Positions 1 through 64,000 of a stretch of DNA of 64,000 nt are shown here, in pieces. Source of the DNA: Longimicrobiales bacterium (GTDB lineage: Bacteria > Gemmatimonadota > Gemmatimonadetes > Longimicrobiales > Gaopeijiaceae); contig JAWLHJ010000003.1 in the NCBI GenBank assembly GCA_041690395.1, forward strand, positions 32,001 through 96,000, written 5' to 3'. The notes under the pieces were generated by a model. It was not told the DNA's origin. It saw only the letters and a list, made by a program, of their open reading frames with translations, and made no database searches. The translations under genes were made by a program, and so were the position numbers. Positions within the stretch are counted from its first letter, which is position 1. The number at the start of each line of letters is the position of its first letter.

Positions 1-710
1 GTCCATGATGCCTCGGTCACGCCTCCGTCGGCGGCCGTGCCCGCCATGGCCATGACCGGCCCGGGCGTCGCGGCAGGCGCATCAGGGGACTCGTCCGGGG
101 CAGGGGCGGAGGCCATGGACGGCCGGGCGGCTGCTCCGGAACCGTCGACCGCCGCGGTCGCCGACGCGGTCATGCGTTCCACCGGGTCGGTCGCGTAGAA
201 GTCGGCCAGGTCGGAGAGGCTCACACGCTCGATGTCGCCTCCGATGCTTCCCTCGCTGAACGTGAGCGCCATCCAGGGCTCGAAGCGGGTCAGGACCCGC
301 GGCGTCACCTCGGGATGGGTATGTAGATAGTAGTTGAGGCCGTCGGCCCAGGCGTCCATCAGCTCGCGCAGCCAGTCCGGGCTCGTCCGGTAGAGCTCCT
401 GCATCTCGGCCGGATCGATGAACAGCCGCATGCGGAGGTCACGCCAGATCTCGTCCTCGCCTTCGGCCTCCGCGAGACGGCCCATGGAATTGAGGAAGTT
501 CACCTCGATCCGGTTGAAGTCGTCCTCGGCCTGGGCGTAGATCATGCCGAAGACGGCGTCGGCGTCCGTCCTTCCTCGAACGTGCGCGATCCCCCATTCG
601 TCCCGCGTAATCGTCACGTTGTCGGCGCGGGCCTCCCAGCGGGCCTCTTCCAGACCGGGAGAGGTGCACGCTGCGAGCGCGATGGCGAAGATGATGGCGA
701 GCTTCTTCAT
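1..710 (-). CDS. Penicillin acylase family (Ntn-hydrolase) lipoprotein, 5' part; runs off the window edge
   Basis: Manual translation from CAT at 708-710 gives MKKLAIIFAIALAAC (lipobox) ... VTITRDEWGIAHVRGRTDADAVFGMIYAQAEDDF, the typical acylase alpha-subunit start. It is followed by a low-complexity spacer-like stretch. Confidence 0.85.
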   Translation of the reverse strand, partial: MKKLAIIFAIALAACTSPGLEEARWEARADNVTITRDEWGIAHVRGRTDADAVFGMIYAQAEDDFNRIEVNFLNSMGRLAEAEGEDEIWRDLRMRLFIDPAEMQELYRTSPDWLRELMDAWADGLNYYLHTHPEVTPRVLTRFEPWMALTFSEGSIGGDIERVSLSDLADFYATDPVERMTASATAAVDGSGAAARPSMASAPAPDESPDAPAATPGPVMAMAGTAADGGVTEASW

Positions 711-885
711 GAGGGACACATCCCGTCATGGTGAATGGAATTCACGACGGGGGCATCTTAAGGCTACGCCCCCGGCGCGGGCTACCCTCGGACCACCCCG
801 GGCGCGTCACGGACTGTCGAAGCAGGTGCACCTTCTGTAAGGTTGTCCGACACGATTCCGGGCCCAGCCATAGGACAGAGTACGT

Positions 886-1713
886 ATGAATCGATGGAAG
901 CTCGCGCCGGCCGCCCTCGGGCTGTTCCTGGCCGTCGCATGCGGCGGCGGGAGCTCGTTGCCGGTGCCCGAGCCTCGCTCCGAGGCCGACGCGCTCACAC
1001 AGGACGTCGACCGACTGCTCGACCTCCTGGACGTGGAGGGCGTGCTGGCCGCCCGGGACAGGGCGTTCACGCGACAGGTGGCCATCATGATCGGCGACCC
1101 TTCCGACCCCGAGCTCGAGCGGCTGGTCGACGCCGTGCTGACGTCGTTCACGTACGACTCGCTGCGTGCCGACGTGGCCGAGTACATGGTCTCCGAGGGA
1201 AGCCCCGAGGCCGTAGCGCGCGCGCTCCAGTGGATGGAGGGCGGTGCGACGGCCGCGGTGCGGCGCATCGGCGAGGAGTATCAGCCGGAGCAGACGCTGC
1301 AGGAGTACGCCAACGAGATGACCGACGAGCCTCCGTCGGAGGCGAGGATCCAGCTCATCGGCGCCTGGGCCGAAGCCCGCGGCGAAGGGCCGTTTTTCGT
1401 GCTCATGCAGGAGGCGATCCGCGAGGCCGCGTACCGCGTGCACGCCGCCTTCCGCCCCGGAGGCCCGGACTTCGAGCCCCTCTCGGGTGACGAGCTCCAG
1501 GTCGCCCAGATCAACAGCCACGGGGCCGCCGTCATACGACTGCTGCACGGCTACGCGCCGGCTCCCGATCAACTGATCCGACGGGCCACCGCCGAGTTCG
1601 CGTCGGAGGAGGGCCAGTGGCTGTCCGAGACCTACGCGCTGGCCGTCGCCCGGGCGATCCGCGCCGCCGGTGAGCGCACGGTCGCGCACCTAGAGGGCTT
1701 CGGGGACGCGTGA
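886..1713 (+). CDS. Hypothetical helical lipoprotein
   Basis: 275 aa ORF with signal peptide and lipobox (LAVAC); GTGA overlap with the next gene. Confidence 0.7.
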   Translation: MNRWKLAPAALGLFLAVACGGGSSLPVPEPRSEADALTQDVDRLLDLLDVEGVLAARDRAFTRQVAIMIGDPSDPELERLVDAVLTSFTYDSLRADVAEYMVSEGSPEAVARALQWMEGGATAAVRRIGEEYQPEQTLQEYANEMTDEPPSEARIQLIGAWAEARGEGPFFVLMQEAIREAAYRVHAAFRPGGPDFEPLSGDELQVAQINSHGAAVIRLLHGYAPAPDQLIRRATAEFASEEGQWLSETYALAVARAIRAAGERTVAHLEGFGDA

Positions 1714-3947
1714 GCTCCGACCGTGTGGCGGTGGTTCAGGCGAACCTCGACCGCTTTCTGGCGACCGCTCCCGAGCCCGCGCGGCGGCTGGGACCGGAGG
1801 AACCCCTTCGGGATGGTGTGACGCTGACCGCCCGCAAGGCGCTGGCGCTCTACGAGGACCAGCTGCTGAGCCGCATGGCCGACGTCGAGGCCAGACGGCT
1901 GAAAGCCTCCGGTCGCAGCTTCTACACGATTTCGTCGGCGGGACACGAGCAGAACGCCGTCCTCGGCGCTTTGCTCCGCACGACCGACCCGTGCTTCCTG
2001 CACTACCGCTCGGGAGGGCTGATGATGGCCCGTGGGCGAAAGCTGCCGGAAGTCGACATGGCGTTCGACACCATGCTGTCGGTGTGCGCGAGCGAGGACG
2101 ACCCGGTCGGGCAGGGGCGGCACAAGGTGTGGGGGAGCCGCGCGCTCTGGGTCCCGCCGCAGACCAGCACCATCGCCTCGCACCTGCCCAAGGCCGTCGG
2201 CGCGGCGTTCACGGTGGGGCGGGCGCGCCGACTGGGCGTGGATCCAGGCGTGCCCGAGGACTCGATCGTGTGCTGCACGTTTGGAGACGCGTCGGCGAAC
2301 CACGCCACGGCGCTCACCGGTTTCCAGGCGGCGCGGTACGGGAGCCGACGCGGCAACCCGATGCCGATCCTCTTCGTGTGCGAGGACAACGGGCTCGGGA
2401 TCAGCACCGACACGCCCCGCCGCTGGATCCGGGAGAGCTTCGAGGGGCGCTCCCACATGCGGTACCTGGAGGCCGACGGGGAGGTCGACGACGTGTGGCG
2501 CGCCGTCGAGGAGGCGATCGACGTCTGCCGGGAGACCCGGACTCCCACGTTCCTCAGGTTGGTCACCGTGCGCCTGTGGGGGCACGCGGGGAGCGACATC
2601 GAGTCGGCCTACCGGTCACGGGACGCCATCGAGGCGACCGAGGCGCTCGACCCGCTGCTCCGGAACGCCCGGCGCCTCATCGAGCTGGGGGCCGCGACGC
2701 CCGGGGATCTGAGAGTTCGCGTCGCGGCGGCGGTGACCCGCATGCGTGCGGCCGCCGAGGAGGCGGCCGGAAGGGGACACCTCGATAGCGCGGAGCGGGT
2801 GATGGCTCCGCTCGCACCGTACGACGAGGCGCGTGTGCGGCGCTCGGCCGAGGTGCAAGTGCCCGAGGCGAGACGTCGCGCCTTCTGGGACAATGAGCTC
2901 CCGGAGGAGCTGAACGCGCCGGTGAAGCGAACCATGGCCGCGCACATCTCCTCGGCGCTCGCCGACGAGATGCTCAAGCGGCCCGAGGTGCTGGTCTTCG
3001 GGGAGGACGTGGGTCGGAAGGGTGGGGTGTACTACGTCACGGCCGGGCTGCAGAAGCGGTTCGGGCAGACCCGAGTGTTCGACACCCACCTCGACGAGAC
3101 GTCGATCCTGGGTCTTGCTCAGGGCGCCGGTCTCCTAGGGCTTCTGCCCGTGCCCGAGATCCAGTACCTGGCGTACGTCCACAACGCGCTCGACCAGCTC
3201 AGGGGTGAGGCGGCCTCGCTCCAGTTCTTCAGCAACGGGCAGTTCCAGAACCCCATGGTCGTGCGGATCGCGGGGCTGGCGTACCAGCGTGGCTTCGGCG
3301 GTCATTTCCACAACGACAACTCGATCGGCGCGCTCCGGGACATTCCGGGGCTGATCCTGGCGGTCCCGAGCCGGGGAGACGACGCCGTGCGCATGCTGCG
3401 CGGATGCCTGGCCGCGGCGCGGGAGTGCGGGCGGGTCGTCGCGTTCCTCGAGCCCATCGCTCTCTATCACCAGCGGGATCTGCTGGAAGAGGGAGACGAG
3501 GCGTGGCTGTTCGACTATCCCGCTCCCGGCGAGGCGCTGCTGCCGGGCGACGTGGAGACGTATGGAGAGGGGCCGCTGCTCATCGTCTCGTACGCCAACG
3601 GGCTTCACATGAGCCTGCGCGCCCGGGCGACGCTCGAGCGCGAGCATGGCATCGATGCGCGGGTGATGGACCTCCGCTGGCTGAGCCCGCTCCCGTTCGA
3701 GGCGATCCGGCGTGCCGCCGCGTCGGCCCGGTCCGTGCTCGTGGTCGACGAATGTCGCCGAACCGGGGGAGGGATCGCCGAAGCGGTGATCGCGGACCTG
3801 GCGGAGAGTGGATACGGGGGCGTGCTGCGGTCGGTGCGTGCGCCGGACTCGTTCGTTCCGCTGGGCCCTTCGGCGGATACGGTGCTCGTGCAGCCGGCGC
3901 AGATCGTCGAGGCCGCCCGGAAGGTCATGGAAGGCGTGGTCGCTTGA
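1710..3947 (+). CDS. 2-oxoacid dehydrogenase E1, fused alpha/beta (TPP-dependent)
   Basis: TPP motif FGDAS...EDNG, GHAGSD, beta-domain FGEDVG..GGV, EIQYLAY, GGHFHN. Confidence 0.9.
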   Translation: MSSDRVAVVQANLDRFLATAPEPARRLGPEEPLRDGVTLTARKALALYEDQLLSRMADVEARRLKASGRSFYTISSAGHEQNAVLGALLRTTDPCFLHYRSGGLMMARGRKLPEVDMAFDTMLSVCASEDDPVGQGRHKVWGSRALWVPPQTSTIASHLPKAVGAAFTVGRARRLGVDPGVPEDSIVCCTFGDASANHATALTGFQAARYGSRRGNPMPILFVCEDNGLGISTDTPRRWIRESFEGRSHMRYLEADGEVDDVWRAVEEAIDVCRETRTPTFLRLVTVRLWGHAGSDIESAYRSRDAIEATEALDPLLRNARRLIELGAATPGDLRVRVAAAVTRMRAAAEEAAGRGHLDSAERVMAPLAPYDEARVRRSAEVQVPEARRRAFWDNELPEELNAPVKRTMAAHISSALADEMLKRPEVLVFGEDVGRKGGVYYVTAGLQKRFGQTRVFDTHLDETSILGLAQGAGLLGLLPVPEIQYLAYVHNALDQLRGEAASLQFFSNGQFQNPMVVRIAGLAYQRGFGGHFHNDNSIGALRDIPGLILAVPSRGDDAVRMLRGCLAAARECGRVVAFLEPIALYHQRDLLEEGDEAWLFDYPAPGEALLPGDVETYGEGPLLIVSYANGLHMSLRARATLEREHGIDARVMDLRWLSPLPFEAIRRAAASARSVLVVDECRRTGGGIAEAVIADLAESGYGGVLRSVRAPDSFVPLGPSADTVLVQPAQIVEAARKVMEGVVA

Positions 3948-5212
3948 CACGGGCTGGGCGTTTCGCCGTGCTCCTGGCCGGGCTCGCTCTCCTGGGCGGC
4001 GCCCGGGCCGCCCCCGCTCCGGGTCAGACCCCCGCGCCTCCCTCGGCCGGCGGTGAGCCAGGGTCGGAGCTCCGCGTCTGGCTGATCACGATCGGACCCG
4101 GCGACGCCATCTGGGAGCGCTTCGGGCACAACGCGATCCGTCTGCTCGACACGAGTACCGGCTACGACGCGTCGTACAACTGGGGCATCTTCGATTTCCA
4201 GCAGGAGGATTTCATTCCGCGTTTCCTGCGCGGCGAGATGCTGTACATGATGGCGCCCTTCGCCAGCGAGCCCATGATCGACATGTACCGGGCGGCGGGA
4301 CGGGAGGTGATCGCCCAGGAGCTGGCGCTGACGCCCGCACAGAAGCTCGAGTTGCGCGACTTCGCGGAGCGGAACGCGCTGCCCGGAAACCGTGAGTACT
4401 TCTACGACTACTTCCTGGACAACTGCTCGACGCGGGTTCGCGACCTGCTGGACCGGGTACTGGGTGGCGCCCTTTTCGCGCGCTTCGGCACGGAGCCGAC
4501 GGGGACGTCTTACCGCTATCATACGCGCCGCCTCACCCAGCCCGACCGGCCACTGTACACGGGTATGGACATCCTGCTGGGCAGCCCCGGTGATCAGCCG
4601 ATCACCGTGTGGGCCGAGATGTTCCTGCCCATGACGGTCCGTGACGCCATCCGCGACTTCAGCGTGGACGACGGCGAGGGCGGCACCCGACCCCTCGTGC
4701 TGTCCGAAGAGCTCCTGGCCGAGGCGCGGGTCGCCGACGAGCCCGAACGGGCGCCGACCTGGTGGTACTGGTATCTGCTCGCCGGGCTGCTCGGCGGGGG
4801 GGCGTTCGCGTTCCTCGGGCGTCGGGCCGCGGGCGGCTCGGCACGGGCCCGCTGGGCGTTCGCCGGATTCGGGGGACTCTGGGGCGCCCTGGCGGGCATC
4901 GCCGGTCTCATCCTGGTCGCGGTCCTCTTCACGGACCACCAGTTCATGACGTGGAACGAGAACCTCTTCCTGCTCTCGCCCCTGTCGCTCGCTCTGGCTC
5001 CCCTCGTGCCCCTGGCCGCGATGCGTCCCTCGGTGCGGACGTGGGCCGTGCGCGTGGCGGGAGCCGTGGTGGCGCTCGCGGTGATCGGCCTGGTGATCGG
5101 CCTGCTGCCCTTCGCCGTCCAGCGGAACGCGTTCGAGATCGCCCTCTTCCTCCCGCTCCACGTCGGGCTGTGGCTGGGAGTCAGCGCACTGGGTTCTTCA
5201 GCGACCGGTTGA
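3944..5212 (+). CDS. DUF4105 / Lnb-type lipoprotein N-acyltransferase-like membrane protein
   Basis: TTG start overlapping the upstream stop. Signal peptide, FGHNAIR, YNWGIFDF and YDYFLDNCSTRVRD motifs, then ~4-5 C-terminal TM helices. Confidence 0.75.
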   Translation: MTRAGRFAVLLAGLALLGGARAAPAPGQTPAPPSAGGEPGSELRVWLITIGPGDAIWERFGHNAIRLLDTSTGYDASYNWGIFDFQQEDFIPRFLRGEMLYMMAPFASEPMIDMYRAAGREVIAQELALTPAQKLELRDFAERNALPGNREYFYDYFLDNCSTRVRDLLDRVLGGALFARFGTEPTGTSYRYHTRRLTQPDRPLYTGMDILLGSPGDQPITVWAEMFLPMTVRDAIRDFSVDDGEGGTRPLVLSEELLAEARVADEPERAPTWWYWYLLAGLLGGGAFAFLGRRAAGGSARARWAFAGFGGLWGALAGIAGLILVAVLFTDHQFMTWNENLFLLSPLSLALAPLVPLAAMRPSVRTWAVRVAGAVVALAVIGLVIGLLPFAVQRNAFEIALFLPLHVGLWLGVSALGSSATG

Positions 5213-5971
5213 GGGTGCGGGCCGATACGCCGTCCGGACGAGCCAGAGGACGTCGACGGCGAAGGAGTACGCGAGCAGCGTGAGCGCGAGACCGCATGCG
5301 CCGGCCACCAGCGACGGGGGGACCACCGGCGCGAGGGCCACGAGAAGGGCCGCCACCTGCACGACGCAGATCGCCTTGCGGCGGAAGCTCGGAGGCAGAT
5401 CTCCCGTCAGCGGCGTCCAGAGCCACCCGGCCAGGACGAACAGGTAGCGAACGAGTCCGATCCAGACGACCCAGAAGCCGAGCGGGGTGCTGGTCCACAC
5501 GAGCGCGGCGAGCACGAGGATCAGGAACGCGTCGAGCTCCATGTCGAAGCGGGCGCCGAAACGGGTCTCCGAGGCCGTCCGCCGCGCCACCGCGCCGTCC
5601 ACACCATCGAGTGCGAGCGCCACGAGTGCGAGCGCCACCGCGAGCCATGCGAGGGACCCTAGCGCGCTTCCGGGGGTCACCAGCAGAGCGGCGACGGGTA
5701 GCACCAGCGTGGCGCGCAACAAGGTGACGCGATTCGCCCAGCCGAGCCCGGGTGGCGGCAAGCGTCGGGGAGCGCCGGCAACGACGAGGGCGCTCAGCGC
5801 TGCGTATCCGAGAAGCACCGTCCACACGTACACGTCCGGGAGGTCGTGCCAGCGGGCGATGGCCACGGCGGCGGCGGCCGCAGGGACGGCCGCGACGGCG
5901 AGGTCACGGAAGCGGAATGGCCCGTCGGGACGCGTGGGAGCGGAGTGAGCGGATGGGGGCGGGGTACTCAA
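5198..5971 (-). CDS. CDP-alcohol phosphatidyltransferase family protein
   Basis: Signature DGVDGAVARR...FGARFDMELD plus ANRVTLLR; multi-TM. The start (TTG at 5971) is uncertain. Confidence 0.9.
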   Translation of the reverse strand: MSTPPPSAHSAPTRPDGPFRFRDLAVAAVPAAAAAVAIARWHDLPDVYVWTVLLGYAALSALVVAGAPRRLPPPGLGWANRVTLLRATLVLPVAALLVTPGSALGSLAWLAVALALVALALDGVDGAVARRTASETRFGARFDMELDAFLILVLAALVWTSTPLGFWVVWIGLVRYLFVLAGWLWTPLTGDLPPSFRRKAICVVQVAALLVALAPVVPPSLVAGACGLALTLLAYSFAVDVLWLVRTAYRPAPSTGR

Positions 5972-5996
5972 GGCCTGCGACGATGATTCGAGGACG

Positions 5997-6989
5997 ATGA
6001 CGGAAACGATCCATACCCGGCAATTCTGGATACGGTCGCCCGGGCAGGGCGCGGTCGAGGACCGAGCCATCGCGCCGCCGGGTGCGGGGGAGCTCCTCGT
6101 GGAAGCCTCCTACTCCGGCATCAGCCGCGGCACGGAGGCCCTCGTGTTCAACGGGGCCGTGCCCGAGTCCCAACACGATGCCATGCGTGCGCCCTTCCAG
6201 GAGGGCTCGTTCCCCGGGCCCGTGAAATACGGCTACAGCAGCGTCGGGAGGGTCGCGCGCGCGGCCGACGCCCCCGAGCTCGAGGGACGCTCCGTCTTCT
6301 GCCTGTTTCCGCACCAGGACCGCTACGTCGTCCCGGTGGACGCCGTCGTGCCGTTGCCCGAGGGACTCCCGGAGGGGCGCGCGGTGCTCGGCGCGAACAT
6401 GGAGACGGCGCTCAACGTGGTATGGGACGCGGGGGTCGGACCGGGCGACCGTGCGCTGGTCGTCGGCGGCGGCGTGGTCGGCCTGCTCGTCGCCTGGATC
6501 GCCCGGGGGATCCCGGGGAGCGATGTCCTGATCGTCGACGTGGATCCGTCGCGGGCGGAGGTGGCCGAGGCGCTGGGCGTCTCCTTCGCCGGCTCCGTGC
6601 CCGCGGGCTTCGACGCCGACGTGGTCGTGCACGCCAGCGGCTCGCCGGAAGGAGCCGCCGCGGCTCTTGGCGGGGCGGGTGTCGAGGGGCGGGTCGTCGA
6701 GGCGAGCTGGTTCGGCGACCGGAGCGTGGGCCTGCCGCTCGGCGAGGCGTTCCACGCCCGCAGGATCACGCTTCGGAGCAGCCAGGTCGGGCGGATTCCG
6801 CCGGAGCGGGCGCCGCGCTGGACCCACCGCCGCCGGATCGAGAAGGCATTGGAGCTGCTGCGCGCTCCGGTGCTCGACCGGCTCGTGACCGGAGAGAGCC
6901 CGTTCGACGAGCTTCCAGACACCCTCCGTCGGCTCAGCGACGACCCGGCGGGAGCCCTCTGCCACCGCATCCGATATCGCCCGGGCTGA
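5997..6989 (+). CDS. Medium-chain dehydrogenase/reductase (zinc-ADH fold, catalytic Zn ligands apparently absent)
   Basis: SGISRGTE and GYS in place of C..D/GHE; Rossmann motif VVGGGVVG. Confidence 0.85.
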   Translation: MTETIHTRQFWIRSPGQGAVEDRAIAPPGAGELLVEASYSGISRGTEALVFNGAVPESQHDAMRAPFQEGSFPGPVKYGYSSVGRVARAADAPELEGRSVFCLFPHQDRYVVPVDAVVPLPEGLPEGRAVLGANMETALNVVWDAGVGPGDRALVVGGGVVGLLVAWIARGIPGSDVLIVDVDPSRAEVAEALGVSFAGSVPAGFDADVVVHASGSPEGAAAALGGAGVEGRVVEASWFGDRSVGLPLGEAFHARRITLRSSQVGRIPPERAPRWTHRRRIEKALELLRAPVLDRLVTGESPFDELPDTLRRLSDDPAGALCHRIRYRPG

Positions 6990-7030
6990 GTGTCCGGGAC
7001 CTGTTTACCCTCCCCACTCGAGGAAGACCA

Positions 7031-7429
7031 GTGTATAGCCTGACAGTCCGAGACCACTTCATGATCGCCCACAGCTTCGCGGGCGAGATCTTCGGCCCGG
7101 CCCAGCGCCTCCACGGCGCCACCTATGTCGTGGACGCGTCCTTCCGACGCGGCGATCTCGACGCGGACGGCCTCGTGGTCGACATCGGGAGGGCCCGGGA
7201 GGTGCTGCGCGAAATCCTCAGCGAGCTCGATTACCGCAACCTCGACGAGGTCGAAGCGTTCGAGGGCGAGAACACGACCACCGAGTTCCTGGCTCGCGAG
7301 GTCTTCGACCGGATCGCGAGAGCCCTGCGGGATGGAGCGATGGGCCCGGGTGGGCGTGGCGTCCAGACCGTGGAGGTGACCCTCAAGGAGTCGCACATCG
7401 CCTGGGCGAGCTACGAGGGCGCGGTGTGA
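7031..7429 (+). CDS. 6-pyruvoyl-tetrahydropterin synthase-like T-fold protein (COG0720, atypical PTPS-IV-like)
   Basis: GTG start after GAGGAAG. Motifs MIAHSF, FGPAQRLHGATY, LDYRNLD, NTTTEFLA, ESH. Confidence 0.88.
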   Translation: MYSLTVRDHFMIAHSFAGEIFGPAQRLHGATYVVDASFRRGDLDADGLVVDIGRAREVLREILSELDYRNLDEVEAFEGENTTTEFLAREVFDRIARALRDGAMGPGGRGVQTVEVTLKESHIAWASYEGAV

Positions 7430-8526
7430 CCTCACGGCGTATCCACTTCGTGGTCCCCGGAGCCCTCGACCAGCGGACCGGCGGGTATCTCTACGACGCC
7501 CGCATGGTGGCCGAGATGAGGGCCGTCGGTCGGGATGTCGTCGTGCACGAGCTCGACGGAGCCTTTCCGGCCGCGGACGAGGTGGCGCGTGGAAGCATGG
7601 GGGCGGCGCTGGAGCGGGTCGGCGACGACGAGCTGGTCGTCGTGGACGGCCTCGCCGGCGGCGGACTCCCGGAGGAGCTGGGCCGCCACGCTCGCCGCGT
7701 CCGGCTGGTGGGGCTCGTCCACCACCCGCTCGCCGACGAAACGGGGCTGTCCGAGGCGGAGGCGGCCCGCCTGGCGGCGTCCGAGCGGTCGGCCCTGGCG
7801 GTGTGCCGCGGGGTCGTGGTCACCAGCCGCTTCACCGCCCGGAGACTCGGCGCCTACGGGGTGGCGGCGCGGCGCATCCGGGTGGCCGTCCCGGGGACCC
7901 GTCCCGCTGCGCCCGCGTCGGGCCCCGAGGCCGGAGCCCCGCCGCGGCTTCTGTGCGTGGGCTCCCTGACGCGGAGGAAGGGACATCTGGTCCTGGTCGA
8001 GGCGCTGGCCACGGTCGCGGAGCTGGATTGGAACTGCTCGCTGGCGGGCAGCGAGACGCTCGACCCGGATCATGCGCGTGAGGTGCATCGCGCCGTCACC
8101 GAACACGGGTTGGAGGACCGGGTGTCCTTCCTCGGAGAGCTCGACGAGCCCTCCCTCGACGACGCCTACGCGGGGGCGAGTCTGTTCGTCCTGGCGTCGT
8201 ACTACGAGGGGTACGGCATGGCCCTCACTGAAGCGATCGCACGGGGGCTGCCGGTGCTCAGCACTACGGGCGGAGCGATCCCGTACACGGTGCCCGCGGA
8301 GGCGGGCGTGCTCGTCGAGCCTGGCGACCCGGGGGCACTCGCCCGAGCGCTCCGCGGCCTTCTGGTCGAGCCGGATGGCACGCTAGCCACGCTTCGGGAG
8401 GGGGCCCTCCGTGTGGCGGCCGACCTCCCCGACTGGCTGGCCGCCGGGGCTACATTCCTCTCGGCGGTCGAGGAGGCCGGCCACGGAGTCCCTCTCGCCG
8501 TTTCCGGGACGGGCACGCCGTCATGA
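7426..8526 (+). CDS. Glycosyltransferase family 4
   Basis: TGGYLYD, VGSLTRRKG, EGYGMALTEA (GT-B EX7E motif). Confidence 0.92.
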   Translation: MTSRRIHFVVPGALDQRTGGYLYDARMVAEMRAVGRDVVVHELDGAFPAADEVARGSMGAALERVGDDELVVVDGLAGGGLPEELGRHARRVRLVGLVHHPLADETGLSEAEAARLAASERSALAVCRGVVVTSRFTARRLGAYGVAARRIRVAVPGTRPAAPASGPEAGAPPRLLCVGSLTRRKGHLVLVEALATVAELDWNCSLAGSETLDPDHAREVHRAVTEHGLEDRVSFLGELDEPSLDDAYAGASLFVLASYYEGYGMALTEAIARGLPVLSTTGGAIPYTVPAEAGVLVEPGDPGALARALRGLLVEPDGTLATLREGALRVAADLPDWLAAGATFLSAVEEAGHGVPLAVSGTGTPS

Positions 8527-9353
8527 GCGACGCTCCCGAACGCCGAGACGCGTTTTCCGCCGGCTGGCTCGCGCTGCGGGAGCCCGTCGACCACCGGACG
8601 CGCGCGGAAGCGTTGCTCGCGCCTCTGGCGACGGAGTGGCGGAGGCGGGGGTGGAGACGCGTAGTCGACCTGGGCTCCGGGACCGGATCGAACGCCCGCT
8701 ACCTGGCGCCACGCCTGCCGGGTCCCCAGCGGTGGGTGCTCGTCGACCACGACGCGGACCTGCTCGAGGGGGCCACCGTTCCGTCGTCGGTCGACGACGT
8801 GCGGCGGATCGTGGGCGATCTCGCCGCGGAGGGGCTCGAGGCCGTCCATGAAGCCGATCTGGTCACCGGTTCCGCTCTCCTGGATCTCGTGTCCGGGGCG
8901 TGGCTGGAGCAGCTTGTCGACGCCTGCCTGTCCGCGGGGGCGGGTGCGCTGTTCACCACCATCTACGACGGCACGGTGCATTGGAGCGACGAGCGCCCGG
9001 ACGACGCACGGGTGAAGGAGTTGGTGAACGCTCATCAGGCCCGAGACAAGGGCCTCGGTGGCGCACTCGGCCCGAGGGCGGCTCGCGCGGCTCGTGACCG
9101 GTTCGAGGTCGCGGGCTACCGGACCTGGCTGACGCCGAGCCCGTGGAGCCTCGGTACGGGCGACGCACAGTTGGCGCGCCTGCTAGTCGAAGGTTGGGTC
9201 GATGCGGCGGTCGAGCAGAGCCCCGCCGACGCGGATCGACTCAGGGCGTGGGGCCGTGCGAGGTGCGCGGACGTGGACGGTGGAGTCGCCCGGGTCGTCG
9301 TGGGACATCTGGACCTGCTCGCCCTCCCTCCGGCGGAGCACGAGGACCGGTGA
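8523..9353 (+). CDS. Class I SAM-dependent methyltransferase-like protein
   Basis: FSAGWLALREPVD N-terminus, SAM motif VDLGSGTGSN, SALLDLVS. Confidence 0.85.
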   Translation: MSDAPERRDAFSAGWLALREPVDHRTRAEALLAPLATEWRRRGWRRVVDLGSGTGSNARYLAPRLPGPQRWVLVDHDADLLEGATVPSSVDDVRRIVGDLAAEGLEAVHEADLVTGSALLDLVSGAWLEQLVDACLSAGAGALFTTIYDGTVHWSDERPDDARVKELVNAHQARDKGLGGALGPRAARAARDRFEVAGYRTWLTPSPWSLGTGDAQLARLLVEGWVDAAVEQSPADADRLRAWGRARCADVDGGVARVVVGHLDLLALPPAEHEDR

Positions 9354-10342
9354 AGCGCCGGGCGCGCCGCTGGCTCCGGGGCCTCGCGGGACCCATCATT
9401 CTCCTGGGTGTCGCCCTGACGGTCGACGTCCGAGCGGTGTCGGAGCGCCTCGCCGCCCTCGAGGCGCCCTGGGTGCTAGCCGCGCTTGCGGTCGGCGTCG
9501 GGCAGACGCTCCTCTCCGCCTGGCGCTGGAGGTACACCGCCGGCCGCCTCGGACTCACGATCCCATTTGCGCTGGCGCTCCGCGAGTACTACCGCGCGAT
9601 CTTCCTGAATCAGGTGCTGCCCGGCGGCGTCCTGGGCGACGCCGACCGCGCCTGGCGCCATTCGGGACGAGCTCCCGAGGCGCGCGGGCCGGCGGTTCGA
9701 GCGGTGGTCCTGGAGCGGCTCTCGGGCCAGGTGGTGATGGCCGCGGTGGCGTCGATCTCCTTCGGCTTCATCGCGCTGCGCGCCGGAACCGGGGCCCTCG
9801 GTTGGTGGGTCGCGTCGCTGGGCGTGGCCGCCGTTGCCGGCGTCGCCGTGGCGGTATCGGTCCGAGCGCCGCGCAGCTCCTCGCCCGCTTCGGTGACGGC
9901 CGCCCTCAGACGTGACGCCCGGGCCGCGCTCTTCTCCGGTGAGGCCGTGTACGTCCAACTCGCGACCTCGACGGTCATCATCGCATCGTACGTCGCGGCC
10001 TACCTGCTCGCGGCGCGGGCGGTGGGCGTCGAGACGCCCCTCGTCGCGGTGGCGCCTCTGGTCGCACCGGTCCTGCTGGCGATGCTGCTTCCCGTCTCGG
10101 TCGGGGGGTGGGGCGTGCGTGAGTCCGCCGCGGCCGCGATCTGGAGCGTCGCGGGCCTGGGCGCCTCGGACGGCGTGGCGATCTCCGTCGCGTACGGCCT
10201 GATTGTGCTCGTCGGCACGGTGCCGGGAGGCTACGCGCTCCTGTTCGGTGGAACACCCGTCGCGGCCGAAGCGGTCGAGGGGCTGCCGGAGCCCGCCCGT
10301 AGGTCCAGGTCGAAGAGGATGTCGGCGCCCAGCGCGAAGTGA
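9350..10342 (+). CDS. Lysylphosphatidylglycerol-synthase TM / UPF0104 flippase-like protein
   Basis: SAWRWR, FLNQVLPGGVLGD, VVLERL, PVSVGGWGVRE motifs; multi-TM; GTGA overlap. Confidence 0.88.
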   Translation: MKRRARRWLRGLAGPIILLGVALTVDVRAVSERLAALEAPWVLAALAVGVGQTLLSAWRWRYTAGRLGLTIPFALALREYYRAIFLNQVLPGGVLGDADRAWRHSGRAPEARGPAVRAVVLERLSGQVVMAAVASISFGFIALRAGTGALGWWVASLGVAAVAGVAVAVSVRAPRSSSPASVTAALRRDARAALFSGEAVYVQLATSTVIIASYVAAYLLAARAVGVETPLVAVAPLVAPVLLAMLLPVSVGGWGVRESAAAAIWSVAGLGASDGVAISVAYGLIVLVGTVPGGYALLFGGTPVAAEAVEGLPEPARRSRSKRMSAPSAK

Positions 10343-11136
10343 CGGCAAGCGGGCCGGAGCGCGGCGTCGAGCTCGTCGATGACCGGCAGGCTCAGCCCCT
10401 GGCGCCCGGATCCGATGATCATGGGCGCGACCGTGACGTGCAGCCGATCGAGCGCGCCGGCCTCCAGGAAGCGGGATACGGTGATGCCACCGCCTTCGAC
10501 AAGGATCCGCCGGTAGCCACGCCCGCGCAGCAGCGCAATGAGGGCTCCAGGAGGTACGGACCCGGCGCGCCCACGCTCTGGCGGCGCGATGACCTCCACG
10601 TGGCCGGGTAGACCCGCCTCCGGCGTACCGTCCCGGATCCAGAGCGTGGGCGCGTCGGCGTCGGTGAAGAGCGGCCCTTCCGGCGGGACGCGCCCGTTCG
10701 GATCGAGCACGATCCTGGTCGGATGCTCTCCTTCGACGAGGCGCACCGTCAGGCGCGGGGCGTCGGAGACGGCAGTCCCCGCGCCGACGATCACGGCGTC
10801 GACGAGGGCGCGCAGGCGGTGGAGTCTCACGATGTCCTCCGGGCCGGTCACGTAGTGGGACCGACCGGACTCCGTGGCCACCCGTCCGTCGAGGCTCTGC
10901 CCGATCTGGCCCACGACGTAGTCCGGGCGCGCCGCCAGCGGCAGATAGAGGTCCAGGATCGCTCGGGCCTCCGGGCCAGGAGGAGGCTGGGTGTGCCACC
11001 CCCCTTCGTCGTCGAGCACGAGGAGGTGGCCGGAGGCGTCGCGCACGCGCGCGGGCGGCGCCGACCCGTCCGACACGGCGCCGGCCACCGCGCGCACCAG
11101 CGACCAGGCCGCGGCCGCGTCGAGTGAGGCGTTCAC
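10231..11136 (-). CDS. RibD C-terminal-type reductase (no deaminase domain)
   Basis: QSLDGRVAT, RLRALVDAVIVGAGT..DAPRLTVR, LVEGGG motifs; no HAE/PCxxC deaminase motif. GTGA overlap with the creatininase stop. Confidence 0.88.
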   Translation of the reverse strand: MNASLDAAAAWSLVRAVAGAVSDGSAPPARVRDASGHLLVLDDEGGWHTQPPPGPEARAILDLYLPLAARPDYVVGQIGQSLDGRVATESGRSHYVTGPEDIVRLHRLRALVDAVIVGAGTAVSDAPRLTVRLVEGEHPTRIVLDPNGRVPPEGPLFTDADAPTLWIRDGTPEAGLPGHVEVIAPPERGRAGSVPPGALIALLRGRGYRRILVEGGGITVSRFLEAGALDRLHVTVAPMIIGSGRQGLSLPVIDELDAALRPACRHFALGADILFDLDLRAGSGSPSTASAATGVPPNRSA

Positions 11137-11954
11137 GACCGGTCCGTCAGGCGATCCAGCGGGAAACGGGCCGCGTCGGCGAGCACGCGCGCGAGGTACG
11201 CGCCGTATCCTTCGACGAGGCGGGCGCCCATCTCCTTCGTGGCCAGGTGCGCGTTGCCGGTCACGCCGTCGGGGTTGAGATCCTGCGCGGTCCAAGCGAA
11301 CGCGGCGGCTCCCTCGGGCAGCAGGACGTCGAGGGTCTCCTCGAGCTTCGCGCCGAGCGACGGGAAGTCCCGAACGGTCTCCTTCCGCACCAGATCGGGA
11401 CGGAGGTGCATCATCATGGCCGTCTCGACCGCACCGCCGTGGAGCCCGTGACGCCATTCGGCTTCCGGCAGCTCGACGCCGTCCGGCCGGGGAAACCGGA
11501 AGACGTGGGCCTTCACCACCAGGAGCCCGTGATCCGTCCGCGCCCGGAGCGCGGCCCCGTCGACGACATGCTTGTTGCCCCCGTGCGCGTTCAGGATCAC
11601 CAGCCGGTGGATCCCCTCGGCCGCGACCGCGGCGGCCAGCGAGCCGAGTACGCGCCCGAGGGTCTCCGCGTCCAGCGACAGGGTGCCCCCGAGCCCCACG
11701 TGCTCCTCGCTCGAGCCGAGGGAGAGGTGCGGCAGGACGACGACGGGCACCTTGGCCGCCGTGGACTCCAGGGCCCGCTCCAGGATGCCTGCCGCGATCA
11801 GGAGGTCGGTCGACACCGGGAGGTGCGGCCCGTGCTGCTCGATCGCGCCGAGGGGCAGGACGGCGACCGGATCGTGTCCGGCGGCGGCCGCGAGCTCCGG
11901 GCGGGTCGCGGTCTCCCAGGAGAGCGGGAAGACGGGGGCGGGCGCTCGGGTCAT
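11133..11954 (-). CDS. Creatininase-family amidohydrolase (candidate formamidopyrimidine deformylase)
   Basis: LPLGAIEQHGPHLPVSTD, SEEH, NAHGGN, HGGAVET. Confidence 0.92.
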   Translation of the reverse strand: MTRAPAPVFPLSWETATRPELAAAAGHDPVAVLPLGAIEQHGPHLPVSTDLLIAAGILERALESTAAKVPVVVLPHLSLGSSEEHVGLGGTLSLDAETLGRVLGSLAAAVAAEGIHRLVILNAHGGNKHVVDGAALRARTDHGLLVVKAHVFRFPRPDGVELPEAEWRHGLHGGAVETAMMMHLRPDLVRKETVRDFPSLGAKLEETLDVLLPEGAAAFAWTAQDLNPDGVTGNAHLATKEMGARLVEGYGAYLARVLADAARFPLDRLTDRS

Positions 11955-12700
11955 GGGACGGACTCCTCGATCAAGCGGGCGTACAGGTCGCCGAACGGGA
12001 GATCGTCCGCGCCTCCTTGGAGCCACGCGCGCGCCTCACCGGCGGTGAGCCATCCGTCGAAGACGAAGTTGCGGTCCTCTCCGGCCACGGCATTGTACTC
12101 GTAACGCCCCAGCGTCTCCAGCCGTGCGACGCACGCCTCGGCCACCTCGAGCCCTCCCCGGACGAACTCCACCGAGAGCGCCGACACGGCCCGGCTGAGG
12201 CCCTCGAGCGCTTCGGCCTCGTAGCCCTCGATGTCCAGCTTGCAGAAATCCGGGAGGCCGAAACGGTCCACGAGCGCGTCCAGCGTCGTCATGGGGACCT
12301 CGATCTCGTCCTCCCAGCGCACGCCCTCGAACCCCGGATTGCGCTCGGGCATCCGGTCGCGCCACAGCCGTGAGACCGTCGATACGGTGGGGGTGCGCCG
12401 ACTCACCGCCAGGCGGGCGGTCCCCTCCTTCGGGCCGACGGCCTCCTCGACGATCTCGACGCCCGAGCGGCGCCCCACCAGCCGGCGGAGCCACGTGGCG
12501 ACCCGCGGCTGCGGCTCGAGCGCGATCACCCGGGCTCCGAGGGCCGAGAACGCCGCGGTTCGGTCGCCCAGGTGGGCGCCGACGTCGAACACGAGGGAGC
12601 CCCGGCCGACGAACGGCCGGTACAGGCGGCGGAGGGCCGGCTGTCTCCCCGGGCGCCAGTAGACGAGGAGGGAGCGCAGGAGCCCGAAGATCTCACCCAC
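11951..12700 (-). CDS. FkbM family methyltransferase
   Basis: FDVGAHLG, ALEPQP, TTLD, KLDIEGYE. Confidence 0.9.
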   Translation of the reverse strand: MGEIFGLLRSLLVYWRPGRQPALRRLYRPFVGRGSLVFDVGAHLGDRTAAFSALGARVIALEPQPRVATWLRRLVGRRSGVEIVEEAVGPKEGTARLAVSRRTPTVSTVSRLWRDRMPERNPGFEGVRWEDEIEVPMTTLDALVDRFGLPDFCKLDIEGYEAEALEGLSRAVSALSVEFVRGGLEVAEACVARLETLGRYEYNAVAGEDRNFVFDGWLTAGEARAWLQGGADDLPFGDLYARLIEESVP

Positions 12701-14393
12701 CGGGACCGGCCTGCGCGAGGTCCTTGGGTCCGCTGAAGGTCGGCACGAACCAGGGCCGGAAGCGGTCCATGCGAGGGGCATCTCCCTCTGGGTCCGGGAA
12801 CGCCCCGGGCACGAAGCCCCACTCGAGGAACGGCGCCACGAGGTCCGGGTCACCGCTGACGACGTGCACGGGGACGGTCCGTGGCGCGCCGTCCCCGGTC
12901 ACCAGCGGCGCGGGCTGGTGATCGCCGAGAATGATCAGCAGCATGTCCTCGCCGACGTAGCGCTCGGCGTAGGACGTCGCCGAGTGCACGGCGTAGTCGA
13001 TGGACAGCGCGAAGTGCTCCCGCACGCGGTCGGCGTTCCGCCAGAGGTCCTCGGGGCGCTCACCGGCATCGCGCCAGGGCTCGAACACGGCGCCGTTTCC
13101 GATGCCTTCCCAGTCTTCGAGCACCGGCAGGATGGGGGTCCACGGCGCGTGGCTGCTGATCAGCCCCAGCTCCGCGAAGAGCGGACGCTCGTCGTCGCGC
13201 CCGCGGATGGTGTGCTCGAGGAACGACCAGGTGAACTGGTCCGGCATGGTCACCCAGTTCAGCGGGGGGCCGGCATACCCGATGGCCTCGAAGTCGTAGA
13301 TCTCGTCGTAGCCGAACCGCTCACCCTCGGGCCAGGCGAGCGTGATGGCCGGCATCAATGCCGCCGTGCGGTATCCCGCGGCGCGGAAGTCGTCGACGAG
13401 CGTCTGGCGGCGGCTCGCGAGCAGGAGGTCGTAGCGCATCTGGTTGTGGAGCCAGAGGCCGCTCAGCACGGAGCCGTGGCCGAGCCAGGACTGCCCGCCC
13501 TGGCTCGGCGCCACCATGCTGCCGCTCGCGAGCGTCAGTCCCGCTTCGGCCATGCGACGCTCCATCTCCTCGAGTCGCGGCCGCAGGACGGATGCGTAGC
13601 GGGGATCGTCCAACACCACGCTCCCGTACGACTCGACGAACGCGAGCACGACGTCCCGGCCGCCGAGTCGGTCGAACAGGCCCGGGAGCTCCGCGTAGCT
13701 GTCGGTCGTCGCCGAGAGCTCGGCCTCGAAGGCCTCTCGCTCCTCATTGAGCGCCGACAGGAAGCGGGATTGCTCCAGCACGAGACGGACCCCCGGGAAC
13801 CCGAGGCCGCCCGCTCCGCCCGCGGCACGCGCTCCGAACATCATCATACCGGTCACCACGACCGCGATCACGGCATTCCGCCGGCTCCATAGAATGGGGC
13901 GGACGCCGCGCGGCGGGGCCAGCAGGTGGCCGAGGACCGCCACGGTGGCGAGGACGGCGCTCACTGCGAGCACCCCGGCGAGAGCCGCCGCCACCCCTCC
14001 CAACGTTCCCGTCAGGAGGTTGAAGACGGCGCTCAGGAGCTGGACGTCGAGATACAGGTTGAGCGGGCGGGACAGGCTCATGCGGGTCGAGGCGTCGCCG
14101 AGACCGATCAGCCCGGTCGCAACGACCAGCGTGGCGGCGAGCAGGGCGGCCGCCAGGCTCCACCAGGCACGGGGAAGCGCGGCGAACACGAGGGCGAGGA
14201 GCCAGGCCTCGACCGCGATCCAATGGAACGGAACCATGCCGGGGGCGCCCCATTGCGGGGCGAGCAGCACGGCATTGACAACCAGAAACGCCAGGACGAG
14301 GCTCAGGAGTCTTCCGGACGCGGTCGACGGCCACGAGGCCAGCGCCTTCGCGACGGAGGCCGGTCTCCCGACGGTCGCCGAATCGGAGCTCAT
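12693..14393 (-). CDS. Membrane-anchored alkaline-phosphatase-superfamily (LtaS/OpgB/sulfatase-like) protein
   Basis: ~5 N-terminal TM helices, then FVESYG, GGQSWLGH, SSHAPW and GDHQP metal-site motifs. Confidence 0.8.
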   Translation of the reverse strand: MSSDSATVGRPASVAKALASWPSTASGRLLSLVLAFLVVNAVLLAPQWGAPGMVPFHWIAVEAWLLALVFAALPRAWWSLAAALLAATLVVATGLIGLGDASTRMSLSRPLNLYLDVQLLSAVFNLLTGTLGGVAAALAGVLAVSAVLATVAVLGHLLAPPRGVRPILWSRRNAVIAVVVTGMMMFGARAAGGAGGLGFPGVRLVLEQSRFLSALNEEREAFEAELSATTDSYAELPGLFDRLGGRDVVLAFVESYGSVVLDDPRYASVLRPRLEEMERRMAEAGLTLASGSMVAPSQGGQSWLGHGSVLSGLWLHNQMRYDLLLASRRQTLVDDFRAAGYRTAALMPAITLAWPEGERFGYDEIYDFEAIGYAGPPLNWVTMPDQFTWSFLEHTIRGRDDERPLFAELGLISSHAPWTPILPVLEDWEGIGNGAVFEPWRDAGERPEDLWRNADRVREHFALSIDYAVHSATSYAERYVGEDMLLIILGDHQPAPLVTGDGAPRTVPVHVVSGDPDLVAPFLEWGFVPGAFPDPEGDAPRMDRFRPWFVPTFSGPKDLAQAGPGG

Positions 14394-14429
14394 GGTCGTT
14401 CGTGCCGGTCCACGGAGTTCGAGGTCATC

Positions 14430-16127
14430 ATGTCGTTTCGTCTGCCCGCCGCACTGATCGCCCTCGTCACGGGAATCCTCGTCGCGCTGTGGATATCGCG
14501 GGCCCCGACGCTACCGCCCGGAGACCGCGGGGCCAACCCCGAGGTCACAGAGGGAACTCCCGGCGCCACCGCACCCGGCTCCTCGGCGCCCCCGGCTCCC
14601 GCGGGACCCGCCACCGGCTCCGCGGAACTGCCGACCTGGGAGGTCGCACCCGGGTCGATCGAAGACGATCTCACCCGGATCGCCCGGGACCTCGCCCGCT
14701 CCGAGTACCGCCCGCCGGACGCCGCCGTTCCCCCGGCGCTCCTGGGTCTGGACTTCGACGGCTACCGCCGGATCCGCTTCCGACCCGAGCAGGCGATCTG
14801 GCGGGGCGTCACGGACTACGAGCTGCAGCTCTTTCACCTGGGCACTTCTCTGTACGACCAGCCGGTGAGCGTGCACCTGGTGGAGGACGACTCCGTCCGG
14901 CGCCTCGAGTACGACCCGGCCCTGTTCGCCTTCGAGGGGGCCGCGACGTCGCTGGCCGACCTGGCCCCCGGCGCCGTGCCCGGCTTCGCCGGCTTCCGCG
15001 TCCACTACCCGCTCAACGATCCCGACACCCACGACGAGGTCGCGGCGTTCCTGGGCGCCTCGTATTTCCGAGTGCTCGGCTCGGGGCAGGAGTACGGGCT
15101 TTCGGCCCGCGGCCTGGCGGTCGACCCCGCGGTCGAGGGTCCGGAGGAGTTTCCCGACTTCCGCGCGTTCTGGATCGAGCGGCCCGACGCGGCGGGGAGT
15201 CCAATCGTGATCCACGCGCTCCTCGACGGTCCGTCCGTTTCGGGGGCGTTCCGCTTCGAGCTCGGTCCCGGGGACCCGACCGAGGTGCTCGTCGACGCGC
15301 GCCTGTTCGCTCGACGCGACGTCCGGAAGCTCGGGGTGGCGCCGCTGAGCAGCATGTTCCTGCACGCTCCCGGGCACGGCCCGTCGCACGACGACTTCCG
15401 TCCCCGCGTCCACGACTCCGACGGCCTCCAGACCAAGACGGGGAAGGGGGAGTGGATCTGGCGTCCGCTCGGCAATGGACCCGGGCTCCACGTCACGTCG
15501 CTCAGGGACGAGGCCCCGGCAGGCTTCGGACTCCTCCAGCGCGCACGGGACTTCGAGGACTACCTCGACCTCGAGGCGCGGTACCATCGCCGCCCGGGAT
15601 ACTGGATCGAGGTGCTAGGCGGCGATTGGGGGGCGGGAGGCGTCGAGCTGCTGGAGATTCCCTCCGCGTCGGAGTTCAACGACAACGTCGCTGCGTACTG
15701 GGTGCCCGACCGGCCGTTCCGCGCAGGTGACGAGCGGCGCTTCCGTTATCGCCTGGTGACGGTGGGGGGCGTACCGCCCGAGATGGACGTGGCACGCGTC
15801 GTGCGTACGGTGGTGTCTTGGGATGCGCTCCCCGGTGAGGCGAATCCGCCGCCACGAAGCCGGCGCCGTTTCGTCGTCGACTTCCGGGGAGGGCGGCTTT
15901 CCGATCCCGAGGTGGTAGACGACCTTCGGGTGGATCTTTCGGTGTCACGCGGAGCCGTGGAGGAGGTCATGATCGTGCCTCTCCCGGGTAACAGTGGCCG
16001 GAGGGTGACGTTCGCCCTCGATCCCCAGGGAGATGCACCGGCCGACATGCGCCTCAACCTCGTCGCGGGCGATGAGCCCGTGAGCGAGACGTGGAGCTAC
16101 GTGTGGTACCCAGGAAGAATCGACTGA
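14430..16127 (+). CDS. opgG: Periplasmic glucan biosynthesis protein OpgG/OpgD (MdoG family)
   Basis: YRRIRFRP, FLGASYFR, YGLSARGLA, EEFPDF, RPRVHDSDGL, EWIWRPL, EFNDN. N-terminal hydrophobic anchor and Pro/Ala linker. Confidence 0.92.
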   Translation: MSFRLPAALIALVTGILVALWISRAPTLPPGDRGANPEVTEGTPGATAPGSSAPPAPAGPATGSAELPTWEVAPGSIEDDLTRIARDLARSEYRPPDAAVPPALLGLDFDGYRRIRFRPEQAIWRGVTDYELQLFHLGTSLYDQPVSVHLVEDDSVRRLEYDPALFAFEGAATSLADLAPGAVPGFAGFRVHYPLNDPDTHDEVAAFLGASYFRVLGSGQEYGLSARGLAVDPAVEGPEEFPDFRAFWIERPDAAGSPIVIHALLDGPSVSGAFRFELGPGDPTEVLVDARLFARRDVRKLGVAPLSSMFLHAPGHGPSHDDFRPRVHDSDGLQTKTGKGEWIWRPLGNGPGLHVTSLRDEAPAGFGLLQRARDFEDYLDLEARYHRRPGYWIEVLGGDWGAGGVELLEIPSASEFNDNVAAYWVPDRPFRAGDERRFRYRLVTVGGVPPEMDVARVVRTVVSWDALPGEANPPPRSRRRFVVDFRGGRLSDPEVVDDLRVDLSVSRGAVEEVMIVPLPGNSGRRVTFALDPQGDAPADMRLNLVAGDEPVSETWSYVWYPGRID

Positions 16128-16128
16128 C

Positions 16129-19071
16129 TTGATCGCTACGGCTCAATTACCTATCCGAAGCTCGCCCCCTGCCGCGCGGCTCGATACGCCGTGGCTCGGG
16201 CTGCGCCGTGCCCTGTTTTTCGCTCTCGTCCTCGCCACCACGGTGTACGGCGTGTCGATGATGGCCGCGTTGGTGTCGGGTGGAGGCACGACCCGGCTCG
16301 AGCTGCTGATCCTCGTTTTGTTCGCGCCCACGTTCGCGTGGATCTCCGTCGCATTCTGGAATGCCGTGGTGGGGTTCATCCTCCGGGCGTTCGGACGCGA
16401 CCCGCTGACGCTCGAGCGCATCGACGCCCCGGGTGGCCCGGCCCGGTTGGCGCCGCTCAGTTCGAGAACGGCGCTGGTCGTGCCGGCCCGGAACGAAGAC
16501 GCCTACGCGGTCGTTCGGCGAATCGAGGCGATGTTGGGGTCCCTCGAGAGGGCAGGTCATGCCGGCGCCTTCGACGTGCACCTCCTGAGCGACACCGACG
16601 ATCCGGAGCGGATCCCGGCGGAAGATGGGGCGTGGGCGGGTCTGGCCGGGCGCTACTCGGGCGCGGCCGGGCTCCATTACCGACGCCGAGCGCACAACGA
16701 AGGTCGGAAAGCCGGCAACATCGCGGAGTTCCTCGGCCGCGCGGGCGCGGGGTACGAGTACATGGTGGTGTTGGACGCCGACTCCGTCATGTCGGCCGAC
16801 ACCCTCGTCCGGCTCGTGCGTACGATGGACGCGAACCCGACGGCCGGCCTGGTGCAGACGGTTCCGCTTCCGGGCCCGCAGACGACGCGCTTCGGGCGCT
16901 TCGTCGAGCTTGCCGCCGGCCTGTACGGACCGATGCTCGCGGCCGGGCAGAGCTTCTGGCAAGGCGACGCCGCCAACTACTGGGGGCACAACGCGATCGT
17001 GCGTGTCGAGCCCTTCGTGCGGCACTGTCGGCTGCCGGTGCTGTCCGGCTCGCCGCCCCTCGGCGGTGAGATCCTGTCGCACGACTTCGTGGAGGCCGCA
17101 TTGCTGCGTCGGGCCGGTTGGGGGGTATACCTCCTGGCCGGGGCCGGAGGGAGCTGGGAGGACGTCCCCGCGAACCTGATCGACTACGCGCGGCGGGACC
17201 GCCGTTGGTCCCAGGGAAGCCTGCAACACCTGAAGCTGCTCGCGCTCGGGGGCCTTCACCCCATCAGCCGGCTGCACTTCCTGCTGGGCGCCATGGGATA
17301 TGTGTCGTCCCTCCTGTGGCTCCTGCTTCTGTTGGCGAGCACGGCGTACGTGGCCGGCGTCGCGCCGCTCGCGGATCCCGTGCTGGACGGGGTCGCGGGC
17401 ATGGGCTCGTGGACCCTCCTCCAGCCTTTACCCTCGCTGCTGGCGGTGACGGCGGCGATCCTCTTTCTGCCCAAGGGACTCGGGTTGCTGCTCGCGCTCC
17501 GGCAGCGGGAGCGGTACGGGGGGGCGGCGCGGTTGATCGGTGCCGGTGTCGCGGAAGCAGGCTTCGCGGTCGTGGTGGCGCCGATCATGATGATGTTCCA
17601 CGCGAAGTTCGTGTTGGAAGTCATGGTAGGACATTCGGTTGCCTGGACGACGCAGCTCCGTGACGGCACGTCGGTGCCGTGGGGCGATGCGACCCGGGCG
17701 GTCGGATGGATCGGCGCCGGGGGACTCCTCTGGGCCGCGGGAACGTGGTCCCTGAGTCCTCTGTTCTTCGCGTGGATGGCCCCGATTTTCATCGGGCTGC
17801 TCGCCGCGATTCCTCTCGTCCGATGGACCTCTCGTCCGTCGGTCGGTGTTTTCGACTCCGGTCCGATGCAAGACCGGGTTCCATTTTCTCCGGTATCCGG
17901 GACCGCCGTAGAGCGGGGAGGTTCGGTGAACGATATGTACGAGGCAGAGCGTGGGCTCTTCGAGCTGAGACGGCGTCGGGCGCTGCTCGTCACGCACGCG
18001 GCGAACGGCGACGGTACGGCGGGGGGCGACGCGCTGGTCGCGTCCGCCGAAGGATTGGGTGACGAGACCTTGGCGTCCCTGCGCCGCCTCGCCGATGGGC
18101 CGCTCCACCTGGTCGTCACGCCGCACCGGGCCCGTGCCCTCGGCATCCAACTCAGCCCCGGCCCGCTGGCGTTGCGGCTCCCGGCCGACGCCGGTCCGGG
18201 TGACGTGCTCCACCTGTGCAGCGAGCGCGGATCGACTCCGCCACGCGGTATGACCGTTCGACCGGCCACGGCGGCCGAGGCGCAGGGTCTGGCGTTGGCC
18301 CGGCTCGCCCAGCTCCTCCCGGCTGTGGTGGCGGGAAGTGTCTCGTCGACCCCGCGTGCGGAGCTGACGGAGGTACTGGCCGCCCGCCGGATCCTGCAGG
18401 TCGACTCGAAGCGCATCCGTGCCGCGCTCGAAGCGCCGAGGATCTCCGTCTCGCAGGTCAGTGAAGCCCCGGTTCCGCTGCAGGATGCCGAGGACGCCCG
18501 CTTCGTCCTGTTCCGGGAGGATCATGCTCTCCTGGAGCACGTCGCGATCATGATCGGGCGTCGCGAAGCGTGGCCGGACCCGGTGCCGGTGCGGCTGCAC
18601 TCGGCGTGCCTCACGGGCGACCTGTTCGGGAGCCTGAAATGCGACTGCGGCGAGCAGCTTCGCGGGAGCCTTCGGCACTTCCAGGAGCAGGGGGGCGGCG
18701 TGCTGCTCTATCTCCAGCAGGAAGGGAGGGGCATCGGGCTCGGAAACAAGCTGCGGGCCTACTCGCTCCAGGACGGAGGACTCGACACGGTGGACGCGGA
18801 CTGCACGCTCGGCTTCGGACCGGACGAGCGGACCTACGACGCCGCTCTCGACATGCTCCACCAACTCGGGATCGAGCGCGTGCAGCTGCTCACGAACAAC
18901 CCGGACAAGCTGAGGGCCGTGGAGCGGGGCGGGATCCAGGTCATGGATCGCATGCCCCTCCACGGGACGCTCAACCGGTACAATCTCCCGTACGTGAAGG
19001 CGAAGGTGCAGCGCGCCGGCCACTGGCTGGGCGACATGCTCTCCGGCGTGTCGGGGAACGGAAGTAGTTGA
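16129..19071 (+). CDS. Fusion ORF: glucan glucosyltransferase OpgH (MdoH, GT2) + degenerate RibB-like domain + GTP cyclohydrolase II (RibA)
   Basis: aa ~1-570: RKAGNI, VLDADS, NYWGHNAI, LSHDFVEA, RDRRWSQG and TM helices. C-terminus: VRLHSACLTGDLFGSLKCDCGEQL, QEGRGIGLGNKLRAY, LLTNNPDK. No stop codon between the halves. Confidence 0.88.
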   Translation: MIATAQLPIRSSPPAARLDTPWLGLRRALFFALVLATTVYGVSMMAALVSGGGTTRLELLILVLFAPTFAWISVAFWNAVVGFILRAFGRDPLTLERIDAPGGPARLAPLSSRTALVVPARNEDAYAVVRRIEAMLGSLERAGHAGAFDVHLLSDTDDPERIPAEDGAWAGLAGRYSGAAGLHYRRRAHNEGRKAGNIAEFLGRAGAGYEYMVVLDADSVMSADTLVRLVRTMDANPTAGLVQTVPLPGPQTTRFGRFVELAAGLYGPMLAAGQSFWQGDAANYWGHNAIVRVEPFVRHCRLPVLSGSPPLGGEILSHDFVEAALLRRAGWGVYLLAGAGGSWEDVPANLIDYARRDRRWSQGSLQHLKLLALGGLHPISRLHFLLGAMGYVSSLLWLLLLLASTAYVAGVAPLADPVLDGVAGMGSWTLLQPLPSLLAVTAAILFLPKGLGLLLALRQRERYGGAARLIGAGVAEAGFAVVVAPIMMMFHAKFVLEVMVGHSVAWTTQLRDGTSVPWGDATRAVGWIGAGGLLWAAGTWSLSPLFFAWMAPIFIGLLAAIPLVRWTSRPSVGVFDSGPMQDRVPFSPVSGTAVERGGSVNDMYEAERGLFELRRRRALLVTHAANGDGTAGGDALVASAEGLGDETLASLRRLADGPLHLVVTPHRARALGIQLSPGPLALRLPADAGPGDVLHLCSERGSTPPRGMTVRPATAAEAQGLALARLAQLLPAVVAGSVSSTPRAELTEVLAARRILQVDSKRIRAALEAPRISVSQVSEAPVPLQDAEDARFVLFREDHALLEHVAIMIGRREAWPDPVPVRLHSACLTGDLFGSLKCDCGEQLRGSLRHFQEQGGGVLLYLQQEGRGIGLGNKLRAYSLQDGGLDTVDADCTLGFGPDERTYDAALDMLHQLGIERVQLLTNNPDKLRAVERGGIQVMDRMPLHGTLNRYNLPYVKAKVQRAGHWLGDMLSGVSGNGSS

Positions 19072-19072
19072 C

Positions 19073-19573
19073 CTGAGGCGGTTCCTGGCTGTGGCGGCCC
19101 TGGCGATGGCCGCCTGCTCCGGTCCGCCTGAGGTCGAGCGCGATCCCGCTCCGCTCCTGCAGACCTCGGCGGTGCGGTACACGTTCGAGCGGCACGACTT
19201 CGGCTATTCGACGACGATTCCGTTCACCTACAGGAACGAGACCGACGTCGACGTGCTCGTGGACCACTGTGACGGCGACGTCCGCCCGCTCCTCCAGATC
19301 CGCCGCGGCGACCGGTGGGTCGACCAGTGGCACCCGTTCATGGACGGCTGCTCGAGCCCACCCCTCCGTATCGCCCCCGGCGAGGTCTACTCCGACACGT
19401 TACGCGTGATCGGGGCCCCGCCGGGATCGAACGTCACGCCGGCCTTCGTGTTCGAAGACGTGGAAGGCGTGTATCGTTTGTATTGGTTCCAGGCGCGCCT
19501 TTCCGACTCGGACTCGGTCGCCACCGCACTGCCGTGGCGCGTCTCGAACCCGTTCGTGATCGAGCTCCCTTGA
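19073..19573 (+). CDS. Hypothetical lipoprotein (beta-rich)
   Basis: Lipobox MAAC. A complete signal (RRFLAVAALAMAAC) needs the CTG at 19073; the first canonical start is GTG 19091. Confidence 0.65.
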   Translation: MRRFLAVAALAMAACSGPPEVERDPAPLLQTSAVRYTFERHDFGYSTTIPFTYRNETDVDVLVDHCDGDVRPLLQIRRGDRWVDQWHPFMDGCSSPPLRIAPGEVYSDTLRVIGAPPGSNVTPAFVFEDVEGVYRLYWFQARLSDSDSVATALPWRVSNPFVIELP

Positions 19574-19588
19574 CGACATCGGCCGCCC

Positions 19589-19786
19589 ATGCCTCCCAGC
19601 AGATTCGTCTCCTCGGACCGCCTCATGCGGATGACGGTCTTCTTGACGTCCGCCGTCGTCATCCTGGTCGGGCTCGACGTCGGGCTTCGTGCGCTCGGCT
19701 CCGGTCCCGCAGCGCGCCTGGTGCTCGTCGTAGCGTGGCTGGTGCTGCTCCCGGTGCTCGGATGGCGCGTCTGGAAGGGCCATTGA
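19589..19786 (+). CDS. Small two-TM hypothetical membrane protein
   Basis: 65 aa ORF with two hydrophobic helices, filling the intergenic gap. Confidence 0.55.
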   Translation: MPPSRFVSSDRLMRMTVFLTSAVVILVGLDVGLRALGSGPAARLVLVVAWLVLLPVLGWRVWKGH

Positions 19787-19838
19787 CCCCTCGGGCTCGC
19801 ACGAGCAGGTTCCGGAGACCGCCCACATCCCACGCCAG

Positions 19839-19873
19839 GCGCGGCCCCGATAGTCCCGGGCGCCGCGCTTTTT
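19839..19873 (+). promoter_or_regulatory. Stem-loop upstream of thrS (candidate anticodon-mimic operator or terminator)
   Basis: GCGCGGC-CCCG / CGGG-C-GCCGCGC stem with 7-nt loop ATAGTCC, followed by TTTTT. Confidence 0.45.
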
Positions 19874-19885
19874 CAACCCTGAGCC

Positions 19886-21811
19886 ATGTCGAGCGAACAG
19901 ATCCGCATCACCCTTCCGAACGGGGACATCCTCGAGCTGCCCAAGGGATCGACGGCCGGTGAGGTCGCGGCCGCGATCGGGCCCGGTCTCGCGCGGGCCG
20001 CCCTGGCGGCAGTCGTGGACGGCACCACCATCGGTCTCATGGAGCCCATCGAGCAGGACGCGAGCATCCGGATCCTGACGGAGAAGGACCCGGAAGCGCT
20101 TCCGGTCCTGAGGCACTCCGCGGCGCACGTGCTCGCCACCGCCGTGCGGGAGCTCCGTCCCGGCGCGGGGATCGGCTTCGGTCCCGCCATCGATGAAGGG
20201 TTCTACTACGACTTCGACGTGGACGAGCCGTTCACCCCCGACGACCTCGAGGCGTTCGAGAAGCAGATGGCCGACGTGGTCGCTGCGGATCAGCCGTTCG
20301 AGCGCCGGAAGGTGGACAAGGCGGAGGCGCGCCGGCTCTTCGCGGACGACCCGCTCAAGCTGGAGCGGCTCGAGGAGTTCGACGACGACGAGGTGATCAC
20401 GGTATACGAGAACGGGCCCTTTCTCGACCTGTGCAAGGGACCGCACGTGCCGAGCACCGGCCGGCTCAAGCATTTCAAGCTCCTCTCCGGAGCCGGGGCG
20501 TACTGGCGGGGTGACGAGAAGCGTCAGATGCTGCAGCGGATCTACGGGACCGCTTTCCCGAGGAAGGAGGATCTCGAGCAGCACCTGACGCGCATCGAGG
20601 AAGCGAGGAAGCGCGATCACCGCCGGGTCGGGAAGGACCTCGACCTGTTCCTGTTCCACCCCTGGGCGCCGGGCGCGCCATTCTGGACCGACCGCGGCAC
20701 CCGGGTCTTCCGGACGCTGAGCGACTGGATGTCCGGCGTGTTGAGCGAGAACGGATACGAGCAGGTGAAGACGCCGCTGCTCTACAACAAGGCGCTGTGG
20801 GAGCAGTCGGGGCACTGGGGGAAGTACCGCGAGAACATGTTCATGGTGATGGACAAGGAATCGGGAGAGCACGACTTCTCGCTCAAGCCGATGAACTGCC
20901 CGTCCCACTACCTCCTGTACGCGTCCCGCAATCGCTCGTACCGTGAGCTCCCCGTCCGCTTCGCGACACAGGACGTCCTCCACCGGAACGAGATCACCGG
21001 AGCGCTCAGCGGTCTCACGCGGGTGCGGCAGTTCCAGCAGGACGACGCCCACATCTTCCTCAAGGAAGACCAGATCGAGGACGAGGTCCGACGGCTGGTC
21101 GAGCTCATCGACTACTTCTATCGGACGCTCGGCCTGGAGTACACGACGAAGTTCGCCACCCGTCCGGAGCAGCGGATCGGTGAGGACGCCATGTGGGACC
21201 GCGCGGAGGGTGCGCTCCGGGACGCGCTCGAGGCGCTCGATCGTCCGTACGAGTTGAAGGAGGGCGACGGAGCCTTCTACGGCCCGAAGATCGACTTCGA
21301 CGTGGTCGACGCGATCGGTCGTGAGTGGCAGCTCGGCACGATCCAGCTCGACTACGCGAACCCGGAGCGATTCGACCTCACGTACGTGGGCGAGGACAAC
21401 AGCGAGCACCGTCCGGTGATCATCCACCGGGCCATCTTCGGATCGTTCGAGCGCTTCATCGCGATCCTGATCGAGCACTACGCCGGGGCGCTCCCGACGT
21501 GGCTCTCGCCCGAGCAGGTGCGGGTGCTGCCGGTGTCGGAGCAGTGGACCGAGAGCGCGCGCGAGCTGGTGCACGATCTGCGTGTGGCGGGCGTGCGCGC
21601 CGAGCTCGCGGACCGAGAGACGCTCCCGTACCGGATCCGCGAGGCCGAGAAGATGAAGATCCCGTATATGGGCGTCGTGGGCGAGCGCGAGGCCGAGGCC
21701 GGCACCGTGGCCGTGCGCAAGCGCGGAACGGGGAAGAAGCAGGAAGTGATGCCGCGGGCGGACTTCGTGGAACGGGTGGCCCGGGAGACGCGCGACAAGG
21801 AGCTCGACTGA
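19886..21811 (+). CDS. thrS: Threonine--tRNA ligase
   Basis: TGS domain, RHSAAHVLA, DLCKGPH, KPMNCP, RVRQFQQDDAH, GAFYGPKID. Confidence 0.98.
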   Translation: MSSEQIRITLPNGDILELPKGSTAGEVAAAIGPGLARAALAAVVDGTTIGLMEPIEQDASIRILTEKDPEALPVLRHSAAHVLATAVRELRPGAGIGFGPAIDEGFYYDFDVDEPFTPDDLEAFEKQMADVVAADQPFERRKVDKAEARRLFADDPLKLERLEEFDDDEVITVYENGPFLDLCKGPHVPSTGRLKHFKLLSGAGAYWRGDEKRQMLQRIYGTAFPRKEDLEQHLTRIEEARKRDHRRVGKDLDLFLFHPWAPGAPFWTDRGTRVFRTLSDWMSGVLSENGYEQVKTPLLYNKALWEQSGHWGKYRENMFMVMDKESGEHDFSLKPMNCPSHYLLYASRNRSYRELPVRFATQDVLHRNEITGALSGLTRVRQFQQDDAHIFLKEDQIEDEVRRLVELIDYFYRTLGLEYTTKFATRPEQRIGEDAMWDRAEGALRDALEALDRPYELKEGDGAFYGPKIDFDVVDAIGREWQLGTIQLDYANPERFDLTYVGEDNSEHRPVIIHRAIFGSFERFIAILIEHYAGALPTWLSPEQVRVLPVSEQWTESARELVHDLRVAGVRAELADRETLPYRIREAEKMKIPYMGVVGEREAEAGTVAVRKRGTGKKQEVMPRADFVERVARETRDKELD

Positions 21812-21838
21812 CCAGGGCTCCGAGACGCGCCATCGCCG

Positions 21839-21867
21839 TTGACCGCGCGCCCTCATTGCCTCATCTT
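21839..21867 (+). promoter_or_regulatory. Candidate sigma70 promoter for the infC operon
   Basis: TTGACC-17 nt-CATCTT. Confidence 0.4.
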
Positions 21868-21884
21868 GTCCGCACGACAATCAG

Positions 21885-22023
21885 GAAGTGGGCCGGAGAC
21901 GACGCCGGTCCCACCCTCGGGCTCCACGAGAGCCGACTCGAGGGTCGCTTCGTCAGGGGAAAGCCGGAGGCTCACCCCTTGACGGCGTTCGCGACCCGGG
22001 TCTCTCTGAGCTCGGGTCTTTTT
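21885..22023 (+). promoter_or_regulatory. Structured leader of infC-rpmI-rplT ending in a terminator-like hairpin (candidate L20-type leader)
   Basis: Four consecutive hairpins; the last, GACCCGGGTCTC-TCT-GAGCTCGGGTC, is followed by TTTTT. Confidence 0.5.
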
Positions 22024-22085
22024 CGTTTCGTGATCGGTCGTCGCTGGGACGACCGACACAGGCCACGTTCGGAGGTATAGAGGAA

Positions 22086-22607
22086 ATCAACGACAAGCGA
22101 GTCCGCGTGAACGAGCAGATCCGGATCAGCCCCGTCCGGCTGATCCAGGACGATGGCGAGCAGATCGGCATCGTGTCCCTCGACGAGGCCCGCGAGCGGG
22201 CGGCCGAGCGAGGCATGGACCTGGTCGAAGTCGCGGCAGAGGCCCGCCCGCCCGTGGTCAAGATGATGGACTACGGGAAGTTCAAGTACGAAGCCCAACG
22301 GGCTGCCCGAGATGCGCGGAAGAAGCAGCACACGATCCAGGTCAAGGAAGTGAAGTTCCGGCCCGGGATCGAGGACCATGACTACGAGTTCAAGGTCCGC
22401 CACGCACGTCGTTTCCTCGACGAGGGGAACAAGGTCAAGCTGACCATGATGTTCAGGGGTCGGCAGGTGACCCATCCGGAGTTGGGGCTCGAAGTCCTCG
22501 CCCGGGTGATGGAGGACATTCAGGATCTCGGCAAAGCGGAATCGCAGCCGAGCATGGAGGGCCGGGTCATGTCGATGATGGTCGGCCCGCTCAAGGTACC
22601 GAAGTAA
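22086..22607 (+). CDS. infC: Translation initiation factor IF-3 (non-canonical ATC start inferred)
   Basis: RVNEQIR, DLVEVA, PPVVKMMDYGKFKYE, VKEVKFRP. GGAGGT RBS 9 nt before the in-frame ATC. Confidence 0.95.
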   Translation: MNDKRVRVNEQIRISPVRLIQDDGEQIGIVSLDEARERAAERGMDLVEVAAEARPPVVKMMDYGKFKYEAQRAARDARKKQHTIQVKEVKFRPGIEDHDYEFKVRHARRFLDEGNKVKLTMMFRGRQVTHPELGLEVLARVMEDIQDLGKAESQPSMEGRVMSMMVGPLKVPK

Positions 22608-22654
22608 TCACCGGGTCCTGAGGGCTCGGCCCACAGGAAGAACGGAGAAATTAG

Positions 22655-22855
22655 ATGCCCAAGATGAAGACCCACCGCGGTGCGGCGAAGCGCGTCAAGA
22701 AGACGGGCTCCGGCAAGTTCAAGCGCATGCGGGCGAACAAGAGCCACATCCTCACGAAGAAGACGCGGAAGCGTAAGCGCCGTCTTCGTAAGCCGGATAT
22801 GGTGTCCAAGTCCGACGCCAAGAAGTTGAACAAGATTCTCCCCTACGGCGCGTAA
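22655..22855 (+). CDS. rpmI: 50S ribosomal protein L35
   Basis: [13 protein letters not shown]...HILTKK. Confidence 0.98.
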
Positions 22856-22867
22856 GGAGGCCGAGAG

Positions 22868-23236
22868 ATGCCAAGAGCAACCTCCGCATCCGCGCGGAAC
22901 AAGCGTAAGAAAAAGATCTTCAAGGCCGCCAAAGGTTACTTCGGCGGCCGGAAGAACCTGTATCGCACCGCGAAGGACGCGGTCGAGAAGGGGTGGCAGC
23001 ACGCGTATCGGGACCGCAAGAAGAAGAAGCGGAACTTCCGGCGGCTCTGGATCGCGCGCATCAACGCCGCGGCCCGTGAGCACGACCTCTCCTACTCGCG
23101 CTTCATCAACGGCCTGAAGGAGGCCGGGATCGAGCTCGACAGGAAGGCGCTCGCCGACCTGGCCGTCCGCAACCCCGAGGCGTTCGGTACCCTCGTGGGT
23201 CACGCGAAGGACAGCCTGGCCGCCAAGAGCAGCTGA
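22868..23236 (+). CDS. rplT: 50S ribosomal protein L20
   Basis: [26 protein letters not shown]. Confidence 0.98.
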
Positions 23237-23288
23237 CCCGGGCCGACCGACCGAGGATGCGCGAGCATCCCGGAATCGCGGCAGGATC

Positions 23289-23334
23289 GATGGAGGGTCT
23301 CGTGGCTACGGCCGCGGGACCCTCCGTCCGTTTC
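23289..23334 (+). terminator. 18-bp stem with C(UACG)G tetraloop after rplT
   Basis: GATGGAGGGTCTCGTGGC-TACG-GCCGCGGGACCCTCCGTC, short T tail. Confidence 0.6.
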
Positions 23335-23420
23335 AGGACCGTCCGATTGCATCCGGACCCGCGCTTGATAGCTTACGGACCGCCCCGCGAAAGGGGACCC
23401 TTCCGACATCCTCCGAGACC

Positions 23421-24443
23421 ATGACGCAGCCAGACCTGATCGACGCCCTACGCGCCCTCGAGCGCGAAGCCCTGGAACGGATTTCGGTCGCGGACGACTC
23501 GGACGGCCTCGAGCAGGTCCGTGTCGCCTATCTCGGACGGAAGGAGGGACGCGTCTCGGAGATCCTCCGCGGGCTCGGCTCGATGCCGCCCGAAAAGAGG
23601 CCCCAGGTCGGTCAGGAGGCGAATCGCGTCAAGGACGCCCTGGCCGAGGCGCTCGAGCGCCGTGAGGCCGAGGTCGCCGTCGCCGAAGGGGGCGGCCTCG
23701 GCGACCTGTCGCTCCCGGCGCGCGAGCCGTGGCGCGGCGGCCTGCACCCCATCACGCAGGCCGTGGACGAGATCTGGCGGATCTTCCGGGGGCTCGGCTT
23801 CACGCGGGCACGAGGCCCCGAGGCGGACAGCGAGTGGTACAACTTCGAGGCGCTCAACACGCCCCTCGACCACCCGGCCGCGGACGAGCAGGACACGCTC
23901 TACCTGGTCGACTCGGTACTCCTGCGGAGCCATACGTCCCCGGTGCAGATGCGCACCATGGAGCGGCACGAGCCCCCGATCCGCATCCTCGCTCCGGGGT
24001 GGGTGTACCGCCGCGACACATACGACGCCACCCATACCCCCGCCTTCATGCAGATCGAGGGGTTGGTCATCGACGAGGGCGTCTCGTTCGTCGACTTCAA
24101 GGCGACGCTGGCCGAGTTCGCCCGCCGGTATTGGGGCCCCGACACGCAGGTGCGCTTCCGTCCGTCCTTCTTCCCGTTCACCGAGCCGAGCGCGGAGGTC
24201 GACGTCAAGCGCGTCATCACCCACCCCGACGGCAGCCGTGAGGAGACCGACTGGCTCGAGATCATGGGGGCCGGGATGGTCGATCCCGCAGTGATCGAGA
24301 ACGCCGGGCACGACCCGGAGCGCTACACCGGATGGGCCTTCGGCATGGGGCCGGGGCGGATCGCCATGCTCAAGCATGGGGTCAAGGATCTCCGCACGTT
24401 CTTCGAGAACGACGTCCGTTTCCTCTCCCAGTTCGCGTCATGA
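23421..24443 (+). CDS. pheS: Phenylalanine--tRNA ligase alpha subunit
   Basis: LLRSHTSPVQ, DATHTP, FRPSFFPFTEPS, GWAFGMG. Confidence 0.98.
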   Translation: MTQPDLIDALRALEREALERISVADDSDGLEQVRVAYLGRKEGRVSEILRGLGSMPPEKRPQVGQEANRVKDALAEALERREAEVAVAEGGGLGDLSLPAREPWRGGLHPITQAVDEIWRIFRGLGFTRARGPEADSEWYNFEALNTPLDHPAADEQDTLYLVDSVLLRSHTSPVQMRTMERHEPPIRILAPGWVYRRDTYDATHTPAFMQIEGLVIDEGVSFVDFKATLAEFARRYWGPDTQVRFRPSFFPFTEPSAEVDVKRVITHPDGSREETDWLEIMGAGMVDPAVIENAGHDPERYTGWAFGMGPGRIAMLKHGVKDLRTFFENDVRFLSQFAS

Positions 24444-26848
24444 AGGCTTCATACCGTTGGTTGCTCGATCTCGTCCCGGGACTCTCCATGGCGCCCGCGG
24501 CGCTCACGGAGCACCTGGCGCTCCGCGGGGCACCCGTGGAGGACACGGTCTCGCCGGGGGCGTCGCTCGGCGACGTCGTGATCGGGAAGGTCCTGGAAGC
24601 CGGGCCGCACCCCAACGCCGACCGGCTGTCGCTTTGCACCGTGGACGGTGGCGCAGGCTCCGTGCAGGTCGTGTGCGGCGCGCCCAACGTGAAGGCGGGC
24701 GCCTGGTATCCGTTCGCGCCGGTCGGGTCCGTGTTGCCCGGTGACTTCAAGATCAAGAAGGCCAAGATCCGGGGTGAGGTGTCGGAGGGCATGCTCTGTT
24801 CCGCCAAGGAGTTGCGGCTGGGAGCCGACCACGCCGGTATCATGGAGCTGCACGGCGATTTCGAGCCGGGGGAAGCGTTCGTCACCGCGCTCGGGCTCGA
24901 CGACGTCACGTTCGACGTCGAGATCACGGCCAACCGCGGAGATCTGCTCTCGCACGTCGGATTGGCGCGGGAGCTGGCCTCGGCCGGAGACGGACGCGTG
25001 GAGCTGCCGGGGCTTCCTTCGGTGGAAGCGGGAGCGCTCGAGTATCTGAGAGATGCCGAGGTGGCCGAGTCGGGAGGAGTCTCGGTCTCGATCGAGGATC
25101 CGGACCTCTGCCCGCGCTATCTGGGCGCGGTCATCCGGGGCGTGAAGGTCGGTCCGTCCCCCGAGTGGCTCCAGCGGCGCCTGCGCGGCGCCGGAGCGCG
25201 GCCGATCAACAACGTGGTCGACGCGACCAACTACATCATGCTCGAGCTGGGCCAGCCGCTGCACGCCTTCGATCTCGGGAAGCTCCGAGGGGACCGGATC
25301 GTGGTCCGTCGGGCCCGGAAGGACGAGACCGCCTTCGTCACGCTCGATGACGAGGAGCGGACCATCACGTCCGACATGCTCATGATCTGTGACGCCGAGC
25401 GACCCGTGGCGATCGCCGGGGTCATGGGCGGCCTCCACTCCGAGGTGGACGACGCGACCACCGACGTGCTGCTCGAGTGCGCCTGGTTCGACCCGAAGTC
25501 GGTGCGAGCCACGCGTCGGGCGCTCGTCATGTCGACGGACGCGTCCTACCGCTTCGAGCGGGGCGTCGATCCAGAAGGTCTGGAGTTCGCGCTCGAACGC
25601 TGCGCCCGCCTCATCGTCGCGATCGCCGGGGGAGAGATCGCCGAGCCGGTGCTGGACTGCGCGGCGCGCGAGCACGAGCCGGCGGTGGTTCCGCTCCGTC
25701 TCGCGCGCATCGAGCACGTACTCGGCGTTCCGTTCACGGCCGCCCGCGTGCGAGAGCTCCTCGATCCGCTCGGGTTCCTGCTGGTCGGAGAGGACGAAGA
25801 GATCCTGCGCTGGCGGATTCCCGGCTTCCGGGCGCTCGATGTCACCCGCGAGATCGACCTCATCGAGGAGGTCGCCCGTACCCATGGCTACGACGCGTTC
25901 CCGGCCGAGCTCGGGCCCTATCGCCCGGGAACCGTGCCCGACCACCCACTTTTCGAGCTCGAAGAGCGACTGAGGGGGGCCCTCGTAGCGCGAGGTCTGT
26001 TCGAGACGCAGACCCCGGCCTTCGTGCCCGCGGGAGAGGGGGACGTCGAAGTGTCGAACCCGCTCGCAACGACCGAGCCCTTCATGCGGAGCGCGCTCCT
26101 GCCGTCCCTCCTGCGGCGCGTCTCGTACAACCTGGCGCGCGGCAACCGCGACGTACGGTTCTTCGAGCTCGGGACGTCGTTCCGGAAGGCCGGACCCGGT
26201 GAGCCGCCCGTCGAGGAGACGCACCTGGCCGTGGCGCTCACCGGCCGCCGCCGTCCGGTGCACTGGTCGTACGAGGCCGAGCCGCTCGACGTGTTCGACC
26301 TGAAGGGGCTCGTCCAGGAGGCCGCGCGCCAGGCCTACGGCCCCGACGCCGTGGTCTCGGTCGACGACGAGGGCGGGGCACCGTACGATCCGTTATCGGG
26401 ATTCGTGGTGCGGCACGGCGACGGGCGGGTTCTCGGCCGAAGCGGGCGGGTCCGGGACGACGCCGTCGACGTCCCGGCGTGGGCGGGCGACATCTGGGGA
26501 TTCGAGCTGACGCTGCCGGCCGAGCCGGACCCCGTGCCCGTTCGGACACATGTTCCGCTCCCGCAGTTCCCGGCCGTGGAGCGCGACCTCGCCGTTCTGG
26601 TGCCCCACGCGGTGCCCGCCGGCGACGTCCTCGAGGCCGCTCGGGCCGCGGCCGGATCGCATCTGGAGGAAGCGTCCATGTTCGACATCTACGAAGGTGA
26701 GGGCGTCCCCGAGGGTAAGCGGTCGATCGCGTTCCGCTTCCGCTTCCGGGATCCGGCACGGACGCTCACCGACGAGCAGGTCGACGAAGCGGTCGAAGCC
26801 GTCCTGAAGACGCTGAAGGAAACGTTCGATGTCCAGTTCCGGGGGTAG
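24440..26848 (+). CDS. pheT: Phenylalanine--tRNA ligase beta subunit
   Basis: ATGA overlap; HPNADRL, VVCGAPN, SEGMLCS, INNVVDATNY, SYRFERGVD. Confidence 0.98.
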   Translation: MKASYRWLLDLVPGLSMAPAALTEHLALRGAPVEDTVSPGASLGDVVIGKVLEAGPHPNADRLSLCTVDGGAGSVQVVCGAPNVKAGAWYPFAPVGSVLPGDFKIKKAKIRGEVSEGMLCSAKELRLGADHAGIMELHGDFEPGEAFVTALGLDDVTFDVEITANRGDLLSHVGLARELASAGDGRVELPGLPSVEAGALEYLRDAEVAESGGVSVSIEDPDLCPRYLGAVIRGVKVGPSPEWLQRRLRGAGARPINNVVDATNYIMLELGQPLHAFDLGKLRGDRIVVRRARKDETAFVTLDDEERTITSDMLMICDAERPVAIAGVMGGLHSEVDDATTDVLLECAWFDPKSVRATRRALVMSTDASYRFERGVDPEGLEFALERCARLIVAIAGGEIAEPVLDCAAREHEPAVVPLRLARIEHVLGVPFTAARVRELLDPLGFLLVGEDEEILRWRIPGFRALDVTREIDLIEEVARTHGYDAFPAELGPYRPGTVPDHPLFELEERLRGALVARGLFETQTPAFVPAGEGDVEVSNPLATTEPFMRSALLPSLLRRVSYNLARGNRDVRFFELGTSFRKAGPGEPPVEETHLAVALTGRRRPVHWSYEAEPLDVFDLKGLVQEAARQAYGPDAVVSVDDEGGAPYDPLSGFVVRHGDGRVLGRSGRVRDDAVDVPAWAGDIWGFELTLPAEPDPVPVRTHVPLPQFPAVERDLAVLVPHAVPAGDVLEAARAAAGSHLEEASMFDIYEGEGVPEGKRSIAFRFRFRDPARTLTDEQVDEAVEAVLKTLKETFDVQFRG

Positions 26849-27140
26849 CCCGGGCCGGCCCGAGCTCGCCGGCCTCCAGGAGCTGGAGCGGTCGGTCGCC
26901 AAGGCCGCGGACCGCCTGGGTGAGCTTTCGCGCCGCGTCGAGGAGGCGGAGGCACGGAGCCGTCAGCTCCAGGAGTTGGTCGGGCGTTTCACCGGGAACG
27001 CCGACGAGGCCGGGCAGCTCCTGACGAGGCTCGGGCGGCTCGACGAAGAGAACGCCGACCTGAAAGCCCGCCTCGAGGAGGGCCGGGCCGGAGTCGACCG
27101 CATCCTCGCCCGCATTCGCTTCATGGAGGACCAGCGATGA
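26829..27140 (+). CDS. Coiled-coil protein, ZapB-like
   Basis: Heptad-rich 103 aa ORF between pheT and zapA. Confidence 0.65.
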   Translation: MSSSGGSPGRPELAGLQELERSVAKAADRLGELSRRVEEAEARSRQLQELVGRFTGNADEAGQLLTRLGRLDEENADLKARLEEGRAGVDRILARIRFMEDQR

Positions 27141-27445
27141 ACGTAGAAAAGCGATCGGTCACCGTCCGCATCGCGGGAGAGGAGCACACGATCCGCGCGA
27201 CGGCCGAGCCCGGCTACACGCGTCGCTGCGCGAAGCACGTCGACGAGCGTATCCACGAGATCCGGCGCCAGGCCGGCCTCATCGAGGGACACAAGGCCGC
27301 GATTCTGGCGGCCCTCTCCATAGCGGATGAGTGTTTCCAGGCCCAGGACGAGCTCGAGCGGCTGAGAACGGAACTCTCGGAGCGGACGCGTCGCATGACC
27401 GAGCGTCTCGAGCGCGAGCTCGCGGGAGAGCCCACCGGGTCCTGA
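27137..27445 (+). CDS. zapA: Cell division protein ZapA
   Basis: VTVRIAGEEHTI, AKHVDERI, AILAALSIADE, then coiled coil. Confidence 0.9.
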   Translation: MNVEKRSVTVRIAGEEHTIRATAEPGYTRRCAKHVDERIHEIRRQAGLIEGHKAAILAALSIADECFQAQDELERLRTELSERTRRMTERLERELAGEPTGS

Positions 27446-27620
27446 CCGGATCCCGACGCGGGTCGGCGTTTCTCGTGTCCCGGCGCCGGGAATGCTCCGA
27501 TCCGCCCCAATCGGCGGCCGAACCCGGTCGCCAGCTTGCGCGTCGGATCGACCGGAACCTATTGTCAAACCGTTACCTGGGATGATGCGCCCTTCCTCCG
27601 GGAAAGAAGCGTCGTCCCCG
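27446..27620 (+). ncRNA. Candidate structured RNA (possible 6S RNA) between zapA and rny
   Basis: Long imperfect hairpin (GATCCCGACGCG...CGCGTCGGATC) plus a second stem GGGATGATGC/GCGTCGTCCC. ssrS often lies directly after zapA. Confidence 0.3.
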
Positions 27621-27669
27621 AGTCGCTCACCTTCGATGTGCTTCGTGCCGTCGATTTCGGAGTCGATAT

Positions 27670-29244
27670 ATGATCACCCCGCCCGTGATGGTGGCGGCGG
27701 CGGTGGGGATCGTTCTTGGTCTTGTCGTGGGGTTCGTCATCGCGAGCGGTCGCGAGCGGAACCTCCGTGCGCTCGAGAAGCGCAACGCCCAGGACGAAGC
27801 CTCCCGCATCCTTTCCCAAGCCCGTGACGACGCGACCAAAGCCCGGAAGGACGGGGAGCTCGAAGGCAGGGAGACGAGTATCCGCCTCCGCGAGGCGTGG
27901 GAGCAGGAGGAGGCCCGTCGCCGTGAGGACATTGAGCGTGCAGAGCGCCGCGTCGACGAGCGTGCGCAAGGACTCGATCGCCAGCTGGAGCGGCTCACCG
28001 ACCGGGAGAGCCAGATCGACGAGCGCGCCGAGGCGCTCGAAGGACGCGAGAAGGCACTCGCGGAACGCGTCACGCTCGTCGAGGCCCGTGAGCGCGACGC
28101 CGAGGCGAAGCTCCAGCACGTGGCCGGACTCACGGAGGCGGAGGCCCGCAAGGAGCTCCTGGAGGATCTGACCGAGGCCGCCAAGGCCGAGGCCGCCAAC
28201 ACGATCCGGGAGATCAAGGAACGGGCCCAACGCGAAGCCGAGCGCGAGGGCCGCAAGATCGTCGCGCTCGCCATCCAGCGGATGGCCGCCGACCTCACGG
28301 CCGAGACCACCGTCTCCGTCGTCCAGCTCCCGTCCGACGAGATGAAGGGCCGGATCATCGGCCGCGAGGGCCGGAACATCAGGGCCTTCGAGCAAGCGAC
28401 GGGGGTGGACGTCATCATCGACGACACCCCCGAAGCCGTCGTTCTCTCCGCCTTCGATCCGGTCCGGCGCGAGGTCGCCCGCATCGCCCTCGACCGACTG
28501 GTCGAGGACGGGCGCATCCACCCGGGCCGCATCGAGGAGATGGTCGAGAAGGCGCAGAAGGAGGTCGAGAGCGGGATGGTCGAGGCCGCCGAGGAGGTCC
28601 TGTACGAGCTCGGCGTCCACAACATCCATCCGGAGATCGTGAAGACGCTCGGGCGCCTGCGATTCCGGACATCCTATGGACAGAACCAGCTCCAGCACGC
28701 CCGCGAGGTGGCCCTCCTGGCCGCGAACATGGCCGCCGAGATGGGCCTCGACGTACAGGGCACCAAGCGCGCCGCGATCCTGCACGACGTCGGCAAGGGG
28801 ATGACCCACGAGCACGAGGGGACGCACGTGGAGCTCGGCTACCGCCTGTGCAAGAAGCACGGCGAGACCGAGCTGGTGCTCAACGCCATCAAGGCCCATC
28901 ACGACGAGGAGCCGCACTTCTTCGCCGAGACCTTCCTCGTGACCGCCGCGGACGCGATCAGCGGATCCCGCCCCGGCGCCCGCCGCGAGATGTTCGAGGG
29001 ATACGTGAAGCGGCTGGAGAAGCTCGAGGAGCTGGCCATGGAGGAGCCCGGAGTCGAGCGGTGCTTCGCCATCCAGGCCGGACGGGAGCTCCGGGTCATG
29101 GTCGAGCCCGGCCAGGTGAGCGACGGACAGATCGCGCAGATCTCGGAAGCGGTCGCGCGGCGGATCGAGAGCGAGCTCCAGTACCCCGGCCAGATCAAGG
29201 TCGTGGTGGTCCGGGAGACGAGGGCGGTCGACTTCGCGCGCTAG
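27670..29244 (+). CDS. rny: Ribonuclease Y
   Basis: N-terminal TM, coiled coil, KH domain MKGRIIGREGRNIR, HD domain LHDVGK, ADAISGSRPGARRE. Confidence 0.97.
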   Translation: MITPPVMVAAAVGIVLGLVVGFVIASGRERNLRALEKRNAQDEASRILSQARDDATKARKDGELEGRETSIRLREAWEQEEARRREDIERAERRVDERAQGLDRQLERLTDRESQIDERAEALEGREKALAERVTLVEARERDAEAKLQHVAGLTEAEARKELLEDLTEAAKAEAANTIREIKERAQREAEREGRKIVALAIQRMAADLTAETTVSVVQLPSDEMKGRIIGREGRNIRAFEQATGVDVIIDDTPEAVVLSAFDPVRREVARIALDRLVEDGRIHPGRIEEMVEKAQKEVESGMVEAAEEVLYELGVHNIHPEIVKTLGRLRFRTSYGQNQLQHAREVALLAANMAAEMGLDVQGTKRAAILHDVGKGMTHEHEGTHVELGYRLCKKHGETELVLNAIKAHHDEEPHFFAETFLVTAADAISGSRPGARREMFEGYVKRLEKLEELAMEEPGVERCFAIQAGRELRVMVEPGQVSDGQIAQISEAVARRIESELQYPGQIKVVVVRETRAVDFAR

Positions 29245-29325
29245 CGTCGCGACATTGTCGGGCGTCCGCGCTCGGGGCCGCCAGGGTACCCGGGCGAGCG
29301 GAATCCCCTTGCCCGAGGCAGGCGA

Positions 29326-30222
29326 ATGAGCGCTCAGATCATTTCCGGCACCGAGATCGCGAAGGAGATCCGCGGTGAGCTGAAGGAACGCGTGGCCGCG
29401 CTCGTCGCGGAGCACGGCGTCACCCCCGGACTGGCCACCGTGCTCGTCGGCGACGATCCCGCGTCGCAGATGTACGTCGGGATGAAGAACCGCGTCGCCG
29501 GGGAGATGGGAATCCACTCCCGGCAGCACACGCTTCCCGCCGGCACGTCGCAGGAAGAGCTGCTCGGCCTCGTCACGGGCCTGAACGCGGATCCGCAGAT
29601 CCACGGGATCCTCGTCCAGCTCCCGCTCCCCGGTCACATCGACGAGGGCGCGGTGATCGAGACGATCGACCCCGCCAAGGACGTCGACGGCTTCCATCCG
29701 ATGAGCGTCGGGCGCCTCGCGACCGATTCGGGCACGTTCTTCCCGCCGTGCACGCCGGCCGGTGTCGTGGAAATGCTGCTCCGCAGCGGGCACGACCCGT
29801 CGGGGAAGCACGTGGTCGTCGTGGGTCGCTCCAACATCGTCGGGCGCCCGTTGGCGTCGCTGCTGCTCCGGAAGGCGCGCGGGGGCAACGCGACCGTGAC
29901 CGTCTGCCACTCCCGGACCGCCGACCTGGCGGCCGAGACGCGCCGCGCGGACATCCTCGTCGTGGCCATGGGACGGCCCGAGATGATCACCGCCGACATG
30001 GTGCGTCCCGGCGCCGTCGTCATCGACGTGGGCACAAACCGCGTGGACGACCCGGAGTCGGAGCGAGGCTACCGGGTGTGCGGCGACGTCGTCTTCGACG
30101 AGGTGAAAGAGGTCGCGGGCGCCATTTCGCCGGTGCCCGGCGGGGTCGGTCCGATGACCATCACGATGCTCCTGTCCAACACCGTCGAGTCGGCGGCGCG
30201 GGCGGCGAAGCCCCGGGGCTAG
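29326..30222 (+). CDS. folD: Methylenetetrahydrofolate dehydrogenase/cyclohydrolase
   Basis: [42 protein letters not shown]. Confidence 0.98.
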
Positions 30223-30226
30223 AAGG

Positions 30227-31615
30227 GTGTCGGACGACCTCAGCCTGGACCTTTTCGACGACGCCGGGAGCGATCCGGAGCCGGCTGCGCCGGCGCCGGC
30301 TCCGGCTCCCGGGTCCGACGAGCCAGCGGGCCAGCGAGCGGGGACGGGTGCACCCGCGCCCCCATCCCCGTCCGAACCCGCGGCCGAGCCCTCAGCGGAG
30401 CCGGAAGGGCCGCGCGTCTGGTCCGTCTCCCAGGTGAATCGTGCGGTGCGCGGCCTGCTGGAAGGGAACGTCGAGCCGCTCTGGGTCGGCGGCGAGATCG
30501 GGAGCTGGACACGCTCGCGCGCCGGACATTGTTACTTCACGCTGAAGGACGATCGCGCCCAGATCCGCTCGGTCATGTTCCAGCGCGAGGCGCAGACCCT
30601 TCCGACCGACCCCGACGAGGGGATGCAGGTGCGGGCCCTCGGGCAGCTCACGCTCTACGAGGCCCGCGGCGAGTACCAGCTCGTCGTTCGCCGGCTGGAG
30701 GCGGAGGGCACGGAGGGGCTCTGGCGGCTCGCCTTCGAGAAGCTACGGGGTCGCCTCGAGTCGGAAGGGCTCCTCGATCCGGCCCGCAAGCGGCGCCTTC
30801 CGGCGTATCCGGCGTGCGTCGGCGTAGTGACGTCGCCGACGGGTGCCGCGCTGCGCGACATCGTGTCGGTCCTCAGGAGGCGGGCGCCCTGGACGCGGGT
30901 CGTGGTGAGCGGGACACGGGTGCAGGGGGACGGTGCTTCCGTGGAGATCGCCGAGGCCCTCGACAAGCTGGTGGCCAGCGGGCTCTGCGACGTGATCCTG
31001 GTCTCGCGAGGCGGCGGCTCGATCGAAGACCTGTGGGCCTTCAACGAGGAGCCCGTGGCGCGGGCCGTGGCCGCGTGCCCTGTGCCCGTGGTGTCGGCCG
31101 TGGGCCACGAGGTCGACGTCACCATCTGCGATCTCGTGGCCGACCTGAGGGCTCCCACGCCGTCCGCGGGCGCCGAAGCGGTGGTGCCGGACGCGGCCGT
31201 CGTGCTCGATACGCTGCGGACCACGCCGGAGCGGCTCGCGCGGGGCCTCCGGGGCGTGGCGACCCGCCGCCGTGAGAGGATCGAGCACCGCCTCGAGCGC
31301 CTCGGACGCGCCGTCGAGCGGCGGTTGGCCCCGGCCCGGCAATCCGTGGACCTGGCCACGGCCCGACTCGAGCGCGCGATGCGCTCGTGCATCGAAGGGC
31401 GGCGGCGCGCCCTGCGGGGGAGCGCGGGCCGGCTGCAGGCGCTTTCGCCGCTCGCGACGCTCCAGCGGGGGTACGCCGTGGCCCGCGCACCGGACGGGGG
31501 CGTGCTGCGCTCCGTGGACGACTTCGAGGCCGGCCGGCCGTTCCTGGTGCGCGTAACCGATGGGACGGTGAGGGCGGAGACCCTGGACATCACGAGGACA
31601 GCAGAACATGAGTGA
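30227..31615 (+). CDS. xseA: Exodeoxyribonuclease VII large subunit
   Basis: GHCYFTLKD, RGGGSIEDLWAFNEE, SAVGHEVD, RAPTPSA. Confidence 0.97.
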   Translation: MSDDLSLDLFDDAGSDPEPAAPAPAPAPGSDEPAGQRAGTGAPAPPSPSEPAAEPSAEPEGPRVWSVSQVNRAVRGLLEGNVEPLWVGGEIGSWTRSRAGHCYFTLKDDRAQIRSVMFQREAQTLPTDPDEGMQVRALGQLTLYEARGEYQLVVRRLEAEGTEGLWRLAFEKLRGRLESEGLLDPARKRRLPAYPACVGVVTSPTGAALRDIVSVLRRRAPWTRVVVSGTRVQGDGASVEIAEALDKLVASGLCDVILVSRGGGSIEDLWAFNEEPVARAVAACPVPVVSAVGHEVDVTICDLVADLRAPTPSAGAEAVVPDAAVVLDTLRTTPERLARGLRGVATRRRERIEHRLERLGRAVERRLAPARQSVDLATARLERAMRSCIEGRRRALRGSAGRLQALSPLATLQRGYAVARAPDGGVLRSVDDFEAGRPFLVRVTDGTVRAETLDITRTAEHE

Positions 31616-31865
31616 AGACGGACGCGGGAAGGACGAGGCCGCCGGCGACGAGGAGCTCGGTCTCGAGCAGCGCATCCGCCGGCTGGAGGAGATCCTGACC
31701 CGTATGGAATCGGACGATGTATCGCTCGAGGAGGCGCTCGAGCTGTTCGAGGAAGGCGTCGGGCACGTCCGGCGGGCCGAGACGATCCTGTCCGAGACCG
31801 AGTTGCGCGTGGAGGAGCTGCTCTCGAAGGGGAAGACCGAGGCCATGGAGCTCGAGGACTCGTGA
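31608..31865 (+). CDS. xseB: Exodeoxyribonuclease VII small subunit
   Basis: LEEIL..ME...VSLEEALELFEEG; follows xseA. Confidence 0.95.
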   Translation: MSEDGRGKDEAAGDEELGLEQRIRRLEEILTRMESDDVSLEEALELFEEGVGHVRRAETILSETELRVEELLSKGKTEAMELEDS

Positions 31866-32776
31866 CCGAGGTGGCGGCCTTCGATCTCGCGGGCTATCTG
31901 GACCAGGAGCGCGGCGTCGTGGAGGAGGCCCTCGACCGTGCCGTGGCGGCCGTGGAGCCCCACGTCGACGCCGAGGTGGGTGCCGCCATCCGGCACGGCG
32001 TGATGACCGGAGGCAAGCGGCTGCGCCCCATCCTGTGCGCGACAGCCTACCGGGCCTGCGGAGGCGACGGGGCCCCCGCGGACATCTACGACCTCGCCGT
32101 CACGCTCGAGCTGATCCACGCCTACTCCCTGGTGCACGACGACCTCCCGTGCATGGACGACGCCGAGCTCCGGCGCGGGACCCCCACCACGCATCGCGCG
32201 CACGGCGAGACGAACGCGGTCCTCGCCGGTGCGGCGCTGATCCCGGCGGCCGCGCTGCAGGCCCTCCGCGCCGCCCGCGCGCTCGGCCGTGACGAGGGCG
32301 CCGCCCGCGCGGTCGTACGCGCCCTGCTCGAGGCGGCGGGACCCGGCGGGATGGTCGGAGGGCAGTGGCTCGATCTCGAGGGAGAAGGGGCCCGGCTGAC
32401 CGGACCGGAGCTCGATACCCTCCACGGCCGCAAGACCGGGGCGCTCCTGGCGGCATCGCTCGTCATGGGCGCGTCGGCCGCGGCGGCCGACGAGAAGACC
32501 GTCGGCGCGCTGGAGGCGTACGGCAAGGCCATCGGTCTCGCGTTCCAGATCGCGGACGACGTGCTCGACGCGACCGCTTCGGCCGAGGTGCTCGGGAAGA
32601 ACCCGAGCGACGCCACGCTCGACAAGTCGACCTACGTGTCCCTGCACGGGCTGGACGCCGCGCGGGCCAAGGCCCGGGACGTGGTGGCGTCGGCGCTGGC
32701 CTCGCTCGACGCCGCCGGCCTGGACGCTCTGGCGCTCCGTGCGCTGGCGCATTACGTGATCGAGCGGGACCGGTAG
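31862..32776 (+). CDS. ispA: Polyprenyl (farnesyl/geranylgeranyl) diphosphate synthase
   Basis: GGKRLRP, SLVHDDLPCMDD, RRG, FQIADDVLD. Confidence 0.95.
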   Translation: MTEVAAFDLAGYLDQERGVVEEALDRAVAAVEPHVDAEVGAAIRHGVMTGGKRLRPILCATAYRACGGDGAPADIYDLAVTLELIHAYSLVHDDLPCMDDAELRRGTPTTHRAHGETNAVLAGAALIPAAALQALRAARALGRDEGAARAVVRALLEAAGPGGMVGGQWLDLEGEGARLTGPELDTLHGRKTGALLAASLVMGASAAAADEKTVGALEAYGKAIGLAFQIADDVLDATASAEVLGKNPSDATLDKSTYVSLHGLDAARAKARDVVASALASLDAAGLDALALRALAHYVIERDR

Positions 32777-32824
32777 TATCTTTCCTGTCCCCGATCGACA
32801 ACGACGAGACGAAGGAGTGACGCG

Positions 32825-34732
32825 GTGTCCCTTCTGGACCGCATCCAGTATCCCCGGGACCTGAGACGACTCGAGCGCGAACAGCTCGATCAGGTCGTTC
32901 AGGCGGTAAGAGAGCGACACATCGACGTGGTGTCCCAGAAGGGTGGCCATTTCGGGGCCAGCCTCGGTGTGGTCGAGCTGACCGTGGCCCTCCACTACGT
33001 CTACGACACGCCGCGTGATCAACTCGTGTGGGACACGGGCCACCAGGCCTACATCCACAAGATCCTGACCGGACGGAACGAGCAGCTGCCGACCATTCGC
33101 ACGCGGCACGGGCTCGCCCCGTTCTTGCGGCGCGACGAGTCCGAGTACGACGCATTCGGGGCGGGGCACGCCTCCACGTCGATCTCGGCGGCCTGGGGCA
33201 TGGCCGTGGGACGTGATCTAACCAGTCAGGACTTCGACGTCGTCGCCATCATCGGCGACGGTGCCATGGGATGCGGCTTGGCCTACGAGGCGCTGAACAA
33301 CGCCGGCCATACGGACCGGGACTTCGTGGTCGTCCTCAACGACAACGACATGTCCATCGCGCCCGCGGTCGGGGCCATGAACAAGTACCTGACCGGGATG
33401 ATCACCAACCCGGCCTACAACAAGGCGCGGAAGCTGGTGAAGGAGATCCTCCACCGGACCCCCTCGGCGCTCGGCGAGGTGATGGAGGAGGTCGCGGGCC
33501 GGCTCGAGGAGAGCGTCAAGCACATGCTCACGCCGGGGCTCATCTTCGAGGAGCTCGGGTTCACCTACGTCGGGCCGATCGACGGACACGACGTCCAGCA
33601 GCTCGTCGACACGTTCCGGCGCGTGAAGGACATGAAGGGCCCCATTCTCGTGCACGCGATCACACAGAAGGGGCGGGGCTTCGCACAGGCCGAGGACGAC
33701 CCATGGACCTGGCACGCTTCCGGGCCGTTCGACAAGGTCACGGGGAAGGGGACCAAGTCGTCCAAAGGGCTGCCCCGCTACCAGAACGTGTTCGGTAGAG
33801 GGCTCATCCAACTCGCCGACGCCGACCCGAAGGTCTGCGCCATCACGGCCGCCATGCCGGACGGCACGTCGACGGACATGTTCCAGGAAGCCCATCCCGA
33901 CCGGTACTTCGATGTCGGGATCGCCGAGGGGCACGGCGTGACGTTCGCGGCCGGCCTCGCCACACAGGGCGTGAAGCCGATCGTCGCCATCTACTCGACG
34001 TTCCTGCAGCGCGCGTACGACAACATCGTGCACGACGTCGCCCTTCAGGGGCTGCCGGTCGTGTTCGGCATGGACCGGGCCGGTATCGCCGGCGAGGACG
34101 GGCCTACCCACCACGGGACGCTCGACATCGCCTACATGCTGTCGATTCCGGGGATGACCGTGACCGCGCCCAAGGACGGAGCCGAGATGCTCGCGCTCCT
34201 CCGGCTCGGCACCGAGCAGGACGAGGGCCCGTGGTCCGTGCGCTGGCCCCGTGACGCCGTGCCGGCCGAGGTGCCGCACCTGTCCGAGATCGAGGCGGTC
34301 GAGCCCTTCACCTGGGAGATCCTCAGAAACGGGGGTGACGTGGTGTTCCTCGCCACCGGCACCATGGTCGGGACGTCGCTCGAAGCGGCGGACGTCCTGG
34401 CGGAGCAGGGGATCCGGGCCAGTGTGGTCAACTGCCGCTTCCTCAAGCCGTACGACCGGCAGGTTTTCGAGGAGATGGTGCGGAGCCACCCGGTCGTCAT
34501 GACCGTCGAGGAGGGTCAGGTCACCAACGGGTTCGGAGCGTTCATGAGCCGCGAGATCGATGCTCTGGACCTCGAGACCCGGCCGAAGGTGGTCACGCTC
34601 GGCATTCCCGACCGCTTCATCGAGCACGGGGGGCGGGGCGAGCTCCTGGCCGAGATCGGTCTCGATGCCGCTGGCGTCGCCGCGTCCGCGCAGCGGGCCC
34701 TCGGCCGGACGGCGTCGGTACGCACCGGGTGA
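32825..34732 (+). CDS. dxs: 1-deoxy-D-xylulose-5-phosphate synthase
   Basis: GGHFGASLGVVELT, WDTGHQAY, GDGA..LNDNDMSI, YSTFLQRAYD, DGPTHHG. Confidence 0.98.
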   Translation: MSLLDRIQYPRDLRRLEREQLDQVVQAVRERHIDVVSQKGGHFGASLGVVELTVALHYVYDTPRDQLVWDTGHQAYIHKILTGRNEQLPTIRTRHGLAPFLRRDESEYDAFGAGHASTSISAAWGMAVGRDLTSQDFDVVAIIGDGAMGCGLAYEALNNAGHTDRDFVVVLNDNDMSIAPAVGAMNKYLTGMITNPAYNKARKLVKEILHRTPSALGEVMEEVAGRLEESVKHMLTPGLIFEELGFTYVGPIDGHDVQQLVDTFRRVKDMKGPILVHAITQKGRGFAQAEDDPWTWHASGPFDKVTGKGTKSSKGLPRYQNVFGRGLIQLADADPKVCAITAAMPDGTSTDMFQEAHPDRYFDVGIAEGHGVTFAAGLATQGVKPIVAIYSTFLQRAYDNIVHDVALQGLPVVFGMDRAGIAGEDGPTHHGTLDIAYMLSIPGMTVTAPKDGAEMLALLRLGTEQDEGPWSVRWPRDAVPAEVPHLSEIEAVEPFTWEILRNGGDVVFLATGTMVGTSLEAADVLAEQGIRASVVNCRFLKPYDRQVFEEMVRSHPVVMTVEEGQVTNGFGAFMSREIDALDLETRPKVVTLGIPDRFIEHGGRGELLAEIGLDAAGVAASAQRALGRTASVRTG

Positions 34733-35640
34733 CGGTGTCGGGTCGGGCCCGGTTCGAGGGTCCGCTGAAGAGCATCGGTGTGGTGCTCCGCAGCGAGAGC
34801 CCCGAGGTGAGCGCGGTCCTCGACCGCCTGGGCGCGTTCTGCGACCGGCACGACATCCGCGTGGTCTTCGAGCGCCGCTCGGAGGTGGTCCCCGAAGGTG
34901 CCGACGTCCAGGAGATGGGCAACGGCGGCCTCGACCTGGTGGTCGCACTCGGCGGTGACGGAACGCTGCTGCGGGCCGCGCGCTCGGTCATCGGCACGGG
35001 CATCCCCGTGCTGGGCGTGAACCTAGGCCGACTCGGCTTCCTCACCTCGCTCCCGGCGGACGAACTGGAGTGGGGCCTCGAGCACGTGTTGAGCGGCAAC
35101 GCCTACCTCGACGTCCGTTTCACGCTGCGGACGACCATCGAAGGCGGCGACGACGACGCGGGGCCGTACTTCGCCCTGAACGACGTCGTGATCCACACCC
35201 GAGGGGCGGCACGCGTCACGCCCATGAACATCGAGGTGGGTCACTCGGGCGTGTTCGAGCAGGCGGGCAGCTTTTCGGCCGATGGGGTCATCCTGGCGAC
35301 ACCGACGGGCTCGACGGCCTATTCGATGTCGGCCGGTGGCCCCATCGTGGCCCCCGAAGTCGAGTGCATTGTGATCACGCCGATCTGCCCGCACTCGCTC
35401 GCCGTGCGCCCCCTGGTCGTACCGGCCTCGCGTGAGATCCGCATCAGCTTGCTCGGCAAGCAGGTCGGACACCAGCTCACGGTGGACGGGCAGGTGGTCC
35501 GCGCACTGGACACGGACGACGCGGTCTTGGTCGGCCGGGAACGCGAGCCCGTGCCCCTGGTCCGGTTCCCCGGACAGTCCTTCCTGGACACCCTGCGGCG
35601 CAAGCTGAACTGGGCCGCCAAGCCACCCGAGCGTGCCTGA
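34729..35640 (+). CDS. nadK: NAD kinase
   Basis: GGDGTLL, GRLGFL, LND, DGVILATPTGSTAYSMSAGGPI. Confidence 0.96.
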   Translation: MTVSGRARFEGPLKSIGVVLRSESPEVSAVLDRLGAFCDRHDIRVVFERRSEVVPEGADVQEMGNGGLDLVVALGGDGTLLRAARSVIGTGIPVLGVNLGRLGFLTSLPADELEWGLEHVLSGNAYLDVRFTLRTTIEGGDDDAGPYFALNDVVIHTRGAARVTPMNIEVGHSGVFEQAGSFSADGVILATPTGSTAYSMSAGGPIVAPEVECIVITPICPHSLAVRPLVVPASREIRISLLGKQVGHQLTVDGQVVRALDTDDAVLVGREREPVPLVRFPGQSFLDTLRRKLNWAAKPPERA

Positions 35641-35703
35641 GCGACGACTCCGTCCGATCGAGCCATTGTAGGACCCGCCCGGACCGCTCACCTTTGAGCG
35701 ACC

Positions 35704-37365
35704 ATGCTTTCCGAACTCCGCATCCGCGACTACGCGGTCGTCGACGACCTGACGCTGACGCTCGCCCCGGGGCTGAACGTGCTGACCGGTGAGACGGGCG
35801 CGGGTAAGTCGATCATCGTCGGGGCGCTGTCCCTCCTGCTCGGCGAGCGTGCATCGTCCTCGGTGGTGCGGACCGGCGCGGACCGCGCCACCGTGGAGGC
35901 GGTCTTCGACATCGCCGACCTCCCGGCCGTTCGCGACCGGCTCGACGAGCTCGGCTTCCGTGCGGACGACGACATGCTGATCCTGCGACGCGAAGTCGCC
36001 GCGGAGGGTCGGAACCGTGCCTGGGTCAACGGATCCCCCGCGACCGCGGGCGTGGTCGGCGAGCTCGGGACGGCGTTGGTGGACCTGCACGGGCAGCACG
36101 AGCATCAGACGCTTCTGAGGCAACGTGAGCAACGGGACATCCTCGACGCGTTCGCCGGCTCGACGGGCGACGCCGAGGCGGTCGCCGAGGCCTACCGGCA
36201 GCTCCAGGCGCTGGAGGCCGAGCGCGACGCCAAGGAGGAGCGGCGTCGCGACGTGGAGAGCCGGGCCGACTTCCTGAGGTTCCAGCTCTCGGAGATCGAC
36301 GAGGCGGACCTCGCCCCGGGCGAGGACGAGCAGCTCGAGGAGGAAGCCGGCCGGCACGAGCACGCCGAAGAGCTGGTCCAGGGCACGACCGGTGCGAGCG
36401 ACGTGCTGTACGCCGGGGACGAGTCCGTCTCGGACCGGGTCGCCGACGTCCGGCATACGTTACGGGATCTGGCCCGGTTCGATACGAGCCTGGCCGGACA
36501 CGCCGACGCGTTGGACGAGGCCTACCACCTCATTGCCGAGGTCGGCCGCGCCCTCGGCGACTACGCCACGTCGATCGATCACGACCCCGCGCGCCTCGAG
36601 GAGGTACGCCGACGCCTCGACCGGATCTTCAGGCTCAAGCGCAAGTACGGCCCCGAACTCGCGGACGTGCTCGCCACGGCGCAGCGGGTCCGCACGGAGC
36701 TCGCCGAGCTCGACGCCGCGGAGCACGACATGAGCGAGCTGGAGCGCAGGATCGGCGAGGCGGAAAAGGGGCTCGGAGTGGTCGCCGAACGCCTGAGCGA
36801 GAAGCGGCGTGAGGCCGCGCTCCGACTCCGACGCGAGGTCGAGGCGCAGCTTCCCGACCTCGGGCTGAAAGGCGCGTCGTTCGAGGTGCGCCTGACCCCG
36901 TACGACTCCGTGTCGGCCGGAGGCGCCGAGGGCGTCGAGTTCCTGGTCTCGCCGAACCCGGGCTTCGATCCCATGCCGCTAGCTCGCATCGCCAGTGGCG
37001 GTGAGCTGTCACGCGTAATGCTGGCCCTCAAGGCGATCCTCGCGGAGGTGGACCACGTTCCGGTCCTCATCTTCGACGAGATCGACGCCGGGATCGGAGG
37101 CGCGGTCGGGGCGGCCGTCGGAGAGAAGCTTCGGGACGTCGCGGCGCGCCACCAGGTGTTCGTCGTCACCCATCTCGCACAGGTCGCGTCCAGGGCCAAC
37201 CACCACCTGCTGGTCGAGAAGAAGGTCGACGGCGAGGCGCCGACCGCAACCAGGGTGCGCGCCCTTTCGGACGACGCGCGGGTCGAGGAGATCGCGCGCA
37301 TGCTCGGCGGCGATCCGGGGTCCGCCACCTCGCGTGAGCATGCCAGGGAGCTGCTCACGGGGTAG
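35704..37365 (+). CDS. recN: DNA repair protein RecN
   Basis: TGETGAGKS, HGQHEHQ, ASGGELSR, FDEIDAG, VTHLAQVA. Confidence 0.98.
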   Translation: MLSELRIRDYAVVDDLTLTLAPGLNVLTGETGAGKSIIVGALSLLLGERASSSVVRTGADRATVEAVFDIADLPAVRDRLDELGFRADDDMLILRREVAAEGRNRAWVNGSPATAGVVGELGTALVDLHGQHEHQTLLRQREQRDILDAFAGSTGDAEAVAEAYRQLQALEAERDAKEERRRDVESRADFLRFQLSEIDEADLAPGEDEQLEEEAGRHEHAEELVQGTTGASDVLYAGDESVSDRVADVRHTLRDLARFDTSLAGHADALDEAYHLIAEVGRALGDYATSIDHDPARLEEVRRRLDRIFRLKRKYGPELADVLATAQRVRTELAELDAAEHDMSELERRIGEAEKGLGVVAERLSEKRREAALRLRREVEAQLPDLGLKGASFEVRLTPYDSVSAGGAEGVEFLVSPNPGFDPMPLARIASGGELSRVMLALKAILAEVDHVPVLIFDEIDAGIGGAVGAAVGEKLRDVAARHQVFVVTHLAQVASRANHHLLVEKKVDGEAPTATRVRALSDDARVEEIARMLGGDPGSATSREHARELLTG

Positions 37366-37388
37366 AGGCCCGCGGCGGGATGGCGTCT

Positions 37389-39002
37389 TCAGCCGCCCCA
37401 GATCCGGGCGAACAGCGCGCCCGAAAGCTCGATCCGTGTGGCCGCTGGCGACCGCGCGCCCCCGATGGCGCGCAGGAGCCGCAGGCGGAACCGGAGCGGG
37501 CGGGTTTCGAGGCGCGGCGTGGTCGTGTCGTAGGTCAGGGCGCCGCCGACACGGTGCAGGGACGATCCCCGTCCGAGCGGCACCGGTGCAGCCCCATCGG
37601 TCGGCGTAAACGCAGGCGCGTCTTGCTGTAAGAAGCGATAGCTCGCGCTCAGGGTAAGCTCGGGAACGAGCTTGAGCCCGGGCTCGACCTCGAGGCCCAG
37701 GTAGCGCCCGGGGGACCACTCGAACACGGCTCGCCGGTCGACCGGGACCAGTGGTTCGTCCGCCACCCCGACTCGCATCGCGAGCAGCCGCGAGCCCTGC
37801 ATGCCGTACAGGGCGCCCGCGCGAAGCGAGAGGGTCCGGCCGGCGGTGCCGTGCGCGCTCGCGCGGACCTCGACGTCGGTCTGGCCGTCTCCCGTGCCGA
37901 GCGACAGCGGAACGTCCGGATCCGGCGCGCGACCCGTGCCGAGGCGCACCAAGACTCCGGCCAGGACGTCGACGCTCCAGGGTGGGATGTCGGCTCCCCG
38001 GTCGCCGAGCTGGAGCACACGAACGAGCGTGGACAGCTCGACATCGCCCAGGCCCCAGAGGCTCGTGCGGGTCCGCAGGGGCTCATCGTAGCCGAGGGGG
38101 GCGTACCGGGCCGGGAGCGTCTCGAGATCACTCTCGGACGGGCGCTCAGTGGCCAGCACGAGCGGCGCGTCGAGGCCGTCCAGACCAGCGGCCCGCAACT
38201 CCGCGTCGAGGGTCGCGACCTCCGAGGCGAGAACCGTGCCGGCCGGCGAGGCGTCGAGGAGGAAGAAAGGCGCCGCCGCGTACGCGGTCGTCAGGCCGCT
38301 GCTCATGCGAGCAGCGTTCTCCGCCAACGCCTGCGCGGAAGCGCAGCTCGGGTCGCCGGCCGCGCAAAGGTCGTCGGCACTGGCACTTGCGGTTGCCCGG
38401 GCGTCGGCGAGGTCGAGAAGGAAGGCGTCCACCGCACCGGGGTCGCTGATCCCCGGCGACACGCCCAGATCGCCGGCGAGGGTGTCGGGGGTGAACACGA
38501 GGTCGATCGCCGTCCGGTTCTTGATCCGAGGGATCATCGCGCCGATGGTCCACCAGTCGGTGATCCCGAGGTGGATGCCGAAGTCGATCCGCGTCACGTC
38601 GTGCGACACGCGCCCGTCCACGGCGCCTATGGCCGGAGTGTACTCCGGATCGCCGAGAAGCCCGCGCATCTCGGCCACGAAGTCGGAGCTCCCCCCAAAG
38701 AGATCCAGAGCCGACGGCGAGGAGAGGCCCGCCCCCAGCGGTACGCGCCCGTCATCAGCGAAGCGCTCCTCCCAGGCCGTGAACGAGGGCCATCCGGAAA
38801 GCCGCAGCGTTCCCGCCGGCACCAGCCGGTCGTCCAGGAGCTGGGCCCCCAAGCCAACCGGCGACACGCTCGTCGAGGCCCACAGGAGGCCGGCCAGGCC
38901 GATCGAGAACAGGAGAGCAGGGGAGCCCCTGCGCGAGCGACCGCTGCCCGGAAAGCGCGTGAGAGGCCGTGGGGTGGGCGCGTATGGCAGGGTATCAGGC
39001 AT
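37389..39002 (-). CDS. Hypothetical exported protein, probable outer-membrane beta-barrel
   Basis: Signal peptide, amphipathic beta-strands (GLGDVEL, C-terminal IELSGALFARIW) and a helical insertion with a Cys pair. Start uncertain. Confidence 0.6.
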   Translation of the reverse strand: MPDTLPYAPTPRPLTRFPGSGRSRRGSPALLFSIGLAGLLWASTSVSPVGLGAQLLDDRLVPAGTLRLSGWPSFTAWEERFADDGRVPLGAGLSSPSALDLFGGSSDFVAEMRGLLGDPEYTPAIGAVDGRVSHDVTRIDFGIHLGITDWWTIGAMIPRIKNRTAIDLVFTPDTLAGDLGVSPGISDPGAVDAFLLDLADARATASASADDLCAAGDPSCASAQALAENAARMSSGLTTAYAAAPFFLLDASPAGTVLASEVATLDAELRAAGLDGLDAPLVLATERPSESDLETLPARYAPLGYDEPLRTRTSLWGLGDVELSTLVRVLQLGDRGADIPPWSVDVLAGVLVRLGTGRAPDPDVPLSLGTGDGQTDVEVRASAHGTAGRTLSLRAGALYGMQGSRLLAMRVGVADEPLVPVDRRAVFEWSPGRYLGLEVEPGLKLVPELTLSASYRFLQQDAPAFTPTDGAAPVPLGRGSSLHRVGGALTYDTTTPRLETRPLRFRLRLLRAIGGARSPAATRIELSGALFARIWGG

Positions 39003-39125
39003 CGCAGAACATAAGGCGAGCGCCGCGAGCACGTACAGCCCGAACGCGCTGCCACCGGACCCCTTCGCACCCTCCCGAGATCGACCCGTCCGGGCCGGAA
39101 CGCCAACTCACGCCGAGAAGGGTCG

Positions 39126-39154
39126 TTGACCGGGCCGCACCCTTTTTCTAGGTT
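39126..39154 (+). promoter_or_regulatory. sigma70-type promoter of the tRNA pair
   Basis: TTGACC-17 nt-TAGGTT, 18 nt before tRNA-Gly. Confidence 0.65.
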
Positions 39155-39172
39155 GATACCGCTGTAAACATT

Positions 39173-39245
39173 GCGGGAATAGCTCAGTTGGTAGAGCACA
39201 ACCTTGCCAAGGTTGGGGTCGCCGGTTCGAGTCCGGTTTCCCGCT
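39173..39245 (+). tRNA. tRNA-Gly(GCC)
   Basis: Complete cloverleaf: GCGGGAA acceptor, anticodon loop TTGCCAA, TTCGAGT T-loop; CCA not encoded. Confidence 0.98.
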
Positions 39246-39294
39246 CTGTCGGCGAAGGGGGCGGCAGCTCAAGCTGTTCGCTCCCTTCGCGTTT

Positions 39295-39365
39295 GGCGCC
39301 GTGGCCAAGTGGTAAGGCAGAGGACTGCAAATCCTTTATCCCCGGTTCGAATCCGGGCGGCGCCT
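39295..39365 (+). tRNA. tRNA-Cys(GCA)
   Basis: GGCGCCG acceptor, anticodon loop CTGCAAA, TTCGAAT T-loop, U discriminator; CCA not encoded. Confidence 0.98.
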
Positions 39366-39830
39366 CTCAAAAGACTCGAAGAACGGTCAGGCTCCCAAGG
39401 GCCTGGCCGTTCTTTGTATCGAGAGGCTGCGAGCGCCGCCCGGATGGCGCGCTGTAGCGCGCCGCGCCGGCTTCACCGGCGCTCGAACCGCAGGTTCGAC
39501 CCTCGCGGCCAAGCGGGTTCTCGGTAGACCCGAGGGGCCTCCCCGCGTGGGGAGCGAGGATCGCCGCAGGCGACCGCAGCTCAATCCGGGCGGCGCCTCT
39601 CAAAAGACTCGAAGAACGGTCAGGCTCCCAAGGGCCTGGCCGTTCTTTGTATCGAGAGGCTGCGAGCGCCGCCCGGATGGCGCGCTGTAGCGCGCCGCGC
39701 CGGCTTCACCGGCGCTCGAACCGCAGGTTCGACCCTCGCGGCCAAGCGGGTTCTCGGTAGACCCGAGGGGCCTCCCCGCGTGGGGAGCGAGGATCGCCGC
39801 AGGCGACCGGAGTTCAATCCGGGCGGCGCC
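39350..39830 (+). repeat. Tandem 233-bp repeat (2 units) bounded by three copies of the 15-bp tRNA-Cys 3' end
   Basis: AATCCGGGCGGCGCC at 39350, 39583 and 39816. The two intervening 218-bp segments are identical apart from 2 substitutions near their ends. Confidence 0.95.
39379..39414 (+). terminator. Terminator-like hairpin after tRNA-Cys (second copy 39612-39647)
   Basis: AAGAACGGTCAGGCTC-CCAA-GGGCCTGGCCGTTCTT. Confidence 0.75.
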
Positions 39831-39951
39831 GCGCTCCCAGGGGTGTCCGTTCTCTGGGATAGTCCGCAGGGCAGTGGGTGAGTCGCACAGCGACGAAGGG
39901 GAGGCGTACTACGGTTCCTCCGTCTGGCTCGCTTTCTCGCGTCCTCGCAAC

Positions 39952-40091
39952 TCGTTCGACTTTCGAACGATCTCTTCGGTCACGCAGACGAACAGTTAGG
40001 CTTCAGAGGCCCCGTGTGACGAGGAGAATCATGCGAAGAGCACCTCAAGAGGTCGACTACAAGTCGTTCGACTTTCGAACGACTTTCGAAC
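39952..40091. repeat. Duplicated 19-bp palindrome TCGTTCGA-CTT-TCGAACGA
   Basis: Exact copies at 39952-39970 and 40064-40082, plus an extra half-site to 40091. Confidence 0.8.
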
Positions 40092-40168
40092 CTGTGGGAA
40101 AGAGACCGACGCGTAGGATTGGCCCTGTGCCGGACGCGCCAGACGGGCCCGCCCAAAGTCGTTGCTGA
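40031..40168 (+). CDS. Possible 45 aa small protein
   Basis: GAGGAG RBS 4 nt before ATG; no recognisable motif. Confidence 0.25.
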   Translation: MRRAPQEVDYKSFDFRTTFEPVGKRPTRRIGPVPDAPDGPAQSRC

Positions 40169-40350
40169 ATCCGAGTCCTGCGCCTACGTTGGCCAAGTGT
40201 CGCCGAGTCCCGGTCAACGAGGCGCGCGAGCTGTGCAACTCTGGCCTCGGATCTCGTCATACCTGACAGAGCCGAGATTTGCGCCGAAAGCTCCCAGGAC
40301 CGCTCGGATCTTGTCGGCGCCGGAGTCGGAATTCACGGGGAGGTTGCGCC

Positions 40351-40779
40351 GTGCTGAGGAAGCGAGTCGCCGTTGTTCTGGCTGTCGCCGTGGTCGCCGG
40401 GTCCTGCATGGCCAGCTACCCAGCCGCCGACCCCTTCGCCGGTCCTCCGCCGGGGGCCGAGCGACCGGGCACCCCCATGTACCAGGTGTCCTTCGGGGGA
40501 AAGTGTGGCATCTGCAACGTGAGTCTGGATGTTGCGGGCCGGCGCGACGTGTACGTGGACACGACCCTGATCGTTCGTCGACACCGGATACCGGCGATGC
40601 CGGGGGCCGTCGTGGTCATGAATGTCGCACCGGTGGGCGATTGGGGTCCGGTCGAGCGCATCGAGATCCGAGTGAACGGAGAAGTCATCGCCGAGGCCAG
40701 CAACGGAGAGCTCGATGGCCTTCCGGGTACCGAAAACGGCGGGGCTCTGTCTATCCGCGCCGTTCTTCCGCAGAACTAG
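40351..40779 (+). CDS. Hypothetical lipoprotein with CxxC
   Basis: GGGGAGG RBS, GTG start, RKR + hydrophobic segment + AGSC lipobox; CGIC motif. Confidence 0.7.
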   Translation: MLRKRVAVVLAVAVVAGSCMASYPAADPFAGPPPGAERPGTPMYQVSFGGKCGICNVSLDVAGRRDVYVDTTLIVRRHRIPAMPGAVVVMNVAPVGDWGPVERIEIRVNGEVIAEASNGELDGLPGTENGGALSIRAVLPQN

Positions 40780-40791
40780 AGGAGCACCATC

Positions 40792-41025
40792 ATGCAGGTA
40801 GGAGACGTGGTCCGCATGAAATGCGGTGGCGACCCGATGGTGGTCGTCGAGATCACCGGCGAGACGGCCACCTGCCGGTGGCCACATCCGAAGGGGCGTG
40901 AGCCGCTTGCGGACGACTTTCCCGTGGCGGCGCTGGAGCCGGTGCCGCCCAAGACCGATGTGGCTGAGGCCTGGTCGGCGGCCCTGAAGGCGACGGAAGA
41001 CTTCCTCCGCGGCGACCGACGCTAG
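40792..41025 (+). CDS. YodC / DUF2158 family small protein
   Basis: VGDVVRMKCGGDPMVV...ATCRW...FPVAALE; GAGGAG RBS. Confidence 0.8.
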   Translation: MQVGDVVRMKCGGDPMVVVEITGETATCRWPHPKGREPLADDFPVAALEPVPPKTDVAEAWSAALKATEDFLRGDRR

Positions 41026-41048
41026 CCGGTCGCCGCGGCCCGAAGGCC

Positions 41049-42179
41049 CTAGCGGCCGACCCGTTCCAACACCGCCGCCAGCCGCTCCACCGTCCCGTCG
41101 ACGTCCATCAGCTTGTCCAACCCGAACAGGCCGATCCGGAACGTGCTGAAGTCGTCGGGCTCCCCACAACGCAGGGGCACCCCGCCGGCGATCTGCATTC
41201 CCTCCGCCGCGAACGCCCGCCCGGTCCGGATGTCCGGATCGTCGGTGTAGCTCACGACCACGCCCGGCGCCTCGAACCCTGGGGCCGCCACGCTGGGAAA
41301 GCCGTGCTCGGCCAGAAGCGCGCGCACCTTGCGCCCCAGCTCCCACTGCCGGTCCCGCACCACGTCCAGCCCGTGATCGACGGTCTCCCGCATGACGTCT
41401 CGGAACGACCGGAGCGCCTCGGTGGGCATGGTGGCGTGATAGGCGTGTCCACCGTCCTCGTACGCCTTCATGATCTCGTGCCACCGCCGGAGGTCGCAGG
41501 CGAAGCTCGTGCTCGTGGTTTCGGCCATGCGCTCCACCGCCCGCTCACCGAGCATGACGAGCGCGGCGCACGGAGGCCCGCTCCATCCCTTCTGCGGGGC
41601 GCTGATGAGCACGTCGACGCCGAGGTCGGCCATGTCGACCCAGATCGTCCCGGACGCGATGCAGTCCAGGACGAACAGGCCGCCCACCTCTCGCACCGCG
41701 TCGGCCACCCCGCGGATGTAATCGTCGGGGAGGATCATTCCCGAGGATGTCTCCACGTGCGGGGCGAAGACGACGTCCGGCTTCTCCTCCCGGATGCGGG
41801 CGACGACGCGCTCCAGGTCCGCCGGGGCGAACGGCGCCTGCCGCGCATCCCCGACCGGGGCCGCCTTCAGCACCGTCTCACTCGCCGGGATCCCGCCCAT
41901 CTCGAAGATCTGGCTCCAGCGGAAGCTGAACCAGCCATTCCGGATGACGAGACAGCGCCCTCCCGTCGCGAACTGGCGCGCCACCGCCTCCATCCCGTAG
42001 GTCCCGCTGCCGGGCACGACCACCACGGCATCCGCGTGGTAGACGTCCGCAAGCGTCCCCGAGATGTCCCGCATGACGTCCTGGAACGTGGCGGACATGT
42101 GGTTCAACGCACGGTCCGTGTAGACCACGGAATACTCGAGGAGTCCTTCGGGGTCCGTGCGTCGCGAGGGGTCGGTCAT
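41049..42179 (-). CDS. Class V PLP aminotransferase (serine/alanine-glyoxylate type)
   Basis: LLEYSVVYTDR, PGSGTYGMEA, HVETSSG, DCIASG, SAPQKG (PLP Lys). Confidence 0.92.
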   Translation of the reverse strand: MTDPSRRTDPEGLLEYSVVYTDRALNHMSATFQDVMRDISGTLADVYHADAVVVVPGSGTYGMEAVARQFATGGRCLVIRNGWFSFRWSQIFEMGGIPASETVLKAAPVGDARQAPFAPADLERVVARIREEKPDVVFAPHVETSSGMILPDDYIRGVADAVREVGGLFVLDCIASGTIWVDMADLGVDVLISAPQKGWSGPPCAALVMLGERAVERMAETTSTSFACDLRRWHEIMKAYEDGGHAYHATMPTEALRSFRDVMRETVDHGLDVVRDRQWELGRKVRALLAEHGFPSVAAPGFEAPGVVVSYTDDPDIRTGRAFAAEGMQIAGGVPLRCGEPDDFSTFRIGLFGLDKLMDVDGTVERLAAVLERVGR

Positions 42180-42361
42180 GGCGGTTCCAGTGGGTTCGGG
42201 TCGGGGATCTGCGGGCGGATCCGTCATCGGAGTCCGCCGCGCACGATGACCCGGCGAGGGATTCGGCGCAACGGTCTGCGGCGTGGCCCGTGACGGGTCG
42301 CTCGCCTCCCCCTAGCTTCCTCCCTTCGGCGGTTCCTTCGGCTCTTTCCACGAGGCGGCAC

Positions 42362-43507
42362 TTGGCAGCGGAGACTACGGACGTCGTCGTCATCGGATCC
42401 GGCATCATCGGAGCGTCCTGCGCGTGGCATCTGGCGTCGCGGGGGGTGCGCGTCGTCGTCCTCGAGTCCGAGGGGAGTCCCGCCATGGGATCCACGGGGA
42501 AGAGCGCGGCTGGCGTCCGCGTCCAGTTCACGACGGAGCCGAACGTCCGTCTGTCGATGTTCTCGGTCCCCTTCTACCGTGGCTTCGAGGAGCGCTTCGG
42601 GACCGACATCGGCTATCGGCCGATCGGGTACCTCCTCCTGGCGACGGAGGACCGGTGGGCGCGGCACATGGCCTCGGTCGAGTTGCAGCGCTCGCTGGGG
42701 GCCCCCGTCGAGGTGCTCTCGCCCGAGGAAGGCCTTCGGTACGTCCCGTACGAGGTCGAGGGGCTCGCGGGCGCCACCTACGGGCCGTGGGACGGCGTCA
42801 TCGATCCGCACATGGCGACCCAGGCGCTCGTCTCGATGGCGCGCGAGAAGGGGGCGCAGTTCCGGTTCCAGTCGCGCGTGACGGCGATCGAGGCGTCGGG
42901 GCTGGGCGGTTGGCGCGTCGAGACCGCCGGAGGCGCGATCGCGTGCGGACACGTGGTGAACGCCGCTGGCGCCTGGTCGGGTCAGATCGCCGGCCTGGCG
43001 GGGCTCCACGTGCCGGTCGGACCGAAGCGGGTCCAGATGTTCGTGAGCGCGCCCATCGAGGATACCCGGACCTATCCGTTGACCGTGGATCTCGCGTCGG
43101 GCGCGCACTTCCGCTCGGAAGGCGACCGCGTTCTCCTCGGACTGGACAAGCTCGACCAGGAGCCCGGGTTCTCCGAGGGGATGGACTGGGACTGGATGGA
43201 GCAGGTCCTCATGACCGGCGTCGAGCGCTTTCCGTGGTGGGAGGACCTCGGGATCGACCGGAAGAAGAGCTGGTGGGGGTACTACGAGGTGTCTCCGGAT
43301 CACAACCCGATCATCGGCGTTCACCCCGACACCTCGACGTGGATCGACGCGTGCGGCTTCTCCGGGCACGGCATCATGCACGCGCCGGCCGCGGGGCTCG
43401 CGGTGTCCGAGCTCGTCGCGGATGGGCGCGCGCACACGCTCGAGATGGAGCCGTACCGGCACGATCGGTTCGGCGCAGGGGTCGCGCGCGAAGCGAACAT
43501 CTTCTGA
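42362..43507 (+). CDS. FAD-dependent amine oxidoreductase (DAO / sarcosine oxidase beta-like)
   Basis: VVVIGSGIIG, GSTGKSAAG, VVNAAGAWS, SPDHNPIIG, GFSGHGIMHAP. TTG start inferred. Confidence 0.9.
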   Translation: MAAETTDVVVIGSGIIGASCAWHLASRGVRVVVLESEGSPAMGSTGKSAAGVRVQFTTEPNVRLSMFSVPFYRGFEERFGTDIGYRPIGYLLLATEDRWARHMASVELQRSLGAPVEVLSPEEGLRYVPYEVEGLAGATYGPWDGVIDPHMATQALVSMAREKGAQFRFQSRVTAIEASGLGGWRVETAGGAIACGHVVNAAGAWSGQIAGLAGLHVPVGPKRVQMFVSAPIEDTRTYPLTVDLASGAHFRSEGDRVLLGLDKLDQEPGFSEGMDWDWMEQVLMTGVERFPWWEDLGIDRKKSWWGYYEVSPDHNPIIGVHPDTSTWIDACGFSGHGIMHAPAAGLAVSELVADGRAHTLEMEPYRHDRFGAGVAREANIF

Positions 43508-43523
43508 TTCTGAGGAGCCGGAC

Positions 43524-43748
43524 GTGGACGATCAGGGATTCGGCGCGATCGCCGGAGTGCTGTGGATCGTCATTCCCGGCTTCTTCGTGGGCCTGTTCGT
43601 CATGGACAGCGTCCGGAAGATCTTCTCCGAGGACGAGACCCTGCTACGGCGCCTGTTCGAGAATCAACCCGTCACGGCAACGGCGACCGCGACCGCGCTC
43701 GGATCGGTGCTGGTCTGGGCCGTACTGAGAGCGCTCGGCCTGATGTAG
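43524..43748 (+). CDS. Small two-TM membrane protein
   Basis: GAGGAG RBS, GTG start, two hydrophobic helices. Confidence 0.65.
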   Translation: MDDQGFGAIAGVLWIVIPGFFVGLFVMDSVRKIFSEDETLLRRLFENQPVTATATATALGSVLVWAVLRALGLM

Positions 43749-43767
43749 GGACCGTCAGCTCGTAGCG

Positions 43768-43962
43768 TCAGCTCTCCGACGCCTGCGCCCTCTTCCTGCG
43801 ATCGCCCGAGGAGCGGCGGTCCCCGGTACGCCGATCGGAGAGGACTCTCCGGTCTCCCCGCGTGCCCATCGGCCCACGGCGTCGCTCTCCGCGGCGCCGA
43901 CGCTCGCCGTTCACTCTGCGGTCTCCGTCGCTGCGGCGTTCACCGGCTCTCTTCACGAACAT
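43768..43962 (-). CDS. Small protein built of (D/E)RR repeats
   Basis: MFVKRAGERRSDGDRRVNGERRRRGERR...GDRRVLSDRRTGDRRSSGDRRK; GGAG upstream. Confidence 0.6.
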   Translation of the reverse strand: MFVKRAGERRSDGDRRVNGERRRRGERRRGPMGTRGDRRVLSDRRTGDRRSSGDRRKRAQASES

Positions 43963-44026
43963 CGGATCGACGTCTCCGGGCTGGCTGGATCGATGGGGTC
44001 GGGCGGACTGACGCCCCAACATGCGA

Positions 44027-44069
44027 CGAGGCCCGACCGCCGTCAAAGGATGACGATGGTCGGGCCTCG
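44027..44069. terminator. Long stem-loop downstream of the 44098-45717 gene
   Basis: CGAGGCCCGACCGCCGTCA-AAGGA-TGACGATGGTCGGGCCTCG; no clear U tail. Confidence 0.5.
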
Positions 44070-44097
44070 CGCTCGAAGGATAGGCGGACGATGAGCC

Positions 44098-45717
44098 TCA
44101 GATGGACCCGCCGCCTCCGGGCCTACGACTCGGGCTCCGCGGGGCCGGGGCGCTTCCGCCCGACCCGCGAGACGGGCTCGGACGTGCGCTGGGCGACCGG
44201 CTCGACGAAGGCGCCGGACGTGCGCTGGGCGACCGGCCCGACGAAGGCGCCGGACGTGCGCTGGGCGATCCGCCTCCCGACGGCCGTCCGGACGGAGCCG
44301 GACGCGCCGACGGCGTGCGCGAAGACGGCGCCGGCCTCGAGCGTGCCGCAGGCGGTCGCGTGCTGGACCCGCCCGACGGTCTGGCCTGGGGCTCGGGCGC
44401 GCGGCGCGTGACGCTGGGTCGTGCGCTCCGGTCGGTCCGGACCGGCCCGGTCGACGGGGCCGCCCGCTGCGGACGGCTCGGCGTCGCCCGGGCGCTCGGA
44501 CGCGTCTGGGGCTCGGAGCGCGTCCGTGCCGACGGACGCGGCTCCGTCCGAACGCTCGGCTGCGGGCGAGCCGATCCCGGCTGCCCGGCCGAGGGCGCCG
44601 AGCGCGGAGTCACGCTCGGTCGCCGGTCGTTCCCCGCGCTGGGCGTGGCCCGCGCGGACGGCCGCTCCTGACGAGACGGCGCGACCCTGGCCGACGGGCG
44701 CTCCTGGCTGCTCGGCGTCGCCCGGGCGGACGAACGATCGGTCCGCCCCGGAGCCACGCGAGCCGACCCGGCGTCTCGCTCGGACGGCGTCACGATCCGC
44801 CCCGAGGGGCGGGCCGATCCGCCGGCCCGTGCCGTACCGACGCTGCTCGCGGGTCTCGCCCTGGCCGAGCTCGGCGCGCGGTCGGCGCTACCGACTCTCG
44901 AGGCACCGGCGCGGGTGGTCGGAGCGATCCGACCGGACGTCCGGCCGGCGACGCCCGCCGTACGATCCTGCGCGATGCGCGTGCTGCTGGGCTGGGCTCC
45001 CGAGGTCCCGACGCGACGCACGGCCGTCCTGGTCGACGACGCGTAACCGGGATTCTCCTTGTAGCGAGTGGAGCCCCAGGCGAGTGGGGACGGACGGTAC
45101 GCGGCCACGCCGCGACGGCCGCCGTAGGCGTAGACGCTGCGGACGGGGCGCGGCGAATACCAACGGTCCCAACGGCCGTCGAAGTAGCCGTCACGATACC
45201 CGTCCCAGTAGTTCGCCCACGGATCGTAGGCCCAGTACGGACCCCAGGGGGCCACGTAGGGGTCGCGCACGTAGGCGTAGCGGTACGGCCGGTAAACCGA
45301 GTAGCTCCCCCAGACGCCCCAGCGGTGCCGCCAGCTGCGCGCCCGGTAGGAGTCACGGCGATACGGACCGAAGGCCACGCAGTCCACGTACCAACCCCCG
45401 TACGGATCCCAGTAGCTGTCCCAATACGAGTCCCAGCAGCTGGAGCTGGCGACGTACGTGCGGACGACCGGCGAATAGTGGTAGCCGGAAGAGTAGATCC
45501 CGTACCCCGACGAATAGTGGGTACCGTAATAGGTACCCAGCGACGCGTCGACGAAAACGGATCCGCCATCGTAGTACGATCCGGTGCTGATCCCGACCCC
45601 GGTGAAGAGCGGACCGGTCTCGAACGCCACTGAGACGTGACTCTGGCCCGATGCACCGGCCGGCGTCAGGACGACGCTCATGGCCAGGAACGCGATGGAT
45701 CTTGTCAGGGTGCCCAC
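44098..45717 (-). CDS. Secreted low-complexity protein: Tyr/Trp-rich N-half, Pro/Ser/Arg-rich repeat tail
   Basis: AAGGAGG RBS, signal peptide (ASG|Q), YWD/YW repeats, SARP repeats including a 36-bp tandem unit at 44181-44270. Confidence 0.75.
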   Translation of the reverse strand: MGTLTRSIAFLAMSVVLTPAGASGQSHVSVAFETGPLFTGVGISTGSYYDGGSVFVDASLGTYYGTHYSSGYGIYSSGYHYSPVVRTYVASSSCWDSYWDSYWDPYGGWYVDCVAFGPYRRDSYRARSWRHRWGVWGSYSVYRPYRYAYVRDPYVAPWGPYWAYDPWANYWDGYRDGYFDGRWDRWYSPRPVRSVYAYGGRRGVAAYRPSPLAWGSTRYKENPGYASSTRTAVRRVGTSGAQPSSTRIAQDRTAGVAGRTSGRIAPTTRAGASRVGSADRAPSSARARPASSVGTARAGGSARPSGRIVTPSERDAGSARVAPGRTDRSSARATPSSQERPSARVAPSRQERPSARATPSAGNDRRPSVTPRSAPSAGQPGSARPQPSVRTEPRPSARTRSEPQTRPSARATPSRPQRAAPSTGPVRTDRSARPSVTRRAPEPQARPSGGSSTRPPAARSRPAPSSRTPSARPAPSGRPSGGGSPSARPAPSSGRSPSARPAPSSSRSPSARPSPSRGSGGSAPAPRSPSRRPGGGGSI

Positions 45718-45790
45718 TTTGTCCTCCTTCGATGAGTCCGCCCCCGATCAATGCAGGGGTCGTGCCAGGCGACCGTGCGTTCGTAAGCGC

Positions 45791-45818
45791 TTGTCACGCA
45801 AGAATTTGTGTGTATCGT
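45791..45818 (+). promoter_or_regulatory. Candidate rho promoter
   Basis: TTGTCA-16 nt-TATCGT with TG-rich extended -10, in an AT-rich patch. Confidence 0.45.
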
Positions 45819-46167
45819 TCCGACGCCTGGGGACGCGTCCTGTCCCACGGGGCGGACACGCGCCGTCCCAGAGAGGACACGCGTCTCCTGCGGGCGCGCG
45901 CGCCGCGCGCCGAGCTCCCTCCGAGCCGCTCCGGAGCGTCCGTCCGGCGGCGGTCGTCGACGCCACGAGAACGCCCGACCTTGCTCCGCGGAGCGTTTCG
46001 TCCAAGATTCCATCCGTCCAGCCGACGTAGCATGTTGGCGCCGACCCGGCCCCCTGGCCGGTCGGATGGGCCCGTACCGCGCCCTCTTGGCGCGCGGAGT
46101 ACCTTCCGACGGATGCCCGTGCGCGACCTTCCGCGCCGGTACCGCATCCGGCAACCCGGTTTCGACA

Positions 46168-47475
46168 GTGTCCGACTCGCCAGACAATCAGCAGGGCGGC
46201 GGCTCGCGCAAGCCCCGACGCGGCAACCGCCGCCGTCGCGGACGGCGCAACAAAGGCCCCCGCAACAACCAGGATCAGGACAACCGCAACGACAACGAGG
46301 GGCAGATCGACCTTCCGGATGATCCGGAAGAGTTGATGGCCATGTCCCGGCCACTCGGTCTCCTCGAGGTGCTCGGGAGCGGATCCGGATTCATCAGACG
46401 GCGGGAAGCTGGATACACGCCGAGCAACGACGACATCTACGTCGCGTCACGCATCATCCAGAAGTTCGGATTGCGGACGGGCGACGAGCTCATGGGCATC
46501 GTCGGAAACGCGCCGAGGCCCAACAAGAGCGCTCCGCTGGCCCACCTCTCGCTGGTCAACGACCATCCGCCGGAGCAAGCCAAGAAGCGCCCCGACTTCC
46601 AGCGTCTGGCCGCGGTCCATCCGGACGAGCAGCTCGTCCTGGAGTGCGGCCGGCAGCTTCTCGGCGAGCCGGACTACACGAACCGCGTGATCGACCTCTT
46701 CTGCCCGTTCGGAAAAGGGCAGCGCGCCATGATCGTCGCTCCGGCCAAGGCCGGTAAGACGATGGTCATGCAGTCGGTCGCCCAGGGGATCGTGACGAAC
46801 AATCCCGAGTGTCACCTGATGTTCCTCCTGGTCGACGAGCGGCCCGAGGAAGTCACCGAGATGGAGCAGTGCGGCTTCGGCGAGGTCATCGCGTCGACGT
46901 TCGACCGACCGGCCGAGCGGCACGTCCAGGTGGCGGAAATGACGCTCGAGCGGGCGCGCCGCAGGGTGGAGCAGGGCGAGGACGTCGTGATCATCCTCGA
47001 CTCCATCACCCGGATGGCCCGCGCCTACAACACGACCGAGAACGGGAGCGGCAAGACGCTGTCCGGCGGGCTCGACGCCAACTCGCTCGAGAAGCCGAAG
47101 CGATTCCTCGGGAGCGCCCGGAAGATCTCCGAGACGCAGACCGGAGGTTCGCTGACGATCATCGCGACCGCGCTGGTCGACACGGGATCACGCATGGACC
47201 AGGTGATCTTCGAGGAGTTCAAGGGGACCGGTAACAGCGAGCTGGTGCTGTCCCGCGAGCTGGCCGACAAGCGGATCTATCCCGCGATCGACCTCTCGGC
47301 CTCCGCCACGCGGAAGGAAGAGTTGCTCCTCGACGACGACGCCCTCCGCATCTCGCACGCCATGCGACGTCAGCTCGCGGGCATGAGCCAGACCGACGCG
47401 ATGCTCGAGCTACTCGGCGCCATGCGGAGGACCAAGAGCAACCGCGAGCTCATCGACTTCGCCCGCGGCCGCTGA
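46168..47475 (+). CDS. rho: Transcription termination factor Rho
   Basis: GFIR...DDIYV...FGLRTGD, PFGKGQR, APAKAGKT, DERPEEVT, LDSITRMARAYN, GSRMDQVIFEEFKGTGNSE. Confidence 0.96.
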   Translation: MSDSPDNQQGGGSRKPRRGNRRRRGRRNKGPRNNQDQDNRNDNEGQIDLPDDPEELMAMSRPLGLLEVLGSGSGFIRRREAGYTPSNDDIYVASRIIQKFGLRTGDELMGIVGNAPRPNKSAPLAHLSLVNDHPPEQAKKRPDFQRLAAVHPDEQLVLECGRQLLGEPDYTNRVIDLFCPFGKGQRAMIVAPAKAGKTMVMQSVAQGIVTNNPECHLMFLLVDERPEEVTEMEQCGFGEVIASTFDRPAERHVQVAEMTLERARRRVEQGEDVVIILDSITRMARAYNTTENGSGKTLSGGLDANSLEKPKRFLGSARKISETQTGGSLTIIATALVDTGSRMDQVIFEEFKGTGNSELVLSRELADKRIYPAIDLSASATRKEELLLDDDALRISHAMRRQLAGMSQTDAMLELLGAMRRTKSNRELIDFARGR

Positions 47476-47995
47476 CCGCTTCGTCCAGACGGCCGAGGCT
47501 CCGCTCGAGCTCGGCCGTCTGGGCGTCTTCCATGAAGAACCCCCAGTAACCCATGAGTGGGTTCCGGCCGAGGTTGCCCTCCTCGTGCCAGTCGACGCGA
47601 ACGCTGTCCTGGACCGCCGTCAGCGTGAGCGTGCCGGCGGTCCGCATCGCTCCGCCGCTGACCTCGACCTCGTAACGGACGCGCTCGGGCTGCACGGCCT
47701 CGACGATCCTGAACGACCCCTCGCCCAGCTCGGGATCGTTCCAGGTGATGGACGCGCCCGCCCCCCGCTCGGGACCCGAGCGGACGAGCCCCGAATCGGG
47801 CCATGCCGTCCACGCTCGCCAGCCTTCCGGTGAGTCGAGCAGGCCGTAGACCGCATCCGGCTCCGCGGGGACGACCCGGGACGCGCTCGCCTCCCAGTCG
47901 GTGGGCAGCACGACCCCCAGGGCGAGGACGCCCAGGAGAAGCATTGCCGCTCCGCCCAGGATCTTGGTACCCAGGCTGAAGGGGGACACCGTCAC
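47450..47995 (-). CDS. SRPBCC/START-fold (polyketide cyclase-like) protein with N-terminal TM
   Basis: TM + LP..WEASASRVV, W..WTAW, SGPERGAGA...W, C-terminal helix. Confidence 0.8.
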   Translation of the reverse strand: MTVSPFSLGTKILGGAAMLLLGVLALGVVLPTDWEASASRVVPAEPDAVYGLLDSPEGWRAWTAWPDSGLVRSGPERGAGASITWNDPELGEGSFRIVEAVQPERVRYEVEVSGGAMRTAGTLTLTAVQDSVRVDWHEEGNLGRNPLMGYWGFFMEDAQTAELERSLGRLDEAVSGRGRSR

Positions 47996-48741
47996 CGAGC
48001 TCCGCCCGGGGCGGCGGCGGTGTCGGCCCGCTCGCCATGGACGGCTTCGAGGGCGCTCGTGAGCGCGGGCATGATGTTGCGTGCCATGCGGCGGTGTCCT
48101 TCAGGAGTGGGGTGGATGCCGTCGGACTGGTTCAGCTCGGGAACGCCGGCGACGCCCTCGAGCAGGAAGGGAACGAAATGCGTGTCCCGTTCCTCGGCAA
48201 CCCGGGCGAAGACCTCCCTGAACGCGACCGTGTAGCGCTCCCCGAGGTTGGGGGGCGCCTCCATGCCGAGGAGCACGATACGCGCGTCCGGGTAATTCGC
48301 CCGGGTTCGGAGTACGATGTCGTCCAGATTGGCCCGGAGCTCGTCGACGTCGAGGCCACGGAGCCCGTCGTTGGCGCCGAGCTCGAGGACGAGCACGTCG
48401 AGCGGGCTCCGGAGCACCCAATCGATGCGCCGTACGCCGGCCGCGCTGGTTTCACCGGAGACGCCGGCGTTCACGAGTCGGAACGGGAGCCCTGCGGCGG
48501 CGGCGAGTTCCGCGGCGTGCGTGGCGTAGGTATCGTCCTCGCTCGGGAGGCCGAGCCCGGCGGTCAGGCTGGTGCCGAAGAACACGACGGTCGGAAGGTC
48601 ATCCTCCGGCACCTCCGTGTTCAGAACGGGGGTGGGATCGCCGGCGGACGCATCGCCGTCGCCGCCGACCGGAGGTGGAGCGTCGCCGGGGCCGCAGGCC
48701 GCGACGACGAGAACGAAGCATAGAGAACCGAGGATGCGCAT
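47992..48741 (-). CDS. tesA: Arylesterase / acyl-CoA thioesterase I (SGNH), lipoprotein
   Basis: VAAC lipobox; FGTSLTAG, NAGVSGET, ELGANDGLRG, DGIHP. Confidence 0.9.
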   Translation of the reverse strand: MRILGSLCFVLVVAACGPGDAPPPVGGDGDASAGDPTPVLNTEVPEDDLPTVVFFGTSLTAGLGLPSEDDTYATHAAELAAAAGLPFRLVNAGVSGETSAAGVRRIDWVLRSPLDVLVLELGANDGLRGLDVDELRANLDDIVLRTRANYPDARIVLLGMEAPPNLGERYTVAFREVFARVAEERDTHFVPFLLEGVAGVPELNQSDGIHPTPEGHRRMARNIMPALTSALEAVHGERADTAAAPGGAR

Positions 48742-49501
48742 GCTGATCGTGGCGGAAGGGCTGGGGAAGACGTACACGAGCGGCGGGCGCCCCCTCAGAG
48801 TGCTCGACTCGGTCGACCTCGAGATCGCCCGCGAGTCCGTGGTGGCGATCGTCGGGCCGTCCGGGAGCGGGAAGACGACGCTCCTCGGGCTGCTCGCCGG
48901 GCTAGACGCGCCCTCATCGGGACGCGTGGTGATCGACGGACAGGACCTCGCCGGTCTTACCGAAGATGGCCGGGCCGAGTTTCGTGCGCGACGGATCGGC
49001 TTCGTCTTCCAGACGTTCCATCTGCTCCCCACCATGACCGCGCTGGAGAACGTCATGGTACCGCTCGAGCTCCAGGGCTCGTTCCACGGCGCCAGGGAAC
49101 GGGCCGCCGAGCTGCTCGACCGTGTGGGCCTGTCGGACCGCACCGATCACTATCCGGCCCAGCTGTCCGGCGGGGAGCAGCAGCGGGTGGCGCTCGCGCG
49201 GGCGTTCTCGAACCGCCCGGCCATCCTGTTCGCCGACGAGCCGACCGGCAACCTCGACCAGGCCACAGGCGCCGGTATCGTCGAGATGCTCGAGACGCTG
49301 AACCGTGAGGAAAGCACCACGCTCGTGCTCGTGACGCACGACCTGTCCCTCGCCGAGCGGGCGGACCGGGTCGTGGCGCTGGCCGGCGGTCGCCTCTCGT
49401 CGGATCGGCCGGGCCGGGGCAGCGACGCGCGCGGCGCGGGGTCGCAGGCGCCCGCCGGTCGAGAGCCGGCGGCGCAGGCATCGCCCGAGGCCGGAGGGTG
49501 A
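48734..49501 (+). CDS. ybbA: ABC transporter ATP-binding protein (YbbA-like)
   Basis: GPSGSGKTT, LSGGEQQRVALARAF, ADEPTGNLD; divergent from tesA. Confidence 0.9.
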   Translation: MRMLIVAEGLGKTYTSGGRPLRVLDSVDLEIARESVVAIVGPSGSGKTTLLGLLAGLDAPSSGRVVIDGQDLAGLTEDGRAEFRARRIGFVFQTFHLLPTMTALENVMVPLELQGSFHGARERAAELLDRVGLSDRTDHYPAQLSGGEQQRVALARAFSNRPAILFADEPTGNLDQATGAGIVEMLETLNREESTTLVLVTHDLSLAERADRVVALAGGRLSSDRPGRGSDARGAGSQAPAGREPAAQASPEAGG

Positions 49502-52080
49502 TACCCGCCTGGGTGCGGGGCGCGTTCCGGCTGGCGCTCCGGGAGGGCCGTCACTCGGTGAGGCGCGTCGGGCCGTACATGGTCTCGATCACGCTCGGCG
49601 TGACCGCCTTGGTGGCGATCCAGTCGTTCCGGGCGGACGTGGCCCGCTCCATCGAGCGTGAGGCGGAGGTGCTCATGGGCGCGAACGTCCGTTTGAGTGC
49701 CGACACCCCCTGGTCCGACACCGTCCTGGCCCTGCGGGATTCTCTGGAGCGGGAGGGGGCGCGTGGCGCCAGGGTCACGAGCGTGGCGTCGATGGTTCTG
49801 GCGCCGTCGTCGGACGTGGTGCGTTTGGTTCAGGTTCGGGCGCTCGACGACGGGTACCCGTTCTACGGGACCGTTCGCACCACGCCGGAAGGCGTCTGGG
49901 GGGCTCACCTCGAGCCGGGGCGGGCCCTCGTGGACCCCGCGATCCTGCCGCAGCTCGAAGTCGGCATCGGGGACTCGATCGTGGTCGGTGCCGCGACGTT
50001 GGTGATCGCCGGGACGGTCGACGGCTTGCCCACGGATCTCGGCTTCCAGACCGCCGTCGGACCCCGCATCCACGTCTCGCACCAAGCGCTCGAACAGGCC
50101 CGACTCCTCGGATTCGGGAGCCTGGCCCGGTACGAGCTCTTCTTCGAGGTGCCGAGCTCGGCCGACCGCATCACGTTGGACGAGCGCTACGACGATGCCC
50201 TCTCCGAGGTGGGGGTGGGGTTCACCCTCGCCGAGCAACAGGCTCGGCGCCTGTCGCGCGGGGTCGACTTCCTGGGTCGATTCCTGGCCCTCGTGGGGCT
50301 CGGCGCGCTGCTGCTCGGGGGTGTGGGCGTCGCGAGCGCGATCCATGTGTACGTCCAGGAGAAGCGCTCCGCGGTCGCCGTGCTCCGGTGCCTGGGCGCG
50401 CCTCAGCGCACCACGTTCCTGATCTACCTGCTCCAGGCCGTCGGGCTCGGCGTGCTGGGGTCGGCGGCCGGAGTGGTCGCGGGGATGTCGCTGCAGCGAT
50501 TGCTTCCGGTCGTGCTGGCCGGGATTCTCCCGGTGCCCGTGACCCCCGAGCTCTCGCTCACATCGGCGGCAACGGGGCTCGGAATCGGCGTCTGGGTCGC
50601 GTTCGTCTTCGCGCTGCTACCGCTCCTCCGGATTCGCGACGTCACCCCGCTCCAGGCACTCCGCGCGGACGTGGAGCCGGCCACGACGCAGCCATGGCTG
50701 GGCGGCTTCGTCGTGCTGGTGCTCGCCGGCAGTGTGACCGCCCTCTGCGTGCTGGAAGCCCCGGAACCCGACATCGGCCTCGGTTTCGCCGGGGGCCTCG
50801 CGGTCGTGATCGGAGCCCTCTGGCTCGTCGCGCGCGGCCTGGTCGGGCTCACGCGGCGCCTGATTCCGCGCCGCGGTCCATACCCCGTGCGCCAGGGGAT
50901 CTCGAACCTCTTCCGGCCACGGAACCAGACCGTCGCGGTCACGCTGGCGCTCGGGCTCGGGACCTTCGTGATCGCCCTGTTGCTCGAGGTGGAGGGATCC
51001 GTGCGCCGCGACCTCACGCTGTCCTTCGGCGACGGGCAGCCGAACCTCCTCCTGTTCGACATCCAGCCGGACCAGGTAGAGGGCGTGCGGGCGCTCCTGC
51101 CGGAGGCGGCGAGAGCGGGTGCTCAGGTCTCTCCCCTGGTGTCGGCGCGTATCGCAGGCATCAACGGCGAGACCCCCGACGAGCTGAGGAACCGCGAGCG
51201 GGGGCCCGAGCGCCCGGAGGGATGGGCGCTGAGGCGCGAGTACCGCAACAGCTACAGGACGGACCTCGGCGGTGGAGAGGAGCTCGTCGCCGGGCGGTGG
51301 TGGGACGACACGCCCGGCACCGAGGACGACACCCGGGTGGATCCGGGCGCCCTGCCCGGGCTGTCCCTCGAGGAGGGCGTCGCGGAGAGCCTTGGCGTGG
51401 GGCTGGGTGACACGCTCACCTGGAACGTGTCCGGCGTGGAGATCCCTTCGGTGGTCACCAGCCTCCGGCGGGTCGATTGGGAGCGGCTGGAGCCGAACTT
51501 CTTCGCGATCCTGGAGCCCGGGAGCCTCGACGACGCACCGCAGACGGTGATCATGCTTGCCCGCGTGCCCGACGAATCCGCACGGTCGGCGGTGCAGCGG
51601 GATCTGGTGAGGGCCTTCCCGAACGTGTCCGCCCTGGACGTTTCCAGGGTCCAGGCGGCGATCGAGTCGGTCCTCGACCTGGTGCGGCAGGCTCTCGCCT
51701 TCCTCGGCGGCTTCGCCGCCCTGGCTGGTGTGGTCGTGCTCGTGGGCACCATGGCGACGTCGCGGCACCAGCGCGCGAACGAAGGCGCCCTCCTTCGCAC
51801 GCTGGGCGCGAGGAGGGGCCAGGTGCGGGCCGTCTTCCTCTCGGAGTACGTGGCGCTCGGCACCATCGCCACGCTGGCCGGCGTGCTACTCGCGGGCGCC
51901 GCGGCGGGGGTTCTGCTGCCGTCGGTGTTCGACGTGCGCTACGTGCCGTCCATCGGGTTGCTCGGGCTGGTCTGGCTCGGAGTGACCGGCCTCACGGTCC
52001 TGGTCGGGCTCGCGGGAACGAGGAAGCTGCTCGACCGTCCGCCGCTTCCGGTGCTCAGGGAGGCCGGCGGGGAGGCGTAG
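49498..52080 (+). CDS. ybbP: ABC transporter permease (YbbP/FtsX-like, duplicated)
   Basis: Two FtsX repeats, AVLRCLGA / LLRTLGA, PNLLLFDIQPDQ, RRVDW..LEPNFF. Confidence 0.88.
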   Translation: MIPAWVRGAFRLALREGRHSVRRVGPYMVSITLGVTALVAIQSFRADVARSIEREAEVLMGANVRLSADTPWSDTVLALRDSLEREGARGARVTSVASMVLAPSSDVVRLVQVRALDDGYPFYGTVRTTPEGVWGAHLEPGRALVDPAILPQLEVGIGDSIVVGAATLVIAGTVDGLPTDLGFQTAVGPRIHVSHQALEQARLLGFGSLARYELFFEVPSSADRITLDERYDDALSEVGVGFTLAEQQARRLSRGVDFLGRFLALVGLGALLLGGVGVASAIHVYVQEKRSAVAVLRCLGAPQRTTFLIYLLQAVGLGVLGSAAGVVAGMSLQRLLPVVLAGILPVPVTPELSLTSAATGLGIGVWVAFVFALLPLLRIRDVTPLQALRADVEPATTQPWLGGFVVLVLAGSVTALCVLEAPEPDIGLGFAGGLAVVIGALWLVARGLVGLTRRLIPRRGPYPVRQGISNLFRPRNQTVAVTLALGLGTFVIALLLEVEGSVRRDLTLSFGDGQPNLLLFDIQPDQVEGVRALLPEAARAGAQVSPLVSARIAGINGETPDELRNRERGPERPEGWALRREYRNSYRTDLGGGEELVAGRWWDDTPGTEDDTRVDPGALPGLSLEEGVAESLGVGLGDTLTWNVSGVEIPSVVTSLRRVDWERLEPNFFAILEPGSLDDAPQTVIMLARVPDESARSAVQRDLVRAFPNVSALDVSRVQAAIESVLDLVRQALAFLGGFAALAGVVVLVGTMATSRHQRANEGALLRTLGARRGQVRAVFLSEYVALGTIATLAGVLLAGAAAGVLLPSVFDVRYVPSIGLLGLVWLGVTGLTVLVGLAGTRKLLDRPPLPVLREAGGEA

Positions 52081-52129
52081 GGAAGGGGCGGTCCGAGGCC
52101 TTCGACGGCCCGCGAGCGCCCGCGCCGCC

Positions 52130-52516
52130 TCAGGAGGCGGCCGGCAACGCTCCCTCGGGGATTCGCAGCTCGCTCACGTGATGGCACTGCTCGCACTCGA
52201 GCGGGTGGGGACGCCGCAGCCGGCTCGGCTTGACCTCGAACGTACCGCCGCATTTCGGGCACACACCCTCGACGGCCGCCAGGGTGTGCGTCTCCGTCCA
52301 GCGACGGCGCGCGAAGTACGCGCCCGCGGCCAGCGCCCCGATCGCCCATGGGGCGTGCGGAGGCACCACCGCGACCACCGGCGCGACCACCAGCGAGAGG
52401 GCGAGGGCCCGGGCGGCTCCCACGAGGCGCCATTGGCGCGTCCGTGGGAGTACCTCGAGCGCGACGGGGCTGGGATCGAAGCCGAACAGCACCGCCCGGG
52501 CCTCCACGCTCGTCAC
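52130..52516 (-). CDS. Small membrane protein with C-terminal zinc ribbon
   Basis: Two TM helices with VPPH; CPKC...CEQC. Confidence 0.7.
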   Translation of the reverse strand: MTSVEARAVLFGFDPSPVALEVLPRTRQWRLVGAARALALSLVVAPVVAVVPPHAPWAIGALAAGAYFARRRWTETHTLAAVEGVCPKCGGTFEVKPSRLRRPHPLECEQCHHVSELRIPEGALPAAS

Positions 52517-52526
52517 CCGCCGCCCC

Positions 52527-53705
52527 TCAGCGCCCGCGCGCGGCGAAGTCGCGGAGCCGCTCGCCGGCCTCTCGGAGGGTGTCCTCCCGCTTGCAGAACA
52601 CGAAGCGCACCAGAGAACGGCCCGCGCCCTCCGAATGGTAGAAGCTCGAGCCCGGCACGGTGCCCACGCCGGCCTCGCGGATCAGGCGGCGCGCGAAGGT
52701 GAAGTCGTCTTCGTCGCTGATGGCGCTGAAGTCGGCCATGACGTAGTACGCGCCCTGTGGCATCGCGCACTGGAACCCGGCCTCGCGGAGGCCGGCGATG
52801 GTCACGTCGCGGCGGGCCCGGTACTCCTCGATCATGTCCGTGTAGTAGTCGCGCCCGAGCTGCTCGATGCCGACGGCGCACGCCTCCTGGAGCGGCGCGG
52901 CGGTCCCGACCGTGACGAAGTCGTGGATCTTCTGGATCCCCTCGGTGAGCGGGGCGGGGGCCACGATCGTGCCGATCCGCCACCCCGTCACGCTGTACGT
53001 CTTCGACATCCCGCTGATGGTGACGGTCCGCTCCGCCATCCCCGGAAGCGTCGCCAGCGGCACGTGCTCGCCCTCGTAGAGGATGTGCTCGTAGATCTCG
53101 TCGGTGATCGCGATGAGGTCGTGTTCGAGGCAGACGTCCGCAACGATCTGCAGGTCCTCGCGCCCGAACACCCGCCCGGTGGGGTTGTTGGGCGTGTTCA
53201 CGACGATGGCGCGCGTCTTCGGCGTGACCAGCGCGCGCAGGGCGTCGGCGTCGAGGTCGTAGGTGGGCGGGTCGAGCCGCAGGAAGACCGGCTTCGCCTG
53301 GGCGAGGAGCGTGTCCGGCCCGTAGTTCTCGTAGAACGGCTCGAAGACGATGACCTCGTCGCCCGGGTCGAAGAGCCCGAGCGCGACGCACGCCATGGCC
53401 TCGGTCGCGCCGCAGGTCACGGTGATCTCGCTCTCCGGATCGAAGTCGAGACCGTACCAGTCGCGGTACTTCTTCGCGAGCACCTCGCGCAGCTTGGGCG
53501 CGCCGCTGGTGATCGCGTACTGGTTCACGTCCCCGCGGATGGCGGCGCAGGCGGCTTCCTTCAGGACGTCGGGGGCGGGGAAGTCGGGCATCCCCTGGGC
53601 GAGGTTGAGCGCTCCGTGGCGTTCCGCCTCGTCGTTCAGCTCGCGGATGACGGACTCGCCGAGCGTACGGGTACGGAGCGCGATCTTCTGGAAGGACTTG
53701 GTCAT
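52527..53705 (-). CDS. Class I/II PLP aminotransferase (methionine/kynurenine aminotransferase-like)
   Basis: LNLAQGMPDF, TCGATEA, NTPNNPTG, TDEIYE, SKTYSVTGWRIG. Confidence 0.93.
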   Translation of the reverse strand: MTKSFQKIALRTRTLGESVIRELNDEAERHGALNLAQGMPDFPAPDVLKEAACAAIRGDVNQYAITSGAPKLREVLAKKYRDWYGLDFDPESEITVTCGATEAMACVALGLFDPGDEVIVFEPFYENYGPDTLLAQAKPVFLRLDPPTYDLDADALRALVTPKTRAIVVNTPNNPTGRVFGREDLQIVADVCLEHDLIAITDEIYEHILYEGEHVPLATLPGMAERTVTISGMSKTYSVTGWRIGTIVAPAPLTEGIQKIHDFVTVGTAAPLQEACAVGIEQLGRDYYTDMIEEYRARRDVTIAGLREAGFQCAMPQGAYYVMADFSAISDEDDFTFARRLIREAGVGTVPGSSFYHSEGAGRSLVRFVFCKREDTLREAGERLRDFAARGR

Positions 53706-53874
53706 GGCGTGCGCGGTCGGTCGGTGGAACGGCGCGTCGGGGGACGTGCCGCGGCGGGGAGGCAACGATGACTCAGGATGGGCGCGGAGGCAACCGCCGG
53801 ACCGGTGGGCCGTGGCCGGAGCGCGCGACCTGCGATACCATGCTCCGCACCCAACCCTTCCAAGGCAGGAATCC

Positions 53875-54783
53875 ATGCACGCAGCGCTGCGCACCCTCGT
53901 CACCATGGCCGCGGTCGGCACGGCCGCGCTGAGCGCGTCTCCTCTCGTGGCCCAGACCGAGGCGCCCCGGATCTTCATCTCGGTCGACATGGAGGGGCTC
54001 GGCGGCGTCGGGACGCCCGCCATGACGTCCTCGAGCGGCAAGGACTACGCGACCGGGCGGCGGCTCGCGACGGACGAGGTCACCGCCGTGACGGCGGCGA
54101 TCTACGAGCGCCATCCGGACGCGATCATCCTCGTGAACGACTCGCACGGAGACCACCAGAACGTGCTCCACACCGAGCTCGATCCGCGCGCGACCTACAT
54201 CCAGGGCTCCATCAAGCCACTCGGCATGGTCCAGGGGCTCGAGGCGGGCTTCGACGGCGCCATCTTCCTCGGATACCACGCCATGGCCGGCGACCCGGAG
54301 GGCTTCCTGGCCCACACCGGATCGGGCGCCGTGAAGGGCCTCTGGCTCAACGACGTGGAAGTCGGGGAAGGGGGGATGAACGCGGCGTTCGCGGGGAGTG
54401 TCGGCGTTCCGGTCGTGCTCGTGGCGGGCGACGAGGCGGCGACGCGCGAGCTCGGCGCTCTGGTGGACGGGGAGATGGTCACGACCAAGACGGCCGAGAC
54501 ACCTTCGTCCGCGCGACTCATCCACCCGGACCGGGTACACGAGGCGCTGCGGGAGGCGGCCGGCCGGGCCCTGGATGGCATCGAGCGCGGCGCCTACTCG
54601 CCGTGGGACGTCGGAACGCCCGTCCGCATTCGCATGAGATTCGCGAGCACGACGCACGTCGAGGTGCTGCAGTCGATCCCGGGCATGTCCAAGGTCGACG
54701 GGTTCACGGTCGCCTACACGGCGGTCGACGCCGACGAGGCGTATCGCCTGATCCGACTGATGTACCGTTTCGTCACCCCGTGA
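53875..54783 (+). CDS. M55 family D-aminopeptidase (DppA-like) with signal peptide
   Basis: ISVDMEG, NDSHG, GYHA, LAHT, VGE; signal peptide ending LVA|Q. Confidence 0.9.
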   Translation: MHAALRTLVTMAAVGTAALSASPLVAQTEAPRIFISVDMEGLGGVGTPAMTSSSGKDYATGRRLATDEVTAVTAAIYERHPDAIILVNDSHGDHQNVLHTELDPRATYIQGSIKPLGMVQGLEAGFDGAIFLGYHAMAGDPEGFLAHTGSGAVKGLWLNDVEVGEGGMNAAFAGSVGVPVVLVAGDEAATRELGALVDGEMVTTKTAETPSSARLIHPDRVHEALREAAGRALDGIERGAYSPWDVGTPVRIRMRFASTTHVEVLQSIPGMSKVDGFTVAYTAVDADEAYRLIRLMYRFVTP

Positions 54784-56057
54784 CCGACCGGGCGGTCCGG
54801 GGACCGACCGGGTCTGACGGACCGGTCGACCCGCCGGGGCGGTGGCTCCAGCTCGGGTTGATCTCGGCGGCGGTGCTGCTGTCGCTGTCGGCGTGGCTCA
54901 CGGCGACGGCCCTCGCACCGGAGCTCAGGGAGCGCTGGACGCTGTCGGCGAGCCAGGTCGGGTGGCTCACGACGGTCGTGCAGGTCGGCTTCGTGGTGGG
55001 GACGGCCGCCTCGGCACTGCTCAATCTCGCCGACGTTCTGCCGTCGCGCGTATACTTCTCGGCGTCGGCCGTCCTGGCGGCGGTCGCCAACGCGCTCCTG
55101 CTCCTGGTGCCGAGCTACGAAGCCGCGTTGGTCACCCGCTTCCTGACGGGGTTCTTCCTCGCGGGCGTCTACCCGCCGAGCATGAAGATGGTGGCGACGT
55201 GGTTCCGCGCGTCGCGAGGTCTCGCCATCGGAACGGTCGTGGGGGCCCTCACCGTCGGAAAGGCCATGCCCTACCTGATGAAGGCGTTCGGTGGCCCGGA
55301 GGCGACCACGGTCATCCTCGGCGCGTCGCTCGCGGGCGGCGTCGCCGGCCTGGTCGTGGGTGTGGGGTACAGGGACGGGCCGTTCCGCTTCGTGCGGCGT
55401 CCGTTCGCGTGGAGCCGCGTCGGCCGGATCGTGCGCCACCGACCGACGATGCTCGCCACCGGCGGGTATCTCGGGCACATGTGGGAGCTGTACGCGATGT
55501 GGTCGCTCATCGGCCTCTACTTCCTCGATCACTTCACGGCCCGCGGTCTCTGGAACGCGCAGCTGATCGCGTCGCTGGCGACCTTCGCGGTCATCGCCGC
55601 CGGGGGACTGGGCGCCGTGGTCGCCGGCCGCTGGGCCGACAGGTTCGGGCGGCCGCGGGTCACGATCGCGTCGATGGCGCTGAGCGGGCTGTGCGCCCTG
55701 ACCGTGGGTTGGATGGGGGCGAGCCCGAGTTGGCTCGTCTTCGCGGTCGCCGTGGTGTGGGGGGCGAGCATCGTGGCCGATTCGGCGCAGTTCAGCGCCA
55801 TCGTGACGGAGCGAGCGCCCGAGGACTCCGTAGGTACGGCGCTCACGCTCCAGACCATGGCGGGCTTTGCGCTCACGGCCGTGTCGATCCAGCTTACCAG
55901 CGCAATGGCGGATCGCCTGGGTTGGGGTCCCGCCTTTTCCCTGCTCGCCCTCGGGCCCGTGTGCGGCATCGTGGCGATGCGGCGACTGCAACCCGAGCGG
56001 GGGCACGGTGGTATGACGAGGTCGGATCCACCGGGAGCCGTCGGATTGAACCCGTAG
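54780..56057 (+). CDS. MFS transporter
   Basis: ~12 TM; RFLTGFFLAGVYPP, GYLGHMWELYAMW, GRWADRFGR, ADSAQFS. Confidence 0.9.
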   Translation: MTDRAVRGPTGSDGPVDPPGRWLQLGLISAAVLLSLSAWLTATALAPELRERWTLSASQVGWLTTVVQVGFVVGTAASALLNLADVLPSRVYFSASAVLAAVANALLLLVPSYEAALVTRFLTGFFLAGVYPPSMKMVATWFRASRGLAIGTVVGALTVGKAMPYLMKAFGGPEATTVILGASLAGGVAGLVVGVGYRDGPFRFVRRPFAWSRVGRIVRHRPTMLATGGYLGHMWELYAMWSLIGLYFLDHFTARGLWNAQLIASLATFAVIAAGGLGAVVAGRWADRFGRPRVTIASMALSGLCALTVGWMGASPSWLVFAVAVVWGASIVADSAQFSAIVTERAPEDSVGTALTLQTMAGFALTAVSIQLTSAMADRLGWGPAFSLLALGPVCGIVAMRRLQPERGHGGMTRSDPPGAVGLNP

Positions 56058-56072
56058 TCGAGGACCCAGCAG

Positions 56073-56450
56073 ATGACCATGAAGGTGAAGGTGTTGTTGA
56101 CCATGGCAGCGGTCGCGCTCCTCGGCGCCGCCGCCCCCGCCGCGACCCTGCACTTCGGGCTGGACCGCTCCGTTCCGGCCGCCGGGCAGTCCGTCGAGTC
56201 GCCCGCCGGCGTGACGCTGTGGTTCACCGAGGTGCCTCAGGACAACTCGATATCCATTCGCCTCGTCGACGCGCGCGGCGGCCTCGTGCCCTCGTCCGAG
56301 CCGCGCCAGGACGCGGAGGACGGCAGGCAGTTCCAGATCCGGCCCAGCGGCTCGCTCGAGCCCGGAGGCTATACGGTAGCCTGGCGGGGCATCGGCCAGG
56401 ACGGCCACACCGTGCGGGGTGACTTCGGCTTCACGGTGGTCGGGCGATAA
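56073..56450 (+). CDS. copC: Copper resistance protein CopC
   Basis: Signal peptide, mature His (HFGLDRSVP), YTVAWR..GQDGH..G.F.F.V. Confidence 0.88.
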   Translation: MTMKVKVLLTMAAVALLGAAAPAATLHFGLDRSVPAAGQSVESPAGVTLWFTEVPQDNSISIRLVDARGGLVPSSEPRQDAEDGRQFQIRPSGSLEPGGYTVAWRGIGQDGHTVRGDFGFTVVGR

Positions 56451-57358
56451 CGGGCTCCGCCACCGGCCCCGCTCTCGACGCGATCACGGGCTGGCTCCTC
56501 TTCGCAGCCATCCTGGGGGTCACCGGCGCGGTGATGCTGCGCTGGGTGATCATCCCCACGGTCGTGGCCAACGCGGCGCTTCCAGGACCGCGGCTTCGAC
56601 GCGCCGCTGCCCGCTTCGGCAGCTGGTGCGCGCTGCTCCTCCCGTCGGCCATGGCGCTGGTCTTCCTTCGGCAGCTGCTCGAGTTCCGCGATCCGTTCGT
56701 CCCCTGGCAAGACGACGCCCTCCTGCTGCTGACCGGGACGACGTGGGGACGCACGTTCATGGTCGGGGCGGCGCTCTCGTTGCTGCTTCCCATCGTGCTC
56801 TGGCTCGCGCGGACCGGGCGAGAGGCCGCGTGGCCGGTCGCGACCGCAGGGGTGCTCGCGCTGGGCGCGTTCCCCGCACTGACGGGGCACGCGGCCGCGG
56901 GTGAAGGCTTGATGCGCTTCTCCACGCTCGCCGCGGATACCCTGCACGTCTGGGCCGCGGGCGCATGGATGGGGGGATTGGCCGCGGTGCTCTTCGTGGA
57001 CCGGGCCGTCGCACGGAGCGGGGCCGACCCGCTCGAGGCGCTGGTGCGTGCGTTCTCTCCCGTGGCCATCGTGTCGGTCACCGTGTTGGTGGGCACCGGG
57101 CTTTTCGCCTCGTGGGTGCACCTTCCCACCATCTCGGCGCTCTGGACCGAACCCTACGGGAGGAGGTTGGCCTTGAAGCTCGGTCTGGTCGCCCTCGTCC
57201 TGGCGCTCGGATGGCTCAACTGGCGGCGCCGGACGCCGAAGCTCGCGGAGCCCGGAGGCTCTGCGGACCTGAGACGCTCGGCATGGTTCGAGCTGGCGGT
57301 CGCGCAGCTCGTTCTGTTGATTACCGCGCTCCTCGTGAGGACCCCTCCTCCGGGCTGA
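56447..57358 (+). CDS. copD: Copper resistance protein CopD
   Basis: LTGHAAA, LHVWAAGAWMGGL, FS.VA, YGRRL.LKL. The first TM lies upstream of the first canonical start (56531), so an ATA start at 56447 is inferred. Confidence 0.85.
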   Translation: MTGSATGPALDAITGWLLFAAILGVTGAVMLRWVIIPTVVANAALPGPRLRRAAARFGSWCALLLPSAMALVFLRQLLEFRDPFVPWQDDALLLLTGTTWGRTFMVGAALSLLLPIVLWLARTGREAAWPVATAGVLALGAFPALTGHAAAGEGLMRFSTLAADTLHVWAAGAWMGGLAAVLFVDRAVARSGADPLEALVRAFSPVAIVSVTVLVGTGLFASWVHLPTISALWTEPYGRRLALKLGLVALVLALGWLNWRRRTPKLAEPGGSADLRRSAWFELAVAQLVLLITALLVRTPPPG

Positions 57359-58997
57359 GCCCCGCGGGAGAGACGCGACGCTCCAGCGACCCGAGGATCG
57401 CGTCCACCAGAAGGGCCATGATGGCCGCCGGTATGGCGCCGGACAGGATCATCCAGGTGTCGGACAGGGCCAGCCCGGCGACGATGGGATCCCCGAGACC
57501 CCCGGCGCCGATGAACGCTGCGAGGGTCGCCGTGCCGACGTTGATGACGGCGGCCGTGCGCACGCCGGCCATGATGACCGGGGCGGCCAGTGGCAGGCGG
57601 ACGTGGCGCAGAAGCTGCCCTTCCGTCATCCCGAGCGCACGCGCCGAGCCCACCGCGGCCGGGTCGGCGTCGCGCACGCCGGTGTAGGTGTTTCGCACCA
57701 TGGGGAAGAGGGAGTACAGGAACAGCGCCGTGACGGCCGGCAGGACCCCGATGCCGAGCCAGGGGATCATGAACGCCAGCAGCGCGATGCTGGGGATCGT
57801 CTGCAGCGTGCCCACCCCGCGGATGACGCCCTCCGCCACGTCCCGGTGGCGCTCCAGGAACAGGCCGGTGGGTACCGCCACCACGAGGCCGGCGAACAGC
57901 GAGAGCCCGACGAGCAGGAAGTGCCGACGGGTCTCGGCGAGGGTGCTCCCCCTCCGGGCCCACAGGTAGCCCACGAACGATCGGTCGCGCCCGACCGAGG
58001 GCCCAGACGTGGCGCCCGACGCAACCCCGTCCACCAGCCCGATGTCTCGCAGCAGGTCGGCGGCGACGGTCGCGACCGGGACTCCGTCGAGCTCGACGCG
58101 GCGGTTGGCCGCACGCATGTCGGTGACCTCGATCCGACCGGAGAGCTCCGTGAGGGCGGCGATGGCCTCGGGGCGCTCACGCGCGAGCTCGGGACCGACC
58201 AGCGGGGCGGCGTCGTAGGGCGGGAAGAAGTCCCGGTCGTCCTCGAGCACCGTGAGACCGTACCGCGCGATGCCCCCATCGGTGGAGTACCCGTCGATCA
58301 CGTCCACCTCGCCCCCGACGAGGGCCTGGTACTTCACGGCCTGGAGGAGCGGACGGACCGAGCCGAACGACAGTCCGTAGGCCTCGCCGAGACCTTCCAG
58401 TCCGTCCGGCCGGCCGATGAAGTCGGGGCTGAGCCCGGCCACCATCGTCGAAGACACCTCCGCGAGGTCGGAGAGCGTCCGCAGCCCGAGCGAGTCGGCC
58501 GTCTCGGGTCGCACGGCGATGGCGTACGTGTTCTCGAAGCCGAGCGGGGGAAGCCATCGCACGCCCCAGCGCTCCGCGAAGGCTCTCGCCACGGTGCGGT
58601 AGGCCTCGCCTCCGTCGGTGGGCGGCTCCGCGCCGAGGATCGCAGTGAGCCCCGTGCCGGTGTACTCGGGGTAGACGTCGATCTCCCCGCTCCGGAGGGC
58701 GCCGAACGCGATCTCGGTGGCGCCCAGACCCGGCCTGCGCGTGACCGGCACGCCGCGGGCCTCCAGGAGCTGCGCGAAGATCTCTCCGAGGAGGTACGAC
58801 TCCGCGAACGGCTTGGTCGCGACCACGACGGCGCGCCCGACGTCCTCGCTCGCGACTTGTCCCCCCGGGGCGTCGGCACCCTGGGCCGCGAGGCCGCTCC
58901 CCCATCCGGACAGGGCCACGAGCGCGACACTCAGCCCTCCGAGTCGGAGCCCCGCCGAGGGGAGGGATGCGGGCCGTCCCGCCCATGTGCGCCTCAT
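57321..58997 (-). CDS. Betaine-type ABC transporter, fused substrate-binding + permease (OpuBC/EgtU-like)
   Basis: KPFAESYLLGE, DVYPEYTGT, GFENTYAIAV, YSTDG, FFPPYDA; C-terminal QTIPSIALLA, ARALGMT, IGAGGLG. Confidence 0.92.
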   Translation of the reverse strand: MRRTWAGRPASLPSAGLRLGGLSVALVALSGWGSGLAAQGADAPGGQVASEDVGRAVVVATKPFAESYLLGEIFAQLLEARGVPVTRRPGLGATEIAFGALRSGEIDVYPEYTGTGLTAILGAEPPTDGGEAYRTVARAFAERWGVRWLPPLGFENTYAIAVRPETADSLGLRTLSDLAEVSSTMVAGLSPDFIGRPDGLEGLGEAYGLSFGSVRPLLQAVKYQALVGGEVDVIDGYSTDGGIARYGLTVLEDDRDFFPPYDAAPLVGPELARERPEAIAALTELSGRIEVTDMRAANRRVELDGVPVATVAADLLRDIGLVDGVASGATSGPSVGRDRSFVGYLWARRGSTLAETRRHFLLVGLSLFAGLVVAVPTGLFLERHRDVAEGVIRGVGTLQTIPSIALLAFMIPWLGIGVLPAVTALFLYSLFPMVRNTYTGVRDADPAAVGSARALGMTEGQLLRHVRLPLAAPVIMAGVRTAAVINVGTATLAAFIGAGGLGDPIVAGLALSDTWMILSGAIPAAIMALLVDAILGSLERRVSPAGLSPEEGSSRGAR

Positions 58998-59758
58998 CGG
59001 ACCCGGGCCCGCGTGAGGAGCTCGTCGACGTAGGGCGTCTCCGGGCTGGCGAGGAGCGCCTCAGGAGGGCCGACCTGCTCCACGCGCCCCGCGCGCATCA
59101 CGGCCACCCGGTCGGCGAGCCGGAACGCCTCGTGCAGATCGTGCGTGACGAGCAGCGCGGTCAGGTCGAGCTCGGTCCGAAGCGCCGCGAACGTGTCCTG
59201 CACATCGGCCCGGGTGAGTGCGTCCAGGGCGCCGAACGGCTCGTCGAGGAGGAGGACGTCCGGGTCCGCGGCGAGCGCCCTGGCCAGAGCGGCGCGCTGA
59301 CGCTGTCCGCCGGAGAGCTGGCGCGGGTACCGCCCCGCGAAATCGTCCGGCGGGAGCCCGACGAGCTCGAGGCGGGCCCGCGCCCGTTCCATTGCGTCGG
59401 ACTGGTCGCGCAGCCAGGGAACCAGCGTGACGTTCCTGAGGATCGTCCAGTGCGGGAGGAGCCCGCCGTCCTGTTGGACGTATCCGAGCGACCGCCGGAG
59501 CGCCACGGCGTCCAGGGTCGCCACGTCACGTCCTCCGACCGAGACGGTGCCGGAGTCGGGCTCCACCATGCGGTTGAAGCAGCGGAGCAGGGTGGTCTTG
59601 CCCGAACCACTCTCACCGACCAACGCCACGATGGCACCCGCGGGAACCTCGAGGGACGCCTCGTCCAGCGCGCGGACCGCGGTCCCGTACGTCTTGACGA
59701 CGCCCGCCGCCCGGAGTGCCGGAGCGCGGTCGTCGTGCGGTCGGGGGCTACGGTCCAA
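58994..59758 (-). CDS. Betaine-type ABC transporter ATP-binding protein
   Basis: GESGSGKTT, LRRSLGYVQQ, LSGGQRQR, LLDEPFGALD. TTG start inferred. Confidence 0.92.
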   Translation of the reverse strand: MDRSPRPHDDRAPALRAAGVVKTYGTAVRALDEASLEVPAGAIVALVGESGSGKTTLLRCFNRMVEPDSGTVSVGGRDVATLDAVALRRSLGYVQQDGGLLPHWTILRNVTLVPWLRDQSDAMERARARLELVGLPPDDFAGRYPRQLSGGQRQRAALARALAADPDVLLLDEPFGALDALTRADVQDTFAALRTELDLTALLVTHDLHEAFRLADRVAVMRAGRVEQVGPPEALLASPETPYVDELLTRARVR

Positions 59759-59887
59759 GCGGAGACTCCGGGAACCGGGGAGACGGCGGGCGGATTCGCC
59801 CTGTCGCCGAGCGCCCGCTCGACGCTCGAGCGAGCGGCCTCTTAGGTTATCCTGTCGCCCCACGCACTTCCATCCCGCGGACCCGCC

Positions 59888-60844
59888 TTGATCGACCCCG
59901 TCATGCTCCAGGACGTCCTCGAAGGCCTGGAACAGCCGCAGAAGGAGCTTTCTCCGAAGTACTTCTACGACGCCACCGGATCGGCGCTCTTCGAGCGGAT
60001 CACGGAGCTCGAGGAGTACTATCCCACCCGCGCGGAACGCGCGCTCCTCGAGGGACGCGCCACGGAGTGGGTGCGGGAGCTTCGCCCCGGCTCCCTGGTG
60101 GAGCTGGGTGCCGGAAGCGCGGAGAAGTCGCGCGTGGTCCTTTCCGCGATGGAGGACGCCGCCACCGGGAATGTGTACGTGCCCGTGGACGTCAGCGGCG
60201 AGTTCCTGCACGAGACCGCGCGGAAGCTGCGCGCCGAGTACGAGGACTTCCGTGTCGAGCCGGCGGTGGTCGACATCTCCGAGCCGTTCGATCTGCCGAG
60301 CGACCTGCCGGGACCCACCTGGATCGCGCTGCTGGGGAGCACCATCGGGAACTTCCAGCCGACCGACGCCGTGAGGCTCCTGAAGCGGGTGCGGGGCCAC
60401 CTCGGCCCGGACGACCGTTTCCTCCTGGGCGTCGACCGGCGGCCGGGGCCCGGGAAGAGCGTGGAGCGCCTCGAACGGGCGTACAACGACGAGTCCGGGG
60501 TGACCGCCGCGTTCAACCTGAACGTTCTGCGGGTGCTGAACCGCGAGCTCGGCGCCGACTTCGACCTCGACGCCTTCGAGCATCGCGCGGTCTACGAGCC
60601 CACCCATCACCGGATCGAGATGCACCTCGTCGCACAGCGTCCCCAGGAGGTCGCGATCGGGGAGGCGCGCGTAACCTTCGAGGCGGGCGAATCCCTCCGC
60701 ACGGAGCTGAGCTGCAAGCACGACCGGGAGTCGGTGGACTCCATGCTCGAGGCCGCGGATATGGAGGTCGAGCGATGGGCTGAAGACGCCGACGGCACGT
60801 TCGCGTTGCTGTTGGCCGCTCCGGTGGAGCCTTCGTCGCGCTGA
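59888..60844 (+). CDS. egtD: L-histidine N-alpha-methyltransferase EgtD
   Basis: PKYFYD..GS.LFE.IT...EYYPTRAE, VELGAGS..K, LGSTIGNF, AYND..GVTAAFNLN, RIEMHL, RTELSCK. Confidence 0.92.
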   Translation: MIDPVMLQDVLEGLEQPQKELSPKYFYDATGSALFERITELEEYYPTRAERALLEGRATEWVRELRPGSLVELGAGSAEKSRVVLSAMEDAATGNVYVPVDVSGEFLHETARKLRAEYEDFRVEPAVVDISEPFDLPSDLPGPTWIALLGSTIGNFQPTDAVRLLKRVRGHLGPDDRFLLGVDRRPGPGKSVERLERAYNDESGVTAAFNLNVLRVLNRELGADFDLDAFEHRAVYEPTHHRIEMHLVAQRPQEVAIGEARVTFEAGESLRTELSCKHDRESVDSMLEAADMEVERWAEDADGTFALLLAAPVEPSSR

Positions 60845-60901
60845 CCCGGCGCTCGAGGGCAAGTCCTGCCCGAGGGCCCGACCGCGGCTCTTCAGCCGCC
60901 C

Positions 60902-61456
60902 CTACATCTTGGGGAGCGTCACTCCGACCTGCTTCATGTACTTGCCCTTGCGGTCCACGTACGCGATCTCCGGCTCCTCGTCGCCCTCGAAGAAGAGCAG
61001 CTGTGCGATGCCCTCACCCCCGTACACCTTGGCGGGCAGGGGCGTCGTGTTCGAGATCTCCAGCGTCAGGTATCCCTCCCACGTCGGCTCCAGCGGCGTG
61101 ACGTTCACGATCAGGCCGCAACGGGCGTAGGTCGACTTGCCGACGCACACCACCAGGACGTCGCGCGGAATCCGGAAGTACTCCTCGGTGCGGGCCAGCG
61201 CGAATGAGTTCGGCGGAATGATGCACTCCGGGCCGTGCACGTCCACGAACGACCGGTCGTCGAAGTTCTTCGGGTCGACGATGGCGTTGTGCACGTTCGT
61301 GAAGACCTTGAACTCCGGCGCCACGCGAATGTCGTAGCCGTAGGACGAGAGGCCGTAGGAGATCACCCCGTCGCGAACCTGGCCGGACTCGAAGGGCTCG
61401 ATCATCCCCGCCGTCTCGCACATGCGGCGAATCCACTTGTCACTCTTGATGGGCAT
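60902..61456 (-). CDS. dcd: dCTP deaminase
   Basis: [31 protein letters not shown]. Confidence 0.97.
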
Positions 61457-61603
61457 GGGACGGGGCGCTCCGGTGTCTCGTATGGGTGCGTCGGAGGCTC
61501 TTCAGCGAGCGCTCCGGCGTCAGGTCGGGCCGCCCAAGATATCCTCGATCGCGAACCAGGGGCAAACCCGGCCAAAAACGGGAAAAATCCGCCTCTCGTG
61601 CGG

Positions 61604-61633
61604 TTGACACCCCATCGCGGCGACGGGTACCTT
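61604..61633 (+). promoter_or_regulatory. Candidate nuo operon promoter
   Basis: TTGACA-18 nt-TACCTT, preceded by A-tracts. Confidence 0.55.
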
Positions 61634-61682
61634 CCTCCCGTCACACGGCTTCGTGAACGATTTCACAAACCCACGCGACCCC

Positions 61683-62039
61683 ATGTCGGGAGCATATCTC
61701 CCTCTCTTGCTTCTGTTCGGCGTCTCGGTGCTGAACGCCATCGGGATGGTCGTCACTTCGCACCTCCTGAATCCGCGCCGCGATACGCCCCAGAAGCTCA
61801 TGCCGTACGAGTCCGGCATGATCCCGCTCGGGACCACGCGGGCCCGCTTCTCCGTCAAGTTCTACATGGTGGCGATCAGCTTCATCGTTTTCGACCTGGA
61901 GACGATCTTCCTGATCCCCTGGGCGGTGCAGATGAGGGAGCTCGGTTGGGGTCCGTTCGTCGCGATGAGCCTCTTCGTGACGGTACTCGCCGTGGGACTT
62001 CTCTATGAATGGAAGAAGGGAGGTCTCGAATGGGACTGA
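61683..62039 (+). CDS. nuoA: NADH-quinone oxidoreductase subunit A
   Basis: [30 protein letters not shown]. Confidence 0.97.
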
Positions 62040-62731
62040 AAGACAAGCTGCCCGGGGTCGGGCCGGCTCCGACCTCCGGCGGAATATTCGGTGATGGCAG
62101 CCCGACGTTCCTGACCAGCAAGATCGACGCGATCGTGAACTGGGGGCGTCTCAACTCTCTGTGGCCCATGCCGTTCGGGACCGCGTGCTGCGCCATCGAG
62201 ATGATGGCGTCCGCGGCGTCCAACTACGACATCGCTCGCTTCGGCATGGAGCGCATGTCGTTCAGCCCGCGCCAGGCCGACGTGCTGATCTGCGCAGGCC
62301 GGGTGCCGTACAAGCTGGCTCCGGTGCTTCGCCGGATCTGGGACCAGATGCCCCAGCCCAAGTGGTGCATCTCGATGGGCGCCTGCGCGAGCTCCGGCGG
62401 CGTCTTCGACGTCTACTCGATGGTGCAGGGCATCGACACCATCGTCCCGGTGGACGTCTACATCCCGGGATGTCCCCCGCGTCCCGAGGGACTCATCTAC
62501 GGACTCATGATGGTCCAGGAGAAGATCCGGCAGGAGTCGCTCTCGAAGCACTTCGAGCATCGTGCCGAGGACGCGCTCCGGGTCGCTCAGCCCAGGGCGA
62601 ACCAGGAAGAGATCGTCGGGCTCACCGGACCGTTCGGGAACTCGACGCGTCAGGAGCGCCTGTCCAGCGGGCAGGTGCCGCGCGGAGAGACGCCCGAGGG
62701 CAAGCCTCGCCGGAACCCCATCTATGACTGA
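62030..62731 (+). CDS. nuoB: NADH-quinone oxidoreductase subunit B
   Basis: [33 protein letters not shown]. Confidence 0.97.
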
Positions 62732-63422
62732 GCAGAAGATCAGCGCGTTCGACGCGATCGAAGACGGCCCCGCGCCGTCCGATCCGGTCCGCGCGCCAGC
62801 TCCGCGCTTCCCGGCGGCCGAGAGCGACCATCCGTCGATCGTGGCGCTCGGACGCGAGTTCGGTGACGCCATCCTCGGACAGCGTGAGACCGCGGGTGAC
62901 CAGCACGTGGTCTGGATCGATCCGGCCCGGAACCTCGACGTGCTGGGCTGGCTCAAGGACGACCCGGACCAGGCGTACGACATGATGTCCGACGTGACCG
63001 GGGTGGATTACGGGAACGGTCGCCCCGTCGAGGTCGTCTACCAGATGTACTCGACCCGGCACAAGCGGGCGCTTCGCGTACGCGCCCCGCTGCCGGTCGA
63101 CGCGCTCCGGATCCACTCGGTGGCGCCGCTCTGGCAGGCCGCGGATTGGCTCGAGCGAGAGGTGTACGACATGTTCGGCGTCACGTTCGAGGGACACCCG
63201 AACCTCATTCGGATCCTCATGCCGCTCGACTACGACGAGGGGCATCCGCTGCGCAAGGACTTCCCGCTGCGTGGACGGTACTCGCGCGCGGAGCAGACCC
63301 GGCGCGCGCTCAACCAGGACGTGGACCGCTTCTACTCGGAAGAGGTGCTCGCCCAGGGCCGAGAGCCGCAGGAGGCCGAGGCCGAGATCGGAACCCGGGG
63401 CGCGCCCGAGGGAGACGTCTGA
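62724..63422 (+). CDS. nuoC: NADH-quinone oxidoreductase subunit C
   Basis: [26 protein letters not shown]. Confidence 0.96.
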
Positions 63423-64000
63423 TGGCCCAGAAGACCGTGGAGATCCCCGTCGGCCGGAGCCCCGAGATGGGCGTCGACGGCCGTCCCGTGCGGAGCCCGC
63501 TCCAGCCGTTCGACATCCCGGAGCCGCAGCTCGGCACGGAGCGCATGCTCATCAACATCGGGCCTCAGCATCCGGCCACGCACGGCGTGCTCCGGTTGGT
63601 CTGCGAGCTCGACGGTGAGACCGTGACGCGCGTGGTGCCCGACATCGGGTACCTGCACTCGTCGTTCGAGAAGCTCGGCGAGTACCGGACCTGGAACCAG
63701 ATCGTCCCGCTGACCGACCGCATGGACTACCTCGCGCCGCTGATCTACAACTGCGCGTACGTCATGTCGGTCGAGAAGCTGATGGGCATCGAGGTGACCG
63801 AGCGGTGCAAGGTCGTGCGGGTCATCCTCATGGAGATGGACCGGATCTTCGGCCACCTCCTCTGGCTCGGCACGACGGCCATCGACGTGGGCGCGTTCAC
63901 GCCGTTCCTCTACGCGTTCCAGGAGCGGGAGAAGATCTACCAGCTCCACGAGACGCTGACGGGCGCGCGCATCACGACGTCCGCGACCCGGGTGGGCGGC
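63422..64000 (+). CDS. nuoD: NADH-quinone oxidoreductase subunit D (truncated by window end)
   Basis: Manual translation from ATG 63422: NIGPQHPATHGVLRL, IGYLH...EK, DRMDY. Confidence 0.95.
   Translation, partial: MAQKTVEIPVGRSPEMGVDGRPVRSPLQPFDIPEPQLGTERMLINIGPQHPATHGVLRLVCELDGETVTRVVPDIGYLHSSFEKLGEYRTWNQIVPLTDRMDYLAPLIYNCAYVMSVEKLMGIEVTERCKVVRVILMEMDRIFGHLLWLGTTAIDVGAFTPFLYAFQEREKIYQLHETLTGARITTSATRVGG

Follow-up and report, generated by a model that had tools for sequence, protein, structure and literature searches.

A candidate pathway for a GTP-derived envelope head group joined to periplasmic glucan synthesis genes in a Longimicrobiales bacterium

The window analysed here – a 64-kb stretch of genomic DNA from a Longimicrobiales bacterium – contains 12 intact open reading frames (ORFs), with one stop each, at positions 5198–19071 (Table 1). 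Each of the gene labels is backed by a Pfam or NCBIfam match, albeit a weak one for the MDR-family dehydrogenase, the class I methyltransferase and the sulfatase-like domain. The tight packing described in the original prediction is borne out by the ORFs and the recomputed junctions: the divergent ones measure 25 bp (on the side of the CDP-alcohol phosphotransferase, CDP-AP, assuming the TTG start) and 36 bp, the convergent pair overlaps by 112 bp, the single larger gap is 41 bp, the other neighbours overlap by 4, 4, 4, 4, 4 and 8 nt, and opgG and opgH are 1 nt apart. That 13 functions had been counted in 12 genes is explained by OpgH and GTP cyclohydrolase II (GCH II) sharing the last ORF. 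The GC content of the cluster (0.69–0.735) is at or slightly above the range of the window, and a promoter and terminator scan of the locus gave matches at chance level. Sequencing runs gave small word shares only, the sole RNA run (X9) consisting of contigs and giving no sign of expression or habitat.

Table 1. Genes of the cluster, with window positions, strand and supporting evidence
Gene product	Position	Strand	Remarks
CDP-alcohol phosphotransferase (CDP-AP)	5198..5971	-	Start uncertain, TTG 5971 used; PF01066 E 2e-15
MDR-family dehydrogenase, without usual catalytic Cys (S43-x-G-x-E47)	5997..6989	+	MDR match weak, BchC-like
PTPS-IV (T-fold; FGPAQ, HGAT), SCO6650 orthologue	7031..7429	+	PF01242; 3D7J E 2.9e-48
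GT4 glycosyltransferase	7426..8526	+	Pfam/NCBIfam; nearest solved 6KIH, MshA type
Class I SAM-dependent methyltransferase	8523..9353	+	PF13649 weak; DLGxGTGS
MprF/UPF0104-type flippase domain (LPG_synthase_TM)	9350..10342	+	PF03706 E 8e-37
Reductase-only RibD (RibD_C)	10231..11136	-	PF01872
Creatininase-family amidohydrolase	11133..11954	-	PF02633 E 9e-63
FkbM-family methyltransferase	11951..12700	-	PF05050, TIGR01444
Membrane-anchored LtaS/EptA-fold phosphotransferase	12693..14393	-	Sulfatase match weak (E 5e-5); structure model and Foldseek
OpgG (MdoG, GH186)	14430..16127	+	PF04349 E 5e-168; 1TXK E 2e-107
OpgH (aa 20-574)–GCH II (aa about 603-980) in-frame fusion	16129..19071	+	MdoH and GTP cyclohydrolase II matches

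The last gene product is a single protein of 980 residues, whose GCH II match (residues 604–967) is of the PRK08815 type. The fusion is real: an assembly artefact is ruled out because it is shared by 100 of the 120 top homologues listed, as do ORFs of 993–1074 residues in relatives (G002–G005, G013 and G017), and a soil-metagenome contig (X1) runs gap-free across the junction, differing by 84 substitutions. Within the source family (Gemmatimonadota), it is present in 11 of the 26 opgH loci fetched. It also appears to be new, since a literature search, made without Phillips 2012 and the SCO6650 structure paper, found no report of an OpgH–RibA fusion. In other proteins (P0106 and P0107), GCH II is fused to CDP-AP.

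Both halves of the fusion carry the motifs of their families. The OpgH half has the motifs DADS, SHDFVEA and RDRRW, and the cyclohydrolase half CxxxxxxxxxxCxC, EGR and RAY, which would supply all the hallmarks of a GCH II – three zinc cysteines, the catalytic arginine and the tyrosine of RAY. No match to PF00926, the DHBP synthase domain of bifunctional RibBA, was found in the fusion protein, and the genome's own RibBA aligns with it through its cyclohydrolase half alone. As background there are rules on methionine versus tyrosine in the cyclohydrolase and on Lys152; because the GCH II of the window retains the tyrosine, the creatininase is left without an obvious job. The GCH II part also keeps an internal start methionine (at 17935), conserved in 17 of the 17 fused rows shown (some representing the same genome twice) and preceded in the window by GGAGG 13 nt upstream, so free GCH II may be made besides the fusion, which may itself stem from a lost stop codon.

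Elsewhere, the source genome holds a complete ribD-ribE-ribBA-ribH-nusB operon (G000:C3, about 480.1–483.9 kb) and a gene for GTP cyclohydrolase I (GCH I; C6). The cluster gave no Pfam or NCBIfam match for a deaminase, lumazine synthase or riboflavin synthase, all of which the separate operon encodes; a riboflavin operon is therefore rejected, as the original prediction had anticipated. The reductase resembles that of the archaeal and fungal early riboflavin route – in which cyclohydrolase, deformylase and reductase precede deamination – its best solved relatives being archaeal diamino-ribosylamino-pyrimidinone phosphate reductases (6P8C, 2AZN), whereas the later enzymes of that route are those missing here; Gln or His (86 of 90) stands where bacterial RibD has Lys. 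Likewise, a PTPS homologue, an oxidoreductase and a GT4 enzyme recall pterin glycosides made by BH4 glucosyltransferases (5ZE7, 9V0L), but here entry is by GCH II rather than GCH I, the PTPS lacks the catalytic Cys motif, and the GT4 enzyme is no orthologue of those glucosyltransferases (E 1e-14 only), being far nearer to 6KIH (E 1e-43) and MshA-type structures (3C4Q, E 3e-36; 7QSG, E 3e-33).

Could the GTP-derived genes nonetheless supply a soluble cofactor – a flavin, F420 or pterin derivative – with the membrane genes forming a separate envelope pathway? A passage of PMC5041015 does place PTPS-IV in F420 synthesis, on the authority of unpublished work, and one of PMC4161248 describes GCH II and an isomerase yielding dihydroneopterin phosphate in Chlamydia. 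However, the genome already holds a rib operon and GCH I, GCH II is found fused to CDP-AP or OpgH, and 41 of the 42 PTPS-IV alphaproteobacterial genomes carry CDP-AP or a dedicated OpgH paralogue (OpgH2, see below), which makes this reading highly improbable.

The core of the locus is instead the orphan cluster of SCO6650-type PTPS-IV, with both the FGPAQ-type PTPS (H14, H28, E85 and E120 conserved) and the expected neighbours: GCH II/III, RibD-C, MDR, GT4, methyltransferase, CDP-AP and flippase. The FGPAQ signature is assigned to PTPS-IV (COG0720) in a section of PMC5445326, whose Figure S4 has PF00925, PF01872, PF00534, PF00107, PF03706, PF01066, PF13649 and PF05165 just before the cluster 55 and 62 labels; PF04349 and PF13632 are absent from two supplements of that article. 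By itself, the PTPS-IV motif is estimated to match about 8,400 stored stretches from a set of 185,579 species genomes; the hosts belong to Actinobacteria, Proteobacteria, Bacteroidota, Cyanobacteria and Acidobacteria. Haloarcula, too, has the cluster. No product was found in the literature, searched with the same two exceptions as above. MDR, PTPS-IV, GT4 and the class I methyltransferase form the invariant core, and the commonest partner is CDP-AP (present in 45 of the 50 loci from Actinobacteria, 8 of the 10 from Gammaproteobacteria and the one from Haloarcula), which shares one open frame with the transferase in 10 of the 18 actinobacterial loci having the latter. The Streptomyces coelicolor set that the original prediction named as a parallel (SCO6650–SCO6655) is indeed related (SCO6650, 3D7J, E 3e-48; FGPAQ), but neither opgGH nor FkbM is present in Streptomyces loci, where the cyclohydrolase has Met at the site of the Tyr and the creatininase is distant. 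Genes for cytochrome b561 and YceI recur as neighbours.

In the order Longimicrobiales, OpgH was found in 28 of 251 genomes, of which 26 also have PTPS-IV and the remaining two (G239 and G254) have opgH adjoining other module genes; none was found in 251 genomes from other families of the phylum. Moreover, opgG lies head-to-head with the transferase gene in all 24 loci having both, across at least four gene orders. Both patterns are new, although the family-level counts are not independent, because one island acquisition may underlie them. Fisher tests, which kinship among the genomes inflates, were left out of the evidence. The adjacency of opgGH and the module is thus no peculiarity of the source genome but holds across its family. 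The link arose again independently in Alpha- and Betaproteobacteria, with a separate OpgH clade, and a further case is G295, where a canonical opgH lies upstream of CDP-AP–YceI–FkbM–RibD. Still, of the 38 genomes of the order that bear the module, 12 have no OpgH, keeping the transferase in 13 of 13 loci, and in two gene trees these relatives are nested, with weak support, among opgGH-bearing ones; support in the MDR and GT4 trees is too weak to count gains, losses or fusions.

Such absences, together with the prevalence of CDP-AP, the start methionine and possible ribosome site retained inside the fusion, and the canonical type of the window's OpgH, would suit an end product that is a lipid, phosphatidyl-X (X being the GTP-derived group), or X on some other envelope polymer, with opgGH as ordinary-glucan passengers of a stress island and the fusion as the outcome of stop-codon loss between two co-transcribed genes. 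We consider this unlikely, given that opgG and the transferase gene stay head-to-head despite rearrangement, that OpgH in the phylum was not found apart from module genes, and that all 20 genomes with a second OpgH clade link it to the module.

This second clade, OpgH2, was found in 20 of 401 Alphaproteobacteria, all of them PTPS-IV-positive (versus 42 of the 401 overall). It is separate with 100/100 support and has altered residues beside the catalytic base (SHDQ[IV]EA, RDLRW); the OpgH of the window groups with canonical OpgH rather than with this clade (SHDQ[IVL]EA). In Neorhizobium, mdoH is 2 bp upstream of MDR. OpgH2 often occupies the position of CDP-AP, divergent from MDR, and never lies beside CDP-AP: none of 40 alphaproteobacterial loci holds both (12 have OpgH2, 14 CDP-AP), a pattern that, like the link to PTPS-IV, is new. 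CDP-AP is carried by 21 of the 22 PTPS-IV-positive Alphaproteobacteria without OpgH2; in 7 of 8 OpgH2-negative genomes lacking it in the locus, it was found elsewhere (172–248 bits), whereas whole-genome profile searches found no module-type CDP-AP in 11 of 11 OpgH2 genomes (best ≤41 bits), the check in 8 of the 20 OpgH2 genomes covering 10 kb only. In view of this mutual exclusion, one product seems to have two outlets, the glucan synthase and the linkage to phospholipid. A phmmer search of the ORFs that follow 14 OpgH2 genes found no OpgG. Several loci have fkbM directly 3' of opgH2, no OpgH–FkbM fusion occurs in the list of the 120 best OpgH2 homologues, and a Tat-signal protein recurs in 6 loci.

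Since OpgH2-using Alphaproteobacteria lack CDP-AP, flippase and transferase, the lipid-to-glucan relay of the original prediction is excluded for them, and direct glucosylation fits better. OpgH might then act on X itself, an X-glycoside priming or accepting glucose to give X-(glucose)n, which OpgG would trim after export via the OpgH channel, with the lipid route as a parallel second anchor. The complementarity of OpgH2 and CDP-AP and the altered residues of OpgH2 suit this scheme; the OpgH of the window, however, lacks those residues and is accompanied by OpgG and a full lipid route, and GT4 enzymes are retaining, so their alpha products would be poor primers for a beta-1,2 synthase. For the locus as a whole, we regard it as rather improbable. 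Nor can the glucan be the universal acceptor for this cluster type, because OpgH is absent not only from the 12 relatives above but also from the locus of Haloarcula, 50 loci of Actinobacteria and a further 10 of Gammaproteobacteria; three of seven transferase-bearing alphaproteobacterial genomes (G504, G506 and G595) likewise gave no OpgH at E 1e-40.

As for the remaining enzymes, D100, D103, G104, R108, G117, D121 and D125 of CDP-AP are invariant in 30 aligned rows, and the methyltransferase motif is conserved in 50, a PDB profile search giving this enzyme no close solved relative. The MDR model (pLDDT 96) is nearest in fold to polyol dehydrogenases (L-idonate, sorbitol, xylitol, TarJ) and, as with GT4 and RibD, the nearest solved relatives use polyols or polyol phosphates. 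OpgG retains the NDN motif with EcOpgG D361 (compared with 1TXK), and the opgG–opgH pair, with its GH186 and GT2 motifs, has the features of group 1 glucan systems and is predicted to make the glucan. The transferase has five predicted transmembrane helices, invariant E254, S302, H415 and D491, and an alkaline-phosphatase domain probably on the periplasmic side. Its model (pLDDT 91) has LtaP/LtaS, EptA, EptC and GacH as top Foldseek matches, with TM-scores of 0.34–0.43 of the query and 9–16% identity, which upholds the proposed LtaS-like fold and the Glu/hydroxyl/His/Asp-His arrangement of this class; the OpgB label did not carry over, as no NCBIfam family, including phosphoglycerol transferase I, matched at E 0.01, and a PDB profile search gave no useful match. 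An ESM Atlas search returned 'Sulfatase' clusters only, but a sulfatase is rejected on fold and motif (S302-W-x-x-H, without the C/SxPxR formylglycine motif).

The reading we prefer, which we place a little short of an even chance, is that the locus makes a GTP-derived, ribitol-phosphate-bearing heterocycle X, links it to lipid and then passes X-phosphate onto the OpgGH glucan. Each chemical step is drawn from family chemistry. GCH II, tethered by OpgH at the inner membrane face, would open GTP to 2,5-diamino-6-ribosylamino-pyrimidinone 5'-phosphate, whose reduction by RibD, with no deamination, would give the ribityl form. Oxidation, rearrangement or ring closure, glycosylation and methylation of this product could follow through the four core enzymes named above. 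CDP-AP would couple X to CDP-diacylglycerol, the flippase would move phosphatidyl-X to the outer face, and the LtaS-fold enzyme would pass X-phosphate through Ser302 to beta-1,2-glucan, as OpgB does phosphoglycerol. In lineages without OpgH the end point would be the lipid itself or another polymer, and in many Alphaproteobacteria OpgH2 would replace the lipid route. The ribityl chain is slightly more apt to be kept (as an open ring or 8-ribityl-pteridine) than lost, and a neopterin-type ring is a more doubtful candidate.

In favour of this reading are the conserved fusion, the OpgH–PTPS-IV pairing, the constant opgG–transferase arrangement, the fold and residues of the transferase, the CDP-AP fusions, the second recruitment of an OpgH and the polyol-type relatives; against it are OpgH-less relatives and lineages, the kinship behind the counts, the internal GCH II start and OpgH2 without a lipid route. 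Of the original interpretation, the link between opgGH and the module, the transferase fold and the relation to S. coelicolor stand; the glucan as the acceptor of the cluster type does not. Compared with E. coli opgGH and OpgB/OpgE, the OpgG and OpgH motifs and an adjacent LtaS/EptA/GacH-fold enzyme are shared, whereas the GCH II domain on OpgH, the predicted Ser nucleophile and the predicted dedicated head-group pathway are not. The logic of MprF and LtaS – a head group made inside, flipped and used outside – recurs in CDP-AP, flippase and LtaS-fold enzyme, but without an aminoacyl synthase domain and with a donor predicted to derive from GTP.

The cluster thus likely attaches a GTP-derived, sugar-bearing group to a membrane lipid and thence to periplasmic glucan; such a decoration of the envelope would be one not described so far. 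A section of PMC10514313 lists phosphoglycerol, succinate and phosphoethanolamine as modifications by OpgB, OpgC and OpgE; a decorated glucan here would add a fourth kind of substituent and, with it, envelope molecules of a new class. Together with the fusion, the mutual exclusion of CDP-AP and OpgH points to polar lipids in some hosts and periplasmic oligoglucosides in others, so that labelled guanosine could put this long-orphaned pathway to a direct test. Tentatively, thousands of prokaryote species may expose, beyond the cytoplasm, a redox-active heterocycle derived from GTP, on phospholipid or beta-1,2-glucan, with both anchors and the relay in this locus, the first periplasmic glucan bearing a nucleobase-derived group and, possibly, recycling by cytochrome b561. 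An envelope redox role as such, hinted at by the cytochrome b561 and YceI genes that recur nearby, seems unlikely.

The twelve genes of the cluster and every spacing given for them in the original prediction are present in the sequence, the family labels are upheld by Pfam/NCBIfam-type model matches, and the thirteen functions assigned to twelve genes are accounted for by a single open reading frame in which OpgH is fused to GTP cyclohydrolase (GCH) II (Table). A search for a separate housekeeping rib operon, proposed with the prediction, found one in the same genome (ribD-ribE-ribBA-ribH-nusB), which also encodes GCH I; the cluster is therefore not needed for riboflavin or folate. The genes upstream encode a 275-aa protein that matches no Pfam family, an E1 dehydrogenase with its alpha and beta parts fused, and a membrane protein resembling Lnb; the end of this last gene overlaps that of the CDP-alcohol phosphotransferase (CDP-AP) gene by 15 bp. 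Downstream, a 160-aa protein, likewise without a Pfam match, is followed by what we take to be thrS, infC, rplT, pheS and pheT.

Table. Positions of the cluster features, flanking genes and related loci discussed in the text
Feature	Position	Content or remark
OpgH-GCH II fusion	window 16129-19071	OpgH aa 20-574 (best MdoH model score, 672 bits) and PRK08815-type GCH II aa 604-967
Creatininase	window 11133-11954	accompanies a Tyr-type GCH; a deaminase role is conceivable
Upstream genes	window 886-5212	
Downstream genes	window 19091-26848	
Canonical opgH locus, genome G295	L231:6846-11716	canonical opgH, then CDP-AP, YceI, FkbM, RibD; one strand; ~65 kb from the PTPS-IV core of G295
Haloarcula pelagica plasmid, archaeal version	L247:4491-11277	GT4, Gfo/Idh/MocA oxidoreductase, CDP-AP, GTP cyclohydrolase IIa, MDR, PTPS, methyltransferase
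Cytochrome b561 (example)	L142:12058-12681	PF01292
YceI (examples)	L190:12167-12745; L018:13089-13670	PF04264
Tat-signal protein	L058:2238-3224	~330 aa; also in L069, L207, L225, L238, L239
Second class I methyltransferase	L039:3161-3919	also in 7 other actinobacterial loci

The core of the cluster is of a known orphan type. Its PTPS and SCO6650 (3D7J, E 2.9e-48) are orthologues, and the PTPS carries FGPAQ, described as the signature of PTPS-IV (PMC5445326). A supplementary figure of that paper places GCH II, GCH III, RibD-C, GT4, MDR dehydrogenase, flippase, CDP-AP and methyltransferase Pfams beside PTPS-IV clusters; PF04349 and PF13632 do not occur in two of its supplements, and PF00925 is called there ‘GTP cyclohydrolase I, FolE2’, as opposed to the Pfam name GTP cyclohydrolase II. 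In Streptomyces, SCO6652 is tabulated among transcriptome changes during development (PMC3610822) and SCO6655 among genes that show an anticorrelation with predicted flux (PMC2853524). Our literature search found neither a product of the cluster nor an OpgH-RibA fusion, points on which subscription papers and bioRxiv supplements could bear. The locus represents a new version of this orphan cluster type.

The individual enzymes give some indication of what is made. In the GCH II of the window, the cysteines and the RAY-motif Tyr are conserved; among 106 loci compared, a GCH with Met or His at this position is accompanied by a distant creatininase in 28 of 28 cases, and a different creatininase is found in 33 of 76 Tyr-type loci, including the window. 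In the Streptomyces scheme, the cyclohydrolase gives a formylated product that is then acted on by a deformylase, which the pairing of Met/His-type GCH with the distant creatininase would fit. The nearest solved relatives of RibD are archaeal reductases of the undeaminated substrate, and Gln or His replaces the bacterial Lys in 86 of 90 sequences. The modelled fold of the MDR protein resembles polyol dehydrogenases, with the catalytic Cys missing, and GT4 is closest to MshA and 6KIH, a sucrose-phosphate synthase, and far from BH4 glucosyltransferases. As these tailoring enzymes suggest that the substrate is a polyol phosphate, we favour a ribityl-bearing heterocycle (X) as the product; a pterin would also be possible, since in Chlamydia an isomerase can convert the GCH II product to dihydroneopterin phosphate (PMC4161248).

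On the envelope side, the model of the transferase (pLDDT 91) matches the folds of LtaP/LtaS, EptA/EptC and GacH. E254, S302, H415 and D491 show no variation across 53 aligned transferase rows, and the window OpgG keeps the residue equivalent to D361 of EcOpgG (PMC10514313). Gene content, the fusion, conservation, the alternation of OpgH2 with CDP-AP, folds and motifs are direct results of the analysis. In the pathway, each reaction of which we infer, X would arise in the cytoplasm, be coupled to CDP-diacylglycerol and then be flipped across the membrane, and the LtaS-fold enzyme would hand it to the glucan of the neighbouring OpgGH; this full sequence is a tentative proposal, falling a little short of probable. 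That the product is destined for the envelope by one of the lipid or glucan routes is, by itself, very probable. We consider it rather unlikely that the lipid is the end product, with opgGH mere passengers, and unlikely that OpgH builds glucan directly on X. A soluble cofactor – PTPS-IV has been assigned to F420 synthesis from unpublished data (PMC5041015) – is very unlikely as the product.

The link between opgGH and the module, which by the original prediction's own test should not be confined to this genome, recurs in its relatives. Among 251 genomes of the order, OpgH is present in 28, PTPS-IV in 38 and both in 26, all in one family (f1), and in the two that have OpgH but gave no PTPS match, opgH adjoins transferase, FkbM and creatininase genes; 251 genomes from other families of the phylum yielded no OpgH. 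In the 26 opgH loci fetched (of the 27 other than that of the window; two cut by contig ends), opgG faces the transferase wherever both are held (24/24), and the cyclohydrolase is fused to OpgH in 11, next to it but separate in 3 and elsewhere in 12. Twelve OpgH-free module genomes of the order (13 loci) keep the transferase, there facing the cyclohydrolase; gene trees place these opgGH-free forms among opgGH-bearing ones with weak support. The module genomes are kin and may reflect one shared acquisition. One genome, G009, holds two module copies (L156 and L157), neither with opgGH.

The fusion itself is real. Fused open frames of 993–1074 aa occur in genomes G002–G005, G013 and G017, the two genes lie side by side in G001, and PF00925 and PF13632 occur together in 100 of the 120 best listed homologues of the cyclohydrolase region (539–1715 aa), two others of which join the cyclohydrolase to CDP-AP. 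Homologues to which their sources attach a name belong to Gemmatimonadota or Longimicrobiales, and the window probably does too. Genome G025, flagged as unpublished, counts only towards the comparison of open frames, and none of our conclusions depends on it. In the fused protein the final membrane helix of OpgH is retained, and it is the variable tail that the cyclohydrolase replaces. A functional reading of the fusion is weakened by the start Met of the cyclohydrolase, retained in all 17 of the fused rows compared (one genome appears twice in some cases), by the GGAGG upstream of it in the window and by linkers that vary from genus to genus. Among the listed homologues, GCH II is also fused to GCH I in ten proteins (P0105, P0110–P0112, P0115–P0120) and, in the eukaryotic P0113, to an HAD hydrolase and GT4.

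In Alphaproteobacteria, glucan and lipid genes appear as alternatives. PTPS-IV is present in 42 of 401 genomes and a dedicated paralogue, OpgH2, in 20, all PTPS-IV-positive (20/20), with scores of at least 514 bits against at most 393 for the remaining OpgH. In a 29-row tree, OpgH2 branches as a separate clade (100/100) marked by SHDQ[IVL]EA and RDLRW, and the window's OpgH groups with the canonical type. Of 40 fetched loci, 12 hold OpgH2, 14 CDP-AP and none both. When whole genomes were searched with a profile, none of the 11 OpgH2 genomes tested yielded a module-type CDP-AP (0/11), and 7 of 8 OpgH2-negative genomes lacking CDP-AP at the locus had it elsewhere. Counting CDP-AP at the locus or by genome search, 21 of 22 OpgH2-negative PTPS-IV genomes therefore have it, and all but one of the 42 PTPS-IV genomes (41) carry either OpgH2 or CDP-AP. 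With the window's CDP-AP and transferase as queries, five more OpgH genomes gave no match, in searches run without a positive control. Canonical opgH can also lie near CDP-AP (G295; Table), canonical opgGH adjoins opgH2 in Ancylobacter, and OpgH is missing in 3 of 7 alphaproteobacterial genomes with the transferase.

More widely, a PTPS-IV motif scan (an estimated 8,400 stretches) yielded 120 loci, 80 with flanks; some of these are cut by contig ends, and gene absences are floors. In a grouping by record title, fifty actinobacterial loci hold MDR (49), GT4 (48), CDP-AP (45), flippase (45), methyltransferase (40), GCH (37) and transferase (18), with OpgH and FkbM in none; 25 proteobacterial loci include 11 with OpgH, 8 with CDP-AP and none with both, and five loci fall in other groups. 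Of 11 matches in 300 gammaproteobacterial genomes, ten gave further loci, eight with CDP-AP and none with opgH; opgH lies away from the module in Halomonas, Salinicola, Variovorax and Xanthomonas. Annotated plasmids bear the cluster without opgH in Streptomyces, Rhizobium, Agrobacterium, Thiodictyon and Palleronia, with mdoH adjacent in Methylosinus and Neorhizobium, and as a GCH III type with CDP-AP in Haloarcula; on a further plasmid, a paralogue-type mdoH sits at the end of the record, with no module genes in view. The glucan, predicted as the acceptor of this cluster type, appears to be one of two outlets and is not a general acceptor.

Several neighbours recur. Cytochrome b561, absent from the window's cluster, is found in 27 loci, between FkbM and transferase in the window's family and beside RibD in Proteobacteria; YceI adjoins CDP-AP, cyclohydrolase or OpgH2 in proteobacterial loci. 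The gene of a Tat-signal protein that matches no Pfam domain lies with opgH2, in many cases following fkbM, and a second class I methyltransferase lies near CDP-AP and transferase where FkbM is missing.

Follow-up and report, generated by a model that had tools for sequence, protein, structure and literature searches.

A single open reading frame in a member of the Longimicrobiales joins opgH, the gene for a predicted membrane glucosyltransferase (glucan synthase), to ribA2, a gene for a predicted GTP cyclohydrolase II. We consider it virtually certain that this opgH-ribA2 fusion is real, and it is old, widespread and clade-wide. The frame is located in a window of 64,000 nt (the whole stretch analyzed, from contig JAWLHJ010000003.1), where it adjoins a gene cluster of the PTPS-IV (COG0720) type (Table 1). 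Both halves of the protein and the PTPS-IV cluster belong to known kinds. In the literature covered, which took in few subscription papers and no supplements, no paper was found on an opgH-ribA fusion or on a link between PTPS-IV and periplasmic glucans (OPG), and no Gemmatimonadota occurrence was found there.

Table 1. Features of the opgH-ribA2 locus, in positions of the window
Feature	Position	Strand	Remark
CDP-alcohol phosphotransferase	5198..6070	-	
Zinc-binding dehydrogenase family	5997..6989	+	below cutoffs
PTPS-IV (COG0720)	7031..7429	+	FGPAQ signature
GT4 glycosyltransferase	7426..8526	+	
Class I SAM methyltransferase	8523..9353	+	below cutoff
Lysylphosphatidylglycerol-synthase TM (flippase-like) protein	9350..10342	+	
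RibD C-terminal (pyrimidine reductase) protein	10231..11127	-	
Creatininase-family, ArfB/BrbF-like formamidase	11133..11954	-	
FkbM-family methyltransferase	11951..12694	-	
Sulfatase-fold membrane protein	12693..14393	-	Sulfatase E 4.9e-5, below cutoff; candidate phospho-group transferase
opgG (MdoG family)	14430..16127	+	ends 1 nt before fusion
opgH-ribA2 fusion ORF	16129..19071	+	TTG start, 980 aa, conserved fusion
OpgH half, GT2 membrane glucosyltransferase	16129..17850	+	cellulose-synthase-like fold
Promoter-like motif GGACC-N18-GTT, upstream of internal ATG	17825..17850	+	N17 in most relatives
Linker, 33 codons	17836..17934	+	predicted disordered
GGAGG 17917-17921, in-frame GTG 17926, ATG 17935	17917..17937	+	likely internal start
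Degenerate RibB-like (DHBP synthase fold) domain	17935..18438	+	without RENEGD
GTP cyclohydrolase II domain	18451..19071	+	Zn cysteines, KLRAY, DER

The two halves of the fusion protein

The frame is open over all 980 codons with no internal stop, as the initial annotation had described. Residues 22-573 match OpgH (NF003958, 672 bits against a cutoff of 419, over profile positions 16-574 of 704), and this half also scores above the cutoff of NF003962 (551 against 328). Residues 604-967 match RibA of the PRK08815 type at 325-327 bits, under the cutoff of 464; despite this score, PRK08815 is the best match of the RibA half, over its residues 4-365. The same half exceeds the cutoff of PRK00393 (220 against 148 bits). 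The original assignment of both halves stands.

All of the active-site features previously claimed for the RibA half were located, including the Zn cysteines C827-x10-C838-x-C840, KLRAY at 874-878 and DER at 899-901. We take the Zn cysteines, the Tyr of KxRAY and the Asp and Arg of DER to be catalytic in GTP cyclohydrolase II. The RENEGD motif is missing from the RibB-like part, as had been noticed before, and is present in the genome's own RibBA when the two are aligned. The catalytic motifs of the OpgH and RibA halves hardly vary across 99 proteins; for the GT2 motifs SD, KAGN, DADS, SHD and RxRRW, key residues are kept in 97-99 of them. The RibA half resembles RibA of the PRK08815 type and RibBA in pairing a degenerate RibB-like domain with a GTP cyclohydrolase II that has all checked catalytic residues. 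It differs from them in its score below the cutoff, its fusion to a membrane synthase and its place outside a riboflavin operon.

The closest known relative of the other half is E. coli OpgH/MdoH (NF003958), with which it shares the GT2 motifs, the membrane helices, the place after opgG and 39% identity (580 columns, E. coli residues 136-708). Unlike E. coli OpgH, the fusion is without the N-terminal domain, which in E. coli blocks FtsZ according to passages of PMC3723540, and it has RibA2 in place of the C-terminal cytoplasmic domain. The initial annotation had remarked that the OpgH half is without the longer C-terminal tail. The short tail is indeed there, but it is not peculiar to the fusion, because unfused OpgH proteins of the clade are likewise short-tailed (43-88 aa past residue 569 at all 18 loci with a tail that is complete within the contig). 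Residue 574 of the fusion aligns with residue 708 of E. coli OpgH, and residues 702-848 of the latter are described in PMC3723540 as the cytoplasmic C-terminal domain. RibA2 is therefore expected to reside in the cytoplasm, the site of GTP.

An alignment-based structure model predicts that both halves are well folded (mean pLDDT 85.6, pTM 0.63) and that residues 579-601 are disordered. The model resembles cellulose synthases and E. coli GTP cyclohydrolase II (2bz0, rmsd 1.8 A); a sequence search of the PDB with the OpgH half alone gave no match. The disordered linker and the pTM suggest that the halves would have no fixed packing against each other.

Misassembly can be ruled out as the source of the frame by the many fused relatives and by contigs of three out of four public runs, which run across the junction with no gap (X2, 17306-19200; X13, 17638-19065; X3, 17805-17990). 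The contig from the fourth run, X1, starts only at 17885. Contig X13 comes from an RNA library; it may be DNA, and hence is no sign of transcription. Public databases name the fusion proteins only as MdoH.

Spread, age and linker of the fusion

A search with the RibA half, limited to proteins of 539-1715 aa, gave 479 matches. Among the matches listed, 101 of 120 long homologues also carry OpgH, which is the domain architecture that the initial annotation had proposed to look for. Fusion proteins with a taxon name in this set belong to Gemmatimonadota or Longimicrobiales; one is named merely as a "bacterium." Because the protein search selected for length, 301 family genomes were also searched, and 99 of these have a match. 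In 45 genomes opgH directly precedes ribA2, and DNA checks revealed that the pair is fused in 36 (four of which leave the contig inside RibA) and split in nine. The split group includes G031 and G147, where the DNA shows stops even though the open-frame column had called both fused. The two genes are 3.7-20 kb apart on one contig, judged by coordinates, in 17 genomes and are on different contigs in five. Two genomes have only the OpgH match, and in 30 of the 99 RibA2 is found without an OpgH match at 1e-70.

The fusion is common to proteins down to about 50% identity. Of the two origins considered initially, this upholds a real fusion and rules out a recent deletion or stop loss. Changes of fusion state number seven on a quick OpgH tree (77 rows) and five on a RibA2 tree for which 56 of 71 rows were recovered. 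A single fusion origin received a p-AU of 0.55 (74 rows; three dropped), and one origin with later fissions is thus not rejected by the tree test. A fission is visible in G248 and G260, where the same 2-nt deletion is seen when they are compared with their fused sister, G184. The gene is split there and ribA is intact from the same ATG, and fission is therefore tolerated. Genome G001 is perhaps another surviving fission. With nine adjacent pairs split and 17 genomes carrying the genes apart, the fusion is dispensable.

The linkers of the fused genes range from 33 to 98 aa and come in 16 lengths, every one in frame, which requires at least 15 length changes. By a rough count, frame-breaking linker events are estimated at two to five. 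If two in three indels break the frame, P is about 2e-4 or less, a value to be read with the caveat that kin are not independent. Only 37 of 70 off-frame windows of linker size are free of stops. Within the genus, linker changes have no codon-position pattern, and the linker evolves like non-coding DNA. The contrast between 16 in-frame lengths and so few frame breaks argues for selection on read-through, and we regard it as highly probable that the fusion is kept by selection. The flexibility of the linker favors tethering and co-expression over tight channeling.

Internal start and promoter-like motif

The GGAGG and the in-frame GTG and ATG codons are found exactly where they had been reported. 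The accompanying proposal of a separate start for the cyclohydrolase has gained ground, both from start-site signatures and from G248 and G260, and we consider the ATG at 17935 to be probably in use. The Met that corresponds to residue 603 is the start of unfused RibA2 genes from three phyla. The folding energy at the internal ATG of 35 fused genes is -7.5 kcal/mol, compared with -7.9 at true starts and -13.6 at 649 other Met codons. Anti-SD pairing is -6.2 at the internal ATG versus -4.2 at other Met codons, and it is -5.1 in 18 free ribA2 genes (four more were dropped for want of a start match). GC3 drops from 0.8 to about 0.6 around the same position. Although Met603 is present in 96 of 99 proteins, this proves little because five other Met columns are equally conserved.

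Upstream of the internal ATG there is a promoter-like motif, GGA(C/T)C-N17/18-GTT, that was defined after the data had been seen and that occurs within 200 nt of this ATG in 24 of 35 fused linkers. It also occurs in three of nine split and three of eight free Gemmatimonadota ribA2 genes, and in none of 10 others. Control windows contain it in four of 337 cases, and after synonymous recoding 1.9 of 35 linkers would be expected to have it. The motif is weaker evidence in the genus studied here because it overlaps conserved W-T codons. It resembles an ECF promoter, GGAAC-N16-CGTT, given in part of PMC7083833, but is without the AAC. Genome-wide, a loose form of the motif is not enriched between genes (89 versus 89 per Mb). 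The motif arms could pair as an RNA stem of 6-7 base pairs; changes to them are one-sided only, and the stem is part of the lowest-energy fold in five of 22 cases. Inspection for a slippery site yielded no fitting in-frame heptamer, and that reading was rejected. Our reading is that the motif is a cis element belonging to ribA2 that has been retained within the coding linker.

Together, the start-site signature and the upstream promoter-like motif make it likely that free RibA is also produced. This is a likely case of one frame giving rise to both a membrane-bound and a soluble enzyme.

The PTPS-IV cluster and the possible role of the fusion

RibA2 belongs to the adjoining PTPS-IV cluster, as its predicted GTP cyclohydrolase II, and is not a riboflavin copy. 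Its candidacy as a riboflavin-operon gene was ruled out by a separate ribD-ribE-ribBA region elsewhere in the genome, and no riboswitch was found within the window. In unfused relatives ribA2 is located inside the PTPS-IV cluster, often between creatininase-like and reductase genes. A tyrosine ends the KLRAY motif of RibA2, and the copy in the Streptomyces cluster has KLRAM. In Spoonamore's work of 2006, a Met at this position reportedly gives a formylated product. Sections of PMC5445326 characterize PTPS-IV by its FGPAQ signature and by PF00925 and PF01872 neighbors, and the locus has this signature together with GTP cyclohydrolase II and RibD C-terminal neighbors. Unlike the known cluster, it is joined here to opgGH and a sulfatase-fold gene. 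A Sinorhizobium creatininase homologue deformylates the GTP ring-opened intermediate, according to passages of PMC9478397. No published product of the widespread PTPS-IV cluster was found in those portions of the literature that were covered.

The sulfatase-fold protein has N-terminal hydrophobic helices and conserved ES, GQSW, SHAP and GDH motifs. Its architecture and motifs (membrane helices, a sulfatase fold, no C/SxPxR motif) fit the OpgB/OpgE/LtaS type, and a homologue named "LTA synthase family" scores above the Pfam Sulfatase cutoff that this protein falls below. Its profile did not match E. coli OpgB (3.9%) or OpgE (0.25%) significantly, a sequence search against PDB chains gave no match either, and a single-sequence model reached a pLDDT of 41. 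As described in parts of PMC3818809, OpgB and OpgE share this architecture and are themselves not similar to each other. The pairing of a GT2 glucan synthase with a neighboring sulfatase-fold protein anchored in the membrane recalls OpgB/OpgE (PMC3818809, in part) and, judged by entry titles, BcsA-BcsG. Beyond the absence of significant similarity to OpgB and OpgE, the protein would differ from them in its donor, which would be a lipid made by the pathway and not a common phospholipid.

Association of the cluster with opgGH extends beyond this clade. Of 80 loci around the best of 493 sulfatase-fold homologues, which are kin, 53 are full length. The distance from the sulfatase-fold gene to opgG or opgH is at most 10 kb in 12 of 12 Gemmatimonadota, 12 of 12 Acidobacteriota and 27 of 29 Gammaproteobacteria among these; 12, 10 and 19 of the loci, respectively, also have four or more of the seven pathway genes. 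The association is not a general rule, and the cluster can do without opgGH: of 12 annotated plasmid regions viewed, two had these genes near the cluster, and none of four randomly drawn Gammaproteobacteria loci did. A Streptomyces plasmid cluster has the same core as the one here and no opgGH. Alphaproteobacteria have a second form (six of 12 regions viewed), in which an ABC importer accompanies the phosphotransferase and sulfatase-fold genes and no ribA or PTPS is nearby. The importer binding protein is NMT1/THI5-like in all three scanned, and the best PDB match of the one searched is a formylamino-pyrimidine binding protein, which fits a small molecule that is imported instead of synthesized. 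This form adjoins mdoH in Dinoroseobacter and Roseicitreum. Support for the pathway link also comes from RibA-type domains that are fused elsewhere to CDP-alcohol phosphotransferase (P0107, P0108) and, in P0114, to GT4.

Based on this gene content, we tentatively propose, at somewhat less than even confidence, that the fusion tethers the first step of the pathway to the membrane, that free cyclohydrolase is also supplied, and that the pathway adds a GTP-derived group to periplasmic glucan. RibA2, hanging in the cytoplasm, would open GTP to ribosylamino-pyrimidinone phosphate, and the reductase, PTPS-IV, dehydrogenase, methyltransferases and GT4 enzyme would tailor the ring-opened product. The CDP-alcohol phosphotransferase would then load it onto a lipid, the flippase-like protein would move the lipid-linked product outward, and the sulfatase-fold protein would transfer the group to OPG in the way that lipid head groups are transferred by OpgB and OpgE. 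Gene content makes OPG the most likely outer acceptor to consider in this clade, although glucan as the acceptor is itself a little short of an even prospect. Other GTP cyclohydrolases II dimerize; if RibA2 does so, free and tethered copies could pair with each other. The enzymes and the importer prompt the guess that the product is pterin- or pyrimidine-like. Known substituents of E. coli OPG are succinyl and common lipid head groups, and a GTP-derived substituent, if true, would be new chemistry.

An explanation that needs no shared product is that the fusion is kept for co-expression, with RibA2 output coupled to the opgGH transcript in a shared stress regulon and the compound placed on a lipid or other envelope polymer. 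We hold this to be possible but doubtful. The Roseicitreum cluster agrees with it, in that it adjoins nepR, a sigma factor and csbD and has a GGAAC-N17-GTT site before the importer. The MdoH of Roseicitreum carries a fused methyltransferase that does not resemble that of the cluster, and thus the OpgH tail may simply accept fusions. The flexible linker and the occurrence of the cluster without opgGH in Streptomyces, Rhizobium, Paracoccus and others point the same way. Against co-expression, opgG or opgH stays beside the sulfatase-fold gene in three phyla, through rearrangements. In addition, read-through would be superfluous if expression were all that mattered, given that RibA2 has retained start signals of its own.

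It seems quite improbable that RibA2 acts at the membrane as a spare supplier of flavin or deazaflavin, perhaps to serve flavin secretion. Its canonical GTP cyclohydrolase II residues and its RibD-reductase and formamidase-like neighbors would suit such a role; a membrane-bound metabolon for flavin secretion is speculated on in a passage of PMC9478397, and PMC5041015 cites, in the part covered, unpublished work tying PTPS-IV to F420. Apart from the separate riboflavin genes and the lack of a riboswitch in the window, the degenerate RibB-like domain speaks against this role, and the GT4, lipid phosphotransferase, flippase-like and sulfatase-fold genes would be left unexplained. Equally hard to credit is a neutral, inherited stop loss, with an idle tethered copy and all work done by free RibA2. 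Such a history could account for the surviving fissions (G248, G260 and perhaps G001), the single origin that the tree test did not reject and the non-coding character of linker evolution, but not readily for the many linker length changes that kept the frame or for the absence of a fixed stop in 36 genomes.

The fusion and the conserved opgGH neighborhood make periplasmic glucan a concrete place to seek the PTPS-IV product. Cultured Halomonadaceae and Dinoroseobacter carry the cluster with opgGH, so an experimental test is within reach. A more elaborate and unlikely version of the proposal is that a redox-active heterocycle derived from GTP, pterin- or pyrimidine-like, is put on OPG via a lipid and kept reduced by cytochrome b561, with the link hard-wired in Longimicrobiales by fusion of the first enzyme to the glucan synthase and with the linker concealing a promoter and a start codon. 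This would, if true, amount to a cofactor-decorated periplasmic glucan. In a scan of 100 loci, some of which share a genome, cytochrome b561 was present at 29, and it also occurred in eight of 12 plasmid regions; the homologue in this genome lies away from the cluster.

Separation of opgH and ribA2 and the adjoining ORF

Two family genomes (G248 and G260; loci L084 and L085) share a 2-nt deletion that splits the opgH-ribA2 fusion, such that the OpgH frame stops just inside the start of ribA2, the GTP cyclohydrolase II half. The lipoprotein-like ORF directly 3' of the fusion has no match in Pfam or NCBIfam.

Coordinates of the features discussed
Feature	Location	Strand	Length
Lipoprotein-like ORF	window 19091-19573	+	160 aa
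Roseicitreum plasmid MdoH-methyltransferase	L182:2258-4888		876 aa
Streptomyces plasmid cluster RibA	L175:14479-15138		219 aa
Dinoroseobacter plasmid importer form	L172:6906-18517		

Other partners and variants of RibA

Among protein homologues of the RibA half, RibA is also joined to GTP cyclohydrolase I (PF01227; P0106, P0111-P0113, and P0116-P0121), to a CDP-alcohol phosphotransferase (P0107, P0108), and to a GT4 glycosyltransferase (P0114). The Streptomyces protein is short and carries the motif KLRAM; across the retrieved loci, the remaining 106 matches to this motif, a count that includes some duplicates, have AY.

Genome G009 holds two copies of the PTPS-IV cluster (L043, L044); in both, ribA2 adjoins the sulfatase-fold gene, and neither has an opgH match. 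Three Halomonadaceae loci (L139, L141, L143) retain opgG next to the sulfatase-fold gene of the cluster, and no opgH match was found within these loci.

The importer form of the cluster

Besides the Dinoroseobacter case, importer forms occur at L176, L184, L185, and L186. All five combine genes for a CDP-alcohol phosphotransferase, a sulfatase-fold protein, an ABC importer, and a GT4 glycosyltransferase, with ribA and PTPS absent from the neighborhood; most are accompanied by cytochrome b and a flippase-like gene. On the Roseicitreum plasmid, MdoH (OpgH) has a SAM methyltransferase fused at its C-terminus, and the gene sits within an importer form, adjoining nepR, a sigma factor gene, and csbD.
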